Assembly: GCA_001000675.1 (NCBI GenBank)
Contig: LCHW01000002.1
Location: 5,310 to 69,309 of the forward strand
Origin: Candidatus Wolfebacteria bacterium GW2011_GWE2_44_13
GTDB taxonomy: Bacteria; Patescibacteriota; Minisyncoccia; UBA6257; UBA9933
Direction: 5' to 3'
DNA: 64,000 bases
Made by a program: the position numbers and the translations under genes
Notes under the pieces: generated by a model
Told to the model about the DNA's origin: nothing
The model's database searches: none
The model's input: only the letters and a program-made list of their open reading frames with translations
Shown: in pieces, positions 1 to 64,000 of the stretch
How the letters are laid out: the number at the start of each line of letters is the position of its first letter
Numbering within the stretch: position 1 is the stretch's first letter

Positions 1-204
1 GGGCAATATTTCTTAGTACTTTTTTAGAAAAAGTACTGCAAAAATCACGAACCGAAAATATTTCGGGGTCGCCTCCAAAACGGCAGAAACTCGGAACTCG
101 CACGCCAAGGGTAGGCGTGCTCAAACACCGAGCTTCTTCCGATATTTTTCCAGCGCCCTTTATCCGAAATATCTCCATGTTCGTAGATACAAGAGAGTAA
201 TTCT

Positions 205-297
205 GTCATTCCCGCGGAGGCGGGAATCCAGTATTGAATAGATTCCCGCCTCCCTGCTTTCGCATAAAGCTACAGCAAGGCAATGCGCGGGAATGAC
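205..297. repeat. REP/MITE-like palindromic element copy A. The left arm (GTCATTCCCGCGGAGGCGGGAATCCAG) is intact. The right arm (GATTCCCGCCTCC...CGCGGGAATGAC) is interrupted by an insertion of about 32 bp.
   Basis: Shares arms with the full copies at 17887 and 54831. Each arm also contains the nested palindrome CCCGCGGAGGCGGG. Confidence 0.8.
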
Positions 298-408
298 AGA
301 AGGCAATTAAAATCCTTGACTAAATAATAGCTATATTGTTAAATAAAGGCAGAATCTTTTAGAAGAGGAGCGGATGAGCCGTTCCCCACAATCACGAAAG
401 GAAGGAAG

Positions 409-1110
409 ATGATGAAACGAATCAAATGTGTTTTGCTGGTACTGGTGATGGCGTTGAGTTGCTTCGGAATGGCCGTGGCTGCGGAAGAGGCGTGCACCGA
501 AGGCAACTTTGCGGTATCTGAGCTGCCGGTGAATATCCACAGCTATCCGGAGCCGTGCTCAAAGATTATTTTGCCGGCTGACTCCTTGGTCTGGATGAAA
601 GTGCAGCGGCAGCCGCTTACCGCGAAATTCGGCGAGAACAAGGTTATCGTCAAGGAGCGCATGTTCCGCGTCGGCGGAACGCACACTGAGATCATTCTTC
701 GGCCGACAGAAAAGTACGAGTTTTATCTGCGGCCCGAGTACGACATGAAGATTACCGATGTGCCGAAACATCTTAAGGGTGGCGAAAACGCCCTGTGGTA
801 CGAAATCGCCTCGGCGAGCGGGCAAGTGGAATTCTTGAGCGAATTTGCAACGCAGGTCCATGTGCCGCGTGGCTGTAATATCAAGATTATGGCCGATGCT
901 GCCTTCAAGGTGAAGTACGCCGGCGAAGAGCGCGAGTGTGAAGCTGATCAGGTTGTAACGCTGGACGGTAAGGCGGGTGTCGACATCGTCGAAATCTACG
1001 GCATGGATCGCGATGGCGCGGCGGTTGTCGGGGTGAGTGTGCGCAAACCGCTGACGCTGGACAAAGAAAAACCGGCGCCCACGAAACAGCAAAAAAGAAA
1101 GATAGGCTAA
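409..1110 (+). CDS. secreted hypothetical protein (N-terminal signal peptide), GC-rich islet
   Basis: 233-aa ORF starting with tandem ATG ATG after an AGGAAGG RBS. N-terminus MMKRIKCVLLVLVMALSCFGMAVAAEEA looks like a signal peptide. The region is visibly GC-rich relative to its surroundings. Confidence 0.55.
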   Translation: MMKRIKCVLLVLVMALSCFGMAVAAEEACTEGNFAVSELPVNIHSYPEPCSKIILPADSLVWMKVQRQPLTAKFGENKVIVKERMFRVGGTHTEIILRPTEKYEFYLRPEYDMKITDVPKHLKGGENALWYEIASASGQVEFLSEFATQVHVPRGCNIKIMADAAFKVKYAGEERECEADQVVTLDGKAGVDIVEIYGMDRDGAAVVGVSVRKPLTLDKEKPAPTKQQKRKIG

Positions 1111-1144
1111 GCCAGCCAACGGCTGGCAAGTTTACAAGAACAGC

Positions 1145-1172
1145 AAAGCCCCTGATACGTCAGGGGCTTTTT
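1145..1172 (+). terminator. rho-independent terminator (AAAGCCCCTGAcgtCAGGGGCTTTTT)
   Basis: GC stem-loop followed by a T run, directly after the stop of the 409..1110 ORF. Confidence 0.6.
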
Positions 1173-1267
1173 ACTACCGTATATAACCAGTGCAGCTGCT
1201 AAAAAGATTGAGCGATAAAATGTGGAGAAGTAGGAAGACAGGGCGTGAAGGAACGGTATATAAAAAG

Positions 1268-1305
1268 CATATGTCCAAATGTACGGTCGTACATTTGGAC
1301 ATATG
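1268..1305. repeat. 38-bp perfect palindrome CATATGTCCAAATGTACG-GT-CGTACATTTGGACATATG, copy 1
   Basis: Two 18-bp arms are exact reverse complements. A second copy lies at 2038..2075, and the pair flanks the 1387..1977 gene. Confidence 0.85.
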
Positions 1306-1386
1306 TTGTAAGGGGATTGCATGGTATACTATTAAAAGTACGGAGGAGCTCACGAGAAATAAAAAAGAAAAGAGTGACAAGAATAT

Positions 1387-1977
1387 ATGCAATACAATTC
1401 TTCGCAAAAAGTTTTAGAAGCAATCAGCGAGGGGATTATATTTCCCTTGGATCTTTTTGAAGCGATTATCGAAAGCGGGTACGGAGCATCGAGCAGGAAG
1501 ATCGAAAATAGTTTTTATAAGATAAAAAACGGGAGAGCAAGGGAACAATTCAAAAAAGAAGAAGAGAAAAGAAGGAGGAAGGCATATGCCAGTCTTATGT
1601 ATAAATTAAAAAGAGATGGGTTAGTAAAAGAGAGCGGAGAAGGGGAAGAAAAGGAATATGCGCTTACTGTCAAAGGGGAACAAAAGTTAGAGATATTAAA
1701 AAGCAAAGATGGGTTTCCTGACACGTATTACACAAAGGAAAAAAGCAATAAGATTATTATCGTCATGTTCGATATTCCAGAGAAGGATGTGAGAAAGAGA
1801 ACTTGGCTGCGAATGGTATTAAACAATCTAGATTTTAAAATGGCACAAAAAAGTGTGTGGATTGGAAAGACGACAATACCGAAAGAACTGATAGGGGATC
1901 TTATGCGAATGCAGCTAGAAAGTTTCGTGGAAATATTTGAAGTAGGAAATACAGGAAACCTAAAGAATATCTTATAG
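1387..1977 (+). CDS. winged-HTH + Cas2-like (PaaX-like architecture) protein, flanked by palindromes
   Basis: 196 aa. The N-terminal half has a wHTH-like character (KAYASLMYKLKRDGLVKE). The C-terminal segment IIIVMFDIPEKDVRKRTWLRMVLNNLDFKMAQKSVWIG matches the Cas2/PaaX_C core pattern: a hydrophobic beta-strand, then [YF]D, R.R, L, and Q.SV[FW]. No cas1 gene or CRISPR array is nearby. Confidence 0.45.
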   Translation: MQYNSSQKVLEAISEGIIFPLDLFEAIIESGYGASSRKIENSFYKIKNGRAREQFKKEEEKRRRKAYASLMYKLKRDGLVKESGEGEEKEYALTVKGEQKLEILKSKDGFPDTYYTKEKSNKIIIVMFDIPEKDVRKRTWLRMVLNNLDFKMAQKSVWIGKTTIPKELIGDLMRMQLESFVEIFEVGNTGNLKNIL

Positions 1978-2037
1978 AAGGAATTGTGTCGGGAGTATGT
2001 CTATGTATCCGGGATAAGAAAATATACATATGTCCAA

Positions 2038-2075
2038 ATGTACGACCGTACATTTGGACATATAGGTAGGGGAAA
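2038..2075. repeat. 38-bp palindrome copy 2 (centre AC instead of GT, so inverted relative to copy 1)
   Basis: CATATGTCCAAATGTACG-AC-CGTACATTTGGACATAT(a); the arms are identical to copy 1. Confidence 0.85.
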
Positions 2076-2143
2076 AGGAAGATGAGGAACTGATCTGATA
2101 AGAAAAGGGAATTGCACAGCGCGATTCCCTTTTCTTATGTGTG

Positions 2144-2225
2144 TGCCGGGGACAGGACTTGAACCTGCATACCTTGCGGTGCTTGCTCCTAAGGCAAGTG
2201 CGTCTGCCAATTTCGCCACCCCGGC
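2144..2225 (-). tRNA. tRNA-Leu (anticodon TAG), type II with long variable arm
   Basis: The reverse complement reads GCCGGGGTGGCGAAATTGGCAGACGCA-CTTGC CTTAGGA GCAAG-CACCGCAAGGTATG-CAGGTTCAAGTCCTG-TCCCCGGC-A. It has a 7-bp acceptor stem, a D-loop, an anticodon loop CUUAGGA, and a T-loop GGTTCAAGTCC. Confidence 0.8.
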
Positions 2226-2386
2226 ATTTGAAACGTAAGAAAAGTATAAGAGAAACAGGAGAATCTGTACATATTGACAAATATATACAAATATGGTATA
2301 TATTAATACATAAGGTTGAACCTTGAAAACTTCATATAGAGACGAAATAAACCCATTTATTCGCTGAGGCGAGAGGAGAAGAGAGT

Positions 2387-3349
2387 ATGGAAACATTGGT
2401 AACAGCCGGGTTGTGGATGATCGGAGCAGGTTCGCTCACATGGTTTATTGCTCAGGGGATTTGTTCCCCGATTGAACCGGATAAATGTCGCATCATAACG
2501 CGACTCGGAAAGGCTACGGGGGCCGTAAGAGGCCCTGGAGTAACCTGGATTCCCCTTAAAGGAATGTGGTACGATTTTGTCGTACTACCGAGGATTTTTG
2601 AGATTCCGATTAAGGTAGAATTCGCGTTGCCAGATGAAACATATCCCACGATCGCCGAAGACGTAGTCGCACTCGTACGAGTTGCCGACGATGGCGGAGC
2701 GAAACTGCTTATCAACGGCGGGCAGGAAGGTGTTACGAAAAAGGTTTCACGAATTGCCGCCACCGAGATCGAAGAGTTCGCTGCCGATCCTGGTGAAGAA
2801 CCAAAGAATCTGGATCAAGCGAAGCGGATGAAGCCGACCTTCGTCTACCGGGCAGTAAAAGAACTAGTTGACGATGGGGTGCTAGATGCACTTGATGCAC
2901 TTCCGGACACCGAAAAGGCGAAGGCCTTGAAAAAACTGGAAGCCGACCTGTCAGACGACGGGGAAAGCTTCTCTATGTCGGTCTTCGGACTGGAACTCAT
3001 CGGTTTCAGTATGGGACGGCTCGTTGAGCCTCCCGCGATTACTGAAATCGCCATGAAGAAAAAGGTAGCGACGGAAGAGAACCAAATCAAGCAGGAGCAA
3101 GCCGTTGCACTTAATGAGAGGCTAAAAACTGTTGCTGAAGGAATGCCCGGAGCTTCGCTCTCGGACATTTCCAAGGTCATGTTCACGGCCGATGGAACAG
3201 TGAAGCCGATCGTCCATGAAACGGTTGTGCGTATCGAGCGCCCAGCGACGGCAGACGGAGGTCACCTTATGGATGACATACTCGCCGGCTGGGTTGCGGC
3301 GAATGCATCAAAAACTGGAGGAAAAGATGGCGGAAAAGGAAAAAGCTAA
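2387..3349 (+). CDS. SPFH/band-7 (stomatin/prohibitin-like) domain protein
   Basis: 320 aa, N-terminal TM helix (LVTAGLWMIGAGSLTWFIA) then a segment (TGAVRGPGVTWIPLKGMWYDFVVLPRIFEIPIKVEFALPD...AEDVVALVRV) resembling the SPFH fold, and an E/K/A-rich coiled C-terminus. The region is GC-rich. Confidence 0.45.
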   Translation: METLVTAGLWMIGAGSLTWFIAQGICSPIEPDKCRIITRLGKATGAVRGPGVTWIPLKGMWYDFVVLPRIFEIPIKVEFALPDETYPTIAEDVVALVRVADDGGAKLLINGGQEGVTKKVSRIAATEIEEFAADPGEEPKNLDQAKRMKPTFVYRAVKELVDDGVLDALDALPDTEKAKALKKLEADLSDDGESFSMSVFGLELIGFSMGRLVEPPAITEIAMKKKVATEENQIKQEQAVALNERLKTVAEGMPGASLSDISKVMFTADGTVKPIVHETVVRIERPATADGGHLMDDILAGWVAANASKTGGKDGGKGKS

Positions 3350-3887
3350 GCCGGCGACAGCACCCGGCAAGATGGAAAGTCTCGGCGCATCCCTCTTCAA
3401 ATGGGGGGTCGCCATATTGATCATCGTTGGAGGGTGGAACATGCTCTTCGGCGATGAAGCAAAGCCCGCCGCAGGCGTTGCGGTAACTGAGGCGACGCGG
3501 CAATATGCTGCGGCGCACGACTTTTCAAAGGTGGGGGACGATTTCCACAAAGTGTCCTTCACTGTTCCCGCTGGCGATAAATGGGTGTCGGTTGCATTGC
3601 CTGCAGACTATCACGTGGCATTCACGTGGAATGAAGCGGGAGGGATTGATAAAGGCGATGGGAAAGGCCCTCGCTGGTTCAAGAAAGACGAAAAGGTAAA
3701 GTTGGGTACGCTGGGAACGGCGGTCGACTTAACCTTCCCCGCAGGAGACACCGTGGAGGTACGGTTTTACCGACACGGGAAAACCGCACCTTCGCTCAAA
3801 ACCGCTGACACAGGGAAGAAACCAGCGGCAGCAAAAGAGAAGGAGGAGTTGAGGCCGGTTATCGTCGCCGGCTACGAACAGAAGTAA
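3327..3887 (+). CDS. membrane-anchored beta-rich protein, possible NfeD-like partner of the SPFH protein
   Basis: ATG at 3327 follows a GGAGGA RBS and overlaps the upstream stop by 23 nt, which suggests translational coupling. It has one TM helix (WGVAILIIVGGW) and a beta-rich C-terminal domain. Confidence 0.45.
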   Translation: MAEKEKAKPATAPGKMESLGASLFKWGVAILIIVGGWNMLFGDEAKPAAGVAVTEATRQYAAAHDFSKVGDDFHKVSFTVPAGDKWVSVALPADYHVAFTWNEAGGIDKGDGKGPRWFKKDEKVKLGTLGTAVDLTFPAGDTVEVRFYRHGKTAPSLKTADTGKKPAAAKEKEELRPVIVAGYEQK

Positions 3888-3917
3888 ATAGGGAAGTGGC
3901 AACGCTTCCCACGATAG

Positions 3918-3952
3918 CAAAAGCCCCCGAATATCGGGGGCTTTCTTTTTTA
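3918..3952. terminator. bidirectional terminator AAAAGCCCCCGAtatCGGGGGCTTTCTTTTTT between convergent genes
   Basis: GC hairpin flanked by an A run and a T run. Confidence 0.6.
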
Positions 3953-3971
3953 TTAACTAGAATACAGCTAC

Positions 3972-4316
3972 TTAGAGAGCTCCACCTGCGATTGCCTTTG
4001 CAACCTCGATAAGTCCCTTTGTAAGCGCACCAACGACGACTGCTACGAGAGCATAGGTAAGTGCTCTGCGAGCTTCGGTTACCTTTTTCTCGTCTCCTCC
4101 GCCTGTGAGGAACTTGAATGCGGCAAGCAAGATGTATACTGCTGCAACCGCAAGCAAGATAGCAAACATCCAGTTGCCAACTTTGTTAAGAATGGCAACG
4201 ATTGGTTCGACCCCTGTACCTACTGGTGCTGCTCCCCCAGGAAGGTTTTGAGCAAAACCGATAGCTGGCATAGCAAGTGCCACTGCTGTTACTGATGCTA
4301 GTGATATTTTTTTCAT
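3972..4316 (-). CDS. VirB2/TrbC-like small membrane protein (pilin-like) 1 of 3
   Basis: 114 aa: signal peptide, Gly-rich mature N-terminus, hydrophobic helix, a charged loop (TGGGDEKKVTEARRA), and a second hydrophobic helix. This is the T4SS-pilin architecture. Confidence 0.45.
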   Translation of the reverse strand: MKKISLASVTAVALAMPAIGFAQNLPGGAAPVGTGVEPIVAILNKVGNWMFAILLAVAAVYILLAAFKFLTGGGDEKKVTEARRALTYALVAVVVGALTKGLIEVAKAIAGGAL

Positions 4317-4348
4317 ATATATAGTATATCAAATAATACGACCTTTGT

Positions 4349-4726
4349 TCAAGCGCCAAGACCAATAACAAGTCCCTTAAAGATAGCAACCAGCCCGCGC
4401 GCAAGAATGATAATAACTAAACCGCCGAGTGCATAAACAATCGTTTGTCTACCAGTAATTATCTTTTTAGGGTCTCCTTGAGCAGTCATAATCTGAAATG
4501 CACCATAAAGAATCATGATGGCGGCCAACGAAGCTGCAATAGTGATGCCATATTCGATGACGCGATTAAGAACATCGGTAATCGTGGCGTCTCCAAAAGG
4601 ACTTGTAAATTTAACCGAAGATCCAATGGGTGCGTTGGGCGTTGTATCACCTTCAGCGCCGCCTACTGCGAGTACGGTTGACGTGAAAAGCGGAAAAGAA
4701 ATAATTGTTGCAAGTATTTTATACAT
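4349..4726 (-). CDS. VirB2/TrbC-like small membrane protein 2 of 3
   Basis: 125 aa with the same architecture (signal peptide and two hydrophobic helices separated by a QGDPKK loop). Confidence 0.45.
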   Translation of the reverse strand: MYKILATIISFPLFTSTVLAVGGAEGDTTPNAPIGSSVKFTSPFGDATITDVLNRVIEYGITIAASLAAIMILYGAFQIMTAQGDPKKIITGRQTIVYALGGLVIIILARGLVAIFKGLVIGLGA

Positions 4727-4754
4727 AAGAATGAAGTGTAAGGAATTTGCTGGG

Positions 4755-5153
4755 TTACTGGCAGTTTAGGTCTCTCCATGGCACGCCGTAGACGTCTCCG
4801 GTGCCAGTGAGTGCCCGCATGAGGATATCGACGAGAAACCATGCAGCAAGAACAAGAGCAAGTCCCTGGAGGGCTTGGAAAATGTGCGACTTACCTTTTG
4901 CGTACATCCCCGGGTTTGCGCCAGAAATCATCATTTGGTAGCCACCAAACATAATGAAGGCGACGGCAAGTATAATGGCTGCTTGCGATACAAAACTATA
5001 TATCGCCTTAACGGTTTCAAATAATGCGCAAAGAGAGCAGGATGTCGGATTCTGCTCATCGCATTGCACAAGACCAGAGCCAAAAACAGTAGGTGCTGCT
5101 AACAGGAAAACAAACGAGAGGGATAGGAGAGAAGCTAACAGAAGTTTTTTCAT
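4755..5153 (-). CDS. VirB2/TrbC-like small membrane protein 3 of 3 (Cys-containing variant)
   Basis: 132 aa; signal peptide, a Cys-rich segment (CDEQNPTSCSLC), and two hydrophobic helices. Confidence 0.4.
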   Translation of the reverse strand: MKKLLLASLLSLSFVFLLAAPTVFGSGLVQCDEQNPTSCSLCALFETVKAIYSFVSQAAIILAVAFIMFGGYQMMISGANPGMYAKGKSHIFQALQGLALVLAAWFLVDILMRALTGTGDVYGVPWRDLNCQ

Positions 5154-5207
5154 ATTCGTATACTACTAGTATAAACTGACAAATTACTCTTGTCGAACGA
5201 AAATCAA

Positions 5208-6497
5208 TCAGTACTGGCTGTTGATTTCGGCAGCGGCCTTATCAAGGGCTGACTGAGATTGGAACTGTCCAGTAAGGACGGACTCTATTGAGCGGGAAAG
5301 AGCGGTGCGATAACTTACATTATCATACTGGAAGGGTGCGCGAGCGGTAAGTGCTTGGCGGGCAAAGACGCTAATGCTTGGATTGCGAAGCGAATCGTTG
5401 ATAAGAGTGCGAAGTGCTGGAGGGTTGTTTGAACGGGTAGCATAAAGAGTTGCAAGCTTAGGGTCGGTCGTTGCGGCAATAACAAAACGCCATGCTTGCG
5501 CAATGTCTACGCTTTTTGCAGAAACGGCTAAGCCCCAATAATCAGCATAGTTAACTGGATTGGATAGATCGTTTTGGGGCATTGGATAAATGCCGAAGTT
5601 AAGGTAAGGGTTTTTTTGCACAAGCTGTTTTATATCACGTGCGTACCCAAAGGTCATTGCGGTATCTTCAGCACCAAAAGCATTGTCGGCATTTGCAAAG
5701 GCATCACTCCATGTATAGTACGGAGTATTAGGAGTAGAAAATTGCGTATAAAAGTCGAGTGCATTTTTTGCGCTTGCATCAAATGTTGCTCGTTGTCCTG
5801 TAACTTCAAGGCGCTGTGCACCAAACTGAAGCATTAGGAGGGAGAGAATGTCAGGTGCGTGTTCGATTGATTTACCTGATCCGCCAATCGCAATCGCAGA
5901 CTTCTTTAGCTGTTTGCTTGCAGTAAACTCAGTAAAGTAAGGAACAAGTGTTTTTACGTCACCCCATGTTGTAGGGGCAACGGCAACACCCTTGTTGTTA
6001 AAAAGGGTTTTGTTATAGAGCAGTGCTGGTGTGTCGATATAGAGCGGAAGGGCAAAGACATAGTCTAAGTAAACAAAATCTCGGGCAACAACATCAGGGA
6101 ATAGTGCTTTTAGCTCGCTTGGTTGAATTTGTGGATAATCAGCGGCCATAATCTTGTCACTATAACGCTGTACCCAACTGCGATGTACCATTAAGATATC
6201 AGGGCCGGTGTTTGTGGCCATTGCATTAAGAATAGTGCGATCATAGCGGTCTTCGGGCACTTGGGTATAACGAAGAACAACATTTGGATGTTCGAGCGTA
6301 TATTGTGATGTGAGTGTGGAAAAATTGCTTGGGTCCTCGATCCCCCAAATAGTAAGGGTGATTTTTGTAGCAGGCTCTTCGGAGTTTCCCTGTTGAAGAG
6401 AAGGAATAAGGTACACAAAGATGCCAATAAATAGGGCGATAGCAAGTGCTACTCCGCCGAGAATCATGATTTGAGTGCGTGTAAATTGCATATGCAT
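5208..6497 (-). CDS. ABC transporter substrate-binding protein, family 1 (sugar/oligosaccharide type), TM-anchored
   Basis: About 430 aa. The N-terminal TM anchor is followed by TLTIWGIEDP...YTQVPEDRYDRTILNAMATNTGPDILMV, typical of SBP_bac_1. The track start at 6509 is GTG; in-frame ATGs lie at 6497 and 6491. Confidence 0.7.
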   Translation of the reverse strand: MHMQFTRTQIMILGGVALAIALFIGIFVYLIPSLQQGNSEEPATKITLTIWGIEDPSNFSTLTSQYTLEHPNVVLRYTQVPEDRYDRTILNAMATNTGPDILMVHRSWVQRYSDKIMAADYPQIQPSELKALFPDVVARDFVYLDYVFALPLYIDTPALLYNKTLFNNKGVAVAPTTWGDVKTLVPYFTEFTASKQLKKSAIAIGGSGKSIEHAPDILSLLMLQFGAQRLEVTGQRATFDASAKNALDFYTQFSTPNTPYYTWSDAFANADNAFGAEDTAMTFGYARDIKQLVQKNPYLNFGIYPMPQNDLSNPVNYADYWGLAVSAKSVDIAQAWRFVIAATTDPKLATLYATRSNNPPALRTLINDSLRNPSISVFARQALTARAPFQYDNVSYRTALSRSIESVLTGQFQSQSALDKAAAEINSQY

Positions 6498-6549
6498 ATA
6501 GTATATCACGGAAAATAAAAATTTTCGTCATTTTTGGTATACTAACGCT

Positions 6550-7119
6550 ATGCAATATGCTTTATGGATTGGACTACTTTTTGTGCTTACGGGTGTGTGT
6601 ATTGTTATTATATTGAGCGCGTGCACACTCTTTAGGTCCTTATCGGGGATAGTGACTAAAAAGCATATCTCCTTTATTCCTGTGCCAGACGGTGCTCTTC
6701 CCTTATTAAAACGTATCACACCTCCGAGCGCCGGAGCTATTATCTATGACCTTGGATGCGGGGATGGAAAGATAGTGCTTTATTTGGCGACGCTTTTCCC
6801 AGAGGCAACATATATAGGAATAGAATATGATCTACTTCCGTATCTCATCGCAAAGGTAAAAACACGAAAGCATAGCAATATAACAATACGCTTCAAGAAC
6901 ATATTCAAAGAAGACCTAACAAAAGCGGATATCCTTATAGCCTACTTATTCCCTGAGCTATTAGATAAGCTATTGCCGAAACTAGAGAAAGAATTAAAGA
7001 AAGGTGTGTATGTATATTCATTCGATTACGCGTTTAGGAAAAAAGAAGCGCAAACAATTGAATATAATGAAGATGCATCGTTAAAAAGAGGAAAGCGTAT
7101 GCTGGTATACGAATTCTAA
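6550..7119 (+). CDS. class I SAM-dependent methyltransferase
   Basis: Motif I IIYDLGCGDGKIV and an N-terminal TM helix. Confidence 0.65.
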   Translation: MQYALWIGLLFVLTGVCIVIILSACTLFRSLSGIVTKKHISFIPVPDGALPLLKRITPPSAGAIIYDLGCGDGKIVLYLATLFPEATYIGIEYDLLPYLIAKVKTRKHSNITIRFKNIFKEDLTKADILIAYLFPELLDKLLPKLEKELKKGVYVYSFDYAFRKKEAQTIEYNEDASLKRGKRMLVYEF

Positions 7120-7152
7120 CCAAAAAGGAACGTTCTAAGCGTTCCTTTTTGG
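7120..7152. terminator. bidirectional terminator CAAAAAGGAACGTTctaAGCGTTCCTTTTTGG between the MTase (+) and gyrA (-)
   Basis: Perfect hairpin flanked by A and T runs between convergent stops. Confidence 0.65.
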
Positions 7153-7158
7153 TGCAAT

Positions 7159-9621
7159 TTACAGCGCGACCACTCCTGCTAACTTGTCCTTTTCCTTGAG
7201 TGACATTATCTTTACTCCGCTCGTTGCACGACCTGCGGTGCGTACATCCTTAAGGGGGATGCGGATAATCTGTCCTCGGGTTGATACGGCGAGTAGCTCC
7301 TCTTCATCGCGGATTATTTGTCCGCTAATGATGTTTCCTATCTTAGGAGTGACATTCGAAGTTTTAATACCCATACCGCCTCGTGTTTGTGTTTTGTACT
7401 CAGAGATCGGGGTCTGCTTTGCATAACCGTTTTCTGACACTACGAGCAGTGTCTGCTTCTTATGCTCTGCCTTCTGATCGGCGCGGATAATATCAAATCC
7501 AGCTACGCGATCATCCTTTTTCAATTTGATGCCACGCACACCTGCTGCTGCGCGTCCGAGTGGCTTCGCATCAGTTTCGGTAAAGCGAATTGCTTGTCCG
7601 GCATGTGTGGTGATAATGATATCGTCCTTTCCTGCGGAAAGTTTTACACCAATGAGTGAGTCGCCCTTCGCAAGATTGATGGCGATAATGCCGGTCCTGC
7701 GAATGTTTGCAAACTCAGAAAGCGCCGTCTTTTTGATAGTTCCGTCAGCGGTAAGCATAACGAGATAACGACCATCGGTATTGCCATCTGGATAGGCGAT
7801 AACAGCGCTGATGTTTTCTTCCGGCGGAAGGTCAAGGAAGTTCTGCATAAGCTTTCCTTTGGCCGTCCTGCTTCCTTGCGGAACATCGTATACCTTTGTT
7901 TGGAATACGCGTCCCGTGTGGGTGAAGAACAAGATATTATCGTGGGTGTTTCCAGAGATAAAGTTGAGGAGTGTGTCCTCTTCGTTTACATCAGAGCCAA
8001 TCAAGCCTTTACCTCCGCGCTTCTGCGCCTTGTAGGTGTCAGAAGGAATACGTTTGATATAGCCACTCTGAGAAAGTGTAATAATAACATCTTCTTCAGT
8101 AATAAGATCGAGCTCTTTAAACTCACCAATCGGATTGGCGACAACCTTCGTACGACGATCATCCCCAAACTTATCGCGCAAGTCGCGCAATTCGTTAGTG
8201 ATAACACCAAGAATTTTCGCAACACTTGCGAGTAGCGTCTCAAGCTCTTTGATGATGCGCATCTTTTCTTTTAGCTCATCTTCAATCTTCTTGCTTTCCA
8301 ATGCTGCAAGTGTTTGCAAGCGCATTTCAAGAATTGCAGTGGCTTGAATTTCTGTCAGCTTAAACTTTGCAACTAAATTCTTATGGGCGTCGTCTTTGTC
8401 CTTAGACTTCTTAATCGTTGCAATAACTGCATCGATAAATTCAAGCGCTTTTGCCAAACCTTCTAAAATATGGGCACGTTCGCGCGCTTTACGAAGCTCA
8501 AACTCAGCGCGCTTGCGAACAACATCTTTGCGGTGCTCAAGATAGAACTCCAAGATATCTTTCAACGACAAGAGCTGCGGTTGCAAGCCATCTGCGGATG
8601 GAACAAGCGCCGTCATGTTGAAGTTAAAGTTCTTCTGCAAGTCCGTGTGCTTGTAGAGCTGATTGAGAACTTTTTGTGGAGCAGCGTCACTCTTTAGCTC
8701 AACGACAACGCGCAATCCATCGCGGTCAGATTCATCGCGCAAATCTTTGATGCCCTCAATCTTCTTTTCAGTTACAAGCGTCGCCATTTTAACGAGCAAT
8801 TCAGACTTGTTAACCTGATAAGGAATTTGCGTAATAACGATATTAAAGAGGCCACTCTTTCGTTCTTGAATATCAGAAACAGCGCGCATAGTTACGCCAC
8901 CGCGTCCACTGCGATACGCTTCAGAAATAGCGTTCTTATCATAGATAATACCTCCGGTTGGGAAGTCAGGGCCTTTGATAAATTGTGTCAGGTCGTCAGT
9001 CGTTGCGTGTGCATTATCAGCAAGATGTAAAACGGCATCGATAATCTCGCGCAAGTTATGCGGAGGAATATTCGTTGCCATACCGACAGCGATACCCGCA
9101 ACGCCGTTAAGGAGTAATGCTGGAAGGCGAGCAGGAAGCACGAGTGGTTCTTCGGTTGTGCCGTCATAGTTTGGTCCCCAAGCGACGGTATCCTTTTCAA
9201 TATCAAAAAGAAGCTCCTCGGATATTTTCGAGAGGCGACATTCGGTATAACGCATAGCAGCCTGGTTATCTCCATCAATCGAACCCCAGTTTCCCTGACC
9301 GTCGATAAGCGGATAACGGAGTGAGAAATCCTGTGCCATACGAGCCATAGCATCGTACACTGCGGAATCGCCGTGTGGGTGGTAGCTCTTAAGTACTTCT
9401 CCGACAACAGCGGCAGATTTGCGGTACTTAACGCCTGCTTTCAAGCCCGTTTCCCACATAGCCCACATAATGCGGCGTTGTACTGGCTTCATGCCGTCAC
9501 GGACGTCCGGCAAGGCGCGGGAAATAATAACCGACATTGCGTAGTCGAGATAACATTCTTGCAGTTCGTCCCCGATTTCTCGCTTAAGGACTTTATCTGT
9601 TTGTTCGATGTGTTCTTCCAT
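7159..9621 (-). CDS. gyrA: DNA gyrase subunit A
   Basis: 820 aa. The N-terminus ([21 protein letters not shown]), the AAMRYTE motif and the C-terminal beta-pinwheel repeats all match GyrA. Confidence 0.93.
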
Positions 9622-9772
9622 AATAGGTAATTGCTAATGCGTAATTTAGTAAAAATGTATTTGTTTGGAGGCAGTGCGAGGCGCGGGGAATTTGACGAGA
9701 GAGGCGTGCTGATTGTACGTCGACCGAGGCAATGGGGCCCCGCAACGACGCAATGCGCCAAACAAACATTTT

Positions 9773-10072
9773 TTAGTCAGGGTTTTGGATAGTAGAAGTC
9801 CTTCTTCCAAACTGTGGCATTCCAGAGAGCATCGTTTCGAATCCTCGTCCGATAGATGAACCGGTGATAGTGAGCCCATTCTTCAATACTGGCCAGAAAC
9901 CGATACGAACCTCCTCAGTTGAATTTTCTCGGGTATTTGTAAATACAAATGCTCGCATATACAGGACCCAAACAATAACGACGATTAGTGTGGCGGTGAC
10001 GCTTAATCCGATAAGCCACCTAAATCGCGTTTTCTCATCAGATTGGCGAATGGTATGTAGATAGCGCTTCAT
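9773..10072 (-). CDS. small membrane protein, hypothetical
   Basis: 99 aa with one TM helix (LIGLSVTATLIVVIVWVLYM). Confidence 0.4.
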   Translation of the reverse strand: MKRYLHTIRQSDEKTRFRWLIGLSVTATLIVVIVWVLYMRAFVFTNTRENSTEEVRIGFWPVLKNGLTITGSSIGRGFETMLSGMPQFGRRTSTIQNPD

Positions 10073-10084
10073 ACGAGTGGTGAC

Positions 10085-10708
10085 TTATGGTTTTAAAATG
10101 ATTACCTGTCCTGGCTTAATGACAGAAAGATCCTTTTTCTTAATAGTAAGCTTGTCCTGCGATTCAACAGCCTTTTGATCGAGTTCCTCCAGAAATGTTT
10201 TGAGATCTTCCGATGTGCGCTTTAATCCTGCGATCTTGAATGCGGTTGGGATAACGATTTTTGGTTGGAGCTGTTTGATAAGCTTCGCAACTTTCTTTTG
10301 GTCGATATACGGTGTGCCACCTCCAGGGATGAAGAGAATATCGATATCCTCAAGGTGCTCCATAACAGACGGGGAAGGAATTTCAGCAAGGTGTCCGAGG
10401 AAACAGAGCCGGATATCTTCGAGTGTGACGAGATAGACGGTTTTGAGTATTTTGTCGGTCACTTCGTTTTCTGAAAGATATCCGAGTATCGTTGCTCCAT
10501 CCACATTGTATTCCCCTGGGCCGTAGATAGCGACTCCTTGCTCGGAAGGTGCTTCCTGCGGAGGAAACGAGATGAGCGTCTTAAGAAGAATATCGTATTT
10601 GAAGCGAGGAGGGGTCAATCCACTCGAGGCATCGACAGGGTCGGTAAGGATTGTGAACTCACCGCTTTGTATTTTGAAACTATTTTCTCCGTAAAAAGAA
10701 ATAACCAT
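10085..10708 (-). CDS. MBL-fold metal-dependent hydrolase
   Basis: Starting at the internal ATG (10708) gives MVISFYGENSFKIQSGEFTILTDP..., a typical MBL beta-strand start. HxHxD-like residues follow. Confidence 0.5.
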   Translation of the reverse strand: MVISFYGENSFKIQSGEFTILTDPVDASSGLTPPRFKYDILLKTLISFPPQEAPSEQGVAIYGPGEYNVDGATILGYLSENEVTDKILKTVYLVTLEDIRLCFLGHLAEIPSPSVMEHLEDIDILFIPGGGTPYIDQKKVAKLIKQLQPKIVIPTAFKIAGLKRTSEDLKTFLEELDQKAVESQDKLTIKKKDLSVIKPGQVIILKP

Positions 10709-10844
10709 AGGTAGTATTGAATGTAAAATGAGGCGAAAGACACGGAAAATACGGGATTTGGTTCCCGCCATGTCACTCGTTATGTGGCTATTGTACAACA
10801 AAAGGGCTTGATTTTCAAATAGTTTTTCCGTATGATGTGGGTCT

Positions 10845-12011
10845 ATGGTCACTAATATTAATGCAGAAATAAAAAACTCATCCGCAATGAATCAATTGAC
10901 GAAGGCGGATGCGAACATCATCTCATTCCTCAAGGAGGGAGACTTGGTCGAGGCGAAGTTGCTTGCGAAGACAAAGCGCGGCGTACACTTCGATCTCGGT
11001 AAGTACGGTACCGGTATTGTATACGGTATCGAACTCATCAATTCTCGCGACATTGTGAAAGGAATGAACGCGGGTGATACCGTGAGTGCGAAGATAATCA
11101 TGCTCGAGAATAACGAAGGATATGTAGAATTATCCCTCATTAATGCTCAGGAGCAGAAGAATTGGCAGGGACTCAAGGAGCTAAAGGATGGCGACGAGCC
11201 GTTTGGAGTCAAAATCAAGGGAGCCAATAGTGGAGGGCTTGTAGCAGACATTCATGGAACAAAGGCATTCTTGCCAGTATCCCAGTTGTCGAGCGAGCAC
11301 TATCCGCGCATTGAGAAGGGTGACCAAACTCGAATTCTCGAAGAATTGAAGAAATTCGTTGGTGAAGAGTTGATGGTAAAGATCATCGACCTTAACCCAC
11401 GCGCAAACAAGCTCATAATCTCTGAAAAGGAGGCTGTTGAGGAAAATGTACGTGAATTGCTGGGTAAATACGCAGTTGGTGATGTTATCACTGGCGTCGT
11501 ATCAGGAATCGCTGACTTCGGAGCATTTGTCCGATTCATCGATAATCCAGGAATTGAAGGATTGATCCACATCTCTGAACTCGACTATCGTTTGATCGAT
11601 ACACCGAAAGAAGTAGTAAAGATCGACGAAGAGATCAAGGTAAAGATCATTGAAATCAAAGACGATAAGGTATTTCTTTCATTGAAGGCATTAAAGCCAA
11701 ATCCATGGGAGACAGTATCTGATAAGTTTAAAGAAGGACAGGAAGTGGAAGGAAAGGTGTATAAGGTCAACCCGTTTGGCGCATACATCGATCTTGGTCA
11801 GGACCTGTACGGTCTTATCCATGTTTCCGAATTCGGTTCTCCAGATGAATTGAAAAAGAACATGGAGCCAGGCAAGACGCACACATTTACTGTGGAAGCG
11901 ATCAAGCCAGAAGAAAAGCGCATTATCTTGAAGCTCAAGGGCCACAAGAAGGCGGCAAAGAAAGAAAAAGAAGTAGAAAAAGAAGAGGTTGTGGAAACGC
12001 CAGAGGCATAA
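10845..12011 (+). CDS. rpsA: 30S ribosomal protein S1 (four S1 domains, short form)
   Basis: 388 aa with repeated S1-domain signatures (GDLVEAKLL..., GVVSGIADFGAFVRF, VEGKVYKVNPFGAYIDL). Confidence 0.85.
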   Translation: MVTNINAEIKNSSAMNQLTKADANIISFLKEGDLVEAKLLAKTKRGVHFDLGKYGTGIVYGIELINSRDIVKGMNAGDTVSAKIIMLENNEGYVELSLINAQEQKNWQGLKELKDGDEPFGVKIKGANSGGLVADIHGTKAFLPVSQLSSEHYPRIEKGDQTRILEELKKFVGEELMVKIIDLNPRANKLIISEKEAVEENVRELLGKYAVGDVITGVVSGIADFGAFVRFIDNPGIEGLIHISELDYRLIDTPKEVVKIDEEIKVKIIEIKDDKVFLSLKALKPNPWETVSDKFKEGQEVEGKVYKVNPFGAYIDLGQDLYGLIHVSEFGSPDELKKNMEPGKTHTFTVEAIKPEEKRIILKLKGHKKAAKKEKEVEKEEVVETPEA

Positions 12012-12025
12012 TAGCCAAAAGCAAG

Positions 12026-12058
12026 CAAAAACCCCGCAGAAATGCGGGGTTTTTGTTT
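12026..12058 (+). terminator. terminator AAAAACCCCGCAgaaaTGCGGGGTTTTTGTTT after rpsA
   Basis: Classic GC hairpin followed by a T run. Confidence 0.7.
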
Positions 12059-12100
12059 AAAATACGTGCTAAAAGAGGGGAAATATGTAAAATAATGGGA

Positions 12101-12140
12101 AAATGACAGTGGTGGACGACCGTCCACCGCTGTCATTTTT
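12101..12140. repeat. 16-bp-stem hairpin AAAATGACAGTGGTGGACG/CGTCCACCGCTGTCATTTTT
   Basis: Long near-perfect inverted repeat flanked by A and T runs. It may be a second (bidirectional) terminator or a structured element. Confidence 0.5.
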
Positions 12141-12274
12141 ATGGAGGAGGGCGATAAAATAGCAGATTGACACAGAGATAGACTACGTGCATACTAGGGC
12201 CTGGACATTTCAAGGAGTGATTAGGAAAAATGCATAGGGTAATTACCTAATACGCTAGCAAGGAGCTATAATCG

Positions 12275-12685
12275 ATGTTGAAAAATGAACAACGGACCAG
12301 AGGCGGAAAGCTTATTTGTACCTGTTGCAATGGCGCAGTAGAGGCAGTAGAAGCGAGAAGAGTGATTGATGGGCACGAGCTGCACAAGAACTGCGGGGAG
12401 AAGTTCTCTTTGCTGGAATCGGTGCGGCTGGATTTGCAGCCCGTTATATCGACATTGCCTGAGAACTTTTTCTCAAGAGGAGCTGTCTTGCTGACGCTGA
12501 GCAAAGCTTACACAGTGAGCCAGTTTAAACTCGCACTTTTTATCTTTTGCGAGCACCTCGCGGAAGGGCGGCAGTGGTTGGGGTCGCAATTTCAAACCAT
12601 TGTCTCTAAAGTCAGGTGCATTATCGAGCAAAGCGCAATGCGTAATGCGCTTCTGCCGGCAATCGCTCCGGTTATGGTGGCGTAA
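12275..12685 (+). CDS. Cys-motif (putative Zn-binding) hypothetical protein, paralog A, GC-rich islet
   Basis: 136 aa with the motif ICTCCNGAVEAVEARRVIDGHELHKNCGEKF. Confidence 0.45.
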   Translation: MLKNEQRTRGGKLICTCCNGAVEAVEARRVIDGHELHKNCGEKFSLLESVRLDLQPVISTLPENFFSRGAVLLTLSKAYTVSQFKLALFIFCEHLAEGRQWLGSQFQTIVSKVRCIIEQSAMRNALLPAIAPVMVA

Positions 12686-12855
12686 ATCAGTACCTAACCA
12701 AACATGCAAGGGCCACTTCGAAAGAAGTGGCCTATTTTTATAAAACGGGGTTGACAAATAAGAGATTTGTGGCAATACTAGACCCAGATCATCTGCAATG
12801 CAATAAAGAAAGTGTGGTACAACTAATAACCCCCAACCTGAAATTGGAGGCCACG

Positions 12856-13290
12856 ATGGCGAAAGAATTTAAGTTTCCTGGACAGCAGAGAATGTCTGGG
12901 ACGAACCCCGTGTGCGGGTGCTGTAATGTCACGATAACACCAGGACAGAAGCGCTGCGAACGCGGAGGGCATTTAGTTCATGGCACTAGCACCGAAGGCT
13001 GTGCCGCATCCTTTGACCGAGCGGAGGAAGTTCGGGAGAGTATCGATAAGGCCTTCAGTGGAATGCCGGCAGACTTCTTCTCCGAAGGCGATTTGCGTAG
13101 TCGACTCAATGCCGCCTGTACGGTGCAATCGGCGCAAGGAATCCTACTGGACTTCGTCCGCCTGTTGAGCGAGCAGCGCGATCGTCTGGTGCAATGTGCC
13201 GAGATTGCCTTCAACGAGGCCGTTCGCCTCGCAAAAGAAGTCGGTAGAATGCTGCGCGTCGAGGGACGCGTAGCAGCATATAACCTATAA
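12856..13290 (+). CDS. Cys-motif hypothetical protein, paralog B
   Basis: ATG at 12856 follows a GGAGG RBS. Motif VCGCCNVTITPGQKRCERGGHLVHGTSTEGC parallels paralog A. Confidence 0.45.
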   Translation: MAKEFKFPGQQRMSGTNPVCGCCNVTITPGQKRCERGGHLVHGTSTEGCAASFDRAEEVRESIDKAFSGMPADFFSEGDLRSRLNAACTVQSAQGILLDFVRLLSEQRDRLVQCAEIAFNEAVRLAKEVGRMLRVEGRVAAYNL

Positions 13291-13398
13291 AACCACCGCC
13301 ACACCTCTTGTGTGCAATTGGAGCTGACCCTTCGCGAGGGCAGCTCCACTTTTTTTCATATTGCAATTACAGACAAATTAGTAGATAGTACAACATAC

Positions 13399-14163
13399 AT
13401 GGAACGTAAGGATATAACAGTTATATATGAAGACGAAAATGTGGTGGCTATCAATAAGCCAGCGCATCTTTTAGTCCATCCCTACGCAGATAATAAGGAT
13501 TATGCGCTAACCACGTGGCTATTAAAGCATTATCCAGGAGTTAAGACAGTCGGGGATGATCCAGAGCAGCGTCCTGGAATTGTACATCGTCTCGATAAAG
13601 ATACATCGGGAGTAATCTTAGTTCCGCGGAGCCACGAATATTTTAGGTATTTGAAGGAACTGTTTCAATCGCATGGTATTAAAAAATCATACCTCGCATT
13701 AGTATGGGGAAAGGTACAGGAAAAGAAAGGAACGATTAATAAGCCAATCAGCCTAAAGGGAGGAACGACAAAGCGAACGGTGCATGATGGTAAAATGACC
13801 AAAGAAGCATTGACCGATTATGAGGTAGTAAAGCGGTTCACGTTCGACGATCCAGACACAGAAACAAGAAAAATATACGATTTTACCTTAGTTCGCGCAT
13901 GGCCTAAAACAGGACGAACGCACCAAATTCGCGTGCATTTGGCATCAATTGGGTTCGCAATCGTAGGAGATACGATGTACGGAGCAAAAAAGAACCCCCT
14001 TGCACTTGATCGACAATTCCTACACGCAGAATCTATTGAATTTCTCGCAGCAGAAGGACATAAGTTAAATATAGAAGCGGAACTTCCAGCAGATCTCAAA
14101 AAGGTATTGGTACGACTAGAAGAATACGATGTTTCCGCACCTCCATTAAATGAGCGGGCATAA
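13399..14163 (+). CDS. RluA-family pseudouridine synthase
   Basis: NVVAINKPAHLLVHP ... HRLDKDTSGVILV catalytic motif; there is no N-terminal S4 domain. Confidence 0.8.
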   Translation: MERKDITVIYEDENVVAINKPAHLLVHPYADNKDYALTTWLLKHYPGVKTVGDDPEQRPGIVHRLDKDTSGVILVPRSHEYFRYLKELFQSHGIKKSYLALVWGKVQEKKGTINKPISLKGGTTKRTVHDGKMTKEALTDYEVVKRFTFDDPDTETRKIYDFTLVRAWPKTGRTHQIRVHLASIGFAIVGDTMYGAKKNPLALDRQFLHAESIEFLAAEGHKLNIEAELPADLKKVLVRLEEYDVSAPPLNERA

Positions 14164-14205
14164 AAAGGAGAAACATAAAATAAAAATGGCGATCATTCGC
14201 CATTT

Positions 14206-14766
14206 TTATTTGTGTGAAATGCGTTGAAAAGGAATACGTTGTTGCGCTGCTTGGGATATTTCATATCCAGTATCAAACGATCGCACTGCAACGGTCGATA
14301 ATATGTGAGCGCCAACATGGGAAGCCTCAAATGTAGTATGAGGAATACCTGCGTGCACAAAGGCATTAACAATCACTGAAGAACAATATCCTTTAGACGC
14401 ATGAGCCTTGAGAGATTCTTCTAGTGCATTGATTGCGGCTTCGACAACTAAAGCGTCTTCGGTAATGCGAGCAAAAGAGAGCAGCTTTGGATGGCTAGTA
14501 AAAAAATTGCGCCAAGAAAGGTTGTCAAAAAGATGTTCCTTGTGAATAACTCCTTTTTGATCGGGGTAGGGGTTAAGAAGCATGCCGTCGCCCAGATAGA
14601 GCATCGCGTGCTCAAAATTTCCGGGCATTATCCAATTAATAAGGCGGTCGAGGAGTGTATCAACGAGAATAGGTCGTAAAATAACATCCCCGCGCTTCAC
14701 CGCCCTGGCAACATACCCATTAAAATAGATATTTTCGAAAAACCCTTCTTTTTCAATACGGTTCAT
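14206..14766 (-). CDS. hypothetical protein, possible permuted papain-fold (NlpC/P60-superfamily) hydrolase
   Basis: 186 aa with a His-containing segment (HAMLYLGDG) that precedes a Cys segment (GYCSSVIVNAF). The assignment is weak. Confidence 0.3.
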   Translation of the reverse strand: MNRIEKEGFFENIYFNGYVARAVKRGDVILRPILVDTLLDRLINWIMPGNFEHAMLYLGDGMLLNPYPDQKGVIHKEHLFDNLSWRNFFTSHPKLLSFARITEDALVVEAAINALEESLKAHASKGYCSSVIVNAFVHAGIPHTTFEASHVGAHILSTVAVRSFDTGYEISQAAQQRIPFQRISHK

Positions 14767-14855
14767 ATATAGAGTATACTACGAAACCGAAGGAGAGCTC
14801 TAGGGGAGGGGGATGAGTTGACTAAATGGAAATTATCTACTAATATAAGCAAACT

Positions 14856-15179
14856 ATGGATAAAGAACTCATGGCACAAATAAAGCCGGGAGCAAGCGTC
14901 CGCGTATGGGAGCGTATTAAGGATGGAGAGAAAGAGCGCATCAGCAAATTCCAGGGAATCATCATTGCGACCAAGCACGGAAAGGAAATCGGATCAACAT
15001 TTACAGTACGATCGATCATTAGCGAAATTGGCGTTGAAAAGGTATATCCGTTCAACACCCCGTTAATCTCGAAAGTAGAAATATTGACCGCTCCAAAGAA
15101 AGTGCGACGCGCAAAATTGTACTTCGTTCGAAGCCTTTCGAAAAAGAAGACACGCGAAAAAATCGGTATTGCCGCTTAA
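14856..15179 (+). CDS. rplS: 50S ribosomal protein L19
   Basis: 107 aa (KPGASVRVWERIKDGEKERISKFQGIII...). Confidence 0.9.
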   Translation: MDKELMAQIKPGASVRVWERIKDGEKERISKFQGIIIATKHGKEIGSTFTVRSIISEIGVEKVYPFNTPLISKVEILTAPKKVRRAKLYFVRSLSKKKTREKIGIAA

Positions 15180-15180
15180 T

Positions 15181-15210
15181 AAAAAAATCCGCTTCGGCGG
15201 ATTTTTTGTT
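15181..15210 (+). terminator. terminator AAAAAAATCCGCttcgGCGGATTTTTTGTT after rplS
   Basis: Hairpin followed by a T run. It belongs to the same motif family as the terminators inside the SBP array. Confidence 0.7.
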
Positions 15211-15213
15211 CTT

Positions 15214-15240
15214 GTCATTCCCGCAAAAGCGGGAATCCAG
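15214..15240. repeat. REP-like element half copy B (GTCATTCCCGCAAAAGCGGGAATCCAG)
   Basis: Matches the left arm of the 60-bp element; the right arm is absent. Confidence 0.7.
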
Positions 15241-15297
15241 AATTTATGGAGACGTAGTTTGGTAGACGCTATTACCTTGAGGCGGTATAATGAATAT

Positions 15298-15942
15298 ATG
15301 AAGCCGCTTGGAAAAGTAAAGTTAGAATGGTCTTCCGAATTCGCATACGCGATTGGATTAATTGTGAGCGACGGGAGTTTGTCGAAAGATGGGCGGCACA
15401 TCACACTTGTTTCGAAGGATAATGAGATGATAGATAATTTTAGAAAATGTCTAGGCATTTCCAATAAGACGGAGAGCCATACTAGTGGGCATACTGAAAA
15501 GAAAAATTTTAGAATTCAGGTAGGGGACAGAATATTCTACGATTTTTTAGTGGAAATAGGATTGATGGCGAATAAGACAAAAATTTTAAAAGAAATAAGT
15601 ATTCCTAAAAAATATTTTGCCGATTTTTTGCGTGGGCATTTTGATGGTGATGGAACATTTTATTCGTATTGGGATCCGAGGTGGAAGTCGAGCTTTATGT
15701 ATTACACCGGGTTTGTTTCTGCAAGCCGTAATCATATTGAGTGGCTACGAGGAGAGCTAAACATACTATGTGGAGTAAAAGGGCATTGCGCAGAGAAACC
15801 AAGTGGTTCGGTCTATCAATTAAGATACGCAAAGAGCGAATCGAATAAGTTGATCAAATTCATGTACTATTCGGACAATGTGGTTTGTTTATCGCGGAAG
15901 CACTTGAAAATAAGAAAGGTTTTAGATAGTATAGGTGAGTAG
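15298..15942 (+). CDS. free-standing LAGLIDADG homing endonuclease (two-motif)
   Basis: Two LAGLIDADG-type motifs, IGLIVSDGSL and LRGHFDGDGTF. It lies between rplS and tRNA-Leu. Confidence 0.75.
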   Translation: MKPLGKVKLEWSSEFAYAIGLIVSDGSLSKDGRHITLVSKDNEMIDNFRKCLGISNKTESHTSGHTEKKNFRIQVGDRIFYDFLVEIGLMANKTKILKEISIPKKYFADFLRGHFDGDGTFYSYWDPRWKSSFMYYTGFVSASRNHIEWLRGELNILCGVKGHCAEKPSGSVYQLRYAKSESNKLIKFMYYSDNVVCLSRKHLKIRKVLDSIGE

Positions 15943-15950
15943 TAATACAT

Positions 15951-16032
15951 GCGCGGGTGGCGGAATTGGTATACGCGTACGATTGAGGTTCGTATGGAGC
16001 AATCCATGGAGGTTCAAGTCCTCTCTCGCGCA
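15951..16032 (+). tRNA. tRNA-Leu (anticodon GAG), type II
   Basis: GCGCGGG-TG-GCGGAATTGGTATACGC-G-TACGA TTGAGGT TCGTA-TGGAGCAATCCATG-GGAGGTTCAAGTCCTCT-CTCGCGC-A. Acceptor and T arms pair cleanly, and the variable arm is long. Confidence 0.75.
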
Positions 16033-16040
16033 CATATATA

Positions 16041-16105
16041 AAAAACGGCTTTAGCCGTTTTTTTGAAAATAAAAAAGTGCGCAGCCGAAGCTGCGCACAG
16101 AGAAA
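16041..16105. terminator. two adjacent hairpin terminators (AAAAACGGCTttaGCCGTTTTTTT and AAAAAGTGCGCAGCcgaaGCTGCGCAC) between tRNA-Leu (+) and the OMP-like gene (-)
   Basis: GC hairpins with flanking A/T runs. Confidence 0.55.
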
Positions 16106-16120
16106 CTTGGTTGGGCACAA

Positions 16121-16906
16121 CTAGAAGCTGTACCCGATTTTCAACCAGCCGGTCGAGGTGCTCGACTTTGGCTGCCAAAAGGTGCCTTTGGAGCCTGTGT
16201 CGGACACCAGTACCACGGGGTCGGACTTTGCAAAATCGATCCGTTCATAGGAAAGGGCACAGCTCCAGCGAGTGCCTTTAACCCCCATTTCCCCGAACGC
16301 GCCAGGGCGCGCTTTAGGACGAAGAACTACATCGGGGAAGTCGGTAAAGTCTGAGGTCGCCCAATGATTTTTGGTATAGAGAGGAAGCGCGGCGCCTCCT
16401 TCAATATACACGGTCGTCTTCGGGGTAACATGGGCGATTCTTGCGCCCACACGAGTGAAGGCCATGTCCCAGACCTCATCCTCGACTTCGCGGCTCCACC
16501 ACTTGTGCTCGAGCCCAACAAACGGGCTAAAGCGAACACTTCGGATGGGGATTTCTGCGGTAGCGCGAACTTCTTCGCGCATACCGATGTAGGTGTTGTC
16601 GTTGCGACGAAACGATTCGCCCGTGGCGATGACTTCTCCGTCGTACACGACATCCCCTCCCCAGACCTCAATAGTTTCACTAAGGATGAGGTGTTTGAGG
16701 AATCGGTCGGTACGAGTGACGCCGACGGCATAGAGCACTCCGTCGTCTCGAATGTATTCATCCCCATTGTCACGCCACTCCATCCAGGAGAAGTACCCGA
16801 CCTTTCCATAGGTCGTCCAATGCTTTTCCGGCAAAGAATCAGCGGCAAACACCGGAGAAAGAGTAAGGGAAAACAGGGTGATTACCAACAAAGCGATCGT
16901 TCTCAT
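16121..16906 (-). CDS. secreted OMP-like beta-barrel protein (C-terminal ...GWLKIGYSF), GC-rich islet
   Basis: Signal peptide MRTIALLVITLFSLTLSPVFA. The body has alternating hydrophobic/polar patterning and ends in an aromatic residue (F), as in outer-membrane beta-barrels. GC content is well above the genome background. Confidence 0.5.
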   Translation of the reverse strand: MRTIALLVITLFSLTLSPVFAADSLPEKHWTTYGKVGYFSWMEWRDNGDEYIRDDGVLYAVGVTRTDRFLKHLILSETIEVWGGDVVYDGEVIATGESFRRNDNTYIGMREEVRATAEIPIRSVRFSPFVGLEHKWWSREVEDEVWDMAFTRVGARIAHVTPKTTVYIEGGAALPLYTKNHWATSDFTDFPDVVLRPKARPGAFGEMGVKGTRWSCALSYERIDFAKSDPVVLVSDTGSKGTFWQPKSSTSTGWLKIGYSF

Positions 16907-16996
16907 ACGAACCTCCTTGGGTGTGTGATATTGTAAAAGTGAGCATCGAGAGAATCTCGATAAAGGCTGATAATATAATAACCTGTTTATAGAAAT

Positions 16997-17353
16997 ATGT
17001 CAATGTCATACAATACTCTTGTCATTGTGTCGGTTTTAGAAGGGGATGCTATACTTATACATATGGAACACATGGAAAGCATCAACGGCAGCAGGCCCGC
17101 TTCATTCGAAGCAACCCAAAGAGAGAGGGTAACACGTGTAGAAGAAAAAATATGCGCACATATGGAGGCGGAGCTTGGAGAAATACGAAAAGAAGTAGAG
17201 CTTATTAAGAAATTAAAATTGACGGAGCACATAACGGTAAAGCGAAATATCGAGAAGGCAAACGAAGCCTTAGAGAAGGAAAATGAAATTCTACGCGATA
17301 TGTCTGCGCGTTTGCGTAAGCTAAATGAAACACTAATGAAAGAGGCGGCATGA
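16997..17353 (+). CDS. coiled-coil hypothetical protein
   Basis: 118 aa with a charged heptad-like C-terminus. Its stop overlaps the cobO start (ATGA). Confidence 0.4.
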   Translation: MSMSYNTLVIVSVLEGDAILIHMEHMESINGSRPASFEATQRERVTRVEEKICAHMEAELGEIRKEVELIKKLKLTEHITVKRNIEKANEALEKENEILRDMSARLRKLNETLMKEAA

Positions 17354-17877
17354 TTTTAATAAACACCGGCAATGGAAAGGGGAAAACAACCGCAGCATTG
17401 GGGGTTGCATTGCGCGCACTGGGCTACGGGAAGCGCGTTGCGATGATCCAGTTTATTAAAGGGACATGGGAAAGTGGAGAAGATATTTTTGGAAAAGAGT
17501 GTGACATAAAAAGCGATAATTTTTTAGTTATCAAAACAGGAAAAGGATTTGTGGGGTTGCCTGGGGACATACTTCCATTCGAAGAACATAAAAAAGCAGC
17601 GGAAGAAGGATTACGAAAGGCAGAAGAATTGCTGATGTCAAAAAAATACGATCTCGTTATCCTTGATGAAATAAATAACACAGTAGATTTAAAATTGATT
17701 ACCGAAAAAAGTGTAATCGATATACTTGAGAAACTGCCGGAAGATATTGATGTGATTCTAACGGGTCGCAACGCGCCAGAAAGTTTTATTACGCTTGCCG
17801 ATACAGTGACGGAAATGGAAGAAGTGAAGCACGCTTTTGCGAAAGGGATAAAAGCAAAAAAAGGGATAGATTTTTAA
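17350..17877 (+). CDS. cobO: cob(I)yrinic acid a,c-diamide adenosyltransferase
   Basis: [38 protein letters not shown] P-loop start, characteristic of CobA/CobO/BtuR. Confidence 0.85.
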   Translation: [175 protein letters not shown]

Positions 17878-17886
17878 ATGAGAATT

Positions 17887-17946
17887 GTCATTCCCGCGGA
17901 GGCGGGAATCCAGAACTTTATAGATTCCCGCCTCCGCGGGAATGAC
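17887..17946. repeat. REP/MITE-like palindromic element copy C (full, 60 bp)
   Basis: GTCATTCCCGCGGAGGCGGGAATCCAG-aactttata-GATTCCCGCCTCCGCGGGAATGAC. Arms are perfectly complementary. Confidence 0.9.
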
Positions 17947-17993
17947 AGATATAGTTATGTTTTTTACTTTAGTAACCACATCTCGCATCTAAT

Positions 17994-19484
17994 ATGCGTA
18001 TCCACGAATCCGTATTCTGGGGAATCGTGTTTTTTCTTGTTGGTACTTTTCTTGCACCCTCAATGCGGCTTATCGGAATAACTATTTTAGTGGGAGTCTT
18101 CGCGCTTGCGCTAGGATTATTTGCATATCGAAAAAAGAATAAGCGCATGCTGTGGTTCGCGATACTTGCAACGGGCACTATTTTCGGTGCAATGTATTGG
18201 ACTGGGTTTAATGTATATCAAAAAAATAAAATAATTGAGTTGATTGGGGATAAAGGCGCAATAGAGGGGCATGTAAAATCGGTAAAGCGAAATGAAAAAA
18301 GCCAACAGCTTATTATAAGCATCGACGCACAAAACAACGGAAAAGTTTCAGTCACCGCTCGGCCATATCCAGTGTTGCGCTACGGAGATGCAGTACGTGT
18401 TAACGGAATAGTAAAAAGGCCGAGCGAAAAAGAGAAAATGTATGCATTGAAAAACGGAGTGTTTGCGACGATGCAATTTCCCGAAGTGCAGATACTAAAG
18501 CAGGGTGATGGCAATGCAATAATGATGTGGCTATTGGGCGTAAAACAAAAAGCAGTTACAACATACGGGCGACTATTGCCCACAAAAGAAGCTGCGCTGT
18601 TGGCAGGTATTACGCTTGGCGAGCGCGCAGAGTTTAGTGTGGAGTTTAAACAGCAGATGGCAAATAGCGGAACAACGCACCTTGTCGCACTGTCGGGATA
18701 TAACATAAGTGTGGTTGCAGGAGCGGTATTGCTCATATGTGGGCTTATATTGCGCCGCAGGGCGGCGTTTTATGCAACATTGGTAGTAGTTGTGGCTTTT
18801 GTCGTTATGGCGGGCGCTGAAGCGTCTGTGGTCCGTGCAGCAATTATGGGAAGTATTGTGTTGTTAGCTGGATATATCGGACAGGCGCACAGCATGCGAA
18901 ATGCAATTGCGGTAAGCGCCTGCGCGATGGTGCTGTGGAATCCGAATGTCTTGCGGTATGATCTTGGGTTTCAACTTTCCTTTCTCGCACTTTTGGGAAT
19001 TGTATATCTAAAGCCACATCTCGATGCAATTATTAAAAATAAAAAAGCTGGCATTCTTGAATGGCGTGAAAATCTTTCAGGGACATTGTCCGCGCAGATA
19101 ATGGTGTTTCCAATATTAATGCATGCAATTGGATCGTTCTCACTTGTATCGCTACTTTCTAATATAGTAATCCTCGCCTTTATTCCTGTGACAATGGGGC
19201 TCGGATTTGCAATCGCAGGGCTCGGATTTTTTGCGAGTTCATTAGCATTTATTCCCGCATGGATTGTTTCGTTATTATTGCAGTATGAGATTGCGGTGAT
19301 AGAACTATTCGGAAATTATGAGGGCTTATCAATACCCATGAATCCGATTTGGATATTTGTATACTATATAATGGTTGGAGGAATACTATCCTATTTGCAG
19401 AAGCGGAAAAAGGAGGTAGCGCTATGTCATTCCCGCGGAGGCGGGAATCCAGTACAACCGTCTGCCGAAGGCGGTATAAAATGA
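17994..19484 (+). CDS. comEC: ComEC/Rec2 competence channel domain (N-terminal part of a split comEC)
   Basis: 496 aa polytopic membrane protein with ComEC competence-domain signatures (TTHLVALSGYNISVVAGAVLL...). The last about 20 codons are encoded by a REP half copy. Confidence 0.8.
   Translation: MRIHESVFWGIVFFLVGTFLAPSMRLIGITILVGVFALALGLFAYRKKNKRMLWFAILATGTIFGAMYWTGFNVYQKNKIIELIGDKGAIEGHVKSVKRNEKSQQLIISIDAQNNGKVSVTARPYPVLRYGDAVRVNGIVKRPSEKEKMYALKNGVFATMQFPEVQILKQGDGNAIMMWLLGVKQKAVTTYGRLLPTKEAALLAGITLGERAEFSVEFKQQMANSGTTHLVALSGYNISVVAGAVLLICGLILRRRAAFYATLVVVVAFVVMAGAEASVVRAAIMGSIVLLAGYIGQAHSMRNAIAVSACAMVLWNPNVLRYDLGFQLSFLALLGIVYLKPHLDAIIKNKKAGILEWRENLSGTLSAQIMVFPILMHAIGSFSLVSLLSNIVILAFIPVTMGLGFAIAGLGFFASSLAFIPAWIVSLLLQYEIAVIELFGNYEGLSIPMNPIWIFVYYIMVGGILSYLQKRKKEVALCHSRGGGNPVQPSAEGGIK
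19426..19452. repeat. REP-like element half copy D, inside the 3' end of the comEC N-part
   Basis: GTCATTCCCGCGGAGGCGGGAATCCAG, left arm only. Confidence 0.75.
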
Positions 19485-19485
19485 T

Positions 19486-20337
19486 ATGAAAAAACATTTC
19501 ACGATAATAATCTTCATACTCGTTGTCCTCGACCTCGTCGCCTGGGGGAGTATTTTATTCGACGAATTCGGCAAACAACTTGAACTCTATTTTTTTGATG
19601 TCGGGCAAGGAGATAGCGAAATGATTGTTATGCCAGGGAATGTAAAGTTGCTTATGGATGGAGGGCCGGATAATAGCAAGGCAGTGCAGCAACTAGACGC
19701 AGTTGTCCCGTGGCACGATCGATATATCGATATGGTTATGATTTCACATGCAGAGCTCGATCATTTTGGCGGGCTACTTGATGTACTTGAGCGATATGAA
19801 GTCGGAGTATTTATATACAATGGTGAAGGAAGCGATTCGGAAAGTTTTAAGGAGCTAGCGCGAGTCATAAAGGAACAAAAAATTCCCGTAGTTATTATGG
19901 AAGAGGGCGATAGTATTAGTTATTCGAACAACATACTTAAAATACTTTCGGAGAATAGTGATGCAAATAAAGGTGATAAAAATGAATCAGCAATCGTGGC
20001 AAAGTTTGAGGGTGGGGGAATATCGACCCTATTTACAGGAGACATAGGGAAGCCTACTGAACAATGGCTTACGCAAAATAAAAACATCCAAGCGGATATT
20101 ATAAAGATCCCACATCACGGATCAAAATTTTCCTCGACGCAAGAATTTTTAAAAGCAGTGCGCCCAAAGGTGGCTGTTATAGAAGTAGGTAAGAATTCGT
20201 ATGGGCACCCAACAAAAGACGTACTCGACCGCATTAAGAATGCGGGCGCACAGCTTTTCCGCACCGACACTGACGGCATGGTAAGGTTGGTAATAGAAAA
20301 CGGAATAATTAAGCAGTACAAGGAGAGGGAGAAGTAA
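19486..20337 (+). CDS. comEC: ComEC C-terminal metallo-beta-lactamase domain, encoded as a separate ORF
   Basis: TM anchor followed by LYFFDVGQGDSEMIV...MISHAELDHFGG...IPHHGS, the ComEC MBL-domain motifs. It starts 2 nt after the upstream stop. Confidence 0.8.
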   Translation: MKKHFTIIIFILVVLDLVAWGSILFDEFGKQLELYFFDVGQGDSEMIVMPGNVKLLMDGGPDNSKAVQQLDAVVPWHDRYIDMVMISHAELDHFGGLLDVLERYEVGVFIYNGEGSDSESFKELARVIKEQKIPVVIMEEGDSISYSNNILKILSENSDANKGDKNESAIVAKFEGGGISTLFTGDIGKPTEQWLTQNKNIQADIIKIPHHGSKFSSTQEFLKAVRPKVAVIEVGKNSYGHPTKDVLDRIKNAGAQLFRTDTDGMVRLVIENGIIKQYKEREK

Positions 20338-20418
20338 AGAGGTTGACAAATAGGGATAATGTGGTATCGTATGTTCAGCAACTATCAACAGGGAGCTACG
20401 AGCTCCCATGGAGGAAAA

Positions 20419-20823
20419 ATGAAAAAGGAACAGCTGGAAAAGATTCTGGTCGCACTGGTTGCGGCACTCATCGCAAACGGCTACATTCGCGTCGACGGCT
20501 TGTGGTGCAAACCGGTTGGGGGTGCTGAGCATATCATCGCCAAGGCGCAGGGCGGCGAGCTCAGGAACCAAAGTAATAACGGCTGGGAGGCATTCGAGCT
20601 CCCCGACGGCAGTGTTTGGCTGCGGGTGGAAGATGTGGGAACGGCACATGCGCACCTGAGTGTACGTGCAGCTGCCGGTCCGCTGGGATTGGCTGGGGGC
20701 TGTCACGTCCCCCTTTCCAACGGCGAGCAGGTGTCGGCGCGGGACATCTTCCGGCGGGTCGTGAATCCTTCGTGGGTTCCCGAGTATCTTATGACGGAGG
20801 CAGCGCGCGCTGCCGGATTCTAA
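20419..20823 (+). CDS. hypothetical protein, GC-rich islet
   Basis: ATG at 20419 follows a GGAGGA RBS. 134 aa with no recognisable domain. GC is about 58%. Confidence 0.4.
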   Translation: MKKEQLEKILVALVAALIANGYIRVDGLWCKPVGGAEHIIAKAQGGELRNQSNNGWEAFELPDGSVWLRVEDVGTAHAHLSVRAAAGPLGLAGGCHVPLSNGEQVSARDIFRRVVNPSWVPEYLMTEAARAAGF

Positions 20824-20876
20824 CGAACACTATTCCTTAAAGAACTGGGCCCAGATTTATCTGGGCTCATTTTTTA

Positions 20877-20942
20877 TCCCCAATGTAACGTCTTGCTTGC
20901 CTTGTCGAAGTTTTTAACGAAGACAGGCGATGTCGCTACATT
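20877..20942 (+). repeat. 65-bp repeat copy 1 (TCCCCAATGTAACGTCTTGCTTGCCTTGTCGAAGTTTTTAACGAAGACAGGCGATGTCGCTACATT), candidate small structured RNA
   Basis: More than 95% identical to the copy at 25943..26007. It has an internal inverted repeat (AATGTAACGTC/GACGTTACATT). A hairpin-T lies immediately upstream (20845..20876) and another downstream (20952..20982). Confidence 0.7.
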
Positions 20943-20951
20943 AGAGTAAAT

Positions 20952-20982
20952 AAAAGTGCCCGTCGTACGACGGGCACTTTTT
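20952..20982. terminator. bidirectional terminator AAAAGTGCCCGTCGtaCGACGGGCACTTTTT (overlaps the trmB1 stop)
   Basis: Perfect GC hairpin flanked by A and T runs. A near-identical hairpin occurs at 25201..25230. Confidence 0.7.
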
Positions 20983-21718
20983 AGTTTGCATCAGGTAAGC
21001 CATCCCACATGATCGAAAAGACCATTTTCATCATAGCGCTAATAGTTTGGCTCTCAATAACTACAGCCCAATGCTCTTTTTCGAATGAAACAATTAATAT
21101 TTTGTCGCCATAGATCTCAATATCGGTAACAAAATGTTTGCCCGATGGGAGTAGTTTAGTTTGGCGCAGAGATGTAGCATCGGAAGAGGTTATCTCCGAA
21201 GAAGATAATGCATTGCTGATAATAGCTCGATTCGCGATGCCTTTTTCAACTCTCTTACGTATATAGTTCACTATCCATTCGCGGCCTAAAAATAGCGATC
21301 CGCTTTCGTAAGAGGCAATACTCAGAATTTCCTTATGCGTCCCTTCGATTGTACTGCTATATACACTACGCACCTCCTCGAGCGTTTCATAGAAGCGAAT
21401 TTTTGGTTTACCAAGTTCCGCATTAGATATACCGCGCAACTCGGGCAATATCTTCTCTAAGAGTGTTCGTTGGCGTTCAATAAGAGATCCAAGCGTCTCG
21501 GGGCTTGCTGCTATAAAAAGGCGCTTCTTTCCCTTTACGGTTTCCGTAAAAAGGTTTCGGGTTTTAAGATCCGAAATAATGCCATAAATAGTGCTGCGCT
21601 TGATGCCGGATTTTTTTGCAATATCTTGAATAGCGCAAGGGCCGAGTTCAAGGGAAGCTAGGTAAATACTGGCTTCTTTGTCATCCAAGCCGAGTTGTAA
21701 TAAGGATTCTTTAAGCAT
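20981..21718 (-). CDS. TrmB-family transcriptional regulator 1
   Basis: N-terminal wHTH LLQLGLDDKEASIYLASLELGPCAIQDIAKKSGIKRSTIYGIISDL plus a TrmB-like C-terminal domain. It is divergent from SBP1. Confidence 0.75.
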   Translation of the reverse strand: MLKESLLQLGLDDKEASIYLASLELGPCAIQDIAKKSGIKRSTIYGIISDLKTRNLFTETVKGKKRLFIAASPETLGSLIERQRTLLEKILPELRGISNAELGKPKIRFYETLEEVRSVYSSTIEGTHKEILSIASYESGSLFLGREWIVNYIRKRVEKGIANRAIISNALSSSEITSSDATSLRQTKLLPSGKHFVTDIEIYGDKILIVSFEKEHWAVVIESQTISAMMKMVFSIMWDGLPDAN

Positions 21719-21728
21719 ATGTATAAAA

Positions 21729-21745
21729 TGTCGATGTTTTCGACA
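21729..21745. promoter_or_regulatory. candidate TrmB1 operator TGTCGA-N6-CGACA, 10 bp upstream of the trmB1 start codon
   Basis: Inverted repeat embedded in AAATGT...ACATTT. Analogous palindromes with different core bases precede the other trmB genes. Confidence 0.45.
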
Positions 21746-21814
21746 ACATTTATATCATAATGTATCAGTGTTATAAAGTCAATATAGAAATAATATAAAA
21801 TTATGCCGAAACTA

Positions 21815-21842
21815 TTGACAAACATAAAACATATGCTACTAT
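21815..21842 (+). promoter_or_regulatory. putative sigma70-like promoter for SBP1 (TTGACA-16-TACTAT)
   Basis: A conserved AAACTATTGACAAA motif recurs upstream of several SBP genes (23907, about 36165). Confidence 0.45.
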
Positions 21843-21896
21843 GCAATTAAAGTAAAAAGTAGTCAATTTTTACAAAAATAAAGCAATATAAAAACA

Positions 21897-23021
21897 GTGA
21901 ATAAAATAACAAAAATAGTTTTAGTAGTTGGGGTAGTCGTTCTCGCGGTTGTCGGAGGATATACCGTGTATAATAAGCAGGGCGGAAGTGGTGAGCAAGG
22001 AATAATTATTGGCTCGGTACTGCCATTAACTGGGGATCTTGCTGCATACGGGGAGGGTTCGAGGAATGCTGCCATAATGGCAATAGAAGACGCAGGCATG
22101 AAGGAGAGGGTTAGGTTTATCGTAGAAGATGATAAAGGGTGCGACCCAGTGCTTGGAGTCGGAGCAGTGCAAAAATTAATTACTATAGACAAGGTGAGTG
22201 CGATATATGGACCGCTTTGCTCATCAGAAGCCCTTTCGGTGCTACCAATAACTGAAGCGGCCGGGATACCCGTTGTTTTATCGGGAGCCTCGTCAAAGAC
22301 ATTGACGGGGGCGGGTAACTACGTATTTAGGACTATAGCGTCTGATTCGGTGCGCGCCTACGCAGTTGCTAATTATGCATATGTAAAAGGGTTTAGAAAG
22401 GCGGCGTTCGTATTCGATAATAGTCAGGATGCAATAATTCAAGGGAAGAATGATGCCCAAGAAACCTTCGTGGGGGCAGGAGGAGAATCAGTGTCAGAAG
22501 AATCATTTGGAGGAAAGGATGTTGATTTCAAAGCACAGCTAAGCAAGATAAAGAGCTCGGGCGCAGATGTAGTGTTCGTTGGCGCTTTTCCTAAAACGTT
22601 GGCGCTTATCATAAAACAAGCGCGCGAGATGAAAATGAGCACACAATTTATCTCATTCGATGCGTCTGTGGATGTAAAAGAATTTTTCGTAATCGGAGGA
22701 AGCAATGTCGAGGGCGTTATTGCTCCTGCAATGGTAAAGCCGAATACGGAAGAAGCAAAGTCATTTGAAACGCGGTATAAAGCACGCTTCGGGGTAGATG
22801 CAACTATTTATGCAGCAGAGGGATATGATGCCATGGCGCTATTGCTCAAGGCAATCCAAAAGGAAGGATTGAGGGGTGATCAAATTAAAGCAGGATTACT
22901 AAAAATTGGTAATAATTACCAAGGAGCAAGCGGAATCATTACTTTTGACAGCAAAGGGGATGTTGTAAAACCGGCAGTTGTGAAGGTTGTAAAGAACGGA
23001 GTATTTGAAGAAGTAAAATAA
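21897..23021 (+). CDS. LivK-type (Peripla_BP_6) ABC substrate-binding protein 1, TM-anchored
   Basis: GTG start. TM anchor followed by GIIIGSVLPLTGDLAAYGEGSRNAAIMAIED...KGCDP...YGPLCSSEA. About 80% identical to SBP4. Confidence 0.85.
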   Translation: MNKITKIVLVVGVVVLAVVGGYTVYNKQGGSGEQGIIIGSVLPLTGDLAAYGEGSRNAAIMAIEDAGMKERVRFIVEDDKGCDPVLGVGAVQKLITIDKVSAIYGPLCSSEALSVLPITEAAGIPVVLSGASSKTLTGAGNYVFRTIASDSVRAYAVANYAYVKGFRKAAFVFDNSQDAIIQGKNDAQETFVGAGGESVSEESFGGKDVDFKAQLSKIKSSGADVVFVGAFPKTLALIIKQAREMKMSTQFISFDASVDVKEFFVIGGSNVEGVIAPAMVKPNTEEAKSFETRYKARFGVDATIYAAEGYDAMALLLKAIQKEGLRGDQIKAGLLKIGNNYQGASGIITFDSKGDVVKPAVVKVVKNGVFEEVK

Positions 23022-23026
23022 AATCT

Positions 23027-23077
23027 AAAACACCCCTGTTCGTCCGCCGATTGGCGGACGAACAGGGGTGTTTTTTT
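23027..23077. terminator. bidirectional terminator AAAACACCCCTGTTCGTCCGCCGAttGGCGGACGAACAGGGGTGTTTTTTT
   Basis: A 20-bp stem between the convergent SBP1 and trmB2 stops. Confidence 0.75.
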
Positions 23078-23810
23078 AATCTAACCGTTCCCACATAAAA
23101 TTGAAAAATATTTTAAGAGTGCTGATAATTGTCTCACTCTCGATAACAAGCGCCCATTTTTCTTTTTTCAATGATGTGATGAAGATTTTATTCGTACTAG
23201 GGTAGATCTCGATATTTGCCCAAAAAGGATTTTCTCCGGGGAAGATTCGCATTTCTCGGAACTCTTCCTTGTTTCTGGAATACACATCGCGAGAGGAGGC
23301 ATGTTCGTTCGCGATAACTTTGATAGGAATTTTTTTAGAGAGCCTTTTGGAAACGTATTCTTGTGTCCAGTCCCAGCCCATTACCTGAGTGAATTCATCG
23401 ATGTCGAGGAAGGCAAATATTTCTTTTGGGCCTTCATCAAGCAAGGAAAGGTGAATTTGTTTAATTTCTGGAAGTGTCTCAAAAAATCGTATCTTCGGCC
23501 TACCTGCTTCAATGTTAAACAAACCCTTTAGCTCCGGCATAATCTTGTCTAAGGCAGCCTGTTGGCGGACAAGAAGTCCCTTAAGCTCTTCCGGATCAGT
23601 AGCTACAAAAAGACGCTTTCGGCCACTAATAGTTTCTGAGATAAGGTTTTTGGATTTTAACTCGGAAAGGAACGTGTAGATAGTGCTTCTATTTACCCCT
23701 GACTTTTTGGAAATGTTTTGAATAGAAGAAGGGCCGAGCGACAAAGCGGCGAGGTAAATACTCGCTTCTTTTTCGTCGAGGCCTAATTGTAATAAGGTTT
23801 TTTCGAGCAT
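23076..23810 (-). CDS. TrmB-family transcriptional regulator 2
   Basis: MLEKTLLQLGLDEKEASIYLAALSLGPSSIQNISKKSGVNRSTIY...; about 55% identical to TrmB1. Confidence 0.75.
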   Translation of the reverse strand: MLEKTLLQLGLDEKEASIYLAALSLGPSSIQNISKKSGVNRSTIYTFLSELKSKNLISETISGRKRLFVATDPEELKGLLVRQQAALDKIMPELKGLFNIEAGRPKIRFFETLPEIKQIHLSLLDEGPKEIFAFLDIDEFTQVMGWDWTQEYVSKRLSKKIPIKVIANEHASSRDVYSRNKEEFREMRIFPGENPFWANIEIYPSTNKIFITSLKKEKWALVIESETIISTLKIFFNFMWERLD

Positions 23811-23820
23811 AGGTATAAAA

Positions 23821-23840
23821 TGTTGATATTTATAACAACA
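23821..23840. promoter_or_regulatory. candidate TrmB2 operator TGTTGATA-N4-TAACAACA
   Basis: Imperfect palindrome immediately upstream of the trmB2 start. It shares the TATAAAATGTYGAT context with the trmB1 site. Confidence 0.4.
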
Positions 23841-23975
23841 ATTTAAGTATACATAAGTATATATAGAGCTGTCAATACGTATCTAAAAATAAAACTGTTG
23901 AAACTATTGACAAATATAGAAACAGGGGATAAAATGACATAAAAATCAAAAGTCGTCAAAAAAGAGGACGAGCAA

Positions 23976-25169
23976 ATGGAATATGTATATGGGTGGCTGG
24001 TTAAATTGCAATCAACGAAGCCGCTCACATATTGGTCCAGTTCACTATGTCCTCCTAATGTGCATACTACAATAAAAAATATAATAGGTATAGGTATTGT
24101 CGTTGGGGTTGTTTTGGGCGGTATTGGTTTGTATAAAAACAGCCAAGGAAATTCAGGAGAGGTGGTTAAAATCGGGGTAGCGCTTCCATTAACCGGAGAA
24201 AACAGTATCTACGGAGAATCGGGAAAACGAGGAGCTGAGCTTGCGGCTGAAAAGGCAAATAAGGAAAATAGCACAAAGATTGAGCTTGTGTTTGAGGACG
24301 ATCAAATGGACCCAAAACGAACGGTCTCTGTGGTGCAAAAAATGCTAACAGTCGATAAGGTGAGCGGGCTTGTTTCGATGAGTAGCGGCCAAGCATTGGC
24401 AGCTTGTCCTTTAGCAGAGCAGGCTAAAGTAATCGCTGTGACTACAGGAAGTGCTCCGTCCATTTCGAATTGCGGAGAATACACATTTCGCATGTTTCCT
24501 TCTGATATAAATCAGGCAAAAGAAATGGCTAAGCTTCTCACGGGGAAAGGATTTAAACGGGTTGCTGTCATCTATATCAATAATGATTACGGGAAAGGTC
24601 TTGTCGAGGAGTTTAAAAAAGAATTCCAAGGAGACATTGTGGCAATCGAATCTCATGGTGCTAAAGAATCAAATTTCAGAAGTCAGCTGGCAAAAATAAA
24701 AGGAGCAAATCCTGATGTAATAGTTGCCTTCTCGTATATTCCCGAAGGGTACAGCTTGTTGAAGCAAAAAATAGAGATGCGCATGGCTCAGCCAATATTT
24801 ACTTCCGAAGGATTTAAAGACGAGAGCTTATTTGCAAATGTGGCGACAAAAGCACTGGAAAGTCTGCGTATTATTTTTGTAGCGCAGTTTAGCGGAAAGG
24901 AAACGCAAACGTATAAAGCGCGGCATGTAGAAAAATACGGGCAAGACCCGGGGATCTATTCCGATTTTATATACGATGGCGTTTTAGCAATAGCCGCTGC
25001 TATGCAAGAGTGTGCGAGCGATGATCGCGGGTGTATAAAAGATGCAATGTATCGAACAAATTTTGAAGGAGCTACTGGAATAATTAGTTTCGATGCGAAC
25101 GGCGATATAAAAGATAAGCCCTACCAGCTATATAAAGTTGAAAATGGAAAATTTGTAGAGGCTCAATAA
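23976..25169 (+). CDS. LivK-type substrate-binding protein 2
   Basis: ATG after an AAGAGGA RBS. TM anchor followed by VKIGVALPLTGENSIYGESGKRGAELAAE... (Peripla_BP_6). Confidence 0.85.
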   Translation: MEYVYGWLVKLQSTKPLTYWSSSLCPPNVHTTIKNIIGIGIVVGVVLGGIGLYKNSQGNSGEVVKIGVALPLTGENSIYGESGKRGAELAAEKANKENSTKIELVFEDDQMDPKRTVSVVQKMLTVDKVSGLVSMSSGQALAACPLAEQAKVIAVTTGSAPSISNCGEYTFRMFPSDINQAKEMAKLLTGKGFKRVAVIYINNDYGKGLVEEFKKEFQGDIVAIESHGAKESNFRSQLAKIKGANPDVIVAFSYIPEGYSLLKQKIEMRMAQPIFTSEGFKDESLFANVATKALESLRIIFVAQFSGKETQTYKARHVEKYGQDPGIYSDFIYDGVLAIAAAMQECASDDRGCIKDAMYRTNFEGATGIISFDANGDIKDKPYQLYKVENGKFVEAQ

Positions 25170-25200
25170 CTCATATAACAATTTGCGATGTTGTTGTAAT

Positions 25201-25230
25201 AAAAGTGCCCGTCGAACGACGGGCATTTTG
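25201..25230. terminator. terminator AAAAGTGCCCGTCGaaCGACGGGCATTTTG
   Basis: Near-duplicate of the hairpin at 20952. Confidence 0.65.
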
Positions 25231-25235
25231 CACAA

Positions 25236-25823
25236 TCAGGATAGCTCGATGCGAAACATCAGAGCGAGTAATATACCGACAAGGATGCATGCACGTATTG
25301 CATAAACAGGTGCAAGCGGGTCTACTCGCCGGTTTCTCCACGACATACAGAGAGCGATAGACGATGTTACGAGGGCAGTCCCCCACAGGACAAAGGACTC
25401 AGAATTCTGCGTAGCGGACCACAAAGACCTGATCATCGGAAAGTATCCTACAATCATAAGCCCTTGTAGAAGTAGGTTTGCCGTAGTGTGACCAGCAAAC
25501 ATCCAAATAACGACGATACCGCCAGCTGAGAAAAGGCAGTATTGGTCGAACGTGCTAAGCTCGAGTCGACTTCCTTGGAGTGTAAGTACGACGATGACAG
25601 CAAGGGTTGCAAGCACATCGGCAATATTTGCCAAGTTATTGGTTGCGTTATGTTTGCCGGCCGAGGCGAAGTACGACACAAGACTCAGGATTGATCCAAT
25701 AAGGAAGATTACCCATGAAGCAAGTCTTGGCTGCACGACGCCAGATAGCACTTGCTGGCAGTAGATAAACATTGTTACTGCGGACAAGGCAGTAAATAGT
25801 ACGACTAACAAAGCGCGCCGCAT
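25236..25823 (-). CDS. polytopic membrane protein, hypothetical (moderately GC-rich)
   Basis: 195 aa with about 6 predicted TM helices. No family assignment. Confidence 0.45.
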   Translation of the reverse strand: MRRALLVVLFTALSAVTMFIYCQQVLSGVVQPRLASWVIFLIGSILSLVSYFASAGKHNATNNLANIADVLATLAVIVVLTLQGSRLELSTFDQYCLFSAGGIVVIWMFAGHTTANLLLQGLMIVGYFPMIRSLWSATQNSESFVLWGTALVTSSIALCMSWRNRRVDPLAPVYAIRACILVGILLALMFRIELS

Positions 25824-25942
25824 GGGGCCTCCTTTTGCGAGAGTAAGATAGTAAGAACTGAATGTAATATGAAATATTTTTTAACAAGTGTCAAATAAAT
25901 TAATAAAAATAAGCCTCGATGCAATCGGGGCTTATTTTTTAT

Positions 25943-26007
25943 TCCCAATGTAACGTCTTGCTTGCCTTGTCGAAGTTTTTAACGAAGACAGGCGATGACG
26001 TTACATT
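25943..26007 (+). repeat. 65-bp repeat copy 2, candidate sRNA or leader element 82 bp upstream of SBP3
   Basis: 63 of 65 positions identical to copy 1. The internal 11-bp inverted repeat is perfect here. Flanked by hairpin-T structures at 25903..25940 and 26018..26052. Confidence 0.7.
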
Positions 26008-26109
26008 CTCTGTATTTCAAGGGCAGTATCCGCACTGCCCTTGTGTTTTTTTGCCAGAACTTTACAATTAAGCTAATTAATTAAGATATTGCAAAACAGT
26101 ATTTATTGT

Positions 26110-27252
26110 ATGGATACACAGCAAGCAGCGGGAATAGGTGGAAAGAAAATCGCATTGTGGGCGGTGATTGCATTAGTGGTAATCGGAGGCGGTTGGATGG
26201 TAATAAAAAAGCCATCGCAGGTAAACGCAGAACCAATTAAAATAGGGTTCATCGCGCCGCTGACGGGAGATGCTGGCAGCTACGGCGTAAATGCCAAGGC
26301 AGCGGCAGAACTTGCAGTAGAAGAAATAAATAGTATGGGAGGAATTAACGGAAGGACTATTCAGCTAATTGCAGAAGATGGAAAGTGTACCGGAAAAGAC
26401 GCAAGCTCCGCGGCAAATAAATTGATAAATATCGACAAGGTAACGGCCATTGTCGGAGGGTTTTGCTCAGGCGAAACAATGGCATTTACTGACCTAGCAG
26501 AACAGACAAAAACCATCGTAATTTCCGAAGCTTCGTCAAACCCGGCAATTACAAATGCCGGAGACTATATATTTAGAGACTATGCATCTGATACGGCACA
26601 GGGAAAAGCTGCAGCAGAATTTATCTATAACAAGCTAGGTAAAAAGAAGGTTGCTGTGTTGTACGTAAATATCGATTGGGGCAAAGGGGTAAAGGATGTA
26701 TTTATCAGTGAGTATAAGAAGCTAGGAGGGGAAATAGTTATAGAAGAAAGTTATACGCAGGGAAGCAGGGATATGCGGTCGCAACTCGCTAAAGTTAAGC
26801 AGTCTAACCCTGATGTTTTGTATTTCCTGAGCTTTACGGATGATGCGGTTATTGGGCTAAAGCAGGCAAAGACCCTCGGCCTAAATCTTCCTATTGTCGG
26901 AGGAGATGCGTTTGATGGGCCTCAGTTTTATTCAGATCCAATAGCGGATGGAATTATGTACGTGGCATCCCTCGTACCCTCAAATGAAGCTTTTGAAGCA
27001 AAAATGGCTACCAAAACGGGGAGTGATGTGATAAATGCCGGCGCTCCTCAGGCATACGACGCAGTCAAGATACTGGGTGATGTTATGCGAAAGGTAGGAA
27101 CAAATACAGAGCTAATAAAAAATGCCTTGTACGAAGTGAAGGATTATCAAGGGGTTTCGGGTACTATCGGGTTTGATAGTAATGGAGACCTTGCAACGCC
27201 AAACTTAATTATTAAATTGATTAAGGATGGAAAAGCAGAACAATTGAAATAA
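26110..27252 (+). CDS. LivK-type substrate-binding protein 3 (no paired TrmB)
   Basis: IKIGFIAPLTGDAGSYGVNAKAAAELAVEEINSMGGINGRTIQLIAEDGKCTG... The track start at 26089 is TTG; the in-frame ATG is at 26110. Confidence 0.85.
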   Translation: MDTQQAAGIGGKKIALWAVIALVVIGGGWMVIKKPSQVNAEPIKIGFIAPLTGDAGSYGVNAKAAAELAVEEINSMGGINGRTIQLIAEDGKCTGKDASSAANKLINIDKVTAIVGGFCSGETMAFTDLAEQTKTIVISEASSNPAITNAGDYIFRDYASDTAQGKAAAEFIYNKLGKKKVAVLYVNIDWGKGVKDVFISEYKKLGGEIVIEESYTQGSRDMRSQLAKVKQSNPDVLYFLSFTDDAVIGLKQAKTLGLNLPIVGGDAFDGPQFYSDPIADGIMYVASLVPSNEAFEAKMATKTGSDVINAGAPQAYDAVKILGDVMRKVGTNTELIKNALYEVKDYQGVSGTIGFDSNGDLATPNLIIKLIKDGKAEQLK

Positions 27253-27258
27253 ACCCTT

Positions 27259-27300
27259 TAAAACCACCCGTTCGCCATCTGGCGAACGGGTGGTTTTTTA
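27259..27300. terminator. bidirectional terminator AAAACCACCCGTTCGCCAtctGGCGAACGGGTGGTTTTTT
   Basis: Identical core to the terminator at 29352. Confidence 0.75.
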
Positions 27301-27311
27301 ATTGAGCCGCT

Positions 27312-28055
27312 TCATTTCAAAAACTTCCACAGCAATTCAAACGACATACGGTGGAGCTGGTGGATCTCGGGGCTTTCGATAATAACCCCCATGAAGTTTT
27401 CCTTGAACGAAATAAGAGCGACCTTATTCGCATAAATTTCGGCATCTGCAATAAAAGGGAAATCTTTACCGGGTACGATCTTTATCTCGCGGAGTTCTTT
27501 TACGTCATTTTTTTGCCACTCACGCGCAAGGGGGGAGTCGGGAGCGATAACTTTGATTCGAATTTTCTTTGCGACACGTTGACGGATATAATCGTTCGAA
27601 AATTCTTCAGGGACTAATTTGTCGAAATCGGTGAGACCGGCATAGTCGAGTATGGTATCCCCTGAATTACACGAAGTGAGCGTATCGGCAAATAGTTCCC
27701 TTGCACCACCGAGACCCTCAAAGTAGGTAATTTTAGGCTTGCTAGGGAGAATGCTTTGGAGTGCTGCAAATTGTGGTAGAGCGCGTTCGAGGCGCTGGAT
27801 CTTCATATCAAGCCCCGTCTTAAGAGATCGGGGGTCGTCAATATAAAAAAAGCGCTTCGATTTTCTGCTTCCAGCCTGGACAACGCCATCCGCCATAAGC
27901 TCGGGGATAAGATTGTATACTGTGGTTCGCTTAATGCCGGTTTTACGGGAAATATCCAGTATAGAGGCTTCTCCGAGTTCTAAAATAGCCAAGTAAATCT
28001 TGGATTTTTTAGGGCTGTAGCCAATGTTTTCGAGGAGATCTTCTAGTCTATTCAT
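27312..28055 (-). CDS. TrmB-family transcriptional regulator 3
   Basis: LLENIGYSPKKSKIYLAILELGEASILDISRKTGIKRTTVYNLI... Confidence 0.75.
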   Translation of the reverse strand: MNRLEDLLENIGYSPKKSKIYLAILELGEASILDISRKTGIKRTTVYNLIPELMADGVVQAGSRKSKRFFYIDDPRSLKTGLDMKIQRLERALPQFAALQSILPSKPKITYFEGLGGARELFADTLTSCNSGDTILDYAGLTDFDKLVPEEFSNDYIRQRVAKKIRIKVIAPDSPLAREWQKNDVKELREIKIVPGKDFPFIADAEIYANKVALISFKENFMGVIIESPEIHQLHRMSFELLWKFLK

Positions 28056-28058
28056 AAT

Positions 28059-28078
28059 ATGTCTACCATTTTAGACAT
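28059..28078. promoter_or_regulatory. candidate TrmB3 operator ATGTCTA-N6-TAGACAT (perfect 7-bp arms)
   Basis: Lies 4 bp upstream of the trmB3 start codon, in the region divergent from SBP4. Confidence 0.45.
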
Positions 28079-28221
28079 CAAAATTATAGCAAAAATAGTG
28101 CAATATAGTCAATTTTAAAGGCATTTTTGCATAAGTTGACAGAAGTAGTATAACATTGTCTGACACAAGTTTTAAAATGTGGCATTGTGAGGTTAATAAA
28201 TTAATCAATCAATTTGTAACC

Positions 28222-29346
28222 ATGCAAAAAAAAATAAAAACAGTTTTATCAATCATCGTGGTGGCATTGGTCCTGTGGGGCGGATATGCTATGGCCACAA
28301 ACCAAAAAGGTCTCGGAAATCAAACAATCACAATCGGCGCTGTGTTGCCACTTAGCGGTGATCTCGCGGTATATGGGGAAGGTGCAAAGAATGCCGCCAT
28401 CATGGCAATTGAGGACGCGGGTATGAAGGATAGTGTAAAGTTCATTGTAGAAGACGATAAAGGATGTGCACCGGTTGGAGGCGTGAGTGCGGCCCAAAAG
28501 TTATTAAATGTAGATAAGGTAAATGCTATCTATGGGCCAATGTGTTCATCTGAGGCGCTTTCGGTAGCACCGCTCACTGAGCCATTAAAGATCCCGATGG
28601 TCATCGGTGCTGCGACATCAAAAACATTGAGCGGTGCGGGGAACTATATATTTAGGACTATCGCATCAGACTCAGTGCGCGCATATGCAGTTGCAAATTA
28701 TGCGTACGCGAAAGGATTCAAAAAAGCTGCGTTCATATTTGATAGCAGTCAGGACGCATTGATTCAAGAAAAGAACGATGCAAAAGAAGCATTCATGAAA
28801 GCGGGCGGAGAGACAGTTTTAGAGGAATCATTCGGAGCGAAGGATGTTGATTTCAAAACTCAACTCAGTAAAATAAAAAATTCGGGTGCGGACGTAATAT
28901 TTGTAGGTGCGTTCTACAAACCGACAGCACTGATCATCAAACAGGCACGCCAGATGAATATCAATGTGCAGTTTGTAGGAACGGACGAATCAGTGGATGT
29001 GAAGGAATTCTTTGCAGTTGGAGGGAACTATCTTGAAGGAGTTATCGCTCCTGCAATGGTGAAGCCAGACACGGAAGAAGCGAAGTCATTTAAAGCGCGA
29101 TACAAGGCGCGCTTTGGAATCGACGCGACCATTTATACCGCTGAAGGATATGATGCAATGGCGTTATTACTTAAAGCAATTAAGACGGAGGGGTTAGGAG
29201 GCGACCAAATCAAGGCAGGATTGCTCAAGGTGGGCAACAATTACCCAGGAGCAAGCGGAATCATAACCTTTAACAGTAAAGGTGACGTAGAAAAGCCCGC
29301 AGTCGTGAAGGCTGTAAAAAGCGGAGTATTTGAAGAAGTAAAGTAA
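28222..29346 (+). CDS. LivK-type substrate-binding protein 4 (recent duplicate of SBP1)
   Basis: ATG at 28222 gives MQKKIKTVLSIIVVALVLWGG.... About 80% identical to SBP1. Confidence 0.85.
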   Translation: MQKKIKTVLSIIVVALVLWGGYAMATNQKGLGNQTITIGAVLPLSGDLAVYGEGAKNAAIMAIEDAGMKDSVKFIVEDDKGCAPVGGVSAAQKLLNVDKVNAIYGPMCSSEALSVAPLTEPLKIPMVIGAATSKTLSGAGNYIFRTIASDSVRAYAVANYAYAKGFKKAAFIFDSSQDALIQEKNDAKEAFMKAGGETVLEESFGAKDVDFKTQLSKIKNSGADVIFVGAFYKPTALIIKQARQMNINVQFVGTDESVDVKEFFAVGGNYLEGVIAPAMVKPDTEEAKSFKARYKARFGIDATIYTAEGYDAMALLLKAIKTEGLGGDQIKAGLLKVGNNYPGASGIITFNSKGDVEKPAVVKAVKSGVFEEVK

Positions 29347-29351
29347 ACCCT

Positions 29352-29390
29352 AAAACCACCCGTTCGCCATCTGGCGAACGGGTGGTTTTT
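29352..29390 (+). terminator. intra-operon terminator/attenuator between SBP4 and livH
   Basis: AAAACCACCCGTTCGCCAtctGGCGAACGGGTGGTTTTT. livH starts 34 nt downstream on the same strand. Confidence 0.65.
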
Positions 29391-29423
29391 AGTTCAAAGC
29401 GAAAACCTGTATAATTAAACGCA

Positions 29424-30293
29424 ATGGGTATTATTCCACAAATCATCGCCAATAGTATTATCGCTGGAGCAATCTATGCGCTTGTGGCACTTGGCTTTAA
29501 TCTTATTTATCGCGCGACAAACTTTTTTAACCTCGCACACGGAGCCGTTTCGGTGGTGGGTGGATATATCGTGTTTGGGTTATATCGATTGTTAGGATTG
29601 CCATTATGGATCGCAATCATTTGTGGGGTGCTTGGTTCGGGAGTTGTGGGCTATGTATTAGAAAAAATACTATTTCTCCCATTGCGCAAAAGGAAGTCTT
29701 CACAGATGGTCCTTATTGTTGCCTCGCTCGGCGCATTCACGATTATTCAGGCGGTTATCGCGATTATCTTTTCAAGTCAATTCCAAACGCTGTTTGATAG
29801 CAGTATGGAGACAAAACTCTATCAGATCGGGGGAGGCATTATCACGCAGGTGCAGCTGATTATATTGATAGCAGCATTGCTTATTATGGGGACGCTTGCG
29901 TGGGTAAAGGAGCGAACCATGTTCGGGAAAATGGTGAGCGCGATTAGCGACGACGCAGTTGTTGCGCGCATTGTGGGCATCAACACAAATAAATTAATAG
30001 GACGCGTATTCTTCATCGGTTCGGCAATCGCAGGGTTTGCGGGGATTATGATCGGATTCGACACAGGACTCGAGCCGACCATGGGAATGTCATTATTAAT
30101 GAAAGGCGTTATCGCGGCAATCGTAGGAGGGGTGGGTAATATTTACGGAGGTGTGCTCGGTGCATTTCTCCTTGGGTTTGCAGAAAACTTTGGCGTGTGG
30201 CAGGTCTCGGGCGAATGGAAGGATGCGATTGCATTTGCAATCTTAATCCTCTTTTTAATATTTAGGCCGAAGGGTATTCTTGGGAAAAAATAA
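29424..30293 (+). CDS. livH: branched-chain amino acid ABC transporter permease LivH
   Basis: 289 aa with about 8 TM helices; the N-terminus IIANSIIAGAIYALVALGFNLIYRAT is typical of LivH. Confidence 0.85.
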   Translation: MGIIPQIIANSIIAGAIYALVALGFNLIYRATNFFNLAHGAVSVVGGYIVFGLYRLLGLPLWIAIICGVLGSGVVGYVLEKILFLPLRKRKSSQMVLIVASLGAFTIIQAVIAIIFSSQFQTLFDSSMETKLYQIGGGIITQVQLIILIAALLIMGTLAWVKERTMFGKMVSAISDDAVVARIVGINTNKLIGRVFFIGSAIAGFAGIMIGFDTGLEPTMGMSLLMKGVIAAIVGGVGNIYGGVLGAFLLGFAENFGVWQVSGEWKDAIAFAILILFLIFRPKGILGKK

Positions 30294-30295
30294 GT

Positions 30296-31165
30296 ATGGA
30301 ATATATCATCCACCTCATAATTTTATTCGGTATCTATGGCATCCTTGCATTAAGCTTGGATCTTATCGTTGGGTTTACCGGATTGCTCTCGTTGTCACAC
30401 GCGGCATTCTATGGCATCGGTGCATATGCTGTTGCGGTACTAAGTACCACCTATGGTATGAACTTTTTTGTTGCCGCGTTGATTGGTATGAGCGTTGCGG
30501 CTGTTGTCGCACTGATGATTGGTTTTGTGTTAAGAAAATTCAAAGATGATTACTATGCGCTCGCATCGTTTGGATTTAACGTAATCGCAGTGAGCATCTT
30601 TTTAAACTGGGAATCAATAACAAAAGGCCCGCTCGGTATTCCAGGGATTAAGCGACCGGAACTGTTTGGATTTGTATTTTCGACGAACACGCTCTATATG
30701 ATTTTGACGCTAGCACTCTTTGCATTGACTGCGCTATTTGTGTGGCATATAACGAAGTCTTCATTTGGACGAGTGTTGCGAGCGATTCGAGAAGATGAAA
30801 AAGCACTGGAAGTATTTGGATATCGCATTACGCGGTATAAGCTTGCCATTTATGTCATTAGCGGGGCTCTAGCTGCCCTTGCGGGGGCGCTATACGCCTC
30901 GTATATCACGTACGTAGATCCATCTACCTTTACGGCGAATGAGTCCATCGTAATCCTTTCCATGATTATTTTAGGAGGGCTGGCGAGTTTGCGCGGGGCA
31001 ATCGTAGGGGCTGCAATTTTAATCGCCCTCCCCGAGGCGCTTCGGTTTGTGGGACTTCCAATGGACGTTGCCGCGCAACTTCGACAGGTAATTTATGGCC
31101 TTATTCTCGCCCTCCTCATGCTCTACCGCCCAAAGGGAATGTACGGGGAATATGAGATGAAATAA
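30296..31165 (+). CDS. livM: branched-chain amino acid ABC transporter permease LivM
   Basis: 289 aa; ILALSLDLIVGFTGLLSLSHAAFYGIGAY matches the LivM family. Confidence 0.85.
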   Translation: MEYIIHLIILFGIYGILALSLDLIVGFTGLLSLSHAAFYGIGAYAVAVLSTTYGMNFFVAALIGMSVAAVVALMIGFVLRKFKDDYYALASFGFNVIAVSIFLNWESITKGPLGIPGIKRPELFGFVFSTNTLYMILTLALFALTALFVWHITKSSFGRVLRAIREDEKALEVFGYRITRYKLAIYVISGALAALAGALYASYITYVDPSTFTANESIVILSMIILGGLASLRGAIVGAAILIALPEALRFVGLPMDVAAQLRQVIYGLILALLMLYRPKGMYGEYEMK

Positions 31166-31229
31166 AGGAGTTGTAAATATTATTTACAAATATATTGACA
31201 ATATATTTTACATGCAGTAATATAGGTGC

Positions 31230-32000
31230 ATGATTAAGAATCTTCAGGAGCTGCGAAAGAAAAACGAAGTATCTCAAGAGTATCTGGCAAGCTACCTCGG
31301 TATTTCGCGGCCCACGGTAGAGAAAATAGAAAAAGGCGAGAAGGACATCACCGTTTCGCAAGCAAAAAAACTGGCAAAATTATTCGAGCTCTCTCTGGAC
31401 GAGCTTATTAGTGGAAAAGTGAAAAGAACTATAGAAGTAACAATAGAGAAGGCAGTGGCAGCGGAACAAAAAGAAGCAATGGAAATCAGGATAAGCGTGC
31501 CACAAAAAAAGCTTAAAAAATTTAAGGAGGTATTGTTGTATATTTTGGAGCGGGTGGGAAGTAAGCCAAACGTAGGGATGACAGTAATCTACAAGCTACT
31601 TTACTTTATTGATTTCGATTATTATGAAAAATTCGAAGAGCAGCTTATCGGAGCTACGTATATTAAAAACCATTTTGGGCCAACCCCCGTGGAGTTTAAA
31701 AAAATAGTGGAGGCAATGGAGGAGCGCAAAGAGCTCGAATCTATTAAAAGTAAATACTTTGAGAAGGATCAAAAGAAATATCTCCCTTTGAGAAGGGCCG
31801 ATATCAGTGCGTTCTCGGGAGAAGAAATAAAACACATCGACGATATATTAAATAAGCTTGCCGACAAGTCGGCTAAGGAGCTTAGTGACTACTCGCATAA
31901 GGATGTTCCGTGGATAGCGGCTGAGGATGGAGAGCCAATTGATTACGAGTCAGTATTTTATAGAACTAAAGAAACCTCCGTTCGTGAGTATGAAAATTAA
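31230..32000 (+). CDS. HTH-XRE + Panacea (DUF4065/SocA-like) domain antitoxin
   Basis: N-terminal XRE HTH (LRKKNEVSQEYLASYLGISRPTVEKIEKGEKD) fused to a C-terminal domain (YKLLYFIDFDYYEKFEEQLIGATYIKNHFGPTP) typical of DUF4065. Confidence 0.6.
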   Translation: MIKNLQELRKKNEVSQEYLASYLGISRPTVEKIEKGEKDITVSQAKKLAKLFELSLDELISGKVKRTIEVTIEKAVAAEQKEAMEIRISVPQKKLKKFKEVLLYILERVGSKPNVGMTVIYKLLYFIDFDYYEKFEEQLIGATYIKNHFGPTPVEFKKIVEAMEERKELESIKSKYFEKDQKKYLPLRRADISAFSGEEIKHIDDILNKLADKSAKELSDYSHKDVPWIAAEDGEPIDYESVFYRTKETSVREYEN

Positions 32001-32364
32001 ATATCGAGAAACTGATGCGTTTTACAAGGATCTAAAAAAGCTTCTAAAGAAATTTGTAACATTGGAGGCTGATTTACGTGTTGCAAAAACCAACGCCATA
32101 GAAATGTATCATATAAAAAATGTTGATAACGAATCGGTATTTGCGTTGCAACATTTCTGCAGTGAAAATGTGCGGGTGTATAAACTAAAGAAATTTGCTT
32201 GCAAGTGCCTAAAGGGAAGAGGGATGAAAAGCGGAATACGAGTAATATATGCGTATTACCCTAAGGATTATGTTGTTGAGTTTGTCGAGATATATTTTAA
32301 AGGAGTGAAGGAAAATGAAGACAAGGAAAGAATAAAGGAGTATATAAAAGCGATTATAGAATAG
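31990..32364 (+). CDS. RelE/ParE-superfamily toxin-like protein
   Basis: ATG overlaps the upstream stop by 11 nt. FYKDLKKLLKKF...GIRVIYAYYPKDYVVEFVEIYFKG fits the RelE/ParE pattern. Confidence 0.5.
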   Translation: MKIKYRETDAFYKDLKKLLKKFVTLEADLRVAKTNAIEMYHIKNVDNESVFALQHFCSENVRVYKLKKFACKCLKGRGMKSGIRVIYAYYPKDYVVEFVEIYFKGVKENEDKERIKEYIKAIIE

Positions 32365-32384
32365 AAAATGCTTGAAAGGGCGTT

Positions 32385-33140
32385 CTATACCGGTTTCGAA
32401 TCGAACGATGGCGCCATCATCCATGAACTTTGAAAAATAAGCTTCATAATTTGGGCGAGCTCCTTACTTTCAATAATAAAGCCAAAGCTTTCTTGGCGGG
32501 ATGAGATATAGGCAACCTTATTATCAAAAATACATAGCACACCGCTGAATACGTATTCTTTTGGAAGCCACTTTATTTCTCGAAGGACTTTCTTATTTGA
32601 TTGTAGATAATATTCAGGTATCTTGCTTTGGTTTGTTAAAAGCACCCGCGAGATGACTTCTCGTTTTACTCTTCGTTTTACCCAGCGTTCCATGTAGATA
32701 TTTCCAAATAAATCAATCAAATCGCTCATTGAGCTCCAGAAAAATTGCTCTTTTTGCTCGACAAGCAAAAGCTCTTCCATAATCGCCTTTGCTCCGACAA
32801 ACCCATCATAAAAGCGGATGGCGGGTTTGGGGGTGCTCTGGTTTCTTATTTCTGTTAGAAACGGCAAGAGCTCCTTAAAGGAGGAGAGCCTATCTTCATT
32901 TTTTGAGAGAAGGGTGCTTGGATCTTCTGCAATAAATAATCTCCGTTTTCCTTTTTTCGATTCGGTTATATAGCCCATCTGCAAAAGATCTAAAACGATG
33001 TCATAAACAGTTGTTCGCTTAATCCCCGTCTTATGCGCAATGTCTATGGTGGTTGCTCTGCCCAATTCCAGTATGGCCAAATACACTTCAGATTTTCTTG
33101 CACTCAATCCCTGTCTTACGAGTTCTTTTATGATGTCCAT
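32385..33140 (-). CDS. TrmB-family transcriptional regulator 4
   Basis: ELVRQGLSARKSEVYLAILELGRATTIDIAHKTGIKRTTVYDIV... Confidence 0.75.
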   Translation of the reverse strand: MDIIKELVRQGLSARKSEVYLAILELGRATTIDIAHKTGIKRTTVYDIVLDLLQMGYITESKKGKRRLFIAEDPSTLLSKNEDRLSSFKELLPFLTEIRNQSTPKPAIRFYDGFVGAKAIMEELLLVEQKEQFFWSSMSDLIDLFGNIYMERWVKRRVKREVISRVLLTNQSKIPEYYLQSNKKVLREIKWLPKEYVFSGVLCIFDNKVAYISSRQESFGFIIESKELAQIMKLIFQSSWMMAPSFDSKPV

Positions 33141-33151
33141 AGTTATTTAAA

Positions 33152-33169
33152 TGACGATAAAAACCGTCA
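33152..33169. promoter_or_regulatory. candidate TrmB4 operator TGACG-N8-CGTCA
   Basis: Perfect 5-bp inverted repeat inside AAATGACG...CGTCAAATTT, 12 bp upstream of the trmB4 start. Confidence 0.45.
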
Positions 33170-33252
33170 AATTTATATATTGATTATCAGTTAAGTAAAG
33201 GGTTATTGTCAAGATAACCTAATTCATAAATCAATAAAAAGGTTTAAATGTT

Positions 33253-34386
33253 ATGCATAAAATAATAAAAATAGCGCTCATCCTAGGAATTTGCACAGCA
33301 GTAATTGGAAGCGGGTACTTTTTTACTAAAAGCACTAAAGGAGGCACAATTGATGTCGGCGCTATAGTTCCTTTTACGGGAAGTTCCGCAGTAGTGGGAG
33401 AATTGATAAAAAATGGGTTAGAAATTGCAGCGGAGGAAATTAATAGTAAGGGTGGGGTGAATGGGAAGGTAATTAAACTTATGTTCGAGGACAACCAAAC
33501 CAAGACGGAAGTAGGGCTGTCTGCCTTTATGAAATTGAAAGACATTAATAAAGTTAAGTATGTGATTACGAGTGTGAGCGGGGTTGCTCTGGCAATCTCT
33601 CCTGTTGCTAACGAAAACAAGATAGTTCAAATGGATGTAGTTGCCGCTACTCCTAAATATTCGACGCCAGACGACTTTACGTTTAGAACAGGGGTGAGCT
33701 CGTATTTTTTCGCACGAGAGATGGCAAAGTTAATGATAGATAGAAATATAAAAGATGCTGGCATTCTCTTCGTGAATACTGAGTACGGGCAAGGGTTTAA
33801 GGATGTTTTTCAAAATGAATATACCGAAAGAGGAGGGGTAATATCCGTTGCAGAAGGATACGGGCAAGAGGATAAAGATTTTAGAACGCAATTAACAAAA
33901 ATAAAAAGTAGAAATCCTGAGGCACTACTATTAGTATCACTGCAAAAGGAAGCATCCACAATTCTTAAACAGATGGGCGAGCTAAAAATGGACACGCCTA
34001 TCTATTCGGATGTGTATGCAATGGAGCAAGAGAGTAATTTAAAACTGGCGGAGAATTTAAAAATTTACTATTTTAAACCGACAGTAGATTATATAAGTAG
34101 TGACGCGGCAACAACATTTGAAAATGCATATAAAAATAAATATGGAAAAGAGCCGGATTTTATAGCAGCGCAAGCATATGATGGGATAAACCTATTGGTG
34201 GCTGCAATACAAAAATGTAATGATTATAAAAATACCGTTTGTGTAAAAGATGCATTATATGCGTTAAGGGATGTTAAGGGGGTAATATCGGAGCATATGG
34301 ATTTTGATGTAAATGGAGACATAATGAATAGGCCGCTAGAATTACGAACAATTATTGGCGGAAAATTTGTTGGGATAAAAACTTAG
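33253..34386 (+). CDS. LivK-type substrate-binding protein 5
   Basis: TM anchor followed by IDVGAIVPFTGSSAVVGELIKNGLEIAAEEINSKGGVNGK... Confidence 0.85.
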   Translation: MHKIIKIALILGICTAVIGSGYFFTKSTKGGTIDVGAIVPFTGSSAVVGELIKNGLEIAAEEINSKGGVNGKVIKLMFEDNQTKTEVGLSAFMKLKDINKVKYVITSVSGVALAISPVANENKIVQMDVVAATPKYSTPDDFTFRTGVSSYFFAREMAKLMIDRNIKDAGILFVNTEYGQGFKDVFQNEYTERGGVISVAEGYGQEDKDFRTQLTKIKSRNPEALLLVSLQKEASTILKQMGELKMDTPIYSDVYAMEQESNLKLAENLKIYYFKPTVDYISSDAATTFENAYKNKYGKEPDFIAAQAYDGINLLVAAIQKCNDYKNTVCVKDALYALRDVKGVISEHMDFDVNGDIMNRPLELRTIIGGKFVGIKT

Positions 34387-34484
34387 TAATGGCTATCAGA
34401 CAAACTGCCCTTGTAGGGGCATTTTGTTATGGTAAACTGTTACCATGGTTATGGTAAATAGACACCATAAAATGTATTTCGATT

Positions 34485-35219
34485 ATGGACGCACTACGCA
34501 TTAAAAATATTAAAAAACGATATCAAGAAGTGGTTGCAATCGATGACCTCTCTATTGTGATAGAGAAAGGAATTGTAACCGGTATTGTTGGTCCGAATGG
34601 CTCGGGCAAGTCAACTGCAATGAATATCATTAGCGGGATGATTTCTATGGACGATGGTGCATTAGTTATTGGAGAAAAAGAAACGCTAAAACGTATGTTG
34701 CCGTACGAAGCACCGGTCTATGGTATTACACGAACATTTCAGGAGGTGCGCCTGTGGGAACAGATGTCGGTGCTCGACAATCTTCTCGTTGTACTTACTG
34801 ATCGTGATTTACTGGATGCATTTTTTGAACGACATGGTGCATTTCATTTAGAACAGGCAGAAGTAATTTTGAAGCGCGTAGATATGTGGGGGAAAAAAGA
34901 TGCGCTTGTTGCAAATCTTTCGTATGGGCAACGAAAATTAATTGAAATAGCACGCGCGCTTGCAATGGGTGCGAACATCTATTTGTTTGACGAGCCATTT
35001 GCAGGATTGTTCCCAGAAATGCGCAAGATAGTAACTGCGGTTATTAAAGAATTGAAGCAGGAAGGAAAGACGGTGATTTTAATTGAACATAACATGGGGC
35101 TTATTCGAGAGCTTTGCGACCATCTAATTGTAATGGATAGTGGAAAACTGCTCGCCGAAGGCAAGCCCGAAGAGGTGCTTGCGCGGAGAGATGTTGTGGA
35201 GGCGTATTTGGGGGAATGA
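34485..35219 (+). CDS. livG: branched-chain amino acid ABC transporter ATP-binding protein LivG
   Basis: Walker A GPNGSGKST, signature SYGQRKLIEIARAL, Walker B IYLFDEPFAG. Length and the missing C-terminal extension fit LivG. Confidence 0.8.
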   Translation: MDALRIKNIKKRYQEVVAIDDLSIVIEKGIVTGIVGPNGSGKSTAMNIISGMISMDDGALVIGEKETLKRMLPYEAPVYGITRTFQEVRLWEQMSVLDNLLVVLTDRDLLDAFFERHGAFHLEQAEVILKRVDMWGKKDALVANLSYGQRKLIEIARALAMGANIYLFDEPFAGLFPEMRKIVTAVIKELKQEGKTVILIEHNMGLIRELCDHLIVMDSGKLLAEGKPEEVLARRDVVEAYLGE

Positions 35220-35256
35220 GATGATAAATGTTTAATTACTAATTTCTAATAACTAA

Positions 35257-35293
35257 TAAAAAATCCTCCGTCATTTGGCGGAGGATTTTTTTA
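35257..35293. terminator. bidirectional terminator AAAAAATCCTCCGtcatttggCGGAGGATTTTTTT
   Basis: Hairpin between the convergent livG and trmB5 ends. Confidence 0.6.
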
Positions 35294-36050
35294 CAGATTT
35301 TTTAACCACGGTGGCTGGAGTTGATATTTGCCACAGCGCTTTAAATAAAAATTGCAGCGTATTTCTAAAATCGGCGTTGTCTACGATAAATCCAAAGCTA
35401 TCTTGTTGCGCAGAAATAACAGCGACTTTTGTGCCATAGAGAGCAATCGTATGGGGGAGTTCAAAGCCGAGCGGTGCGAAGCGGATATCGCGAAGATGAT
35501 GTGCATCTTTTGCATAGAGTGTATCGTTAATCTCTGAGTGTTCTGTGCGTATGCCAGTCGCATGGATACCAAGATCGATTCGCTTGCGCACCCATTGCGC
35601 CATAAAGTCTTCGCCCGCAGTCTTTGCAAGATCCGCAGAGGAGCCAATATAGAAATATTCCTTAACACCAGACGAAAGAATATCATCATAGATAGAATGA
35701 ATACCTGTTTTGCCAGAATAGAATTTTATGGTAGGTTGAGCGCCAGTTGATTTTTGGATGGTAAAAAGATCGGGAAGCATTTGCTTGACCGTCTGCATGT
35801 GCTCTTCTGCTCGAGCAAAGAGAATATTAGGGGACTCAGCGGTATACGTAAGCTTGTCCTTCTGGGGAACGATAGCGACTAAGCCACGTTTTGCGAGCTC
35901 CTCGAGAATGAGATAGCAAGTAGGGCGCTTAAGGCCAGTTTTCTTTGCGATATCGGAAACAGCGAAACTTCCCAAGCTGAGGGATTGTAGATATACGGCA
36001 GCTTCTTTGTCGGAGAGGCCGATGGATTGTAGCTGTTCAGATAGGCTCAT
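35271..36050 (-). CDS. TrmB-family transcriptional regulator 5
   Basis: The internal ATG (36050) gives MSLSEQLQSIGLSDKEAAVYLQSLSLGSFAVSDIAKKTGLKRPTCY, aligned with the other TrmB N-termini. Confidence 0.7.
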   Translation of the reverse strand: MSLSEQLQSIGLSDKEAAVYLQSLSLGSFAVSDIAKKTGLKRPTCYLILEELAKRGLVAIVPQKDKLTYTAESPNILFARAEEHMQTVKQMLPDLFTIQKSTGAQPTIKFYSGKTGIHSIYDDILSSGVKEYFYIGSSADLAKTAGEDFMAQWVRKRIDLGIHATGIRTEHSEINDTLYAKDAHHLRDIRFAPLGFELPHTIALYGTKVAVISAQQDSFGFIVDNADFRNTLQFLFKALWQISTPATVVKKSVKKSSAK

Positions 36051-36079
36051 GTATAAAGAATAGAGGTATATCGCAAGCA

Positions 36080-36096
36080 TGTCAAGTTTTCTGACA
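36080..36096. promoter_or_regulatory. candidate TrmB5 operator ATGTCA-N6-TGACA
   Basis: Inverted repeat 30 bp upstream of the trmB5 start. Confidence 0.4.
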
Positions 36097-36223
36097 ACAC
36101 AATATAGAAAATAGTGCATTATATATGCCTATAAATCAAGTAAATAAAAAGTGACAGAAACTATTGACAAAAGCAACTGCGTGTGCTAGTATATCGACAT
36201 AGTCATTAATAACAACTCATAGC

Positions 36224-37363
36224 ATGACAAAAACATCAAAACTAATAGTAGGGCTCGTAGGGATAGCGCTGGTCATCGGAGCAATATTTCTTACACAAAG
36301 GAATACGGAGGGTGAAAAAGTGGTCATTGGTGCATCTTTTGCACTTACGGGTAAATACGCCTATCTTGGAGAAGCTGAGCGCAACGGAAGTATGATGGCA
36401 GTCGAAGAGATTAACAAAAAGGGAGGAATTAACGGAACAAAGATCGAATTTATCGCTGAAGATAACGGAGGAGATGCAAAGTTGGCGGTAACAGGAGTAT
36501 CTAAGTTACTAGAGGTGAATAATGCAGACATCATACTATCTTCGTTTACACATATAACGAGCGCAATCAAAGGGTTGGTCGCAGAAAAAGGAAAGGTTAT
36601 GATCTACGCAGCAACCGTGCGAGATATTGCACAGAGCAACGACCTATTCTTTAGAGATTATTACGACGCAGAGGACAATGGTGCAGCAACGGCGAGACTT
36701 GTTGCAAAGAGTGGGTACAAAAACGTCGCATTCTTAAGTGAAAAGAGCCCGCAATGTGCGGAATTTGAAAAAGGATTTGAAGCAGAGGCAAAAGGAGCTG
36801 TGCTGATGACGACTAAGGAGTTGTATAGTGCTGAAGCTACTGATGTTCGTGTAAACCTCACGAAGATCAAAGGTGCTAAATCTGAAGCGATTGTGGTGTG
36901 TGGATGGCGACATGAGCACCTTATCATGAAGGAGATGAAGGAGTTGGGGATGATTGGAACACAGACCTTTCACTGGGTTGCTCCATTTCTCCCAGTTGCC
37001 AATACAGACGACATGAAGAAATTGTTCGAAGAAAATAAAGCAATTAGCACCTGGTATGGAGTGGCGGAAGAAAACAATACTGCAGAGCAGAAAGAGTTTA
37101 TCGAAAAATATCAAAAAGCATTCGGTATGAAACCAACGGGCGAGGCAGTGTATGCATATGATGATATCTACATACTCGCAAATGCTATTAAAGCTTGTGA
37201 TAAAGCGGGGAAGGCGAAGGACAGTCAGTGTATCGCACAGGAGCTCGGAAAGACAAATTACGATGGAGTCGGAGGAAAAGTATCATTTAATGACAGACTC
37301 TCTAATCGTGAAATAACAGCGATTCAGGTAGTGGGCGGTGTTTGGAGGAATATAATGCAATAA
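36224..37363 (+). CDS. LivK-type substrate-binding protein 6
   Basis: TM anchor followed by VVIGASFALTGKYAYLGEAERNGSMMAVEEINKKGGINGTKIEFIAEDNGGD... Confidence 0.8.
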   Translation: MTKTSKLIVGLVGIALVIGAIFLTQRNTEGEKVVIGASFALTGKYAYLGEAERNGSMMAVEEINKKGGINGTKIEFIAEDNGGDAKLAVTGVSKLLEVNNADIILSSFTHITSAIKGLVAEKGKVMIYAATVRDIAQSNDLFFRDYYDAEDNGAATARLVAKSGYKNVAFLSEKSPQCAEFEKGFEAEAKGAVLMTTKELYSAEATDVRVNLTKIKGAKSEAIVVCGWRHEHLIMKEMKELGMIGTQTFHWVAPFLPVANTDDMKKLFEENKAISTWYGVAEENNTAEQKEFIEKYQKAFGMKPTGEAVYAYDDIYILANAIKACDKAGKAKDSQCIAQELGKTNYDGVGGKVSFNDRLSNREITAIQVVGGVWRNIMQ

Positions 37364-37367
37364 AAAC

Positions 37368-37400
37368 ACTAAAAAATCCGCTTCGGCGGATTTTTTAGTG
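37368..37400. terminator. bidirectional terminator CACTAAAAAATCCGCttcgGCGGATTTTTTAGTG (family member 1 of 4)
   Basis: Extended 14-bp palindrome including the A/T runs, between the convergent SBP6 and Lrp-type regulator. Confidence 0.75.
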
Positions 37401-37409
37401 CGTAGAAGA

Positions 37410-38432
37410 TTAAGAATATGTGCCTCGTGTATACGCTTGTGAAGGCGGTATCAAATCAGGGTACTCCATCGCCATTTGTGTAAATTTATCTACTTGGTAG
37501 ATTTCATTTATTTCAACCTGTTGGAAAATGTCTTTGAATTGATTCTTCATGTCACGGATAAGATTGCGCAAGGCATCTCGGTCTTCTATTTCAATATCTA
37601 GGAGCAATTCCCAGCTCCCCATGCCTTTTACATAGTTGATGATGTTGGGATGTAACGAGCAGAATGCATATAAATCGTCGATGCGCTTCTGATCGAATTG
37701 CATAATTTTAAAACAAACGCGGTAGAGCAGTAGACCTATTTTTTGATAATCAATGGAAAAAGATATTTTAGTAATAACCCCAGCTGCAACGAGCTTTGCG
37801 TAGTGTTTATGTACTAAGCCAACGGAAACCCCCAGAACAGAAGCAATTTTAGTAAATTCCATTCTGCCATCAATAAGGAGGAGGGATATCATCTTGCGAT
37901 CAAGCTCAGTTAACTTGGCTTTTTCAGTCGTTCCTCCTGACAAAGCGTTTTCTCGTGGATGGTTTTCCTCGCCGATTAAATAGGTGCGCGGAAATTGTAT
38001 AAAGCCTAGGCCGACAAAAATATCCGAAGAAGCAACGTACTCACCGTAGCGGGTGAAAAACTTTTGCAGCATTTCGTTGTAGCTAAAAATATCTTTACTG
38101 ATGAAGCAAAGGAAAACATCTGCATATCCGTCTGAGCGCATGACAATCGGAGTATAAGCATCAGCATTAAGATATGCGTATATTTCCTGCTCCTTCTCTT
38201 TTGAAAGGCCGGCAAATTTAAGCCAATAGCCCCAGAAAAATGAATAGTCAGCCTTATCATAGTCAATAAAGGCCCAAAAGTGCTTTATAACACCTCGTTC
38301 CATGAGCTGCTCATAGTGGTATTTAACAACCTGAGGGGACGTGCCGATAGCGCGGGCAATCTCGGAGAAGCTTGCGCGGCCATTTTGGTCAAGCTGAAAA
38401 AGTATCTTTTTGTCAAGTTCTGTGACGTTCAT
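37410..38432 (-). CDS. tandem-duplicated Lrp/AsnC-family regulator (two HTH + RAM-like modules)
   Basis: 340 aa. Two HTH_AsnC-like segments (LDKKILFQLDQNGRASFSEIARAIGTSPQVVKYHYEQL and LDRKMISLLLIDGRMEFTKIASVLGVSVGLVHKHYAKL), each followed by a domain of about 100 aa. Confidence 0.65.
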   Translation of the reverse strand: MNVTELDKKILFQLDQNGRASFSEIARAIGTSPQVVKYHYEQLMERGVIKHFWAFIDYDKADYSFFWGYWLKFAGLSKEKEQEIYAYLNADAYTPIVMRSDGYADVFLCFISKDIFSYNEMLQKFFTRYGEYVASSDIFVGLGFIQFPRTYLIGEENHPRENALSGGTTEKAKLTELDRKMISLLLIDGRMEFTKIASVLGVSVGLVHKHYAKLVAAGVITKISFSIDYQKIGLLLYRVCFKIMQFDQKRIDDLYAFCSLHPNIINYVKGMGSWELLLDIEIEDRDALRNLIRDMKNQFKDIFQQVEINEIYQVDKFTQMAMEYPDLIPPSQAYTRGTYS

Positions 38433-38619
38433 TTTTAAAAAAATATAATAATACTCTAATTTTAGAGTATTATTTAAAAAAATACAAGAAATCTATTGTA
38501 GATATATCATTTAATGTCATAATAATGTCATAAGATGCATAGAAAGGAACTATGTTATCCCAAACCTTGCAAGGGTTAGAAAGAGAGAAGTTTATAAATT
38601 AATTAAAAATAAAATATAT

Positions 38620-39762
38620 ATGGATAAAAATACAAAAATGATCGTCGGTGCTGTTATAGCTATTGTGGTGCTATGGGGAGGATATGCGCTTATGGGGAAG
38701 CAAAGCGTGCCGGCAACGAATGAACCGATAAAAATCGGCGTTGCAACATTCTTGAGTGGAGATCTCGCGGCATTAGGGGAGAACATCGTAAATACTGCAC
38801 AGTTGGCAGTGGACGATATAAATGCAAAGGGAGGTATTAACGGGCGACAGGTGCAAATAATCGCCGAAGATGCAAAGTGCGATAGCAAAACAGGATTGTC
38901 GGCTGTATCTAAGCTGGTAAACACTGACAATGTTAAGTATATCGTTGGCGGTATGTGTAGCAATGGCACTATAGCAGCAGCACCTGTTGCGAATGAACAT
39001 AACGTCGTCCTGATGACACCGGTCACTGGCGGGCGAAATGTAGACGAAGCAGGAGAATACATCTTCAGAACAGCAAACTCAGACCTTTTGGCGGGACGCA
39101 ACATTGCAGAAGCAATGGCAAAAAAAGGATATAAGAAGGTGGGCGTGATTGCTGAAACAACCGAATATACAATCGATATAAAGAAGAGCTTTGAGCAACG
39201 GGCAAATGAATTAGGGCTAACAGTTGCGGTTGCCGAAGAATTCCAGCCAAATACGACGGACTTTAGAACAATTGCAGCAAAGATAAAGGGTGAGAATTTG
39301 GAAGCAGTGTTGGTTGCGTCGCAGACAGGCATTAGTGGAGGCAACTTGATCAAGCAGATGAAGAGCCTTGGTATAAATGCTCCTGTATTCTCAGACTTCC
39401 TCTTGGTGTTGAATGGGGATGTTAAAAAGATTCTCGGCTCGTTTGAAGGAATCTATTTCGCTGATCCTTCTTATAACGCGGACAATGCAGGGCTTAAGAA
39501 CTTCTTCGCAGCATACAAAGCAAAGTACGGAAAAGATCCAGTAGCGCCATTCCACAGCGCAGCAACGTACGATGATGTACAGCTACTCGCTACTGCAATA
39601 AAAGCTGTAGGTGACGACAGTGTGAAAGTACACGATTGGTTAACGGCAAACGTAAAGAGTTACAAAGGATTTATGGGAACCTACTCCATTGACCAGAACG
39701 GAAATTCAGATCTCGGATTTACGGTAAAGGTCGTAAAGGATGGAGTGCCAACAGATATGTAA
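38620..39762 (+). CDS. LivK-type substrate-binding protein 7
   Basis: IKIGVATFLSGDLAALGENIVNTAQLAVDDINAKGGINGRQVQIIAEDAKCD... Confidence 0.85.
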   Translation: MDKNTKMIVGAVIAIVVLWGGYALMGKQSVPATNEPIKIGVATFLSGDLAALGENIVNTAQLAVDDINAKGGINGRQVQIIAEDAKCDSKTGLSAVSKLVNTDNVKYIVGGMCSNGTIAAAPVANEHNVVLMTPVTGGRNVDEAGEYIFRTANSDLLAGRNIAEAMAKKGYKKVGVIAETTEYTIDIKKSFEQRANELGLTVAVAEEFQPNTTDFRTIAAKIKGENLEAVLVASQTGISGGNLIKQMKSLGINAPVFSDFLLVLNGDVKKILGSFEGIYFADPSYNADNAGLKNFFAAYKAKYGKDPVAPFHSAATYDDVQLLATAIKAVGDDSVKVHDWLTANVKSYKGFMGTYSIDQNGNSDLGFTVKVVKDGVPTDM

Positions 39763-39767
39763 ATGAA

Positions 39768-39800
39768 ACTAAAAAATCCGCCTCGGCGGATTTTTTAGTG
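39768..39800. terminator. bidirectional terminator AACTAAAAAATCCGCCtcgGCGGATTTTTTAGTGG (family member 2)
   Basis: Near-identical to the terminators at 37368, 41836 and 43991. Confidence 0.75.
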
Positions 39801-39804
39801 GATG

Positions 39805-40596
39805 CTATGCTTTTCCCATTTCCCAAAGCATTTCAAAAAATGCGCGGTAGTTGCTTGCAACTCGTTCTGATTTAACGATGTACACAAGGGGTGGTGTGAG
39901 AAATGTATAAAAAGAAACACTATCCTTTCTAATAATCATATGTGTCTCACCCTTAGGAAGACTACTCATAAAGCGGTACTCCTGATGGGCAAGTGTGCCG
40001 ACGTACTTCTGATAAAGCGGTCGCTCGTCAGCAGTCCCGAGATATTTTATCCGCGCCTTTTTTCTTGCGCGTATTGCGAGGTACGGAGCGAGTGTATCTC
40101 CCATAAGTTCGCTAAACGCTGCTGTTGCACCGCCGATAATATATTCCTCCGCCCCCTCTTCTTCGGACTGCGCGCGTAAAAGCTCGTATTCCTGTATTGC
40201 TCGCGTGCCTTGGATAACCTCAAAGTCTTGCTCGTTGCCAATAGCACTTATCTGGTTAAGCGATCGGGCAAGATCGCTAGCGGCGAGCGCTTTTTTCCTG
40301 CCAATAGTCTCGATTATTTGAGGAGAGTGTGCTTTATATTTTGTCTGCTTCCCGCGGAGTACTTCCTCGATAAGACCCTCACGAATAAGCGCGGGGAGGG
40401 CGGTATAAACGTACTGCCGATGTAGCGATGTTATTGAAGCTATTTGCGATACACCAGCTTCAGAGCCACTTTGAAGAAGATGGAGATAAATAAGCGCTTC
40501 GTTACGGGAAAACCCAAGCGTAACAAGCTCAGCAATAAGGGCGTTTGCGTGCTCTTCGCTGATAAGCGATTTTTGAGATGGGTTTCTAAGTGTCAT
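39805..40596 (-). CDS. TrmB-family transcriptional regulator 6 (divergent, longer N-terminus)
   Basis: ALIYLHLLQSGSEAGVSQIASITSLHRQYVYTALPALIREGLI wHTH plus a TrmB-like C-terminal region. Confidence 0.6.
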   Translation of the reverse strand: MTLRNPSQKSLISEEHANALIAELVTLGFSRNEALIYLHLLQSGSEAGVSQIASITSLHRQYVYTALPALIREGLIEEVLRGKQTKYKAHSPQIIETIGRKKALAASDLARSLNQISAIGNEQDFEVIQGTRAIQEYELLRAQSEEEGAEEYIIGGATAAFSELMGDTLAPYLAIRARKKARIKYLGTADERPLYQKYVGTLAHQEYRFMSSLPKGETHMIIRKDSVSFYTFLTPPLVYIVKSERVASNYRAFFEMLWEMGKA

Positions 40597-40741
40597 AAAT
40601 TATATAACACTATACAATAAAACATAGTATTTTGCAACACATTTTGGTATAAAAATATGACATAAAATAGTTGACAAATAAGGATATTTGTGAGAATATA
40701 CTACTATAATCAAGATAAGCAAAACATCTTATAAACAGTAT

Positions 40742-41830
40742 ATGAATAATAAAAAATTAGTAATTGCATTGATGGCCATCGTAGTTGTTGGCATAGCAGG
40801 TACGTATTTCTTCAAGGGGAATGGCGCGGCTACGGAAAATGAGGCAGGTGACGTAATAAACATCGGAGCAATTCTATCCCTTACGTCATACGGCGCGAGT
40901 GATGGAGAAAGTATCAAGAATGGACTTGAACTAGCAAGAAAAGATTTAATAAAGGAGAACATAATTGTAAATATAGATTATTTCGACGACGGCACTGATC
41001 CAAAGCAAGTTGTATCAGGAGTGCAGTATATGAAGTCAAAAAATATAGACATCGTGTTTGGTCCAATTTGGAGCTATCTCGGAGATGCGGCGCTTGCCGT
41101 AGTGGGAGGGTCAAATATAACATTGCTCGCCCCTTCATTAACAAGCGAAGTAGTGCAGCAGGCTTCATCGCAAATAGTATTTGGTCAAGCAAAGAACGCA
41201 GAAAAATTACCAGCGACAACCGCTTGGATGCAAGAGAACAATATTAAGAAGCCGGCAATCATCGTAAATCAGATAGCATGGGGGAATGTACATGCTACTA
41301 TGTTTGCCGAGGCAGTTAAAAATGCGGGCGGTATTGTGGTGTTAAATGAAGAGATCGGGTTTGGAAAAGAAAAAGAAACGTTGCCAGGGCTTATTGTAAA
41401 GGCAAAGTTTTTGGGAGCTGACGCAATATTGTGGGCAGGGTCAAACGACGGAGAGGTGATTATCATAAGCGAAATGCAAAAGCTTGGTATGAAGATGCCA
41501 CTCTTCGCGGACGAGGGCGTGATGACAGCGTTTAACAGTGGGCTTATTTCAAAAGATATAACAGTACCGGTGTATACGTGGAACAAGGCAATGCACCCCG
41601 AGTTCGTTGCTAAATTTAAGGCTGAATATAATAAAGAGCCAGATCATTATGCAGATGCAGCATATGATATGTTAATTGCGGCAGCAAAAACAGTGAGTAA
41701 AAATGGAACGAGTAATCTCAAGGCAAACCTAAACAGCCTTAACTATACTGGCTATGCAGGGACATATCAGTTTGATGAAAAGGGCGATATTAAGGGAGGA
41801 GATTGGAAGGTTGTAAAAATAACAAAATAA
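40742..41830 (+). CDS. LivK-type substrate-binding protein 8 (most divergent)
   Basis: TM anchor followed by INIGAILSLTSYGASDGESIKNGLELARKDL.... Shorter than the others (362 aa). Confidence 0.7.
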   Translation: MNNKKLVIALMAIVVVGIAGTYFFKGNGAATENEAGDVINIGAILSLTSYGASDGESIKNGLELARKDLIKENIIVNIDYFDDGTDPKQVVSGVQYMKSKNIDIVFGPIWSYLGDAALAVVGGSNITLLAPSLTSEVVQQASSQIVFGQAKNAEKLPATTAWMQENNIKKPAIIVNQIAWGNVHATMFAEAVKNAGGIVVLNEEIGFGKEKETLPGLIVKAKFLGADAILWAGSNDGEVIIISEMQKLGMKMPLFADEGVMTAFNSGLISKDITVPVYTWNKAMHPEFVAKFKAEYNKEPDHYADAAYDMLIAAAKTVSKNGTSNLKANLNSLNYTGYAGTYQFDEKGDIKGGDWKVVKITK

Positions 41831-41835
41831 TAATC

Positions 41836-41870
41836 CACTAAAAAATCCGCCGAGGCGGATTTTTTAGTGG
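41836..41870. terminator. bidirectional terminator CACTAAAAAATCCGCCgaGGCGGATTTTTTAGTGG (family member 3)
   Basis: Same motif as the other family members. Confidence 0.75.
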
Positions 41871-41878
41871 TGATTAAA

Positions 41879-42613
41879 TTATTTAAGCAAATTCCACATA
41901 GTTTCGAAGATGGCTTTGAGGCCGTCATAAATTTTCTTACTTTCGATAATTAAACCCAAATCTTCTTTATAGGAAATGATGCCCACTTTATTGTCTCCAT
42001 AGATCTTTATCTCAATATCAAAAATCTTGAAAGCGGCATCGGAGACGAACTTCGTTGTTGTAATAGCGTTTTCGCGCTGATGTTTTGAAAACTCTCTATT
42101 TGCAGCGGTATCAGGGACAATAGCCCGAGCCCATATTTTGCGCTTAACGCGTTCGGGTAAATAATAGCCTTCGAAATAATCTTCACTCAAGTTGATGTAC
42201 GGGTAGGGGAATAGCGTGAGTATTTCTTGGTCAGGATACTGGAGTGTATCTTCGAAAACTTCCTTTACCCCCTCGAGCCCCTCAAAGTATTTGATCTTAG
42301 GCTTTTTATCCAACAGGTTCATGAGCGAAAGGAGCTCGGGCATGGCCTCTTCTATTGATTGCTTCTTCGCCTCGAGTGCCTCGGGGATTTTTTTAGGACT
42401 CTCAGCATAAAAAACAGTGCGCTTCTTAAGGCGGCCTTGGCTCACGAGTCCGCGCCGTTTAAGGAGCTCTATTGTTTCATAGACAGTGGAGCGTTTAATG
42501 CCCGTCTTTTTTACAAGTTGAGCAATCGTTGCTTCGCTCAATTCTAAAAGGGCTAAATAAATATCAGCTTCTTTTTTAGATAGGCCCGCAGCCTGTAATT
42601 TCTTTGAAATCAT
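41879..42613 (-). CDS. TrmB-family transcriptional regulator 7
   Basis: KKLQAAGLSKKEADIYLALLELSEATIAQLVKKTGIKRSTVYETIELLKRRGLV... Confidence 0.75.
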   Translation of the reverse strand: MISKKLQAAGLSKKEADIYLALLELSEATIAQLVKKTGIKRSTVYETIELLKRRGLVSQGRLKKRTVFYAESPKKIPEALEAKKQSIEEAMPELLSLMNLLDKKPKIKYFEGLEGVKEVFEDTLQYPDQEILTLFPYPYINLSEDYFEGYYLPERVKRKIWARAIVPDTAANREFSKHQRENAITTTKFVSDAAFKIFDIEIKIYGDNKVGIISYKEDLGLIIESKKIYDGLKAIFETMWNLLK

Positions 42614-42628
42614 ATATTTGATGTAAAA

Positions 42629-42647
42629 GTGACGATAATTCCGTCAC
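42629..42647. promoter_or_regulatory. candidate TrmB7 operator GTGACG-N7-CGTCAC (perfect 6-bp arms)
   Basis: 16 bp upstream of the trmB7 start codon. Confidence 0.45.
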
Positions 42648-42810
42648 TACTTTAAATATACAATAAGTGACAAAAAAGTCAATGTTTAAGGCATAAAAGC
42701 GATATGCTTATAATAATTATTTTTTAAATTAAATACATAAATTGACCAATTGACACAATATTGATAACGTGTTGTTGTAAGGTTTAAATAACAAAAATAA
42801 TAAAAAATAT

Positions 42811-43962
42811 ATGAACAAAAACAAAAACATCGTTATCGCATTCGTAGTTGTTCTCGTGGTGTTGGTCGCAGGGTATGTGCTCAACAGCAATCAGCAGGTT
42901 GCGCAAACAAATGAGCCGTATAAGATAGGCTATATAGGACCTATGACAGGGGGCGTGGCGATATTAGGAGAAGAGGCTTCTAAGTCAATCCAAATTGCGG
43001 TTGATGAAGCAAATGCAAATGGAGGAATAAACGGACGACAGATCGAGTTTATCGTAGAAGATGACCAGTACGATACAGCGAAGTCAATCAGCGCATACGA
43101 AAAATTGGTAAACAGTGATGGTGTTGATACGATTGTCATGTCTACCTACGGAGGCGTTATGGCCTTGGCAGAGCGGGCAAAGAACGACAATGTGATGATT
43201 GTTGATTCCTTGGATTGTGATCAGGCACTCGCCAATCTTCCAGAGAACATTTTCTGTATTGCTAAGGAAACAAATGACTTGGCAGATGTAATCGCTGACT
43301 ATGCAAAGGAACAGGGATATAAGAATATCGGAATCTTGCATTCTACAGTTGATAACTTCATGCAGTCTGTTTCTGATGAATTCGTAGTACGCGTAGGTGA
43401 TAAGGCTTCTGTGCAGGTAGAGAGCTACCAGCCAGGAACAACCGACTTCAAGACATCATTGCTTAAGTTCAAGGATAAGGATGCAATCGTATTTCTTGGA
43501 TATGATGAAGTCGGAATTGCTATCAAAGAAGCAAAGAGCTTGAATGTAGGTAAGAATTACTTGACGATTCCTACTGTTGCAACTACGCCTTCTATACAGG
43601 CAGCTGCAGGAAAGGCAATCGATGGTATTCACTTCTCATTCTATGCTCCGCTTGAAGCAAACCCAGTTGCTACAAAGTTCTATAGCGACTTCAAGGCAAA
43701 GTATGAAAGAACTCCTTACGTTTTTGTCGCAAGCGACCAGGCATATGACGCAGCAAAGATCTTGATTACCGAGGTATTGCCAAAGGTTACTGCTGATACA
43801 AAGGCAGAGCAGTTGAGCCAGAAGATTACCGCCATGGAAAAGGTAAAGAACTTTAAGGGGGTAACAGGGACACTTACTATGAAGGCTGATGGCCGAATAA
43901 GTGGAATCCTTGTACGCTTGTTCAAGCTAGAGAACATGATGCCAGTGTTTGTTGGAAAATAA
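42811..43962 (+). CDS. LivK-type substrate-binding protein 9
   Basis: YKIGYIGPMTGGVAILGEEASKSIQIAVDEANANGGINGRQIEFIVEDDQYD... Confidence 0.85.
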   Translation: MNKNKNIVIAFVVVLVVLVAGYVLNSNQQVAQTNEPYKIGYIGPMTGGVAILGEEASKSIQIAVDEANANGGINGRQIEFIVEDDQYDTAKSISAYEKLVNSDGVDTIVMSTYGGVMALAERAKNDNVMIVDSLDCDQALANLPENIFCIAKETNDLADVIADYAKEQGYKNIGILHSTVDNFMQSVSDEFVVRVGDKASVQVESYQPGTTDFKTSLLKFKDKDAIVFLGYDEVGIAIKEAKSLNVGKNYLTIPTVATTPSIQAAAGKAIDGIHFSFYAPLEANPVATKFYSDFKAKYERTPYVFVASDQAYDAAKILITEVLPKVTADTKAEQLSQKITAMEKVKNFKGVTGTLTMKADGRISGILVRLFKLENMMPVFVGK

Positions 43963-43990
43963 CACCGGAGTACATGACAGTTAAATAAGC

Positions 43991-44026
43991 AACTAAAAAA
44001 TCCGCCTCGGTGGATTTTTTAGTGGG
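43991..44026. terminator. terminator AACTAAAAAATCCGCCtcgGTGGATTTTTTAGTGGG (family member 4)
   Basis: Same motif with a G-T wobble in the stem. Confidence 0.7.
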
Positions 44027-44032
44027 ACACTC

Positions 44033-44072
44033 TTTTCCGAGCACCCACATGGATTCGAAGATGGCTTTGAGG
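44033..44072 (-). pseudogene. relic of a trmB 3' end (encodes ...IYLKAIFESMWVLGK, matching the TrmB7 C-terminus ...IYDGLKAIFETMWNLLK)
   Basis: The DNA CCACATGGATTCGAAGATGGCTTTGAGG parallels CCACATAGTTTCGAAGATGGCTTTGAGG at the 3' end of trmB7. No upstream ORF is attached. Confidence 0.6.
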
Positions 44073-44109
44073 TAGATATAGGGGTAGTAAATTATGTATA
44101 GTGTGTTAA

Positions 44110-44127
44110 TATGACGGCATAAAGCGT
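44110..44127. promoter_or_regulatory. candidate TrmB8 operator TGACG-N8-CGTCA, about 110 bp upstream of trmB8
   Basis: Same half-site class as the trmB4 site. Confidence 0.35.
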
Positions 44128-44235
44128 CATTTTTCGAGATAGATAAAACATAGGGAATAAAAGGGTGGAGTGCTCGCTTGGTTTAAAAATGGCGAAGTGG
44201 GGTGAACAAAATTAAGGATTAATGGTACAAACAAT

Positions 44236-45015
44236 ATGTTAAGTAAAAAGCAATTCGAAGAGATACGGGCAGGCCTTTTACAATTGGAATTTACCGATAA
44301 TGAAATTGCAGTCTATGTATCTATATTACAAGATAGGGGTTCAAGTATCCCGTCCGTTGCAAAAGAAACTGAGCTGAGTAGAGGGACTGTATATGACGTT
44401 GTGGAAAAGCTAAAAGGCAAAGGGTTTATAGCGGAGGCGAAAAAAGGTAAAAAAAGAAAATTCGTTGCTGAAAATCCGAATAATAAGTTGTATCTCTTGC
44501 TCGATGAAAAACATCGAGACTTGCAGCGGTCTAAGCAGATAGTAGAGCAGATTTTGCCTATCTTGAATGTGTTCACTGAGCAGGATGCTTTCCGGCCACA
44601 AGTGAGGGTATATGAAGGCGAGAAAGGATTTAGGCAGATATGGGATGAAGTTTTTTCCTATGAAGGGAAAAACTTTCTGAGCATTACTAGAGTTGAGACA
44701 TTTTTAACATTTATGGGACAGGAGTTTCTTGATGAGTTGCAGGAGCGAAAAGCAAAACTCGGGATTACGAGCCGAGCCATTAATGAGGATTCAGCGGCTG
44801 GGCATCGTACGCAAGATAGCGATAAAAAATATTTGCGGGAAACAAGATTGGCACCGAAAGAATTTCAGTTCCCCTCGTCCGAAATAATTTTTGGAGACAA
44901 TATAGCAATGTTCTCTACACGAAAAGAAAATATTATTGTTGTGATTGAGAGTAAGGATCTTGCGGAAGCACATAGAACATATTTTGAAATGATGTGGCAA
45001 TTTATCGGTAGGTAA
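44236..45015 (+). CDS. TrmB-family transcriptional regulator 8 (co-directional with its SBP)
   Basis: LLQLEFTDNEIAVYVSILQDRGSSIPSVAKETELSRGTVYDVVEKLKGKGFI... Confidence 0.7.
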   Translation: MLSKKQFEEIRAGLLQLEFTDNEIAVYVSILQDRGSSIPSVAKETELSRGTVYDVVEKLKGKGFIAEAKKGKKRKFVAENPNNKLYLLLDEKHRDLQRSKQIVEQILPILNVFTEQDAFRPQVRVYEGEKGFRQIWDEVFSYEGKNFLSITRVETFLTFMGQEFLDELQERKAKLGITSRAINEDSAAGHRTQDSDKKYLRETRLAPKEFQFPSSEIIFGDNIAMFSTRKENIIVVIESKDLAEAHRTYFEMMWQFIGR

Positions 45016-45039
45016 ATTCTAAAAGGGTGTACGGTCTCT

Positions 45040-46161
45040 TTGAAAAATTATGTGGATAAAAAAAGAAAAAATATACTAAGGGTAGGCGTTATTATTATTA
45101 TTGTGATTGTAGGGCTGTATGTATTTGTGCAAAAGGGTGTAGTAGGTGAAGTATCAATAGGGGTTATATTACCGTCAACGGGCAAGGCGGCAAATATAGC
45201 AGAGGATGTAAGGAATGGCTTGGAAATGGCGAAGGGAGAGTTAACTGGCGGAAAGAAAATAAAATTAGTGTATCAGGATGATGGATGTGACCCGAAAAAG
45301 GCGATTTCTGCGTATCAGTTTTTACATGAAGTTGAAAAGGTGAATATTGTCATTGGGCCACTTTGCTCGACTGCTGCTTTGGTAGTAGCTCCGTTAGCGC
45401 AAAAGGATGGGGTCGTCATGATAACGCCTGCTTCTGCGACTGATAAGCTGAGTTCGATAGGAGATTTTATATTTAGAAATCATACACACGATAAGGCGGA
45501 GTTAGAGGCTATAGCACCGTATATAAAAGAGCGATATAAAAAAATTGCAGTTATATACGATAAAACAAATGATGCGTATGTTGAATATGATACATTTTTT
45601 AAGACTAATTTAGGCGAAAGCAACGTTGTGAGTGTGCCAGTGACCGGAGGCATGGGGGATTATAAAACAGACTTGTTAAAAATAAAGGCCCAGCTAAAAG
45701 ATATTGATGCAGTATTTGTTGGGGTACTCTCTAAGGACGCGGTTACTCTTGTGAACGAAATGAATCAATTGGGAATTAAAAAACAAATACTGGGTTCAAA
45801 GTTATTAGGAACATCGGATTTTGTAAACGGGGTAGGGGTTGAGACGGCAGAGGGAATAGTATATATGGAGGCAGATTATGATAAAAATACTGAACCGAAT
45901 TTTTGGAATAAATATAATGAGAAATTCGGGAAAATTCCTCCTACATGGGTGCCACAGGCATATGACACAGTAAAGATTTTAGATCTGGCGATTGCGAGTT
46001 GCGGTTCGGACAAGTCCGTGTGCATAAAAGATTATCTGCACAATCTCAAGGACTATCCCGGGGCGGCGGGAAAGTTAACGTTTGCCGCGAATGGTGATGC
46101 CATTAAGAAAATTGCAATTAAACAAGTGCAAAACGGACAATTCATAAAAATAAGTGAATAA
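45040..46161 (+). CDS. LivK-type substrate-binding protein 10
   Basis: TTG start 10 nt after an AAAAGGGTG RBS. TM anchor followed by VSIGVILPSTGKAANIAEDVRNGLEMAKGEL...YQDDGCDP. Confidence 0.75.
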   Translation: MKNYVDKKRKNILRVGVIIIIVIVGLYVFVQKGVVGEVSIGVILPSTGKAANIAEDVRNGLEMAKGELTGGKKIKLVYQDDGCDPKKAISAYQFLHEVEKVNIVIGPLCSTAALVVAPLAQKDGVVMITPASATDKLSSIGDFIFRNHTHDKAELEAIAPYIKERYKKIAVIYDKTNDAYVEYDTFFKTNLGESNVVSVPVTGGMGDYKTDLLKIKAQLKDIDAVFVGVLSKDAVTLVNEMNQLGIKKQILGSKLLGTSDFVNGVGVETAEGIVYMEADYDKNTEPNFWNKYNEKFGKIPPTWVPQAYDTVKILDLAIASCGSDKSVCIKDYLHNLKDYPGAAGKLTFAANGDAIKKIAIKQVQNGQFIKISE

Positions 46162-46165
46162 ACAT

Positions 46166-46194
46166 AAAACCAGCCCTCAACGGGGCTGGTTTTA
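46166..46194 (+). terminator. terminator AAAACCAGCCCcaacGGGGCTGGTTTTAT
   Basis: GC hairpin followed by a T run, after SBP10. Confidence 0.65.
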
Positions 46195-46266
46195 TATGGT
46201 AGAATAAACCATTCATGCAAAAGGATTTTCGATTAGGGATTATAGTGAACGTGCTAGTATAAAAAT

Positions 46267-46812
46267 ATGAGCGAGCAAAAGGAAAAGAAAAATTACGCAT
46301 TTGTAGATGGGCAAAATCTATTTATGGGCACAGCTAAGCGAGCGGTTGATCCATGGACGATAAGCCTCGCCCGTTTTCGCGTGTATCTCGAACAAAAATA
46401 TAATGTCGTCAACGCTTACTATTTTTTAGGATTTGTGCAGGAAACTAATCAGGAGCTCTACGAAGAAATACAAAAGGCTGGTTTTGTGCTTATATTTAGA
46501 GAGCATAATCCAGCGATGATTGGGAAGAAAAAAGGGAATGTTGATACCGATATCATTTTTCACATTATGAAAAAGATGTATAAAAAAGAAGAGTTTGACA
46601 ATATCATCCTTGTGTCTGGGGATGGGGATTATAAGCTCGTCGTCGATTTTCTCATTGAAGAGAATCGGTTCGAGAAAATACTTTTTCCATATAAAAAGTT
46701 TGCGTCTTCGTTGTATAAAAAACTAGGCTCCAAGTATTTTGATTATCTTGAAAATGGAGATATTAAAAACAAGATAGAAGTAAAAAAAGAAAAGGGCTCC
46801 TTAGGTAATTAA
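46267..46812 (+). CDS. NYN/LabA-like domain protein (paralog 1)
   Basis: YAFVDGQNLFMG...NVDTDIIFHIMK...ILVSGDGDYKLVVDFL, the acidic motifs of the NYN nuclease fold. Confidence 0.65.
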   Translation: MSEQKEKKNYAFVDGQNLFMGTAKRAVDPWTISLARFRVYLEQKYNVVNAYYFLGFVQETNQELYEEIQKAGFVLIFREHNPAMIGKKKGNVDTDIIFHIMKKMYKKEEFDNIILVSGDGDYKLVVDFLIEENRFEKILFPYKKFASSLYKKLGSKYFDYLENGDIKNKIEVKKEKGSLGN

Positions 46813-46866
46813 CCGTTCGGATCCCTTTTCGTCTGAATACCTGTATTATCAGCAAATTGACAGAAA

Positions 46867-47634
46867 ATGTCAAGAAAATGCGGAACTATGCACCAAAACT
46901 CTCTCATACAACTAAAAAATGCATCCGTGCGATACGGAGGCGTGCATGCGCTCGAAGATGTCGACGTGCATATTAATGCCGGAGAGGTTGTTGTAGTTAT
47001 GGGTCCGAACGGTGCAGGGAAATCTACCGTGCTAAAGGCGCTCTATGGCATAGAACCACTCACTAAAGGATCTGTAATCTACGAGGGCACACAGATACAG
47101 CCAAAACCGCATGAAATGATAAAGCGAGGGGTGGTGTTTGTTCCGCAAGGGCGGCGGGTATTTCCAAGCCTCACGGTAAGGGAAAATATAGAAATCGGTG
47201 GCGTGGTTGCAGGTAAAAAAGGATTGGAGTTGGAAAAGAAAATTGATGAGGTAGTGGATTTATTTCCCGCATTGAAAAATAAGCTCAAACGATCGTCGGG
47301 AATATTATCGGGAGGGGAGCAGCAGATGGTCGCGTTAGCGCGAGGGCTAATGGCTGACCCTAAAATACTTCTCCTCGACGAGCCTTCACTCGGGCTTGCG
47401 CCAAAGATAGTAAAGGAAGTATTTGAAAAAATAGCTGAGATCAATAAAACAAAAGGACTTGCAGTAGTTATCGTTGAACATAATATTAAATCGATATTAG
47501 CGGTTGCGCATAGGGCATACGTCCTCGACAAAGGAAGGGTTGCGGCAGAGGGAGATGCAAAAGAAATAGCCGGGAGTGATATTCTAGAGCGAGTATTTTT
47601 GGGAAAAGAGGCGAAAGAAGAGCACACTGCTTGA
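46867..47634 (+). CDS. livF: branched-chain amino acid ABC transporter ATP-binding protein LivF
   Basis: Walker A GPNGAGKST, signature LSGGEQQMVALARGL, Walker B ILLLDEPSLGLAP. The size fits LivF. An alternative in-frame ATG lies at 46888. Confidence 0.8.
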   Translation: MSRKCGTMHQNSLIQLKNASVRYGGVHALEDVDVHINAGEVVVVMGPNGAGKSTVLKALYGIEPLTKGSVIYEGTQIQPKPHEMIKRGVVFVPQGRRVFPSLTVRENIEIGGVVAGKKGLELEKKIDEVVDLFPALKNKLKRSSGILSGGEQQMVALARGLMADPKILLLDEPSLGLAPKIVKEVFEKIAEINKTKGLAVVIVEHNIKSILAVAHRAYVLDKGRVAAEGDAKEIAGSDILERVFLGKEAKEEHTA

Positions 47635-47732
47635 CTGAATAATATAATAATAGTTTAATAACTATTAGAATCTTCATATGGCGACAGATATTCTGTCTTT
47701 CGGCACATAACCTCTCAGGAAGGAAGGTTTCT

Positions 47733-48062
47733 ATGAAACAGATCGTGGTGTTGTTGGTGCTGGTGTTCGGGTTGGTATCGGTTGCATGCGCTCAGGAAGG
47801 CGAGATTCCCGAGCTGGATAACCCGAACAATGCTCAAAAAAGGGAAAAGGCGTGGGCGCCGCTCATCCGGGCACAGTCCATTGTTGTGAAAAATTTCCCG
47901 ACCGCTTACCCCGCCAACAATTCCTGGACCATAGGGTCCGGGGGGTATGAGCAAAAATTCTGGAAGGAGGAGGGGAGAGGTCGCACAGAGCTCTACGTAC
48001 TCCTCTCGTTCGAAGGAAGGCTGTTCTACTGGGTGAATGACAAGCTCAGAGAGATCAAGTAA
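47733..48062 (+). CDS. small secreted hypothetical protein, GC-rich islet
   Basis: Signal peptide MKQIVVLLVLVFGLVSVACA. 109 aa with no domain call. Confidence 0.45.
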   Translation: MKQIVVLLVLVFGLVSVACAQEGEIPELDNPNNAQKREKAWAPLIRAQSIVVKNFPTAYPANNSWTIGSGGYEQKFWKEEGRGRTELYVLLSFEGRLFYWVNDKLREIK

Positions 48063-48082
48063 TCGGCAGCCCTTCATGAAGT

Positions 48083-48113
48083 AAGGCCCGCGGTTTATCC
48101 GCGGGCTTTTTTG
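48083..48113 (+). terminator. terminator AAGGCCCGCGGtttatCCGCGGGCTTTTTTG
   Basis: GC hairpin followed by a T run. Confidence 0.7.
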
Positions 48114-48223
48114 CCCCGTAGTGAATTTTGGCATATTTACTGGAGGTAAATAGCGAATGCGTGCCAAAATCTACTACAGGGTTTGTTGCGAATGTACTAT
48201 AAAAATGATAGTGTAAATGCACT

Positions 48224-49621
48224 ATGAGAACGCTAATTAGAGAAATAATTACAAAAGAGGGGGAGACCGTAGTCCTTGAAGGATGGGTACGAAACCGCCG
48301 AGACCATGGAAAGCTTATCTTTATTGATATTAAAGACCGAAGCGGCATGGCGCAGGTTGTTTTCTTGCCAAAGCCAGAAGAGGTACATGAGGCGGCAACT
48401 GAATTGCGCAGTGAATGGGTTGTGCGATTAACAGGAAAAGTAAACAAGCGACCAGAAAATATGGTAAACGCCGATCAGGAATTTGGCGCATATGAAATCG
48501 TGGCTGAAGGATTGGAAATTTTAAACAAAGCAGAAGATCTTCCGATTCCAATTGATACCGATGGACGAGAGATTAGCGAAGAAGCGCGTATGAAATATCG
48601 CGCATTCGATCTCCGTAGAGAGCGGATGGAAAAGAACATGAAGATGCGCGCAAAGGTAGTGCACTTCTTTAGGAGCTTTTTGTCTGACCTCGACTTCATC
48701 GAAGTAGAAACGCCAATCCTTGGAAAGGCAACGCCAGAGGGATCACGCGATTATCTCGTGCCATCTCGCATCTATCCAGGAAAGTGCTATGCACTTCCAC
48801 AGTCACCACAGCAGTATAAGCAGCTGTTGATGGTTGCTGGTTTAGAACGCTATTTCCAAATTGCTCGTTGTTTCCGTGATGAAGATACACGTGGAGATAG
48901 ACAGCCTGAGTTTACGCAGCTCGATATGGAAATGAGCTTTGTAAAGCGAGAGGATGTTATGAAAGTTGTTGAGGATATGTTGATCAAGCTTGTGCAGACG
49001 CATTATCCTGAAAAGCGCATTCAGCAGATTCCATTTCCGCATATCACGTATAAGGAGTCGATGGAAAAATATGGAAACGACAGGCCGGATATTCGTGAAG
49101 ACAAAAACGATCCGAACTTGTTGGCATTCTGTTGGGTTCTCGATTTCCCATTCTTTGAAAAAGATGAGGAAGATGGAGGATGGACCTTTACACACAATCC
49201 ATTCTCAGCACCGCAGCCTGAGTTCATGGAGTCCTTGATGAATAAAGAGAATATTGCTGATATCTTAACCACGCAGTATGACATCGTATTGAATGGATAT
49301 GAAATCGGCGGAGGAAGTATCCGCAACCATCGTCCAGAAGCATTGCGAAAGGTTTTGGAGATCATGGGATTTTCAGATGAAAAGATTCAGAGCGACTACG
49401 GACACATGCTCGACGCATTCAAGTTGGGAGCACCGCCACACGGAGGGATTGCTCCGGGAGTTGACCGTATTGTTATGATTTTGCAGGGAGAGCCGAATAT
49501 CCGCGAGGTCATCGCATTCCCGAAGACAGGGGATGGACGCGACCTTATGATGGAAGCACCTACTGAGTTTACCGAAAAGCAGCTGAGCGAATTGCAAATA
49601 AAAATAGATAAGAAGAAATAA
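48224..49621 (+). CDS. aspS: aspartyl-tRNA synthetase, short (archaeal/non-discriminating-like) form
   Basis: 465 aa with an N-terminal OB fold, class II motifs (FRDE, QLDMEM, GGGSIR) and no GAD insertion domain. Confidence 0.85.
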   Translation: MRTLIREIITKEGETVVLEGWVRNRRDHGKLIFIDIKDRSGMAQVVFLPKPEEVHEAATELRSEWVVRLTGKVNKRPENMVNADQEFGAYEIVAEGLEILNKAEDLPIPIDTDGREISEEARMKYRAFDLRRERMEKNMKMRAKVVHFFRSFLSDLDFIEVETPILGKATPEGSRDYLVPSRIYPGKCYALPQSPQQYKQLLMVAGLERYFQIARCFRDEDTRGDRQPEFTQLDMEMSFVKREDVMKVVEDMLIKLVQTHYPEKRIQQIPFPHITYKESMEKYGNDRPDIREDKNDPNLLAFCWVLDFPFFEKDEEDGGWTFTHNPFSAPQPEFMESLMNKENIADILTTQYDIVLNGYEIGGGSIRNHRPEALRKVLEIMGFSDEKIQSDYGHMLDAFKLGAPPHGGIAPGVDRIVMILQGEPNIREVIAFPKTGDGRDLMMEAPTEFTEKQLSELQIKIDKKK

Positions 49622-49625
49622 AAAT

Positions 49626-50222
49626 ATGACAAAAGAAAGAACATTAGTTGTTGTAAAGCCGGACGGAGTGCAGCGATCACTTATCGGAGAAATAACAGGA
49701 AGGCTTGAGCGCGTCGGTCTTAAGCTCGTTGGAATAAAAATGATTGTTCCCACTCCTGAATTTATCGAAACGCACTACACGATTGACCCTGAGTGGCGTC
49801 GCATCACAGGAGAAAAAACTATCAAGAGTTATAAGGAAAAAGGGCAGATTCCTCCTTCGGAAGATCCGCTTGAGATAACTGGTGTTATTTTGAAAAACTT
49901 AATGACCTTCATGACTTCAGGTCCGGTAGTTGCGATGGTATGGGAAGGTGTGCATGCGGTAAAAATTGTGCGCAAATTAGTAGGAAGCACTGAACCGCTA
50001 TCTTCTGACGTTGGAACGATTCGAGGGGATTATGTTCTTGATTCATATCAGCTGTCCGATAAAGATGGCCGCGCGATTCGTAACTTGGCACACGCATCCG
50101 GAACGGTAGATGAAGCAACTAAAGAAATTGACCTTTGGTTCGAGAAAGATGAGTTGATTGATTATCGCCTTGTACAAGATGCTATTTTGTATGATGTGAA
50201 TATGGATGGAATACTTGAATAA
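49626..50222 (+). CDS. ndk: nucleoside diphosphate kinase (long form with insert)
   Basis: ERTLVVVKPDGVQRSLIGEI...NLAHASGTVDEA, with the active-site His context. Confidence 0.8.
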   Translation: MTKERTLVVVKPDGVQRSLIGEITGRLERVGLKLVGIKMIVPTPEFIETHYTIDPEWRRITGEKTIKSYKEKGQIPPSEDPLEITGVILKNLMTFMTSGPVVAMVWEGVHAVKIVRKLVGSTEPLSSDVGTIRGDYVLDSYQLSDKDGRAIRNLAHASGTVDEATKEIDLWFEKDELIDYRLVQDAILYDVNMDGILE

Positions 50223-50466
50223 GAATTTGAAAATGCCCGAAAGGGCATTTTCTTTTTTACAGGGAGGTGGTATACTGAAATCAGAATAACGGTAATGATT
50301 CTCGAGTTAACCTTGTTGATTTGGGAGGGTAATAGTACATCACCCCTTGGGGCAATGTTGCACCCACCCACCTGACTTTTAGTCGGGATATCACAGGCCG
50401 GTATTCCCCTGTAACCCCCGAGAGGGGGTTTACAAGTGGAAAAAAATAGTGTAATTTAAGGAAACT

Positions 50467-50667
50467 ATGAGACAGTGCCAAATTTGCGGAAAAGGTTCAA
50501 TGATGCACGGCGCTCGCAAAAAGCTCCGCGGTAACTACAACCCAACCGTCCGAACAAGACGTTATCCAAATCTTCAGAAGTTGACCGTTATGGAAGGTCT
50601 GCGTGTTAATGCATGCACACAATGCATTCGAACAGTCAAAAAGAAAGAAGCTGAGGCTGCGGCATAA
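50467..50667 (+). CDS. rpmB: 50S ribosomal protein L28
   Basis: 66 aa: MRQCQICGKGSMMHGARKKLRGNYNPTVRTRRYPNLQ... Confidence 0.85.
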   Translation: MRQCQICGKGSMMHGARKKLRGNYNPTVRTRRYPNLQKLTVMEGLRVNACTQCIRTVKKKEAEAAA

Positions 50668-50700
50668 TTAAAAACCGACCATTTGGTCGGTTTTTAATTA
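50668..50700 (+). terminator. terminator AAAAACCGACCAtttGGTCGGTTTTTAATT after rpmB
   Basis: Perfect hairpin followed by a T run. Confidence 0.7.
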
Positions 50701-50909
50701 TGTATGGAAAAATCAGCGCATGTTGATAAAATAGAAGCGTAGCAGGCTGTCGTATAGTGGTAGTATTCAAGGCTGGGGGTCTTGCGGTCCGGGTTTCGAC
50801 TTTGGCGTTGCCCACGAGCGAAGCGAGTGTCGCAACGAGCCGGAGTGTCGGTGGAGTATCAATTCTTACACGGAGCCGACGATTCCCGGCAGCCTGACAT
50901 AATTCATAT

Positions 50910-51503
50910 ATGGAACTTACGAAAGACAAAATAGACCGACTGGAAGAGATGCTAAAACAGAACAAGACCCTGCAAATAATCTTGCAACGGGCTGATTCTT
51001 TGCATATGTCTAATTGGTATCTTGGGGCCGGATGCATTTCGCAGACTGTCTGGAATATTTTACATGGGTTCGATCCAGAGCAGAATATTAAAGACTACGA
51101 CCTAGTCTATTATGACGCAGAGGATATTACAAAGGAGAGCGAACTCGCATTTATGCAAAAGGCAGCTGATATGTTTAAGGACATTCCCGTAGTGCTTGAT
51201 ATCGTAAACGAGGCACGGGTGCATCTATGGGTAGAAGAAGAATTCGGATACGCAATCGATCAGTACTCGAGCGTGGAAGAAGCGATTAGTACCTGGCCAA
51301 CGACAATAACGTGCGTTGGCGTTACGCGCAGGGAGGGAATGATACACGTATATGCAGCATTCGGATTGGACGATGTGTTTGGTATGGTGCTGCGGCCGAA
51401 CAAGAAGCTGATCACGGAAGAGGTGTATATGAATAAGGTTAAAAAGTGGACCGCACTCTGGCCCAAGCTTACGGCAGTAGGCTGGAATGAGAGGTGTGAG
51501 TAA
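50910..51503 (+). CDS. nucleotidyltransferase-family protein (NTP_transf_6-like), hypothetical
   Basis: 197 aa; NWYLGAGCISQTVWN...YDLVYYDAEDI resembles the DUF/NTase family with a GxGC motif. The call is weak. Confidence 0.35.
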   Translation: MELTKDKIDRLEEMLKQNKTLQIILQRADSLHMSNWYLGAGCISQTVWNILHGFDPEQNIKDYDLVYYDAEDITKESELAFMQKAADMFKDIPVVLDIVNEARVHLWVEEEFGYAIDQYSSVEEAISTWPTTITCVGVTRREGMIHVYAAFGLDDVFGMVLRPNKKLITEEVYMNKVKKWTALWPKLTAVGWNERCE

Positions 51504-51550
51504 AAAGTACTCAGTTTGAAATAAAGTCAAGCACGGCGTACAATAAACCC

Positions 51551-52564
51551 ATGGAATGGAAGTTAGAAATAACATGGGGATCATTATGGAGAATCGTTAT
51601 TATGCTCACCGGCATAACGATGCTGTATTATATGCGCCACGTGGTTGCGCTCCTTTTTTTGGCAATTGTTATTTCTTCCGCACTGGACGCTCCATTAAAT
51701 TGGCTGGAAAAGCGTAAGATTCCACGTATTATGGGTATTCTATTTATACTCGCAGCAGGATTTTCTAGCTTTGCCTTGTTGTTGTATACGGTTGTGCCGA
51801 TTATGATCATCGAAATAAAGGACCTAGCCGATAATATCGGATTGCTTGAAGCGTCACTCGGTAGTCTCGTGGGGATTTCAAGCATGTCGGGTACATTAAG
51901 CTCGGGGCTAAGCGGGGCAAGTGAAACATTGGCGACGAGTGGATTTTCCATGGCAAAGCTCATACCGCAGTTATTTGAGAATGCGGTAATGGTTGTCACG
52001 GTAATGGTTATTTCTATTTACCTTGCGTGGTATCGAGATGGAATCGAAGGATTTTTGCGAGCAGTGCTTCCTATAGAATACGAGCAATATGCTATCGGTG
52101 TAATGCATCGGGCAAGAAAGAAAATAGGCAAGTGGCTTGAGGGGCAAATATTGTTAAGCCTTATTGTTGCAATAACGGCATTTATCGGATTAAAATTGCT
52201 TGGAGTAAATTATGCATTAGTACTCGCGTTATTGGCGGGAGCACTGGAACTTATTCCGTTTGTGGGCCCTATCGTTGCCGGAGCGATTGCCTTTCTTGTG
52301 GCAGTTTCACAGTCAACAACGATTGCGGTTGCGACGCTTGTTCTCTTCTTTGTGATCCATCAGCTTGAAGCACATGTTGTATTACCATTGGTAATGCGTA
52401 AAACAACGGGTATTCATCCGGTGATCGTGGCGCTTTCTATTGTGGCAGGATATCAGCTCTATGGATTTATTGGCATTATCCTTGCGATTCCATTTGTTGT
52501 GGTTATTCAAGAATTGGTGGATGATTATAGCGAAAGAAAGCATAGGCAACCAGCACTGAATTAA
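51551..52564 (+). CDS. AI-2E family transporter (PerM/UPF0118)
   Basis: 337 aa with 7-8 TM helices and a LELIPFVGPIVAGAIAFLVA motif. Confidence 0.7.
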   Translation: MEWKLEITWGSLWRIVIMLTGITMLYYMRHVVALLFLAIVISSALDAPLNWLEKRKIPRIMGILFILAAGFSSFALLLYTVVPIMIIEIKDLADNIGLLEASLGSLVGISSMSGTLSSGLSGASETLATSGFSMAKLIPQLFENAVMVVTVMVISIYLAWYRDGIEGFLRAVLPIEYEQYAIGVMHRARKKIGKWLEGQILLSLIVAITAFIGLKLLGVNYALVLALLAGALELIPFVGPIVAGAIAFLVAVSQSTTIAVATLVLFFVIHQLEAHVVLPLVMRKTTGIHPVIVALSIVAGYQLYGFIGIILAIPFVVVIQELVDDYSERKHRQPALN

Positions 52565-52572
52565 ATAAAAAC

Positions 52573-54051
52573 ATGAAGAAATTTTATATCACAACATCAA
52601 TTGCATATACGAATGCTGCGCCGCATATTGGCTTCGCACTGGAGAGTATACAAGCAGATGTGCTTGCTCGGTACTATCGTGCACAAGGAGTGGACGTGTA
52701 TTTTTTAACAGGTACCGATGAGCATGGCAGTAAAATCGCACAGGCTGCGGAGGCAAAAGGGAAAACGGAAAAAGAGTTCGTCGACGAGATAGCGGAGGAA
52801 TTTAAGGATCTAAAAAAAGCACTCAACCTTTCTTGGGATGATTTTATCCGCACATCGGATAAAAAGAAGCACTGGCCTGCTGTAAATGCAATTTGGGAAA
52901 AGCTGGCAGCGCAGGGAGATATTTATAAAAAGACATACGAAGGGCTGTACTGTACAGGGTGTGAAGCTTTTTATACGGAAAAGGAATTGGAAGAGGGGAG
53001 TTGCCCAATTCATCGCAAGCCCGCAGAGCAGGTAAAAGAAGAAAATTATTTTTTCAAGCTATCTAAATATTCAAAGGAAATAGAGGAGCGAATCAAAAGC
53101 GGAGAATTGCGCATTGTTCCAGAATCGCGCAAGAACGAAATACTTTCATTGTTGAAAGAGGGGCTTACTGATATTAGCGTATCTCGCCCAGCCGATAAGG
53201 TGCATTGGGGTATTCCTGTCCCAGGTGATGCAAGTCAGTTGATTTATGTATGGATCGATGCGCTTACGAACTATATTTCAGGTATTGGGTATGGCCGAGA
53301 AGATAAAAAAGATGAGGAGCTGTATAACACGTATTGGCCGGCAGATGTGCATTTAATCGGGAAAGATATCCTGCGATTTCATGCAGGCATTTGGCCAGGG
53401 ATATTATTAGCAGCAGGACTACCGATTCCAAAGAGCGTCTATGTGCACGGATATATCTTGCATGATGGGCAGAAGATGTCGAAGTCAGTGGGAAATGTTG
53501 TTTCCCCCGTGGAGTTGGTTGAAAAATATGGCGCGGATGCTGTGCGATACTTCTTACTACGAGAAATTGCATCAACCGAAGACGGAGATTATACGGAGCA
53601 AAAGTTTCGTGACCGCTATAACGGAGAGCTTGCAAACGGACTAGGGAATTTCTCTGCGCGCGTGCTAACGCTCGCAAGCGGGGAAGATGTTGTAATGACC
53701 GAAGACGAATATGAAGCGTTTGTTGATGAATCCGTAAAACATCGCATTAAAGATGCAGAGCGCACAATAAAAGAAAAAGTAGATGCATTTCGACTGCACG
53801 AAGCAGTGGGCGCGTTATGGGAAGTAATTACCTTTGGAGATTTGTATGTGAACGAAATGAAGCCGTGGAAGCTGGAGGGTGAAGAAAAAAAGAAAGTCAT
53901 GGCAAATTTACTTTATATTTTGGAAGCAATCACAAACATGCTCGCACCATTTTTGCCAGAGACCGCAGAAAAGATCGCAAAGAATATACAGCACCACGGT
54001 AAGAAAATGGAAATAACAAAAGGAGAAAATTTGTTTCCACGATTACAATGA
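52573..54051 (+). CDS. metG: methionyl-tRNA synthetase, short form
   Basis: HIGH-like AAPHIGF, Zn knuckle CTGCEAFYTEKELEEGSCPIH, KMSKS. 492 aa with no C-terminal tRNA-binding domain. Confidence 0.9.
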   Translation: MKKFYITTSIAYTNAAPHIGFALESIQADVLARYYRAQGVDVYFLTGTDEHGSKIAQAAEAKGKTEKEFVDEIAEEFKDLKKALNLSWDDFIRTSDKKKHWPAVNAIWEKLAAQGDIYKKTYEGLYCTGCEAFYTEKELEEGSCPIHRKPAEQVKEENYFFKLSKYSKEIEERIKSGELRIVPESRKNEILSLLKEGLTDISVSRPADKVHWGIPVPGDASQLIYVWIDALTNYISGIGYGREDKKDEELYNTYWPADVHLIGKDILRFHAGIWPGILLAAGLPIPKSVYVHGYILHDGQKMSKSVGNVVSPVELVEKYGADAVRYFLLREIASTEDGDYTEQKFRDRYNGELANGLGNFSARVLTLASGEDVVMTEDEYEAFVDESVKHRIKDAERTIKEKVDAFRLHEAVGALWEVITFGDLYVNEMKPWKLEGEEKKKVMANLLYILEAITNMLAPFLPETAEKIAKNIQHHGKKMEITKGENLFPRLQ

Positions 54052-54824
54052 AACTGATCGATTCGCACACACACGTGCAGCTAAAACAATTTAACGCAGA
54101 CCGAGACGAGGTTATTAAACGCGCACTGGAGAACGAAATCTGGATGATCAATGTTGGAACAAACAGAAAAGATTCCCAGTTGGCCGTAGATATTTGTGAT
54201 GCGTATACCGAGGGGGTATTTGCGACGATTGGACAGCACCCTGACGAACGGGAGGTGTTTGATTATGATTGGTATGTAAAGCGGGGGCAACACGCAAAAG
54301 TAGTTGCAATTGGTGAATGCGGGCTGGATTATCATCGCGTAGAGCCGCACTTATTTGGAGAAGAGCGTGAGCGACAAATAGAGCTGTTTCAGCAACATAT
54401 CGAGTTGGCAAAAGAATTAGAGAAGCCCCTCATGATTCATTGTCGAGAAGCATTCTCTGATGTGAAGAGTGTTATTAAGAAAGAGATTGCCGATATGCCA
54501 ACGGAAGTTCCGGGGATACTCCACTTTTTCACGGGCACAAAAGAAGATGCAAAGACGTTTCTTGATTTTGGATTTATGTTTACCTTTGGCGGACTCATCA
54601 CATTCAACCGCGAGTTTGATGAAGTGCTGCGATATATTCCAAAAGAACGAATTTTGATTGAAACAGATGCGCCATTTGTTGCGCCAGACCCCTATCGCGG
54701 AAAGCGAAACGAGCCATCGTATGTAATGGAAGTTGCGAGGGCGCTCGCCGAAGTGCGCAAAGCGCCGATTGGAGAAGTGTGCCGACAGACAACACAAAAC
54801 GCAAAAAGCGCATTTGGAATTTAA
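54048..54824 (+). CDS. tatD: TatD-family metal-dependent DNase/hydrolase
   Basis: MKLIDSHTHVQL..., with conserved His/Glu/Asp positions. Overlaps the metG stop (ATGA). Confidence 0.8.
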   Translation: MKLIDSHTHVQLKQFNADRDEVIKRALENEIWMINVGTNRKDSQLAVDICDAYTEGVFATIGQHPDEREVFDYDWYVKRGQHAKVVAIGECGLDYHRVEPHLFGEERERQIELFQQHIELAKELEKPLMIHCREAFSDVKSVIKKEIADMPTEVPGILHFFTGTKEDAKTFLDFGFMFTFGGLITFNREFDEVLRYIPKERILIETDAPFVAPDPYRGKRNEPSYVMEVARALAEVRKAPIGEVCRQTTQNAKSAFGI

Positions 54825-54830
54825 CGCATT

Positions 54831-54890
54831 GTCATTCCCGCGGAGGCGGGAATCCAGTATTAAATAGATTCCCGCCTCCGCGGGAATGAC
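54831..54890. repeat. REP/MITE-like palindromic element copy E (full, 60 bp) between tatD and uppP
   Basis: GTCATTCCCGCGGAGGCGGGAATCCAG-tattaaata-GATTCCCGCCTCCGCGGGAATGAC. Confidence 0.9.
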
Positions 54891-54899
54891 ACAGGAACA

Positions 54900-55670
54900 A
54901 TGACAATATTACAATCAATTATATTTGGAGTTGTTGAAGGTGTTACGGAATTTTTGCCGATATCTTCAACCGGACACATGATTTTGACGGCGAAGCTCCT
55001 TGGGCTTACGCAGACTAACTTTATGAAGTCATTCGAAATCGCCATCCAGTTAGGCGCTATTTTGTCTGTGGTTGTGTTGTATTGGAAATCATTATTTGTG
55101 AATCGTGCAATAATGAAGCGCATTGCAATCGCGTTTATTCCAACGGGTATCTTAGGGCTCATATTCCACGGACTGGTGAAGGAATATTTATTAGGAAGTA
55201 ATATGACGGTCGTGTTGGCGCTATTAATTGGAGGTATACTGCTTATCGCATTTGAATGGACGCATAACGAAAAAGAAGATGCGCTGGAAGACGTGGCGCA
55301 TTTATCATATTGGCGCGCAGCATTAATCGGTGTAGCCCAGTCAGTTGCGATGATCCCAGGGGTATCGCGATCGGCGGCAACGATTGTGGGTGGTATGTTG
55401 GCGGGGCTAAAACGAAAAACTATTGTGGAGTTCTCATTTCTGCTTGCAGTACCGACCATGTTAGCTGCGACAATCCTCGATTTATCCAAAAGCTACAAAG
55501 ATTTTTCCGCCGACCAGTTTGACGTGCTTGCGGTTGGATTTATCGCCTCATTTTTTGTGGCGCTAGCGAGCATTAAGTTCTTACTCCGCTTCGTGAAAAC
55601 AAACACCTTTGTCTCATTTGGCGTATATCGCATTGCGGTGGCGGTGCTATTCCTCCTGTTTGTGTTGTGA
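54900..55670 (+). CDS. uppP: undecaprenyl-diphosphate phosphatase
   Basis: 256 aa. GVVEGVTEFLPISSTGHMIL...PGVSRSAATIVGGML, the BacA/UppP motifs. Confidence 0.85.
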   Translation: MTILQSIIFGVVEGVTEFLPISSTGHMILTAKLLGLTQTNFMKSFEIAIQLGAILSVVVLYWKSLFVNRAIMKRIAIAFIPTGILGLIFHGLVKEYLLGSNMTVVLALLIGGILLIAFEWTHNEKEDALEDVAHLSYWRAALIGVAQSVAMIPGVSRSAATIVGGMLAGLKRKTIVEFSFLLAVPTMLAATILDLSKSYKDFSADQFDVLAVGFIASFFVALASIKFLLRFVKTNTFVSFGVYRIAVAVLFLLFVL

Positions 55671-55795
55671 ATAGAATTAGGTTGACGGGGTGTTATTGAG
55701 GTGCTATACAGAAGGCAGTAGTTTAACAGTGTCATGTGCTATTTCGCATAGGGTGAAATGGTGCTGCGGCGCATAACAATGAGAGGAGGTTCGTT

Positions 55796-56425
55796 ATGGC
55801 GCAATGTGTCACAAGCGAACAGTATTTCGATTTGGATGGGAAGTTGACGGAGATTAAACGACAGCTTCGGCAGAAAAGCGGTTACCCATTTGATCTAGTG
55901 CAGTTAGAGAATCATCTGCAGGCTGCAATCGAAGGGAAGTTTGGGGTGGTGGAGCCGGGAGAGAAATTTAAACTGTTCGCCGACCTTGGCTTTATTACGG
56001 TGCCGGATGACTACGTCTGCAATACAGTGTTTAACCACGTGGATTTCTCGAATCCGAGCGTGATACTAAGGCCCGGCGACAATTTTGCTGTGCGGGTGTA
56101 CAAGATACTGTATGAAACGGTGACCTCGGAAGAATGTTTGAAATTTCTCGAAGGAAGAGATGAGGGAAATATTTTTCTTGGCGCGCAGGGTATCTCAGTT
56201 ATATGCGAGGCGAAGGATCTTAAATTACCACAAGGGTTCTCGTGTGTAGCGTTTGATCGGAAGGAGAACCTTCCATTTGTGAGGGGCTCGCATTATGTTC
56301 CGGCTGTGCGAGTGGAGAGTGACGGGAGCTATTACCGTCACTTGGGCTCTTTTGAGCGCAGGTGGCTTGGTCAATGCGACGTCCTGCTCGGTTTTAGCTA
56401 TCCGAAACCGATTCGGATATTTTAA
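55796..56425 (+). CDS. hypothetical protein
   Basis: 209 aa, cytoplasmic-looking, no domain recognised. Confidence 0.4.
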   Translation: MAQCVTSEQYFDLDGKLTEIKRQLRQKSGYPFDLVQLENHLQAAIEGKFGVVEPGEKFKLFADLGFITVPDDYVCNTVFNHVDFSNPSVILRPGDNFAVRVYKILYETVTSEECLKFLEGRDEGNIFLGAQGISVICEAKDLKLPQGFSCVAFDRKENLPFVRGSHYVPAVRVESDGSYYRHLGSFERRWLGQCDVLLGFSYPKPIRIF

Positions 56426-56439
56426 AACGGTTAGGAGAT

Positions 56440-56473
56440 AACAACCCCCTGCGAAAGCAGGGGACTTTTTTAT
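56440..56473 (+). terminator. terminator AACAACCCCCTGCgaaaGCAGGGGACTTTTTTA
   Basis: GC hairpin followed by a T run. Confidence 0.65.
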
Positions 56474-56516
56474 CCAATAAAGTTGCATCCGTGGGTAAAT
56501 CGTATAGAATAGGAAC

Positions 56517-56828
56517 ATGACCCATATTACTGAAGAGACCTTGGAATACCTAGCAAAGCTGGCGCGTATGGATTTGGCCGATAGTGAAAAAGCGAAGCTT
56601 GCAGGAGATTTGGAGGAGATATTGAACCATTTTGAAGAATTAAACGAAGTAGATACAACAAACGTAGAACCGATGACCGGAGGTACTGCTCAGCGGAATG
56701 TTTTTCGTGAAGATGAAGCAGAAACAAGAAAAGAAATGAACGGCTCTGCAGACGATATTATTGCCGCATTCCCAAGTCATGAACGCGGGTATTTGAAAGT
56801 GCCTGCTGTATTCGGGGAGCAGGAGTAA
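56517..56828 (+). CDS. gatC: Asp/Glu-tRNA amidotransferase subunit C
   Basis: 103 aa; ITEETLEYLAKLARMDLADSEKAKLAGDLEEILNHFEEL. Confidence 0.8.
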   Translation: MTHITEETLEYLAKLARMDLADSEKAKLAGDLEEILNHFEELNEVDTTNVEPMTGGTAQRNVFREDEAETRKEMNGSADDIIAAFPSHERGYLKVPAVFGEQE

Positions 56829-56838
56829 ACAAATTATT

Positions 56839-58296
56839 ATGACTTTACTAAAAGATCTTACAATAAAAAAGATTCACGATGGACTCGTGAATAAAGAATT
56901 TACTGCGTTCGAATTAACGAAAGAATTTTTTGATTATATTGAAACAAGAGATGCCGAAGTGCAGGCATATTTAAGCTTGGATAAAGTTGGCGCGCTAGCT
57001 GCAGCTGAACAAGTTGATATTGCGATTGCAAAAGGAGAAGAAATCGGAATGTTGGCGGGCGTACCAATGGCAATCAAGGATAACTTGCTCGTAAAGGGGT
57101 TGCCGGCAACTGCAGCATCAAAGATGCTAGAAAATTATACAGCCGCATATGACGCGACAGTAATTAAAAAGCTTAAAGAAGCAGGGGCCATCTTTTTGGG
57201 AAAGGCAAACATGGACGAATTTGCCATGGGCTCTTCAACGGAGAACTCAGCATTCAAAGCGACAAAGAATCCACACGATCTCGAGCGCGTTCCGGGAGGT
57301 TCTTCAGGAGGATCTGCTGCGGCAGTGGCAGCACATATGGCAGTTGCTGCATTAGGAACTGATACCGGAGGGTCAATTCGTCAGCCGGCAAGTTTGTGTG
57401 GAGTTGTCGGATTAAAGCCGACGTATGGTGCAGTATCTCGTTCGGGGGCTATTGCGATGGCCTCGAGCCTTGACCAAATTGGACCGCTTACAAAAACCGT
57501 AGAAGATGCGGCGATTGTGTTTAGCGTTATCAAAGGAAAAGATCCACTTGATGCAACGAGCGTTGATGTTGTATATGGTGATGAACTGCTCAACCCAAAG
57601 TTGGAGGATATAAAAAAGTTGCGCATAGGGCTTCCTAAAGAATACTTCATCGAAGGAATGGATGATTATACAAAGGGAGAAATAAATAAGGCAATCGAAA
57701 AGATAAAGAGCCTCGGAATCGAAGTGAAGGAAATTAGTTTGCCGAACACGAAACATGCGTTGTCGTGCTATTACATTATTATGCCTGCAGAAGTAAGTTC
57801 GAACATGGCGCGCTTTGATGGTATTCGCTATAGCCGATTAGATGCGTTACAGGAAAACGAGCCAAAGACCTTATTGGGGATTTATCATGAACAGCGCGGG
57901 CAAGGATTTGGAAAAGAAGTGCGTCGCCGTATTATGTTAGGGACCTATGTGTTGTCGTCTGGATATTACGATGCCTATTATGCAAAAGCACAAAAGGTGC
58001 GTAAGTTAATTAAAGAAGATTTTGACAATGCATTCAAGGAAGTTGATGTTATTTTGACGCCGGTATCACCGACCGCTGCATTTAAAATTGGAGAAAAGAC
58101 GAGTGACCCGTTGCAAATGTATCTCTCTGATATTTTCACACTCACGCTTAACCTTGCTGGGTTGCCAGGGATTTCGATTCCGGTAAAACAGTATGAGGGT
58201 ACTAGTGAGTTGCCGGTAGGATTTCAACTTGTAGGAAAGGCATTCCGTGAAGCAGACATTCTTGGTATTGGACAATTCTATGAACGAATTCGTTGA
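56839..58296 (+). CDS. gatA: Asp/Glu-tRNA amidotransferase subunit A
   Basis: 485 aa with the amidase signature GGSSGGSAAAVAA, Ser-cisSer-Lys triad context. Confidence 0.9.
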   Translation: MTLLKDLTIKKIHDGLVNKEFTAFELTKEFFDYIETRDAEVQAYLSLDKVGALAAAEQVDIAIAKGEEIGMLAGVPMAIKDNLLVKGLPATAASKMLENYTAAYDATVIKKLKEAGAIFLGKANMDEFAMGSSTENSAFKATKNPHDLERVPGGSSGGSAAAVAAHMAVAALGTDTGGSIRQPASLCGVVGLKPTYGAVSRSGAIAMASSLDQIGPLTKTVEDAAIVFSVIKGKDPLDATSVDVVYGDELLNPKLEDIKKLRIGLPKEYFIEGMDDYTKGEINKAIEKIKSLGIEVKEISLPNTKHALSCYYIIMPAEVSSNMARFDGIRYSRLDALQENEPKTLLGIYHEQRGQGFGKEVRRRIMLGTYVLSSGYYDAYYAKAQKVRKLIKEDFDNAFKEVDVILTPVSPTAAFKIGEKTSDPLQMYLSDIFTLTLNLAGLPGISIPVKQYEGTSELPVGFQLVGKAFREADILGIGQFYERIR

Positions 58297-58807
58297 AGGA
58301 AGTAATAAAATAATACAATACTTATTTGATAAGTATGTAGCGACGCTTCCTGCGTTGCAGACTTTTGCGCTGGTAGTTTCTGGCGTGCTTCTTTTCTTTG
58401 TCGTTATGATGATGACGAAAGCAAATGTGGTTGGGGGCAAGCGAGATAAATTTATTGATAAATGGGGGCTTGCCGATATGGGAAAAGTAAAAATTGGACG
58501 CGCATGGAAAGAGCTTTTAGTAAGTGTCAGCACAGGGGACAGCGCAAAGATGAAAAAGGCGATTGGTGATGCGGATAAGATTCTTGATGAAGCATTGAAG
58601 ACGTTAGGATTTGTAGGGAAGAATATGAACGAACGGTTGAATACTGTAGATGCAGTGCGACTGCCGAATATAAAAGAAGTACAAGAAGCACATCGCATAT
58701 CGGAACGCATAAAAAAAGAACCAACATTTTCACTGACGCAACAAGAAGTATGGAACATTGTCGGTATCTATGAGAAGGCGTTTAAAGAATTTGGATTATT
58801 TAAATAA
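58280..58807 (+). CDS. membrane-anchored hypothetical protein
   Basis: ATG at 58280 overlaps the gatA stop by 17 nt. One TM helix (ALVVSGVLLFFVVMMMT). Confidence 0.4.
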   Translation: MNEFVEGSNKIIQYLFDKYVATLPALQTFALVVSGVLLFFVVMMMTKANVVGGKRDKFIDKWGLADMGKVKIGRAWKELLVSVSTGDSAKMKKAIGDADKILDEALKTLGFVGKNMNERLNTVDAVRLPNIKEVQEAHRISERIKKEPTFSLTQQEVWNIVGIYEKAFKEFGLFK

Positions 58808-58812
58808 TCTGT

Positions 58813-59094
58813 ATGAAAAAACATCCAGTCATAATCGAAGGATATGATGGCACGTTTGAAGAGCTCGGAAGAAAAGTAGGTGAATTACGATACGATAAAC
58901 TTGCTGAGTTTCTTTTGCATCTGGAAAATGAACTTGCTCGTCAAGCGATTGCCGATAAAAAGCGTGGGCGTCCTAAACTTGCAAACCTAATTGAAGGCGT
59001 AGAATTGACGGTAAAAGACGGGAAAATAAAAACAGAGCGCCTCTTTGAATTCTGCAAAGCATTTATGCAGGAAGAACTAAATAACGATAAATAA
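58813..59094 (+). CDS. small hypothetical protein
   Basis: 93 aa, charged, no domain. Confidence 0.35.
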   Translation: MKKHPVIIEGYDGTFEELGRKVGELRYDKLAEFLLHLENELARQAIADKKRGRPKLANLIEGVELTVKDGKIKTERLFEFCKAFMQEELNNDK

Positions 59095-59122
59095 AAATAT
59101 CGCCGAGGCGGTATTTTTATTT
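59093..59122. terminator. terminator AAAAATATCGCCgagGCGGTATTTTTATTT
   Basis: Hairpin between convergent genes, of the same motif class as the array terminators. Confidence 0.55.
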
Positions 59123-59959
59123 AAAACAACTATCAACGAGCGCTGTTTCGTAATCAAGCTTGCCGGACTTCACGAGGATGTCATAATCGGCCAGCATGCG
59201 CACAGTCGCTAAGTCGATGTATTGATTTTTTGCAAAAATATTGAATATCTTTGCAGGCTCTTCTTGATTAATAAACAATCGTTCGAGCGGGGCAAGACGA
59301 CTTGCTATCGGGCCTTGTTTTGAAACCGCATTGGTAAAGGCGAATATATCGGGGGACTCAAGATAGTCTATAAGGAGTTCAACGTCTTGTCGTGAAAGTT
59401 CACGCTTTGCATCATTAAAATAGAGTGCAACCTTTTCGAGCTCGTTCATAATAAGTTGCGTATCGCGGCGGAGCGCAAATACAAGGAAGTCCGCTGCTTC
59501 AGGAGAAATAAGGATTGAACGCTTCTTTGCTTCGGTCGCAATAAAAAAGGCAAGCTTCGCATCAGAAAGCGGATCAAATGTTTCAGCCATCGCAGGCTTA
59601 TTAAGAAGAAATAATAAATCTCTTGGAACGGTTACACGATCGCGCGGCCGCGAATTAGTTTCGTCGGTAAATTCAGAAATAAAAACGATAACACTTTCGT
59701 TGGCTAGTGCGGATTTGAGAATATGCTGTGCAGTATCGTCGCCTTTAATAGAAAAGGCATTGTCGATAAGTGCAAGCTTTTTATTCTCAAACATTGTTTG
59801 CTGTGAGCAAAAATCTTTAAAACGAAGCACTTCACTCTCGTCATCGAAATCAAAAGGATTGATCGAAAAAACAGCATATTTTTTCTGGTATGCCTTGGTG
59901 AGCTCGCGGAGACGTTGTTCGCGGCGATAGGTGTCAGCGCCGTGAAGGAAGGTAATCAT
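59117..59959 (-). CDS. holA: DNA polymerase III delta subunit
   Basis: The internal ATG (59959) gives MITFLHGADTYRREQRL..., typical of HolA. About 280 aa. Confidence 0.6.
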   Translation of the reverse strand: MITFLHGADTYRREQRLRELTKAYQKKYAVFSINPFDFDDESEVLRFKDFCSQQTMFENKKLALIDNAFSIKGDDTAQHILKSALANESVIVFISEFTDETNSRPRDRVTVPRDLLFLLNKPAMAETFDPLSDAKLAFFIATEAKKRSILISPEAADFLVFALRRDTQLIMNELEKVALYFNDAKRELSRQDVELLIDYLESPDIFAFTNAVSKQGPIASRLAPLERLFINQEEPAKIFNIFAKNQYIDLATVRMLADYDILVKSGKLDYETALVDSCFK

Positions 59960-60107
59960 TTTGCGTGAATAATGGAAAATGAAACACGAAACGTGGAATG
60001 GGTTGCTACCATCGGCGTTATCGTATACCTTTATAATATCGATAAACGGGACGATTGCAATAAGGCGGGTTCCCACCATTCGTTTTTCAGCTTTCATTTT
60101 TCGTGCT

Positions 60108-60785
60108 ATGCGTTTCGACATTATTACAATTTTCCCAAACATCTTTGACTCTTACTTCAATGAGTCTATTTTGAAGCGAGCAAAAGAAAAGAAGTTGTTA
60201 CAGATATATGTACATGATTTGCGCGCATACGCCACGGACAAGCACCACAAAACAGACGACCGCCCATTTGGAGGGGGTCCTGGAATGGTTATGAAAGTTG
60301 AGCCGCTCGTAAAAGCAATCACAGCGGTAGCGAAGAAGACAAAAAAGTTTGAAAAAGAAACGCGCATTATATTCTTTGCCCCAGGAGGCAAGTTGATTGA
60401 TGACGAATATGCAAATAAGACAGCAAAAAAAGTAAAAAGACTTATTTTGATATGTGCGCATTATGAAGGAATGGACGACCGTGTGAAAAAAATAGTGAAG
60501 GATCTCGGCTTTAAAAGCGAAGAGCTATCCATCGGGCCGTATGTATTAACCGGAGGAGAGCTGCCGGCTATGGTGATGGTGGATGCACTTGCGCGAAAAT
60601 TAGAAGGTGTATTGGGGAAAGGAGAATCACTTGAAGAATTACGCCATGGAGTGGGCGTGCCAGCTTTTACAAGACCAAGTGAGTTCGTGCACAAAGGGAA
60701 AAAATACAAAGTGCCGCCAATATTGTTGTCTGGAGATCACAAAAAAATAGACGAGTGGCGTGCACAGTATGGGAAAAAGTCGTAG
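60108..60785 (+). CDS. trmD: tRNA (guanine37-N1)-methyltransferase
   Basis: MRFDIITIFPNIFDSYFNESILKRA...DDRPFGGGPGMVMKVEPL...YEGMDDRV. Confidence 0.9.
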   Translation: MRFDIITIFPNIFDSYFNESILKRAKEKKLLQIYVHDLRAYATDKHHKTDDRPFGGGPGMVMKVEPLVKAITAVAKKTKKFEKETRIIFFAPGGKLIDDEYANKTAKKVKRLILICAHYEGMDDRVKKIVKDLGFKSEELSIGPYVLTGGELPAMVMVDALARKLEGVLGKGESLEELRHGVGVPAFTRPSEFVHKGKKYKVPPILLSGDHKKIDEWRAQYGKKS

Positions 60786-60894
60786 CAATGCATCGCCAAA
60801 ACAAAAGCACCACGTTGGTGCTTTTGTTTTAGTGAAAGGTAATATGATACTATATACGCAATAGCCACGCGTATGTGGTAACGATAAAAATTAT

Positions 60895-61755
60895 ATGCAT
60901 AAATCAAAATTCGTAACATATATAACAGCAGTCGTATTGACGGTTGGTATCGGTGCCGGACTTTCTGTCGCGGCAGATTGGGCTCCTCCTGTGCAGGAAG
61001 CTCCAGCAAGCAACGCCCCTGCGCCAATTAACGTGGGAGCAAATGCACAAACAAAAGATGGCCCAATAACGTTTCGAGGAATTATCGAGACAACCTTAGG
61101 AGGGATTAAATTTCCCGATGGAACAATACAAACAACAGCAAATACTGCAGGGGCCCCGGGTGCGCCGTATAACCTTGTCTTAAAGCAGACAGCATGTCAG
61201 TGGATTAGTCCGGCGGCGTCGGGGAAAGCAGTATGTCCAGCAGGGCAATACATGGCAGGGCAAATCACCGACGGAAGAAGCTATTGCTGTAATCCAACGG
61301 ATTCATTAAGTGAGGTTTGGGACGTTGTCGCAAGGGCGGATAAACCAGTACAAGATCTTTCTAATTGGTCAAACGAGAAGACGGTTACATGGGTTGCTGA
61401 TGCGCCAATAAACGGAGTGCGTGTTTCGGGGGATTCTAACGATGGAGGGTATTGCTATGCATCATGGGGTACGGGTCACGTTGCAACATACCTGCATGAC
61501 GGGAGATATGGGTACTACAACGTAAACAGACAGTCGTATAGCATATTTAGTTCGGGCTGTCCTACATATCCACCCTCATTCTCAAATGACGGGGTAGCGA
61601 AAATTTGCCAAGCATGGAGGCCACGAGGAACGCTCCCTACGAGAAAGACCGAAGTTGATATTCCAGCAGGAACGGTGATTACATTAAAATCAAACTTTAT
61701 GGATGGGGTAGATAGCGGACTCATTAATTGTAAGATGGAAGTAAAGCGACAGTAA
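60895..61755 (+). CDS. secreted/TM-anchored Cys-rich hypothetical protein
   Basis: 286 aa with a TM anchor, a PAPINVGANAQTKDGPITFRGIIETTLGGIKFPDGTIQTTA segment, and multiple Cys residues. Confidence 0.45.
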   Translation: MHKSKFVTYITAVVLTVGIGAGLSVAADWAPPVQEAPASNAPAPINVGANAQTKDGPITFRGIIETTLGGIKFPDGTIQTTANTAGAPGAPYNLVLKQTACQWISPAASGKAVCPAGQYMAGQITDGRSYCCNPTDSLSEVWDVVARADKPVQDLSNWSNEKTVTWVADAPINGVRVSGDSNDGGYCYASWGTGHVATYLHDGRYGYYNVNRQSYSIFSSGCPTYPPSFSNDGVAKICQAWRPRGTLPTRKTEVDIPAGTVITLKSNFMDGVDSGLINCKMEVKRQ

Positions 61756-61778
61756 TTAATAAACTATTCATTTACGCT

Positions 61779-62312
61779 ATGGAATCAAAAAACCTACAAA
61801 AATTAATTATTGGTTTCGCAGTTGCTGCACTTGTAATCTCTATTGGTGCGTTCGGTTTTGCGATGCGTGTATATCAAAATACTGGAGCGCAGAAGGAGAT
61901 GGTTGCAACAGAAGAGTCGGAGGGTATCGCTTCAGAAACGAGTGAGATATCCATAATACGCAATGGTTTTATCGGAGTGCCAAAGACAACAGCAATCCGA
62001 AATGAGGGGGATGTAAAGGTCCTCACGCTTCGAGGGCATGAAATCCAGGCAGGAGGGTTTGTTGCTGGGTATGAGCCTGTTCTTGCGTCCGACAACACAA
62101 TTCGCGAGATTCGTATCAGTAGCGAGACAGCAATAACCAAGCTTTCGTTTTCAAAAAGTAGCGAATCTCCTAAGATAGTGCAAATTGCATTTAAGGACCT
62201 GACTGAACTTATTGCAAAAGGGACATACTTAGCTAACTTTGAAGTTGAGGGAGCAACGCCTGCGAGTTTAGACCAAATAGCTCCTGCGTTGGATATTTAC
62301 GTTGAAGAATGA
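61779..62312 (+). CDS. TM-anchored hypothetical protein
   Basis: 177 aa with one TM helix, directly downstream of the previous gene. Confidence 0.4.
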   Translation: MESKNLQKLIIGFAVAALVISIGAFGFAMRVYQNTGAQKEMVATEESEGIASETSEISIIRNGFIGVPKTTAIRNEGDVKVLTLRGHEIQAGGFVAGYEPVLASDNTIREIRISSETAITKLSFSKSSESPKIVQIAFKDLTELIAKGTYLANFEVEGATPASLDQIAPALDIYVEE

Positions 62313-62414
62313 AAGGAATAAGCCTGAGAAACGTAGATGTAAGGGCGTTTTCGCTTACGGGAAGGAAAAATTAAGGAATAAGCAGTGGCCCTTGCCCCGA
62401 AAAGGTAAGGGCCT

Positions 62415-62442
62415 TGCATTTTTAGGGGTATTCTGCTATAGT
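62415..62442 (+). promoter_or_regulatory. putative rpsO promoter (TTGCAT-16-TATAGT), implying a very short or absent leader
   Basis: The -10 hexamer ends about 8 nt before the rpsO ATG. A GC hairpin with T run lies just upstream. Confidence 0.3.
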
Positions 62443-62449
62443 AAATCCG

Positions 62450-62716
62450 ATGCTTACAAAACGAACAAAAGCAACAATCATAAAGGAGCACAAAACAAGT
62501 GATGCCGATACCGGCTCAGCTGATGTGCAAATCGCGATGCTCACCAAGCAGATCGCCGAACTTACTGATCACTTAAAGTTAAATCCGAAGGATAATCATT
62601 CCCGACGAGGCCTTTTGAAGATGGTAGGAAAGAGAAAGAGGCTTTTAGCTTATCTCTCACGGACTGACGTGGCTGGCTACGAAAAGATTCTCAAAAAGCT
62701 TAATCTTAAAAAATAA
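62450..62716 (+). CDS. rpsO: 30S ribosomal protein S15
   Basis: 88 aa; ...[50 protein letters not shown]. Confidence 0.9.
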
Positions 62717-62747
62717 GGAATTTTTCAAATTCCTTATTTTTTTAAGT
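62717..62747 (+). terminator. terminator AAGGAATTTttcAAATTCCTTATTTTTTT after rpsO
   Basis: Hairpin followed by a T run. Confidence 0.6.
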
Positions 62748-62810
62748 TTCGGCACTCGCTTCAGACGAAATCAATTTTTTGTCTGAGGGCTCGCTAGGAA
62801 TTATAAGAAC

Positions 62811-63344
62811 ATGAGACACAGAGAACAACGAGTCGGAATATTTATCGACGTTCAAAATCTCTATCATTCGGCAAAAAATCTATACCAGTGTCGTATTAAC
62901 TATCAAGAACTGATGAAGAGCTTGGTGGGGGATCGAAAACTTATCCGAGCACTCGGATATGTGGTAAAGAGCGAATCACAAAACGAAGAACTCACTGCCG
63001 AGGCTTCGTTTTTTGATGCGTTGGTAAAAGAAGGCATCGATTTGCGTATGAAAGACTTGCAGGTGTATGCAGGCGGAATGAAAAAGGCAGATTGGGATGT
63101 AGGAATGGCGGTTGACGCTATCCGCATGTCAGATTCGCTCGATGTTGTTATTTTAGTGACGGGAGATGGTGATTTTATTCCACTAGTCGAATATCTGAAA
63201 TGGGGCAAAGGAAAATTGGTTGAAGTGGCTGGGTTTGGAAGAACAACGAGCCTTAAGCTAAAAGAAGCGACCGATTTATACATTGACCTTAAGGAAGTTC
63301 CTAGGATATTATTAAAAACAAGGGTAAGCAGAAGGTCTCGCTGA
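62811..63344 (+). CDS. NYN/LabA-like domain protein (paralog 2) between rpsO and pnp
   Basis: VGIFIDVQNLYHS...DVGMAVDAIRMS...VILVTGDGDFIPLVEYL. Confidence 0.65.
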   Translation: MRHREQRVGIFIDVQNLYHSAKNLYQCRINYQELMKSLVGDRKLIRALGYVVKSESQNEELTAEASFFDALVKEGIDLRMKDLQVYAGGMKKADWDVGMAVDAIRMSDSLDVVILVTGDGDFIPLVEYLKWGKGKLVEVAGFGRTTSLKLKEATDLYIDLKEVPRILLKTRVSRRSR

Positions 63345-63449
63345 ACCGTATATGAAATAGCGGACAGAACACAATTTCTTTGCGATTTGCAAAGTGATTG
63401 AAATGTGTCCGGTACTTCACTATCGGGAAGCAAAGAGACTTACAATTAC

Positions 63450-64000
63450 ATGCAGTTAACGAAACAGGAGTTTGTCCTCGACGTTGCAGGAAAGCCATTC
63501 ACATTGACGGTGTCAGATTTGGCTAACCAAGCAAATGCTTCGGCTATCGGATCATATGGCGACACAGTCGTGCTTGTTACCGCGGTTATCGGTTCACAAG
63601 ACCGACCAACAGATTTTTTCCCACTCACTGTTGATTACGAGGAGCGGTTTTATGCTGCAGGAAAGATTCTTGGCAGCCGATTTATGCGCCGCGAAGGAAG
63701 GCCGTCCGATGAAGCAGTTCTTTCTGGACGCTTAATCGACCGCGCTATCCGACCGTTGTTTAATCATGACTTACGCCGCGATGTGCAGATTGTTATTACA
63801 ATTTTGTCTTATGACGGAGAGAACGATCCAGACTTCGTTGCATTTTTGACCGCATCGTCTGTATTGATGATGTCTGATATTCCGTGGAACGGACCTATCG
63901 GGGGTGTGCGATTGGCAAAGACAAAAGATGGCGAGTTTATCTTGAATCCAGAGAATTCAAAAGTAGAAGATAAAACAAAGCTTGCATACGAAGCGTTTAT
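63450..64000 (+). CDS. pnp: polynucleotide phosphorylase, 5' partial (continues beyond the window)
   Basis: The open frame from ATG 63450 reads MQLTKQEFVLDVAGKPFTLTVSDLANQANASAIGSYGDTVVLVTAV...DFFPLTVDYEERFYAAGKILGSRFMRREGRPSDEAVLSGRLIDRAIRPLF, the PNPase N-terminal RNase PH domain. Confidence 0.85.
   Translation, partial: MQLTKQEFVLDVAGKPFTLTVSDLANQANASAIGSYGDTVVLVTAVIGSQDRPTDFFPLTVDYEERFYAAGKILGSRFMRREGRPSDEAVLSGRLIDRAIRPLFNHDLRRDVQIVITILSYDGENDPDFVAFLTASSVLMMSDIPWNGPIGGVRLAKTKDGEFILNPENSKVEDKTKLAYEAF

Follow-up and report, generated by a model that had tools for sequence, protein, structure and literature searches.

A mini-PaaX gene between two long palindromes in Patescibacteria: a probable autoregulated repressor with a Cas2-like domain

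Results

We analysed a stretch of DNA of 64 kb (the window), in which a gene for a protein of 196 aa, here called mini-PaaX, lies between two long palindromes, A on its upstream and B on its downstream side, and is followed by a tRNA gene. The features of the locus are these:

1268-1305, no strand: palindrome A (upstream), CATATGTCCAAATGTACG-GT-CGTACATTTGGACATATG, with perfect arms of 18 bp; candidate operator, probably over the -35 region
1322-1330, plus strand: predicted extended -10 element TGgTATACT, 17 bp past palindrome A, with the ATG 57 nt downstream
1387-1977, plus strand: mini-PaaX gene, 196 aa (ORF call)
1387-1716, plus strand: N-terminal PadR/PaaX-type winged helix-turn-helix (wHTH), aa 1-110 (weak profile matches, structural model, fold search)
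1738-1968, plus strand: C-terminal Cas2-like ferredoxin-fold domain, aa 118-194 (Pfam, invariant columns, structural model, fold search)
2027-2064, no strand: palindrome B (downstream), centre AC, with perfect arms of 17 bp; putative second binding site, promoter-free
2098-2138, no strand: separate hairpin in the interval from palindrome B to the tRNA gene, with 18-nt arms, 94% complementary, and a T-rich tail on either strand
2143-2225, minus strand: convergent tRNA-Leu(UAG) gene, the neighbour 3' of the mini-PaaX gene

The ATG lies 81 bp past the end of palindrome A, and palindrome B begins 49 bp beyond the stop codon. The first-pass annotation had described two 38-bp palindromes with perfect 18-bp arms, about 80 bp upstream and about 60 bp downstream of the ORF. 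Both palindromes are present, and the upstream distance and the 18-bp arms of copy A stand, but the arms of copy B measure 17 bp because its final base is A instead of G, and the downstream distance had been overestimated. When the copies are paired in inverted fashion, all 38 positions of 1269-1306 are complementary to those of 2026-2063. The inverted orientation that had been ascribed to the two copies from their centres is meaningless, as the central dinucleotide is unconstrained (A or G per half-site); in the close orthologs L001 and L077 both copies have the same orientation. In each half-site of palindrome A an inner box, ACG, adjoins the dyad, and positions 10-15 form an outer box, ATGTCC. 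No palindrome match was obtained in 100 dinucleotide-preserving shuffles, so that none is expected by chance, and searches of the 64-kb window with the half-site and with the two-box pattern found no copy beyond A and B. A third palindrome, centred on ACGACCGT (12100-12139), was rejected and is probably not a target, its outer box being reversed in orientation.

A hypothetical protein of Candidatus Wolfebacteria GW2011_GWE2_44_13 matches the encoded protein with 100% identity. The N-terminal region had been called wHTH-like, and this is supported by weak matches to PadR, MarR, HTH_45 and F93, by the AlphaFold model and by Foldseek, whose best match was E. coli PaaX (8a39; E 3.5e-3, 201 aligned columns). 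Within this region, which is the variable portion of the family, aa 57-76 form the putative recognition helix and aa 80-93 a wing, and there is also a charged helical insertion. In the C-terminal domain, aa 124-187 matched two Pfam profiles, PaaX_M with 38.4 bits (cut-off 24) and CRISPR_Cas2 with 25.4 bits (cut-off 23.8); TIGR01573 scored 22.4 bits, just below its cut-off of 24.5, and the PaaX equivalog TIGR02277 scored 14.6 bits against a cut-off of 264.55. With two profiles above threshold, the Cas2-like core proposed earlier holds, but the name PaaX_C that was attached to it does not: Pfam gave no match to PaaX_C, the protein ends at aa 196, directly after the Cas2-like domain, and the right name is PaaX_M. 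Foldseek also matched the PaaX structures 3kfw and 3l09 and many Cas2 structures (probability 0.9-0.99).

The Cas2-like domain, modelled with a pLDDT of 86-94, is the most conserved region of the protein, with FDxPE, R138, W140, SxWxG and E185 as invariant motifs. Residue D129 is invariant in 107 sequences; its counterpart in Cas2 SSO8090 (PDB 3exc), by alignment, is the strand beta1 Asp of YDV. Other acidic residues of the domain are conserved too. In Cas2 the beta1 Asp is the catalytic residue. By analogy, the domain is probably a dimerisation module, and it may possibly have an additional conserved function in contacting or cleaving the invariant palindrome centre described below. No obvious ligand-sensing domain was found in the protein.

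The family amounts to about 708 clusters (50% identity, E<=1e-30), with lengths all of about 185-215 aa, and many Paceibacteria-type genomes have one to three copies. The description of the Cas2-like domain as a solo one was sound. It is fused to a wHTH, no cas1 context was apparent, and the commonest Pfam families among the neighbours of the homologs (72 upstream, 68 downstream) include no Cas family. The 64-kb window contains no CRISPR-like array, again as first noted. The label 'CRISPR-associated endonuclease Cas2' carried by many family members is probably a mis-annotation. A defence-system identity was rejected, PADLOC giving weak Cas2 and Csa3-wHTH similarity only, and so was a phage or mobile-element origin, with no relatives on viral contigs and no meaningful PHROG match for the protein.

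The window was compared with 80 homologous loci across Patescibacteria, 81 loci in all. About 60 related genomes share the layout, each gene copy with its own palindrome. Of the 81 loci, 64 have one long palindrome or more and, by half-site matching, a palindrome of 32-44 bp lies on both sides of the gene in about 58 of 62 loci in which a palindrome was recognisable. The density of long palindromes is 1.17 per kb at up to 200 bp from the gene and 0.07 per kb further off, a 16-fold difference. Palindrome sequences vary by locus and by paralog within one genome, while both copies at one locus are alike. The centres of the two palindromes are 625-826 bp apart; no helical phasing of these spacings was found, which is weak evidence because loops of such size need none. 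The literature searched on PaaX, on Cas2-like and winged-helix proteins and on palindromes in Patescibacteria describes neither the family nor the layout, and the conserved palindrome-gene-palindrome arrangement, as read from these sequences, appears to be new.

A two-box pattern emerged from 53 within-locus copy pairs and from a conservation profile across 43 loci. The centre, ACG-[A/G][T/C]-CGT, is common to the family, and the 6-bp outer box at positions 10-15 is locus-specific and the same in both copies. Within the 53 pairs, positions 1-3 and 10-15 virtually never differ, whereas positions 4-9 and those from 16 outwards differ in about 25%. Towards the flanks, conservation has dropped to background by position 21, with no conserved motif beyond the site. 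The arms remain symmetric even where the two copies differ: the arms agree with each other better than the copies do, both at positions 7-9 (arm symmetry 0.97-0.98, between-copy identity 0.78-0.89) and at positions 16-19. The sequence of the recognition helix groups by outer-box class, a grouping confounded with phylogeny that is suggestive of a pairing between helix and box.

The upstream palindromes appear to overlap the core promoter and the downstream ones do not. In L001, L002, L077 and the window, TATACT lies +32 to +39 from the dyad. Of 47 upstream sites, 20 have a -10-like hexamer that starts +13 to +25 from the dyad, peaking at +17/+18, and the inner arm of upstream sites often reads TTGACG. 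At downstream sites a -10-like hexamer occupies the promoter position in only 4 of 51. A leaderless arrangement, with exactly 7 nt from the end of the -10 to the ATG, is seen in 10 or more loci. The first-pass proposal that the palindromes are cognate operators of the protein is thus favoured for the upstream copy, where each homolog has its own palindrome, the half-site is made of two boxes and the promoter is overlapped. Palindrome B may be a loop partner, a roadblock, a decoy or a relic, all of them possible candidates.

The separate hairpin at 2098-2138 is probably the true bidirectional terminator of the mini-PaaX gene and tRNA-Leu, and if so palindrome B need not be a terminator. The terminator scan did not list this hairpin, whose terminator function we infer; it did find both palindromes of the window terminator-like on the minus strand. 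Of the 51 downstream sites, 10 have a T-run at their flanks and 16 an A-run; of the 47 upstream sites, 3 have a T-run. A role as intrinsic terminators was rejected for the palindromes, with a T-run at only a minority of them and the separate hairpin in the window. Arm mismatches amounted to 20 G.T, 24 A.C and 51 others, with no preference for G-U wobble, and Rfam gave no family match except tRNA-Leu. Selection acts on DNA, not RNA, as seen from the absence of both a wobble bias and an Rfam match, and RNA structure was rejected as the main level of selection.

The tRNA-Leu(UAG) gene is also found downstream in L001, L002, L077, L012, L006, L009, L022, L023 and L034, and in L038 it is upstream and divergent. 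Orthologs keep their neighbours, including the convergent tRNA-Leu(UAG), across several candidate phyla, and this conserved gene order indicates that the unit is vertically inherited, with no recent mobility. Paralogs within a genome are 35-45% identical and have different palindromes, no near-identical multi-copy units were found within a genome, and the family was not found on viral contigs. The earlier suggestion of a compact mobile unit consequently finds no support as far as recent mobility is concerned. The neighbours are heterogeneous housekeeping genes, with no paa pathway genes among them, and a Xer-type recombinase gene is present in 12 of the 72 upstream neighbours. An SOS or DNA-repair regulon was considered, the neighbours including recA, EndoQ-like, ligA, uvrC, uvrD, polA, gyrB and LexA-like genes, and was rejected; it is only a lead, because the enrichment is at most about 2-fold when shared ancestry is allowed for.

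Palindromes of the family type also occur alone. Among the matches listed in metagenome contigs there were at least about 17 distinct solo palindromes with no family gene nearby, against 3 distinct gene-bearing loci. These solo sites are intergenic, beside recA, ligA, trpS, gatB/miaA and a copper ATPase gene, and several lie between convergent genes, that is, with no promoter to regulate. The solo palindrome of L094 is that of L002/L077, and the one of L145 is that of L001. In L062 the order is recA-[palindrome-gene-palindrome]-EndoQ-like and in L094 it is recA-[single palindrome]-EndoQ-like; similarly, ligA is followed by the family gene in L025 and L065, and by a solo palindrome in L154. A six-frame HMM search found no pseudogene remnants beside solo palindromes. 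Family-like orphan palindromes occur at about 0.6 per 100 kb of flanking DNA, and a genuine dispersed repeat of the same genome is present in 5 copies in the 64-kb window, against 2 of the palindrome. The solo palindromes and the one apparent filled/empty site pair make a cassette-like or REP-like history possible.

Discussion

On balance we think it probable that the protein is an autoregulated dimeric mini-PaaX repressor that binds its flanking palindromes and the solo ones; binding, dimerisation, repression, looping and the mechanism of arm symmetry are each deduced from sequence. The Cas2-like domain would make a symmetric dimer, by analogy with the central domain of PaaX, and this dimer would be seated on the dyad of the 32-44-bp palindrome. 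The two winged helices would read the outer boxes (ATGTCC/GGACAT here), with centres about 27 bp apart, and the conserved part of the protein would face the family-wide centre. Since the upstream palindrome overlaps the gene's own promoter, we propose that the protein represses itself. Palindrome B would most likely cooperate with A through a DNA loop of about 0.7 kb, or would form a bound barrier at the 3' end, and the few solo copies elsewhere would be further targets. The near-perfect symmetry of the arms, also at positions free to vary, would be best accounted for by hairpin-templated (template-switch) quasi-palindrome correction during replication, together with the symmetry imposed by a homodimer.

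In favour of this repressor model, a two-box half-site with a free spacer is the layout that would be expected of a PaaX-type dimer on duplex DNA. Several observations speak against it. A promoter-free downstream site in nearly every locus is superfluous for simple autoregulation, the sites are far longer and more perfectly symmetric than ordinary operators, and there is nothing to regulate at solo sites between convergent genes. Furthermore, the conservation of the Cas2-like domain, including the beta1 Asp, exceeds the need of dimerisation alone, and the protein lacks an obvious domain for sensing a ligand.

One alternative is a REP/RAYT-like system, in which the Cas2-like domain would be an active nuclease and the protein would act on its own palindromes in hairpin or cruciform DNA, to maintain, spread or process them, its gene being domesticated, single-copy and vertically inherited. 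The bracketing of the gene by its own repeats in nearly all loci, the palindrome class of each paralog, the excess of solo palindromes over gene-bearing loci and their presence between convergent genes, the sharing of palindromes between solo and gene-bearing loci (L094 with L002/L077, L145 with L001), the concerted evolution of the arms and the invariant Asp with its conserved acidic companions would all fit, and vertical inheritance is reportedly typical of RAYTs too. We nevertheless regard this alternative as unlikely. The copy number appears low, at 2 in 64 kb and with few orphans in the flanking DNA, where a genuine dispersed repeat in the same window reaches 5; perfect dyads with a two-box layout fit a dimer on duplex DNA, REPs being asymmetric; the upstream copies are part of a promoter; and searches of Pfam, NCBIfam and folds revealed no HUH/Y1 fold.

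A more specific proposal, which we hold to be decidedly unlikely, makes the family a Cas2-fold counterpart of REP/RAYT: a Cas2-like nuclease, guided by its winged helix, would cut or nick the palindromes, possibly as cruciforms, at the ACG-RY-CGT dyad, thus maintaining, copying or excising palindromes and the genes that they bracket. If true, it would explain why palindromes occur alone, why the recA-EndoQ site is filled in one locus and empty in another, why the arms evolve in concert and why the Cas2-like domain is so highly conserved.

It is very unlikely, in our estimate, that the protein mainly organises the chromosome or acts as a barrier, as in MatP/matS, ParB/parS or roadblock terminators, bridging sites or blocking RNA polymerase with autoregulation as a secondary role. 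Such a role would account for downstream and solo sites unlinked to promoters, for intergenic sites beside unrelated housekeeping genes, for the missing ligand domain and for the one to three family copies of many Paceibacteria-type genomes. However, the sites appear to be few in each genome, and a single global architectural role would sit badly with palindromes that differ by paralog.

A mobile or recombinational cassette, moving by cutting and rejoining at the dyads and leaving a solo palindrome upon excision, is suggested by the filled site of L062 and the empty one of L094, which lacks any gene remnant, by the ligA loci, by more than 10 different genomic contexts of the family, by the position of the L038 unit on the opposite side of tRNA-Leu and by the adjoining Xer-type genes. 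This reading is highly improbable given the synteny of orthologs across several candidate phyla, the absence of identical multi-copy units per genome and the absence of the family from viral contigs. Moreover, the solo palindrome of L094 matches the specificity of the tRNA-Leu-linked paralog and not that of L062, and the Xer adjacency represents a single inherited gene order. The arms are too variable between loci to be sites of a conserved Xer recombinase, and Xer/dif was rejected on this ground and because most loci have no Xer gene.

Finally, an RNA-level element, with the palindromes as transcript stem-loops bound or cut by the Cas2-like (RRM-like) domain, draws on the RNase activity of some Cas2 and VapD proteins, on the terminator-like copies in the window and on the T- and A-runs of downstream flanks, but is extremely improbable, since the arm mismatches show no wobble preference, most sites have no U-tract, upstream copies, which overlap or precede -35/-10, would be mostly untranscribed, palindrome B is followed by a separate hairpin as the probable terminator and the two-box pattern with its free spacer fits a dimer reading duplex DNA.

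Patescibacteria (CPR) have tiny genomes with very few characterised regulators, and a large uncharacterised family (about 700 clusters at 50% identity) is now tied to a predicted DNA site, which makes it testable without cultivating the organisms. We propose a readable specificity code, in which the variable winged helix would correspond to the variable 6-bp outer box and the conserved Cas2-like domain to the invariant centre. An annotation error that inflates 'orphan Cas2' counts in CPR genomes is also corrected. The second site 3' of the gene, the solo sites and the maintained dyad symmetry go beyond textbook autoregulation and, should the Cas2-like domain be catalytic, the locus would be a new kind of palindrome-associated element. 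The nuclease reading, if true, would give the first non-CRISPR DNA-processing role of a Cas2-like domain and possibly a view of a pre-CRISPR Cas2 acting on palindromic repeats.

Comparison with known systems

Among the systems with which the locus can be compared, transposons and IS with terminal inverted repeats differ from it in that the present unit has no near-identical copies and the location of orthologs is constant. The Xer/dif systems (pdif modules, IMEX elements) are similar in having a short gene module between two palindrome-like sites, and a Xer gene is among the upstream neighbours (12 of 72). However, the sites have an 8-bp conserved centre with a free dinucleotide and 9-bp spacers, in place of the 11-6-11 of dif, their arms vary by locus and paralog, and most loci have no Xer gene nearby.

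A genome with a REP system has dispersed repeats in tens to hundreds of copies. The likeness to REP/RAYT lies in a single-copy, vertically inherited gene between two palindromic repeats, in the solo intergenic copies and in a repeat class for each gene class. The protein fold differs, being Cas2-like plus wHTH here and HUH/Y1 in RAYT, and so do the repeats, which here are perfect dyads with a conserved centre whereas REPs are asymmetric hairpins with a 5' GTAG. In addition, the copy number is apparently low here, and the upstream copy doubles as a predicted promoter operator.

Looping repressors (lambda CI at OL/OR, LacI, GalR, DeoR) likewise have near-identical sites that flank a transcription unit, at 625-826 bp from one another in the present family, one of them at the promoter. 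The present sites differ in their length of 32-44 bp and in bracketing the repressor gene itself in nearly all loci.

Cas2 proteins are dimers. The present protein resembles Cas2 and VapD in its ferredoxin-like fold, of beta-alpha-beta-beta-alpha-beta order in Cas2, and in the beta1 Asp of FDIPE, aligned with YDV of Cas2 SSO8090. It differs from Cas2 in its fusion to a wHTH, with 196 aa against about 90-100 aa of the stand-alone proteins, and in its surroundings, with no CRISPR array in the window and no Cas family among the commonest neighbours of homologs.

The closest likeness is to PaaX, the best fold match, a repressor that responds to phenylacetyl-CoA and controls paa or aromatic-catabolism genes. 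In PaaX, too, a PadR-like winged helix at the N-terminus precedes a Cas2-like domain (PaaX_M) in the centre. The operator of E. coli PaaX, TGATTC-N27-GAATCA, consists of two distant 6-bp inverted boxes that overlap promoters, including the repressor's own (PMC9493321), and the operator logic predicted here is the same, with two distant 6-bp inverted boxes at promoters. Mini-PaaX differs in being only 196 aa long, without the C-terminal helical domain PaaX_C, and in having no paa genes nearby. Its boxes are 20 bp apart and enclose an extra invariant centre, ACG-RY-CGT, the entire site being a perfect palindrome, and a second such palindrome stands 3' of the gene in nearly all loci.

A palindrome pair brackets a small gene

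The window carries a 196-aa ORF lying between two long palindromes and beside a tRNA gene.

Features of the window around the palindrome pair
1268-1305: palindrome copy A, CATATGTCCAAATGTACG-GT-CGTACATTTGGACATATG, 38 bp with 18-bp perfect arms
1322-1330, + strand: TGgTATACT, predicted -10 element
1387-1977, + strand: 196-aa ORF, between copies A and B
2027-2064: palindrome copy B, centre AC, last base A
2098-2138: another hairpin, its tails T-rich, lying between copy B and tRNA-Leu
2143-2225: tRNA-Leu(UAG), 3' of copy B, convergent with the ORF

The first-pass annotation described copies differing only in the central dinucleotide, hence in inverted orientation, about 80 bp upstream and 60 bp downstream of the ORF. 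The bracketing and the upstream spacing (81 bp from the end of copy A to the ATG) stand; the downstream spacing is 49 bp from stop to copy B, and copy B also differs by its end base A, which limits its perfect arms to 17 bp. Pairing 1269-1306 with 2026-2063 in inverted orientation gives complementarity at 38/38 positions; this orientation is uninformative, since it is absent from the orthologous loci L001 and L077, and the central dinucleotide is free. Shuffled window sequence gave no palindrome matches, and half-site and two-box searches found no further copies in the 64-kb window.

We fetched 80 homologous loci (32-63% identity; 81 with the window) from Wolfe-, Lipton-, Nomura-, Jorgensen-, Colwell-, Brenner-, Giovannoni-, Harrison- and Portnoybacteria and other Patescibacteria, several genomes having two or three paralogs. 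At least one long palindrome was present in 64 of the 81 loci, and the density of palindromes whose arms reach 15 bp or more was 16-fold higher within 200 bp of the gene (1.17 per kb) than in the rest of the loci (0.07 per kb). Among the 62 loci in which a palindrome was recognisable, half-site matching placed one on both sides of the gene in about 58, the upstream dyad 20-100 bp 5' of the start and the downstream dyad 20-180 bp 3' of the stop. The site centre is nearly always ACG-[A/G][T/C]-CGT (ACGATCGT in 66/103 sites), and the arms, common to both copies of one locus, are wholly different from locus to locus and among paralogs of the same genome.

The protein is a mini-PaaX

The ORF product has 100% identity to a protein annotated as hypothetical in Candidatus Wolfebacteria GW2011_GWE2_44_13. 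Pfam PaaX_M, the "PaaX central Cas2-like domain", matches residues 124-187 with 38.4 bits (cut-off 24), as does CRISPR_Cas2 with 25.4 bits (cut-off 23.8). In the family-profile alignment to the Cas2 structure 3exc, FDIPE...QKSVW aligns to the YDV...QRSAF core, and the invariant D129 falls on the Asp of Cas2 strand beta1. The N-terminal half gave weak winged-helix matches to PadR, HTH_45, MarR, F93 and Csa3. An AlphaFold model built on 107 sequences (mean pLDDT 76.7; 86-94 in the Cas2-like domain) has a helical wHTH bearing a beta-hairpin wing and, after it, a beta-alpha-beta-beta-alpha-beta domain, and its top Foldseek match in the PDB is E. coli PaaX (8a39), followed by many Cas2 chains and the PaaX-like 3kfw and 3l09. 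The proposed wHTH N-terminus and Cas2-like C-terminus are thus borne out, the Pfam family being PaaX_M; PaaX_C is absent from the product, and the PaaX equivalog model scores far under threshold. The protein is therefore a "mini-PaaX", made up of a wHTH and a Cas2-like domain with no further domain.

At E<=1e-30 the family comprises 708 clusters (50% identity), with lengths of about 185-215 aa throughout. Many members are named "CRISPR-associated endonuclease Cas2" in numerous sources. The domain was rightly called solo: the window has no CRISPR array, and no Cas family is among the commonest neighbour families of the homologs. Given this missing context and the wHTH fusion, these names are probably mis-annotations, and the mini-PaaX assignment would put right a widespread label. 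One member is assigned to a Lokiarchaeia MAG, which may be a binning artefact.

The unit is inherited vertically

The window, L001, L002 and L077 have flanking genes in common, and ten loci from several candidate phyla, including the window, have the convergent tRNA-Leu(UAG) downstream; in L038 this tRNA is upstream and divergent. Among the matches listed, all four gene-bearing metagenome contigs carry the tRNA with an adjacent Xer-type recombinase gene. A second orthologous group has the family gene between gyrB and thrS. Other neighbours are mixed housekeeping genes (Xer 12, GyrB 5, RecA 2, LigA 2; also PolA, UvrD, UvrC, ThrS, SPFH and others), with no paa genes among the neighbours looked at. 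Since neighbour order is conserved and no members were found on viral contigs, the palindrome-gene-palindrome unit is inherited vertically, without recent mobility, which argues against the compact mobile unit proposed earlier.

Three tandem small genes at 3972-5153 (- strand; 114-132 aa, hydrophobic N-terminal segments) are conserved as neighbours in 16 loci and amount to 40 paralogs in total; they look like pilin-like or small membrane proteins.

Upstream copies overlap promoters

Of 47 upstream sites, 20 have a -10-like hexamer on the sense strand whose start lies +13 to +25 from the dyad, most often at +17/+18, the correct distance from the TTGACG frequent in the inner arm; among 51 downstream sites only 4 show such a hexamer at that position. 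In the window and its three closest orthologs, TATACT lies 13-17 bp 3' of the palindrome, so that copy A covers the predicted -35 region. This overlap, confined mostly to upstream copies, supports autoregulation through the upstream copy. The earlier proposal of operators with autoregulation thus gains support for the upstream copy; the downstream copy lacks a promoter signal. As for the downstream copies being ordinary terminators, T-runs accompany only 10 of 51 and the window has its separate T-tailed hairpin, and this reading was rejected as unlikely.

In at least ten loci (L005, L009, L021, L025, L031, L033, L049, L052, L061 and L072) the -10-like hexamer ends exactly 7 nt 5' of the ATG, leaving no space for a Shine-Dalgarno sequence, which suggests that these Patescibacteria often express the family gene from a leaderless mRNA.

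Site anatomy and arm symmetry

In 53 pairs of copies compared within 43 loci, differences were nearly absent at positions 1-3 and 10-15 from the dyad and present in about a quarter of pairs at positions 4-9 and from 16 outwards; the half-site is therefore an inner box plus a 6-bp outer box. The outer box is ATGTCC in the window, and the outer boxes of a site's two arms lie 20 bp apart. Each half-site has A or G beside the dyad, giving an unconstrained GATC, GGTC, GACC or GGCC. The putative recognition helix sorts with outer-box class (YYNL.YKLK with CTATCC; Y.SL.YKLK with CTGTCC or ATGTCC; ..TL..RLK with ATTACA), a grouping that is confounded with phylogeny.

Arm mismatches show no wobble bias (G.T 20, A.C 24, other 51) and Rfam gives no match beyond tRNA-Leu; the constraint thus acts on DNA rather than RNA, and an RNA-level reading is unlikely. 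Differences between a locus's copies were compensated in both arms 87 times against 59 single-arm changes. At positions 7-9 (0.97-0.98 versus 0.78-0.89) and 16-19 (0.91-0.59 versus 0.71-0.43), the two arms of a site agree with each other more than the two copies do, and from position 21 the symmetry is at background; the inner-arm signal is partly ascertainment, as palindromes were selected, and that at 16-19 is free of it. Symmetric differences between two sites of one protein are not accounted for by a homodimer. The simplest cause would be template-switch correction of quasi-palindromes during replication, a hairpin-templated process reportedly described by Ripley in 1982 and by the Lovett laboratory, which would explain why asymmetry is allowed only at the loop-forming central dinucleotide; alternatively, selection may favour cruciform or hairpin DNA.

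Solo and additional palindromes

A metagenome contig scan with TGTCC-N6-ACGNNCGT-N6-GGACA gave mostly chance matches among those listed, which also included at least about 17 distinct perfect family-type palindromes without a family gene nearby, against at least three distinct gene-bearing loci. L094 has a solo 44-bp palindrome between recA and an EndoQ-like PHP gene, identical to that flanking the gene in L002 and L077; at the same junction L062 has a family gene with its own palindrome pair; the solo site carries a different paralog's sequence (single palindrome, L094 1182-1211; complete unit, L062 3861-4665). The L001 palindrome recurs in L145 and L168, 69 bp 3' of trpS, and other solo sites lie between convergent genes, e.g. 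miaA and gatB. A six-frame HMM search found no pseudogene remnants beside solo palindromes.

A few loci have a third copy, which brackets a neighbouring gene as well: a LexA-like wHTH gene in L003 (4715-5215, - strand) and L024 (3802-4251, - strand), the LexA-DNA-binding-domain match being above cut-off in L024 (33.4 bits) and weaker in L003, or a UvrC-like nuclease gene (L072 4576-5712, + strand). The genes recA, EndoQ-like, ligA, polA, uvrD and gyrB adjoin family genes or solo palindromes; a link to DNA repair is possible but unproven.

Other repeats of the window
12100-12139: family-centred palindrome AAAATGACAGTGGTGGACGACCGTCCACCGCTGTCATTTT, 19-bp arms, one mismatch
196-265, 15205-15242, 17878-17947, 19417-19454, 54822-54891: TGTCATTCCCGCGGAGGCGGGAATCC repeat

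The 12100-12139 palindrome lies 3' of an rpsA-like gene and terminator, about 25 bp 5' of a TTGACA-N17-TGCATACT promoter, with an outer box, TGACAG, opposite in orientation to ATGTCC. The window has no paralog of the family gene, and this palindrome may belong to a paralog located elsewhere, or be a coincidence. Palindrome copy number looks low, two in 64 kb against five for the unrelated dispersed repeat TGTCATTCCCGCGGAGGCGGGAATCC, which looks REP- or MITE-like; three of its five copies run on into 64-nt inverted structures, and similar TTGTCATTCC repeats fill the recA-EndoQ intergenic region of L094 (760-1100).

A terminator-like palindrome, ACTAAAAAATCCGCC..GGCGGATTTTTTAGT, occurs four times, 2.1-2.4 kb apart, and a 66-nt coding repeat is present in five genes (37360-44025, also 26314-43062); together they indicate a tandem array of paralogous genes with a common terminator. 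Two 40-nt A-run/T-run palindromes (TAAAACCACCCGTTCGCCATCTGGCGAACGGGTGGTTTTT; 27259-27298 and 29351-29390) are 100% identical, 2092 bp apart, with two more repeat pairs nearby (20859/25924 and 20949/25198).

Discussion

The best-supported model, which we hold with moderate confidence, is an autoregulated dimeric mini-PaaX repressor whose putative cognate operator is the palindrome. The winged helices would occupy the variable outer boxes and the conserved Cas2-like dimer would cover the invariant centre, downstream and solo copies being additional predicted binding sites: loop partners, barriers or further targets. The repressor model accounts poorly for a downstream copy that is universal yet promoter-less, for solo sites located between convergent genes, for dyads so long and so perfect, and for the fact that conservation in the protein is highest in the Cas2-like domain with its Asp. 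For these reasons a reading of the REP/RAYT-like or cut-and-rejoin type, with the Cas2-like domain acting on the palindromes, stays under consideration; even jointly with the unit being a mobile or recombinational cassette, we consider it rather improbable.

In the searchable literature we found no account of the conserved palindrome-gene-palindrome architecture, the paralog-specific code, the invariant centre or the solo copies, and the system is open to direct in vitro testing. The domains themselves are not new, and the mini-PaaX palindromes follow a two-box logic like that of PaaX, whose operator in E. coli is TGATTC-N27-GAATCA (PMC9493321).

Follow-up and report, generated by a model that had tools for sequence, protein, structure and literature searches.

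An array of ten LivJ/K-like receptor genes, most with local TrmB-like regulators, around one dispersed LivHMGF set in a Candidatus Wolfebacteria genome

The locus occupied positions 20981-47634 (~27 kb) of a 64,000-nucleotide stretch of DNA (the window) from Candidatus Wolfebacteria GW2011_GWE2_44_13, sampled from Rifle groundwater, and contained ten Peripla_BP_6 (LivJ/K-like) genes around one dispersed LivHMGF set. Its gene content and families, first described in a first-pass annotation, were established gene by gene using Pfam and tblastn. All ten binding proteins matched Peripla_BP_6 in Pfam (E-values from 5.5e-24 to 7.6e-63), were encoded on the forward strand and carried an N-terminal hydrophobic helix, in agreement with their earlier description as TM-anchored; a lipobox was absent from all ten. 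They included S1 (21897-23021; E = 2.4e-48), a membrane-anchored LivJ-like protein with a promoter at 21815-21842 and a terminator at 23027-23074; S2 (23976-25169; promoter 23907-23935, terminator 25201-25229), with a canonical amino-acid pocket; S3 (26110-27252; E = 7.6e-63; terminator 27260-27297); S4 (28222-29346, in an ORF opening at 28156), followed by a terminator (29352-29389) identical to that after S3; S5 (33253-34386; hairpin 34406-34421); S6 (36224-37363; promoter 36164-36192, terminator 37367-37400), with an altered pocket; S7 (38620-39762; terminator 39768-39799), which by its joint-best Peripla_BP_6 score appeared to be among the most LivJ-like of the ten; S8 (40742-41830; terminator 41836-41869); S9 (42811-43962; terminator 43992-44023); and S10 (45040-46161). 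With ten paralogues within 26.6 kb, chance is ruled out as the cause of this pattern.

Each translocator gene was found once in the window by tblastn, and the four were dispersed, as had been claimed. The permease genes livH (29424-30293; BPD_transp_2 E = 7.6e-40) and livM (30296-31165; BPD_transp_2 E = 6.3e-52) and the ATPase genes livG (34485-35219; ABC_tran with a BCA_ABC_TP_C tail) and livF (46867-47634; Pfam) were all on the forward strand. The livH-livM pair was preceded by its own -10-like element, CCTGTATAAT (29406-29415), and CCTGTATTAT was located upstream of livF (46840-46849); in many genomes a -10-like element occurred close upstream of livH, past the preceding terminator. Extra livHMGF sets just outside the window would have given individual receptors their own transporter, and a search for other liv genes found none in the window flanks or in the adjoining 10 kb to each side (~84 kb in total), the downstream 10 kb being read in a syntenic relative strain and the upstream 10 kb on a contig of another assembly that carried an identical window protein.

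Eight proteins matched PF01978 (TrmB-type) above the Pfam cut-off, seven of them divergent from their own binding-protein gene and one co-directional, the same number and orientation as first annotated. The divergent genes, all on the reverse strand, were R1 (20981-21718, a short TrmB-like protein of 245 aa; E = 1.5e-11), R2 (23076-23810; 244 aa, the protein chosen for structure modeling), R4 (27312-28055), R5 (32385-33140), R6 (35271-36047, the likely start, in an ORF that runs to 36119), R8 (39805-40596), the most divergent of the eight, and R9 (41879-42613). R10 (44236-45015) was located 24 nt upstream of S10 on the same strand, and the two formed a two-gene operon (44236-46161, forward strand). 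The regulator divergent from S7, designated Z (37410-38432, reverse strand), contained two HTH_AsnC/HTH_24 domains and gave partial matches to Lrp models, which bore out its earlier assignment as a tandem Lrp/AsnC-type protein; the Z-S7 pair recurred in loci L003 and L013.

The first-pass annotation had also supposed that these proteins sense ligands through a C-terminal domain as archaeal TrmB does. In that form the inference was not borne out. In the HMM searches it had proposed, PF01978 and Peripla_BP_6 were matched, but PF11495 was matched by none of the eight regulators, and the NCBIfam TrmB model gave 34.6 bits versus a cut-off of 600. The architecture of the regulators is TrmBL2-like (winged helix, long helix, one PLD-like domain), and the model showed only the first subdomain of the TrmB effector domain; the beta-barrel subdomain with six of the seven sugar contacts of TrmB was missing, as it is in TrmBL2 and TrmBL3. 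The remaining PLD-like domain may sense a small molecule.

The best promoter-like sites were intergenic, with back-to-back TTGACA-type promoters for regulator and receptor genes, and a strong hairpin terminator followed every receptor gene. These features support the view that the receptor genes are independent transcription units, each with its own promoter and terminator. R1, R2, R4, R5, R6, R9 and R10 each had a dyad, positioned either between +1 and +30 relative to the predicted start of transcription or on the -35 box. For example, TGTCGA-N5-TCGACA (21729-21745) was at the predicted transcription start of R1 (promoter 21782-21754), and the R4 dyad (28059-28078) occupied the same position. 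R5 (dyad 33152-33169, promoter 33212-33183) and R9 (dyad 42628-42648, promoter 42682-42655) also had dyads, while the R6 dyad (36080-36096) overlapped the -35 box of a promoter (36085-36057) that falls within the long ORF, and the R10 dyad (44111-44130) was directly past a promoter-like site. Within 50 nt of the regulator start, 15 of 40 intergenic regions had a dyad with GC-containing arms (3.35 +/- 1.66 in shuffles), compared with 4 of 40 on the receptor-proximal side; dyads were enriched next to regulator genes, and dyad type tracked both regulator cluster and recognition-helix sequence. A dyad related to the regulator's own site was sought at divergent receptor promoters and was not found there. 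With the dyads placed at the promoters of the regulators themselves, a direct gating of receptor promoters in the divergent pairs is something we only infer. Besides, these short stems might just as well be RNA hairpins within the regulators' 5' leaders, and two of the dyad stems were flagged as weak terminator-like sites by the scan.

The layout recurred throughout the lineage, in related ultra-small bacteria. Of 45 LivM-anchored loci in other members of the Patescibacteria, nearly all had binding-protein genes interleaved with livH/M/G/F, and 47 of the 57 TrmB-like genes in these loci were divergent and adjacent to a binding-protein gene; two of the genomes carried two livM loci. Of five distant homologues of the regulators that were sampled, two were located in liv arrays. 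In related loci, roughly two in three binding-protein genes lacked an adjacent regulator, and some arrays of 6-10 receptor genes had no regulator at all, which indicates that the design can do without one. Across genomes, the partner of a regulator's best relative ranked first among the receptor matches in 28 of 47 cases and within the top three in 41, and regulator and receptor distances were correlated (Mantel r = 0.72, reached by 0 of 2000 permutations). These data support the conclusion that regulator type tracks receptor type across genomes, although simple co-inheritance of neighboring genes could account for part of this linkage. Strict co-divergence within the window, the test proposed earlier, was not observed (S1 and S4 are 74% identical versus 32% for R1 and R4; Mantel p = 0.12).

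We read the locus, with moderate confidence, as a branched-chain/hydrophobic-amino-acid-type (HAAT, LivHMGF) ABC importer in a build typical of its lineage. In E. coli (LivJ/LivK with LivHMGF) and Rhizobium (BraC/BraC3 with BraDEFG), systems of the HAAT family (TC 3.A.1.4), several binding proteins likewise serve one LivH/LivM/LivG/LivF translocator, and the binding proteins described here are also Peripla_BP_6 members closest to solved amino-acid binders. However, those systems have two or three periplasmic receptors, whereas here there are ten, membrane-anchored, with the translocator genes split up and interleaved with receptor genes, a private regulator for most receptors and a cassette content that differs from strain to strain. 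Borrelia burgdorferi OppA1-5 with a single OppBCDF and pneumococcal AmiA/AliA/AliB with AmiCDEF are similar in that a reduced genome encodes several separately expressed binding proteins for one permease, but they belong to another ABC family (peptide uptake) and lack local regulators paired one to one with the receptor genes.

With regard to the regulators, archaeal TrmB (Thermococcus/Pyrococcus) represses a trehalose/maltose binding-protein-dependent ABC operon (PMC4158304). It shares with the present proteins a homologous winged helix with the conserved DNA-recognition tyrosine, the long helix and the PLD-like first effector subdomain, as well as the role of a local regulator tied to a binding-protein-dependent importer; besides the domain differences described above, the promoters here are bacterial sigma-70 promoters and the receptors are of amino-acid rather than sugar type. 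Since TrmB was discovered as the regulator of such an ABC system, the pairing is close to the founding paradigm of the family. The arrangement, which the first-pass annotation did not recognize as a textbook one, is lineage-wide in Patescibacteria and has been in public genomes for years: the array is a real, non-unique variant of a known transport design with many receptors, one translocator and local regulators.

In the proposed mechanism, LivH, LivM, LivG and LivF would form one translocator, transcribed from its own promoters, and ten membrane-anchored LivJ-like receptors with differing ligand pockets would all dock on LivHM and serve it. Each receptor gene forms a transcription unit of its own, with a promoter of the sigma-70 type and a strong terminator hairpin, and most are linked to the gene of a dedicated, short winged-helix protein of the TrmB-like kind. 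This protein probably binds DNA as a dimer, its target being a cassette-specific dyad at the promoter or transcription start of its own gene. In the R10-S10 operon, both genes would be controlled from such a site; where the pair is divergent, the receptor promoter is ~80-110 bp away and may be controlled via activation, looping or spreading. The cell would then keep one pore and one motor and display only those receptors that match the available solutes. Cassettes of a regulator gene and a receptor gene come and go between close strains, frequently at repeated terminator hairpins. The reading of a multiplexed uptake system in the first-pass annotation was partly supported, by the families, the lone translocator set in ~84 kb, the independent receptor units, the diverged pockets and the tracking of receptor type by regulator type.

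An unlikely alternative is that the TrmB-like proteins resemble TrmBL2, as DNA-binding or nucleoid-type proteins that regulate their own genes and take no small-molecule input, the receptors being constitutive or otherwise controlled and adjacency reflecting co-inheritance of cassettes. TrmBL2 and TrmBL3 are 264-aa archaeal TrmB paralogues (structure PDB 5BPD), and TrmBL2, the closest architecture to the regulators described here, is a ligand-independent chromatin protein; it is abundant and bound to both coding and intergenic DNA (PMC4158304). The missing beta-barrel, the dyads at regulator rather than receptor promoters, the many arrays that operate without any regulator and the occurrence of the same family in unrelated contexts are all compatible with this view. 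However, unlike TrmBL2/TrmBL3, these regulators occur as many divergent paralogues per genome, each by a specific gene and a cassette-specific dyad, and such dyads together with variable recognition helices argue for sequence-specific binding. The prevalence of divergent receptor neighbors in liv loci, the predictability of receptor type from regulator type and the R10-S10 operon, where a dyad site would control the receptor, also favor control of receptor genes by adjacent regulators.

It is likewise improbable that some of the ten receptors do not feed LivHMGF and are instead surface sensors, scavenging "sponges" or episymbiont host-interaction proteins, or use a transporter encoded elsewhere. 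S9 has lost the canonical amino-acid-binding residues and S10 carries Lys where LivJ has Glu226; in both, the acidic residue and other contacts by which an alpha-amino acid is held are missing. In addition, receptor content differs between near-identical strains, like many variable surface repertoires, and the receptor genes sit among defence and toxin-antitoxin genes. On the other hand, the proteins nearest to all ten are genuine transport receptors of the HAAT type. The best matches of the family profile were amino-acid-binding HAAT proteins (4GNR, E = 8e-74; 3TD9; 4N0Q), and 4GNR was also the top match for S6, S7, S9 and S10 searched singly. Moreover, receptor genes are interleaved with livH/M/G/F in dozens of genomes, and the sharing of LivHMGF by E. 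coli LivJ and LivK is an established precedent.

Cassette turnover was observed at the strain level: a relative strain with 93-99% identical proteins had different cassettes, and several insertion/deletion junctions between the two strains coincided with shared terminator hairpins. It is very unlikely that the repeated 3' hairpins serve as recombination sites of an integron-like or otherwise actively mobile cassette system. Junctions at palindromic hairpins, one 53-nt hairpin region directly repeated on the two sides of an extra block, and hairpin families common to non-adjacent cassettes would fit such a system, but no integrase or recombinase was found among the scanned window ORFs or precomputed neighborhood annotations, the hairpins are perfect GC stems between A and T runs, typical of bidirectional terminators, and homologous recombination between repeats is enough for the junctions. 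Finally, it is hardly credible that the receptors are redundant copies from a recent tandem duplication without functional diversification: S1 and S4 have nearly the same pocket residues, but the remaining pairs are 19-34% identical, cassette types have orthologues in other genera, and residues aligned to LivJ and Atu2422 ligand contacts vary among paralogues, which are therefore not redundant, S1/S4 excepted.

Several additional features of the locus lie outside the importer genes. A toxin-antitoxin-like pair (31230-32364, forward strand; an HTH_3 plus SocA_Panacea protein, then a small ORF; Pfam) was an insertion and no component of the transport system; it was absent from the relative strain, which has a DUF3800 gene there. 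An NYN-domain gene (46267-46812, forward strand; Pfam) inserted between S10 and livF was no transport component either. S3 had no adjacent regulator, as described earlier; divergent from it was a ~6-TM membrane protein (25236-25823, reverse strand) that had no Pfam or NCBIfam match and was missing from the relative strain, and whose membership in the transport system is uncertain. The "conserved 65-bp element" reported at S3 was real but longer, a repeat of 80-84 nt (84 nt at 25924-26007, forward strand) whose core folds as a hairpin and which had no match in Rfam. Its second copy (20859-20942; 94-95% identical) sits at the left edge of the array, not ahead of another binding-protein gene.

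Open reading frame translation and Pfam searches showed that the array at 20981–47634 encodes ten Peripla_BP_6 proteins (receptors S1–S10; E from 5.5e-24 to 7.6e-63), all above the Pfam cut-off for this family, together with eight short TrmB-like regulators of about 245–263 aa (R1, R2, R4–R6 and R8–R10, numbered by partner receptor), in which no domain other than the TrmB-type winged helix (PF01978) was significant. S3 has no regulator, and S7 is paired with Z (37410–38432, minus strand), a 340-aa protein with two AsnC-type HTH domains (HTH_AsnC/HTH_24). The gene list and family assignments of the first-pass annotation were thus confirmed in full. A hydrophobic N-terminal helix was present in all ten receptors and a lipobox in none, so their description as membrane-anchored is correct for the whole set. 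When every protein was compared with the window by tblastn, livH, livM, livG and livF were each found in exactly one copy, as had been claimed, and no extra receptor or regulator fragments were detected in the window with any of the array proteins. The array is flanked by housekeeping genes (gyrA, an S1 gene distinct from receptor S1, comEC, tRNA synthetases, gatA and trmD). Additional liv sets just outside the window were also sought, and liv genes were absent from a further 10 kb on each side, represented downstream by a relative strain (GCA_003508115.1) and upstream by a contig of another assembly that carries an identical window protein. Single-copy translocator genes and liv-free flanks indicate one translocator set per ten receptors within about 84 kb.

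Non-transport insertions were found at several places in the array: a protein of about six TM segments and 195 aa (25236–25823, minus strand), divergent from S3, with no Pfam or NCBIfam match and missing from the relative strain; an antitoxin-like gene of HTH_3/SocA_Panacea type, which overlaps a small ORF downstream of it (31230–32364), between livM and R5; and an NYN-domain gene (46267–46812) wedged between S10 and livF. A second NYN-domain gene is located at 62811–63344; both encode a predicted RNase. Elsewhere in the window, the ORF at 15169–15942, directly upstream of tRNA-Leu (15951–16033), matched LAGLIDADG_3 (homing-endonuclease-like) weakly, and three small T4SS-pilin-like genes adjoin an SBP_bac_1 binding protein (3972–6509, minus strand). 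A giant RCC1/WD40-repeat protein of more than 4,200 aa is encoded just upstream of the window (L056 1–8419).

The transporter has the composition of the HAAT family: two permeases matching BPD_transp_2 (livH, E=7.6e-40; livM, E=6.3e-52), two ATPases (ABC_tran with a BCA_ABC_TP_C tail in livG, ABC_tran in livF) and Peripla_BP_6 receptors. The best match of the receptor-family profile was 4GNR (E=8e-74), followed by 3TD9, 4N0Q, Atu2422 and LivJ (1Z15, 1e-50), all of which are solved amino-acid-binding HAAT proteins; none of the ten receptors reached the NCBIfam LivJ/K subfamily cut-off (141.6 vs 477 bits). Pocket columns were derived by aligning the receptors with LivJ, Atu2422 and 4GNR, the latter two giving the same columns. 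In LivJ, the known contacts for the alpha-amino and alpha-carboxylate groups (Y18, S79, A100–T102, Y150, Y202 and E226) aligned at the expected positions. S2 and S3 largely retain Tyr18, Ser79, the Ala/Ser-Ala/Ser-Thr/Ser segment, aromatic residues at 150 and 202, and Glu/Asp226, and most contacts are also kept in S1 and S4, which resemble each other. Several of these positions are changed in S5–S8, nearly all contacts are gone in S9 (Leu, Tyr, Leu-Asp-Cys, Phe, Tyr, Pro), and S10 has Lys at position 226, in place of the acidic contact to the alpha-ammonium group. These differing columns mean that the pockets are not identical, and some ligands may be other than alpha-amino acids. When S6, S9 and S10 were searched individually against the PDB, each returned 4GNR as the top match, so no ligand class could be assigned in this way. 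Redundancy through recent duplication was ruled out by low pairwise identity (19–34%) and differing pockets for all receptor pairs except S1/S4, which are 74% identical.

PF01978 was matched by each of the eight R proteins with E values of 5e-10 to 2e-14, and the DNA-recognition Tyr that aligns with TrmB Y50 is invariant among them. The resemblance to archaeal TrmB does not extend through the protein. A profile of the eight aligned with Pyrococcus furiosus TrmB (3QPH) over residues 6–150 only (E=4e-14; TrmBL2, 2e-3), NCBIfam equivalog scores were 34.6 bits for TrmB (cut-off 600) and 33.8 for TrmBL1 (cut-off 650) with matches confined to residues 4–95, and no regulator or receptor received an equivalog-level NCBIfam name. 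It has been reported that six of seven sugar contacts of TrmB lie in its second, beta-barrel subdomain, and that TrmBL2 and TrmBL3, of 264 aa, are without this subdomain (PMC4158304). None of the R proteins matched the two-subdomain effector domain PF11495 in Pfam, and the sugar-contacting beta-barrel is absent from them. They fit a short architecture of about 250–265 aa, made up of a winged helix, a long helix and a single PLD-like domain devoid of the catalytic HKD motif. We therefore assign them a predicted TrmBL2/L3 architecture, distinct from that of the sugar-sensing TrmB and TrmBL1. Ligand sensing by the C-terminal domain as in archaeal TrmB, which the first-pass annotation had inferred, accordingly does not follow. 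Mean identity among R paralogues is 24% in the PLD-like domain vs 38% in the winged helix, a higher divergence that is a hint of a possible sensing role for the former. In Z, the second half aligned with positions 5–124 of a 149-position Lrp model, below the model's cut-off; the protein gave no match to the ligand-binding RAM domain PF01037 at E≤0.01.

Counted as representative clusters, the short TrmB-like family numbers 4,042 at E≤1e-30 and 11,780 at E≤1e-10, and it is apparently one of the main regulator families of Patescibacteria. Our literature searches found no paper on TrmB-type regulators in CPR/Patescibacteria and nothing relevant on liv-type transporters in Parcubacteria. Besides, the family includes long members (P0146, 1061 aa; P0148, 787 aa; P0151, 510 aa) in which one winged helix is followed by tandem PLD-like modules of about 135 aa, in up to seven copies, each ending in ...F(E/D)xLWNQ. 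To our knowledge, multi-module regulators of this kind have not been described.

The strongest predicted sigma-70-like sites are located in the intergenic spacers, back-to-back for regulator and receptor genes, and a strong predicted hairpin terminator, often bidirectional, follows every receptor gene, including S4 in the gap before livH. The sequence CCTGTATWAT precedes livH (29406–29415; 9 nt from the start codon) and livF (46840–46849; 18 nt) and occurs nowhere else in the 64 kb; two or more matches were obtained in 1 of 100 shuffles. This could be a shared extended -10 element or a control site of the dispersed translocator genes. In many related genomes, a TATA(A/C)T element is present 8–25 nt 5' of livH, downstream of the preceding terminator. 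Judged from these two elements, the translocator genes seem to have promoters of their own, free of regulator genes.

Short dyads just 5' of the regulator genes differ from cassette (a regulator gene plus a receptor gene) to cassette: TGTCGA-N5-TCGACA for R1, TGTTG-N10-CAACA for R2, ATGTCTA-N6-TAGACAT for R4, TGACG-N8-CGTCA for R5, TGTCA-N7-TGACA for R6 (on the -35 box), AGTGACG-N7-CGTCACT for R9 and ATGACG-N8-CGTCAT for R10. Relative to the predicted start of regulator transcription, they fall at approximately +1 to +30, the geometry expected of autoregulation. Over all loci, such dyads were found within 50 nt of the regulator gene in 15 of 40 intergenic regions, compared with 3.35 ± 1.66 in shuffled sequences and 4 on the receptor side. 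Across genomes, regulators that are related and alike in the recognition helix also have related dyads. The cassette-specific dyads argue for sequence-specific binding over chromatin-type, sequence-independent binding; alternatively, the stems could form RNA hairpins in the regulator leaders. If they are binding sites, the R10 dyad would govern the receptor too in the co-directional R10–S10 pair. Inspection of the divergent pairs revealed no second copy or half-site of a regulator's dyad near the partner receptor promoter, so it is from conserved pairing only that we infer control of the divergent receptor genes by the regulators.

GTDB species-representative genomes were scanned with LivM, yielding 45 loci (best LivM identity to the window, 66%), which were annotated with HMMs built from the window proteins. 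We found that 44 of the 45 belonged to Patescibacteria (Wolfe-, Taylor-, Nomura- and Campbellbacteria, and Paceibacterota), with LivM identity of 57–66%; the one outlier was a Bdellovibrionota MAG whose LivM was 37% identical and for which only livG, livH and livM were shown. Nearly all loci share one pattern: receptor genes, some of them accompanied by a divergent TrmB-like gene, are found ahead of livH, between livM and livG, and between livG and livF, and in several loci they stand even between livH and livM. For example, the order in the complete Campbellbacteria genome CP011215.1 is R<S> R<S> S<R> H M G R<S> F, where R is a regulator gene, S a receptor gene and H, M, G and F the liv genes. 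The loci contain 171 receptor genes and 57 TrmB-like genes in total, 47 of the latter being divergent neighbors of a receptor gene less than 450 bp away; certain arrays have 6–10 receptors and no regulators. Among the contexts of five distant regulator homologues, two were in liv arrays; the remaining three were in conserved surroundings of other kinds, one beside an ABC/FtsX pump and two upstream of ruvC and ATP-grasp genes. This recurrence indicates that the window, with ten receptors and eight regulators, is an extreme case of a common design and not a one-off.

Several receptors on one ABC translocator, with local regulators, is a principle already known. E. coli LivJ and LivK share LivHMGF, Rhizobium BraC and BraC3 share BraDEFG, and Borrelia OppA1–5 share OppBCDF; the array would resemble these systems in function. 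Its regulation has a parallel in archaeal TrmB, first identified as the local repressor of a sugar ABC operon that depends on a binding protein (PMC4158304). What is new is the ten-receptor scale, the splitting of translocator genes among cassettes, the one-to-one short TrmB-like regulators and the strain-level cassette turnover, all typical of a whole branch of ultra-small bacteria. Since the principle is known, the advance would be one of scale, modularity and lineage, not of kind. The arrangement, which the first-pass annotation had not recognised as a textbook one, is lineage-wide. Overall, its observation is confirmed and its interpretation partly supported.

The genomes of Patescibacteria (CPR) are tiny and encode few regulators and hardly any amino-acid biosynthesis, and most of these bacteria cannot be cultured. 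Here, some 27 kb go to a single importer with its ten receptors and nine local regulators; if the genome is about 0.8–1 Mb, as a close relative's 789-kb contig suggests, the array makes up roughly 3% of it. Recurrence of the design in Wolfe-, Taylor-, Nomura- and Campbellbacteria suggests a central place in the life of these bacteria for the selective and regulated uptake of varied amino-acid-like solutes. The array, though neither new in principle nor specific to the window, offers a useful entry point, open to testing, to how uncultivated Patescibacteria take up nutrients and regulate their genes, and its receptor ligands, once identified, would give clues to cultivation media and to what the cells take from hosts or surroundings.

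Regulator–receptor co-divergence, proposed earlier as a check, was not observed within the window, where the two sets of distances were not significantly correlated (Mantel p = 0.12). S1 and S4 are 74% identical vs 32% for R1 and R4, so duplication or replacement of a receptor without its regulator has occurred at least once. Across genomes the pairing did appear. Of the regulators in 55 cassettes from all loci, 47 had relatives elsewhere, and the protein paired with the nearest of these was the best receptor match in 28 of the 47 and among the top three in 41; the correlation (Mantel r = 0.72) was reached by none of 2000 permutations, although it is partly plain inheritance of neighboring genes. 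Still, the cross-genome comparison shows that cassette types are ancient and persist as stable pairs, although they vary in number and order.

Such change was visible in the relative strain, whose shared proteins are 93–99% identical. The two strains have a common backbone (comEC ... R1-S1, H, M, G, R6-S6, Z-S7, R8-S8, R9). The relative strain is without the block R2-S2-membrane protein-S3-R4-S4 and without the toxin-antitoxin pair plus R5-S5, and has other cassettes in place, one with a single regulator and two receptors. Further genes in this strain are a DUF3800 gene where the window has the antitoxin-like pair (31230–32364), a methyltransferase gene, and an AAA_21/RloB pair at another point of the array; the SocA_Panacea, DUF3800 and AAA_21/RloB insertions indicate that the locus also collects toxin-antitoxin and defence-type genes. 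Its S6 orthologue is split into 56-aa and 322-aa ORFs in three independent assemblies (L003 13477–14656, L004 4450–5588, L005 4430–5568), suggesting a real frameshift and a decaying receptor gene.

DNA alignment with the relative strain placed several insertion/deletion junctions at the hairpins with which receptor genes end: a 53-nt region at the S7 terminator (39762–39814) is present there in two copies that bracket the extra block, and another junction lies inside the S8 terminator. Near-identical palindromic terminator hairpins are common to non-adjacent cassettes (37367–37400, 39768–39799, 41836–41869 and 43992–44023; also 27260–27297 and 29352–29389). Turnover by recombination between repeated terminators would fit this pattern. 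An integron was rejected: no integrase or recombinase family was seen among the scanned window ORFs or in the annotated neighborhood, and the hairpins resemble intrinsic terminators rather than attC-type sites. A broader proposal, which we consider rather unlikely, is that exchangeable "sensor plus receptor" cassettes are swapped between Paceibacteria strains at shared terminator hairpins, with the PLD-like domain as an unrecognised small-molecule sensor module. If true, the cassette set would record the host-derived or environmental solutes on which each strain lives.

A repeat of 80–84 nt, 94–95% identical between copies, was also observed at 20859–20942 and 25924–26007, and at L003 4199–4245 and 4843–4896, near the left edge of the array in the relative strain; it was not found in the 45 more distant loci. 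A permissive Rfam search of 20000–48500 gave nothing credible, and the repeat is not a known RNA family. Its core is a long hairpin (-17 to -25 kcal/mol), and each copy lies between two terminator-like hairpins.

Follow-up and report, generated by a model that had tools for sequence, protein, structure and literature searches.

Organization of the trmB Gene Array

Eight neighbouring genes of the TrmB family (trmB1 to trmB8) are found in the window, i.e., the whole 64 kb stretch of DNA that was analysed, which belongs to an ultra-small bacterium of the Candidate Phyla Radiation (CPR). The array and the transporter genes around it are as follows:

trmB1 gene, 20981-21718, minus strand
trmB2 gene, 23076-23810, minus strand
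trmB3 gene, 27312-28055, minus strand
trmB4 gene, 32385-33140, minus strand
trmB5 gene, 35271-36050, minus strand (start at 36050 by alignment; the ORF is open to 36119)
trmB6 gene, 39805-40596, minus strand
trmB7 gene, 41879-42613, minus strand
trmB8 gene, 44236-45015, plus strand
Substrate-binding protein (SBP) gene downstream of trmB8, 45040-46161, 24 nt after the trmB8 end
Double-HTH Lrp/AsnC-like gene within the array, 37410-38432
Permease genes, 30296-31165 and 29424-30293, Pfam match to PF02653 (BPD_transp_2)
ATPase genes, 46867-47634 and 34485-35219, Pfam match to PF00005 (ABC_tran)

The ten SBPs are mutually homologous (25-74% identity), and the four that were scanned match PF13458 (Peripla_BP_6) with E=1e-44 to 1e-63. 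Together with the two permeases and the two ATPases, these binding proteins make up a complete LivJ/LivK-type ABC importer within the window. Judged from their sequences, the SBPs are amino-acid-type, LivK-like proteins and the predicted transporter is a single one of the LivHMGF type.

The Regulators Belong to the TrmB Family

All eight regulators match the Pfam family TrmB (PF01978) at 39.5-53.6 bits (cut-off 25.6), and a profile built from them matches TrmB of P. furiosus (3QPH, E=3.8e-14, residues 2-148). The AlphaFold model of trmB8 (pLDDT 90.6) gives alignments of about 260 columns, spanning the whole protein, with TrmBL2 (5BPD, E=1e-13) and with TrmB (3QPH, E=2e-9), and its C-terminal domain matches 2F5T and PLD folds. 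The modelled architecture is that of TrmB and TrmBL2, i.e., a winged helix-turn-helix, a long dimerisation helix, and a PLD-like domain. These proteins should not be filed as TrmB/TrmBL1 orthologues proper, because trmB1 reaches only 42 bits against a cut-off of 600 (NF040851) and 36 against 650 (NF047390), PF11495 was searched for in the trmB proteins without a match, and they are about 80 aa shorter. The eight regulators share only 23-46% identity, and sequence comparison indicates that they are old paralogues, most of them with their own orthologous groups across Patescibacteria, rather than products of recent local divergence.

Palindromes at the trmB Promoters

Each of the eight trmB genes carries on its own predicted promoter a TG....CA inverted repeat of 17-21 bp, named here O1:

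O1 of trmB1, 21729-21745, minus strand, TGTCGA-tgttt-TCGACA (N5 spacer); starts 8 nt after the -10 of the predicted promoter (21782..21754)
O1 of trmB2, 23821-23840, minus strand, TGTTG-N10-CAACA; starts 5 nt after the -10 (predicted promoter 23875..23846)
O1 of trmB3, 28059-28078, minus strand, ATGTCTA-N6-TAGACAT, a perfect repeat with 7-bp arms; starts 4 nt after the -10 (predicted promoter 28112..28083, 11/12 matches)
O1 of trmB4, 33152-33169, minus strand, TGACG-N8-CGTCA; starts 13 nt after the -10 (predicted promoter 33212..33183)
O1 of trmB5, 36080-36096, minus strand, TGTCA-N7-TGACA; covers the -35, one arm being the TTGACA of the predicted trmB5 promoter (36085..36057)
O1 of trmB6, 40591-40609, minus strand, TGTTAT-N7-ATGACA (sense strand); abuts the -10 and spans the ATG (predicted promoter 40637..40609)
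O1 of trmB7, 42628-42648, minus strand, AGTGACG-N7-CGTCACT; starts 6 nt after the -10 (predicted promoter 42682..42655)
O1 of trmB8, 44111-44130, plus strand, ATGACG-N8-CGTCAT, 105 nt ahead of the ATG; starts 8 nt after the -10 (predicted promoter 44073..44102)

O1 begins 4-13 nt past the predicted -10 in six genes (trmB1-4, trmB7, and trmB8), these promoters being consensus predictions of a kind whose promoter-like sites number 52 against 35.5 expected and 31 against 26 expected in the scanned regions. An alternative -10 for trmB8 (TAATAT, 44107-44112) would be overlapped by O1. The length of the operator is not constant, and the register of the trmB2 site is ambiguous, with a second possible 17-bp reading, TGTTAT-N5-TCAACA, that is homologous to the trmB1 site. 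The half-sites of the set are TGTCGA, TGTTGA, TGTCTA, TGACG(A/G), TGTCA(A/G), and TGT(C/T)AT. The sites of trmB4 and trmB8 agree in both arms and spacing, and that of trmB7 has identical arms one base closer, so the specificities of these three regulators may overlap and their insulation may be incomplete.

The first-pass annotation had described such a palindrome before each trmB start and quoted those of trmB1-5, trmB7, and trmB8, all of which are present in the sequence. The statement holds for the eight genes, including trmB6, which had been left off the list and has its site at 40591-40609. In the 8-bp reading of that annotation the trmB2 palindrome pairs at 7/8 positions. Some details needed correction: the trmB5 spacer is N7 rather than N6. 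The sites do lie close upstream of the start codons, at 3-29 nt (trmB1-5 and trmB7) instead of 4 to about 40 bp, and the exception made for trmB8, placed at about 110 bp, agrees with the 105 nt found. The proposal of a distinct variant for each gene does not hold throughout, since TGACG arms are common to trmB4, trmB7, and trmB8.

The Palindromes Are Far From Chance

Perfect 5-bp inverted repeats of the generic AT-rich kind are common, at 2-6 per intergenic region, whereas repeats of the TG(T/A)C class are scarce, with about 2 copies of TGWC-N9/10-GWCA expected in 64 kb and 8 observed. In dinucleotide shuffles of the window, 1.16 copies of TGTC-N9/10-GACA were expected (5 observed) and 0.81 of TGAC-N9/10-GTCA (3 observed). 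Six of the eight sites of this class fall at trmB promoters, no more than 130 nt upstream of a trmB start. When the search was relaxed to TG..CA sites with at least 5/6 arm pairs, 8/8 trmB zones contained one, and the remaining intergenic DNA of the window showed 1.5 per kb, several of these being GC-rich stems that coincide with predicted terminators. From this rate elsewhere, the probability of finding a site in all eight zones by chance is about 1e-6. The O1 palindromes are far from chance.

Conservation of the Sites in Other Genomes

The sites were compared with the loci of TrmB homologues from other genomes (L-numbers), the orthologous groups coming from other Patescibacteria. For seven of the eight paralogues, orthologues elsewhere have unchanged arms in the corresponding position, with spacers and flanks that have drifted. 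Pairwise comparison within the seven groups, which is confounded by shared descent, gives 97% identity in the arms, 63% in the spacers, and 49% in the flanks. The arms of the trmB1 site are unchanged in L001, L089, L090, and L067 with varying spacers, and those of the trmB3 site in L024, L025, and L037. The TGTTG..CAACA arms of trmB2 are retained in L088, a 75% orthologue, and in L018, a distant relative. A 61% orthologue of trmB4 (L035) also has TGACG-N8-CGTCA with a different spacer, and L079 shows TGTCAAT-N3-ATTGACA at the position equivalent to the trmB5 site. Among trmB6 orthologues, L081 and L083 have cTGTCAT-N7-ATGACAg, and L084 and L085 keep 5/6 pairs, again with varying spacers. At the trmB7 position, L054 and L074 retain (C)GACG-N7-CGT(C/T)A. 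In L086 and L087, ATGACG-N8-CGTCAT overlaps the -10 and is followed by the same leader of about 105 nt as in trmB8, with spacers unlike that of trmB8.

Sites with at least 5/6 pairs were found in 33 of 77 non-redundant homologue upstream regions (5.9 +/- 2.2 in shuffles), mostly centred at -12 to -50 relative to the start codon, and 10 perfect sites were found against 0.54 expected. The control region from -200 to -101 of the same homologues contained 10 sites with at least 5/6 pairs and no perfect one. Within the flanks retrieved, an SBP homologue lies close by in only 4/80 loci, and therefore the site goes with the trmB gene itself.

The distance between recognition helices is correlated with that between arms (Mantel r 0.25, reached by 1 of 2000 permutations), a test likewise confounded by shared descent. 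The helix/arm comparison yielded no simple residue-to-base code; for instance, an Asp following the conserved Tyr accompanies TGACG arms in some lineages but TGTCG arms elsewhere.

Second Candidate Sites at the Divergent SBP Promoters

In cassettes 1, 2, 5, and 6, a cognate-like arm is combined with the TTGACA -35 of the divergent SBP promoter, forming a candidate second site, O2:

Candidate O2 of cassette 1, 21804-21820, plus strand, TGCCGA-AACTA-TTGACA; includes the -35 of the divergent SBP1 promoter (21815-21842)
Candidate O2 of cassette 2, 23896-23912, plus strand, TGTTGA-AACTA-TTGACA; includes the -35 of the divergent SBP2 promoter (23907-23935)
Candidate O2 of cassette 5, 36152-36169, plus strand, TGACAG-AAACTA-TTGACA; includes the -35 of the divergent SBP5 promoter (36164-36192)
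Candidate O2 of cassette 6, 40658-40676, plus strand, TGACAT-AAAATAG-TTGACA; covers the likely SBP6 -35

The generic half-site of the family, TGTCAA, is the reverse complement of TTGACA. When the intergenic regions of four trmB1-type loci (R1, L001, L089, and L090) are aligned, the cassette 1 element falls within the longest block without any change. In cassette 2, the left arm equals the trmB2 half-site, and L088 has TGTCG in both the O1 arm and the O2 arm; helix, O1 arms, and O2 arm are altered together in the trmB2/L088 pair. The cassette 5 element is nearly a copy of the trmB5 O1 (TGTCAGAAAACTTGACA) plus one base, and the cassette 6 element, in the form (A/C/G)TG(A/T)CA-N8-9-TTGACA, is present in 4/4 trmB6 orthologous loci. 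No O2 was found in cassettes 3, 4, and 7.

A cognate arm followed by N5-8 and TTGACA occurs in 19/44 loci against a high background of 10.7 +/- 2.4 with non-cognate arms, and 0/1000 permutations reached 19 loci. O2 would be a weaker site than O1. A conserved -35 context of the SBP promoters (AAACTATTGACAAA/AAACTATTGACA) had been noted before; it is exact at three SBP promoters only (21809, 23901, and 36158), and it is probably itself part of the second operator, beyond its role in the promoter.

Alternative Explanations

The inverted repeats might be RNA hairpins in the trmB 5' leaders, acting on translation or mRNA stability, instead of DNA operators. Most sites are placed after the predicted -10 and before the start codon and are possibly transcribed, their folding energies as RNA are -2.7 to -9.0 kcal/mol where shuffles give -0.7 to -2.1, and the arms of the paralogues diverge yet stay complementary. 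However, full transcription is not possible for the trmB5, L079, L017, and L026 sites, which cover the -35, or for the trmB6 site, whose left arm lies directly against the -10. The arms also recur in the O2 sites upstream of divergent promoters, their sequence is fixed within orthologous groups with no compensatory drift, and an Rfam search gave no family matching at the sites. The invariant TG/CA ends and A/T-rich spacers, as we read them, look like a protein-binding site. We consider the hairpin explanation very unlikely.

That the sites bind a protein other than the adjacent TrmB paralogue, or one shared regulator, is also unlikely. The link of site to protein rests on sequence, the TG(T/A)C core is common to all variants, TGACG arms are common to three cassettes, and the array includes the double-HTH Lrp/AsnC-like gene as a candidate. 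Against it, the site class tracks trmB homologues across genomes whatever the neighbours, the arms are specific to each orthologous group and co-vary with the recognition helix, and helix, O1 arms, and O2 arm shift jointly in trmB2/L088. Finally, it is hardly credible that the palindromes arose by chance in AT-rich intergenic DNA or are passive remnants of intergenic duplications: generic repeats are indeed abundant and the trmB1 and trmB2 intergenic regions are visibly homologous, but the shuffle and location statistics strongly contradict it, both arms change symmetrically between such divergent paralogues, and orthologous arms are conserved far beyond their flanks (97% against 49%).

A Proposed Model of Autoregulation by Cognate Operators

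The O1 palindromes are most likely self-repression sites, each regulator lineage having its own version. The paralogue-specific autoregulatory operators proposed by the first-pass annotation are supported by promoter position, conservation of arms in orthologues, and helix/arm covariation. Taken as a whole, we regard it as probable that O1 is the primary operator of the adjacent TrmB regulator, working by autorepression, with O2 and ligand release as further elements. The sequences show that the sites exist, where they lie relative to predicted promoters, that they are conserved by lineage, and that they are enriched; binding, repression, ligand control, and any role of O2 are what we infer from this. 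A winged-helix protein dimer would sit on two TG(T/A/N)nnn half-sites with an A/T-rich stretch between them. In trmB5, O1 lies on the -35; in the other seven genes it is located at or just past the predicted -10, where transcription probably starts. A bound dimer would therefore block RNA polymerase and repress its own gene. Binding to O2 in cassettes 1, 2, 5, and 6 would repress the SBP gene, whereas trmB8 and its SBP look co-transcribed from the promoter under putative O1 control. A ligand at the PLD-like C-terminal domain would release the repressor, inducing one of the ten SBPs that would feed the single LivHMGF-type transporter.

A more tentative idea is that, in this bacterial branch of the family, whose generic half-site mirrors the sigma-70 -35 hexamer, a promoter becomes a hemi-specific operator by gaining one cognate arm 5-8 bp upstream of the -35, setting repressor against sigma region 4, and that specificity is rewired through one arm and the recognition helix, as in trmB2/L088. 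If true, it would explain up to eight parallel, partly insulated switches in a genome of about 1 Mb, choosing among ten binding proteins for a single transporter.

Comparison With Known Systems

Archaeal TrmB-family sites are inverted repeats that are repressive when located at the transcription start (PMC4158304), and in all eight cassettes an inverted repeat is located at the predicted promoter or transcription start, as expected of a TrmB-type operator. TrmB of Thermococcus littoralis and Pyrococcus furiosus acts on the trehalose/maltose ABC-transporter operon through the site TACT-N3-AGTA (PMC4158304). The regulators described here share with it the Pfam family and fold, a gene adjoining that of an ABC-transporter binding protein, and an inverted repeat on the promoter, where archaeal repression is a polymerase block (PMC4158304). 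They differ in the promoter (TATA/BRE there, predicted bacterial sigma-70-type here), in the half-site (TG(T/A)Cnn instead of TACT), in being without the extra sugar-binding subdomain (244-263 aa against 338 aa), and in the transporter, which is an amino-acid-like LivK-type (Peripla_BP_6) system instead of a sugar one. The half-sites match none of the published motifs TACT, TATCAC, and GAGTA (PMC4158304).

The Thermococcales glycolytic motif of TrmBL1/Tgr, TATCAC-N5-GTGATA, has the geometry of the trmB1 inverted repeat, in which 6-bp arms flank a 5-bp spacer to give 17 bp in all. It represses from a position at the transcription start, downstream of the promoter element, and Tgr has been proposed to regulate itself (PMC4158304). 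Those are global regulators, with one motif for at least 30 genes, whereas here there are many paralogues, each with a local site. Negative autoregulation by a cognate operator, as in archaeal TrmB, TrmBL1, and Tgr, is the best reading of O1.

TrmBL2 (5BPD and 5BOX) is the best full-length structural match (about 260 aa, winged helix-turn-helix, long helix, and PLD-like domain). Its PDB entry presents it as an archaeal chromatin protein, whereas the proteins studied here are paired with discrete lineage-specific palindromes. That the closest solved structure is presented there as a chromatin protein and not a sequence-specific repressor counts against the operator reading.

In MarR-type autoregulators of divergent intergenic regions, such as MepR-mepRA and MexR, a winged-helix dimer is encoded divergently from its target, and pseudo-palindromic sites overlap both divergent promoters. 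The layout is alike and the protein family and effector domain are unlike, which makes this an analogy only.

Significance

Few CPR bacteria have been cultivated, and for this reason little is known of their gene regulation; our literature search found no paper tying TrmB to them. The proposed mechanism, in which a dimeric repressor acts on a palindrome in its own promoter, is a textbook one, seen here in an unusually tidy paralogous set. The array offers eight candidate regulator-operator pairs, each with orthologous support, and is a natural panel for how paralogous winged-helix repressors keep, or lose, separate specificities. It also suggests how a reduced genome may pick among many SBPs on one ABC translocator.

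Organization of the trmB region

The 20.9-46.2 kb region of the window contains eight genes, named trmB1 to trmB8, whose products pass the threshold of the Pfam TrmB family (PF01978).

Table. The trmB genes (all PF01978), with promoters predicted by a sigma-70 consensus scan (promoter-like sites in the scanned regions are only modestly above shuffle expectation) and the position of O1, the palindrome on each gene's own predicted promoter
trmB1, 20981-21718, minus strand; -35 TTGACT, spacer 17, -10 TATGAT (21782..21754); O1 starts 8 nt after the -10
trmB2, 23076-23810, minus strand; -35 TTGACA, spacer 18, -10 TATACT (23875..23846); 5 nt
trmB3, 27312-28055, minus strand; -35 TTGACT, spacer 18, -10 TATAAT (28112..28083); 4 nt
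trmB4, 32385-33140, minus strand; -35 TTGACA, spacer 18, -10 GATAAT (33212..33183); 13 nt
trmB5, 35271-36050, minus strand; -35 TTGACA, spacer 17, -10 TATTCT (36085..36057); one O1 arm is the -35 hexamer
trmB6, 39805-40596, minus strand; -35 TTGCAA, spacer 17, -10 TATAGT (40637..40609); O1 abuts the -10
trmB7, 41879-42613, minus strand; -35 TTGACT, spacer 16, -10 TATATT (42682..42655); 6 nt
trmB8, 44236-45015, plus strand; -35 TAGATA, spacer 18, -10 TATAGT (44073..44102); 8 nt

The trmB5 start was set at 36050 by paralogue alignment, the ORF being open up to 36119. Seven of the eight genes are divergent from a gene encoding a LivK-type (Peripla_BP_6) substrate-binding protein (SBP; SBP1 is the partner of trmB1 in cassette 1, and so on), and trmB8 lies on the same strand as its SBP gene, 24 nt upstream of it. 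The ten LivK-type SBP genes of the region are interspersed with a single LivH/LivM permease pair (29424-31165) and with just two genes for ABC ATPases (34485-35219 and 46867-47634), which suggests that one translocator is common to many binding proteins.

The DNA belongs to a member of the Patescibacteria/CPR. Among the complete genomes in the homologue scan, Candidatus Wolfebacteria CP011209 was the closest and encodes a protein 78% identical to trmB1, and proteins identical to those of trmB2 and trmB8 are recorded as 'uncultured bacterium' MAG proteins. The trmB regulators are old paralogues (23-46% mutual identity). The SBPs share 25-37% identity, except for SBP1 (21897-23021) and SBP3 (28222-29346), which are 74% identical; since their regulators share only 33% and the O1 palindromes differ, SBP and regulator genes were not simply duplicated as a unit. 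For SBP2 (23976-24071) and SBP3 (28156-28221), the longest ORF opens well 5' of the signal-peptide-like segment, and the true starts are probably later, that of SBP3 at the ATG at 28222. Near-identical bidirectional terminator hairpins (ACTAAAAAATCCGCC...GGCGGATTTTTTAGT) lie 3' of four SBP genes (37366-37401, 39768-39799, 41835-41870, and 43992-44023), and a separate 21-nt stem-loop, identical in its two copies (27274-27294 and 29366-29386), follows the SBP genes 26089-27252 and 28222-29346. Rfam identified just two tRNAs, both beyond the trmB region.

A profile of the eight proteins matches TrmB of P. furiosus (3QPH, E=3.8e-14), and the scores against the NCBIfam TrmB and TrmBL1 equivalogs are well under the cut-offs. 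The AlphaFold model of trmB8 (57 sequences, pLDDT 90.6) contains a winged helix-turn-helix, a 33-residue helix, and an alpha/beta C-terminal domain. According to Foldseek, its closest full-length structure is TrmBL2 (5BPD, E=1e-13), followed by TrmB (3QPH), and further matches of its C-terminal domain are 2F5T, the sugar-binding domain of TrmB, and phospholipase-D folds. Given the low equivalog scores and TrmBL2 as the closest structure, the trmB1-8 products are TrmBL2-sized members of the TrmB family and not orthologues of the sugar-sensing TrmB.

Palindromes upstream of the trmB genes

The first-pass annotation had described palindromes before the trmB starts and had read them as paralogue-specific autoregulatory operators. 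All the palindromes that it quoted are present where it placed them, with some corrections: the trmB5 spacer has 7 nt instead of 6, only 7 of 8 pairs match when trmB2 is given the 8-bp reading of that annotation, and the distance to the start codon is 3-29 nt for trmB1-5 and trmB7, rather than 4 to about 40 nt, with the trmB8 site 105 nt away. Nor is every variant distinct, as trmB4, trmB7, and trmB8 have common arms.

Generic 5-bp inverted repeats are frequent (2-6 per intergenic region), and thus arm length by itself is no proof. The TGTC/TGAC class is rare and was not matched by dinucleotide shuffles, a form of the shuffled-sequence control named in that annotation: TGTC-N9/10-GACA occurs 5 times in the 64 kb (1.16 ± 1.19 expected) and TGAC-N9/10-GTCA 3 times (0.81 ± 0.90 expected), 6 of these 8 matches lying no more than 130 nt 5' of a trmB start. 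When the definition was loosened (TG....CA, 16-20 bp, at least 5/6 outer pairs), a site was found in all eight 130-nt trmB zones, which extends the observation to every trmB gene. In the remaining intergenic DNA of the window such sites occur at 1.5 per kb, several being GC-rich stems at the positions of predicted terminators, and the chance of hitting all eight zones at this rate is about 1e-6. Two further perfect TG..CA palindromes are TGGTAAACTGTTACCA (34430-34445), directly 5' of the livG-like ATPase gene, and TGTAAATATTATTTACA (31172-31188), 5' of an HTH_3 plus SocA/Panacea gene (31230-32000).

The trmB6 site, absent from the earlier list, was found by the looser scan at 40591-40609 (sense TGTTAT-ATAATTT-ATGACA, with the ATG inside). 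The orthologous group of trmB6 is large (133 proteins, E<=1e-20), and in four orthologous loci with DNA (loci of other genomes carry L numbers) the element immediately follows a TATA(C/G)T -10 box.

Table. The trmB6-type element in orthologous loci
L081, cTGTCAT-TATAGAT-ATGACAg
L083, cTGTCAT-TACTTCT-ATGACAg
L084, TGTCAG-TATATTT-ATGACA
L085, TGTAAT-TATATAT-ATGACA

The upstream region of L082 (252 aa, 61% identical) does not contain it. Another candidate for trmB6, ACTAT-N10-ATAGT (40609-40628), is not kept in orthologues and was replaced by the 40591-40609 site. The TGTCAT half-site of trmB6 also occurs in a tandem repeat, TAATGTCATAA-TAATGTCATAA (38505-38535), flanked on one side by a double-HTH Lrp/AsnC-like gene (minus strand, 37410-38432) and on the other by an SBP gene (38620-39762) lacking its own TrmB partner. 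Within the initial codons of this Lrp/AsnC-like gene, TTGTCAAGTTCTGTGACGT (38410-38428) differs by one arm mismatch from the trmB5 palindrome, a likeness that may be due to chance.

The trmB8 site starts 8 nt past the predicted -10, so its 'odd' distance from the ATG would be owed to a long leader, the predicted architecture being no different; its orthologues L086 and L087 have a leader of similar length and likewise carry the site on the -10. In these two loci (1290-1512 in each) the leader, of about 105 nt, contains an extra conserved A(T/C)GACGGAT(A/G)(G/C)TATTGAT element about 45 nt before the ATG, which the trmB8 leader in the window lacks. Over the trmB7 -35, GTGACA-AAAAA-GTCAAT (42667-42683) includes the palindrome TGAC-N6-GTCA, its left part being similar to the trmB7 arm, and could be an auxiliary site.

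Conservation in other genomes

A four-sequence TrmB alignment was used to scan one genome per GTDB species, yielding 80 loci with 91 TrmB-like genes, 89 of them usable. A TG..CA palindrome (at least 5/6 pairs, at most 100 nt from the start) was present in 33 of the 77 non-redundant upstream regions, against 5.9 ± 2.2 in shuffled sequences (maximum 14), and ten of the 33 were perfect (0.54 expected). The control region from -200 to -101 had 10 palindromes with at least 5/6 pairs and none perfect. Site centres are mostly at -12 to -50. An SBP homologue lies within 2.5 kb at only 4 of the 80 loci, which indicates that the site goes with the regulator gene and not with the transporter. The arms specific to each paralogue are kept by its orthologues.

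Table. O1 arms in the orthologous groups
trmB1, TGTCG(A/G)-N5-(T/C)CGACA, in L001, L089, L090, L067
trmB3, ATGTCTA-N6-TAGACAT, in L024, L025, L037
trmB4, TGACG-N8-CGTCA, in L035
trmB5, TGTCA-N7-TGACA, in L079
trmB7, (C)GACG-N7-CGT(C/T)A, in L054, L074
trmB8, ATGACG-N8-CGTCAT, in L086, L087

In pairwise comparisons covering seven groups, the outer 5+5 arm bases were 97% identical, the spacers 63%, and the flanks (16-45 nt upstream) 49%. Recognition-helix and arm distances are correlated over 44 sites (Mantel r=0.25, reached by 1 of 2000 permutations), a value inflated by shared descent. No single-residue recognition code emerged across these helices and arms; the proposal that TGACG is specified by an acidic residue following the conserved Tyr in the recognition helix was rejected by the L010 group, in which a YD helix goes with TGTCG arms.

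A candidate second site on the SBP promoters

Each O1 was compared with the window allowing up to two arm mismatches, and in cassettes 1, 2, and 5 a related, weaker candidate site (O2) was found to cover the promoter -35 of the divergent SBP gene.

Table. Candidate O2 sites
Cassette 1, 21804-21820, TGCCGA-AACTA-TTGACA (trmB1 O1 arm TGTCGA)
Cassette 2, 23896-23912, TGTTGA-AACTA-TTGACA (trmB2 O1 arm TGTTGA)
Cassette 5, 36152-36169, TGACAG-AAACTA-TTGACA (trmB5 O1 arm TGTCAG)
Cassette 6, 40658-40676, TGACAT-AAAATAG-TTGACA (kept in trmB6 orthologous loci)

Cassettes 3, 4, and 7 gave no O2-type site, just half-sites standing alone, among them TGTCTG at 28157. The sequence that the first-pass annotation called a conserved AAACTATTGACAAA -35 context corresponds to the spacer plus right arm of the candidate O2 element. 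A metagenome scan with AAACTATTGACAAA gave at least 120 matches, and none of the matches listed adjoins a TrmB gene.

The cognate arm followed by N5-8 and TTGACA also appears in distant loci: twice as TTTGTG-N8-TTGACA in the L017/L026/L030 group, one per divergent promoter; as TGTGGA-N6-TTGACA in the L029/L045/L047/L051 group, where O1 is TGTCGA-N6-TCCACA; and as TGTCT(A/T)-N6-TTGACA in the trmB3 orthologues L025 and L037. An O2-type site with the locus's own arms was found in 19 of 44 loci, against 10.7 ± 2.4 with the arms of other loci, and none of 1000 permutations reached 19. In the intergenic alignment of four trmB1-type loci, 'ATGCCGAAACTATTGACAAA' is the longest invariant block. In one case helix, O1, and O2 are altered together: trmB2 has O1 arms TGTTAT/TGTTGA and O2 TGTTGA-AACTA-TTGACA, whereas L088, its 75% identical orthologue with a trmB1-like recognition helix, has TGTCGG/TGTTGG and TGTCGA-AACTA-TTGACA. 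O2 is thus far a hypothetical second operator on the SBP promoters, and the background rate of such sites is high.

The 5' leader of SBP1 contains a further stem, GTAAAAA-GTAGTCAA-TTTTTAC (21852-21873), with compensatory substitutions in orthologous loci (TAGAAA/TTTCTA in L001; GGGAA/TTCCT in L089) and a constant ..GTCAA loop, a pattern that would suit an RNA hairpin and not an operator.

Discussion

The comparative evidence supports the interpretation of the O1 sites as putative paralogue-specific autoregulatory operators, which on sequence grounds is probably correct. That the palindromes arose by chance or are relics of duplication is extremely improbable, as the statistics and the orthologue footprints rule against it. 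Binding by another or a shared regulator is unlikely, as it agrees badly with each orthologous group having arms of its own that track the trmB gene across genomes. It is also very improbable that they function as RNA hairpins. The transcribed sites are predicted to fold at -2.7 to -9 kcal/mol, but several sites cover the -35 or abut the -10, the O1 arms recur in the untranscribed O2 sites, the arm sequence is fixed within orthologous groups without covariation, and Rfam has no match at the sites.

Operators of this kind would fit what is known of the family. The sites published for it, TACT-N3-AGTA, TATCAC-N5-GTGATA, and TACT-N7-8-GAGTA, are inverted repeats that mediate repression when placed at the transcription start and activation when placed upstream; the TrmB gene lies within the operon of the binding protein of an ABC transporter, and Tgr has been proposed to be autoregulated (PMC4158304). 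The O1 sites resemble these published sites in geometry and placement, but differ from them in half-site sequence. Within the literature searched, we found no paper on TrmB in CPR, Patescibacteria, Parcubacteria, Wolfebacteria, or Saccharibacteria. This type of switch is already well known, and the eight trmB-O1 pairs would be further examples of it; the worth of the set is as a panel that lends itself to direct testing and comes from a phylum that has been little studied.
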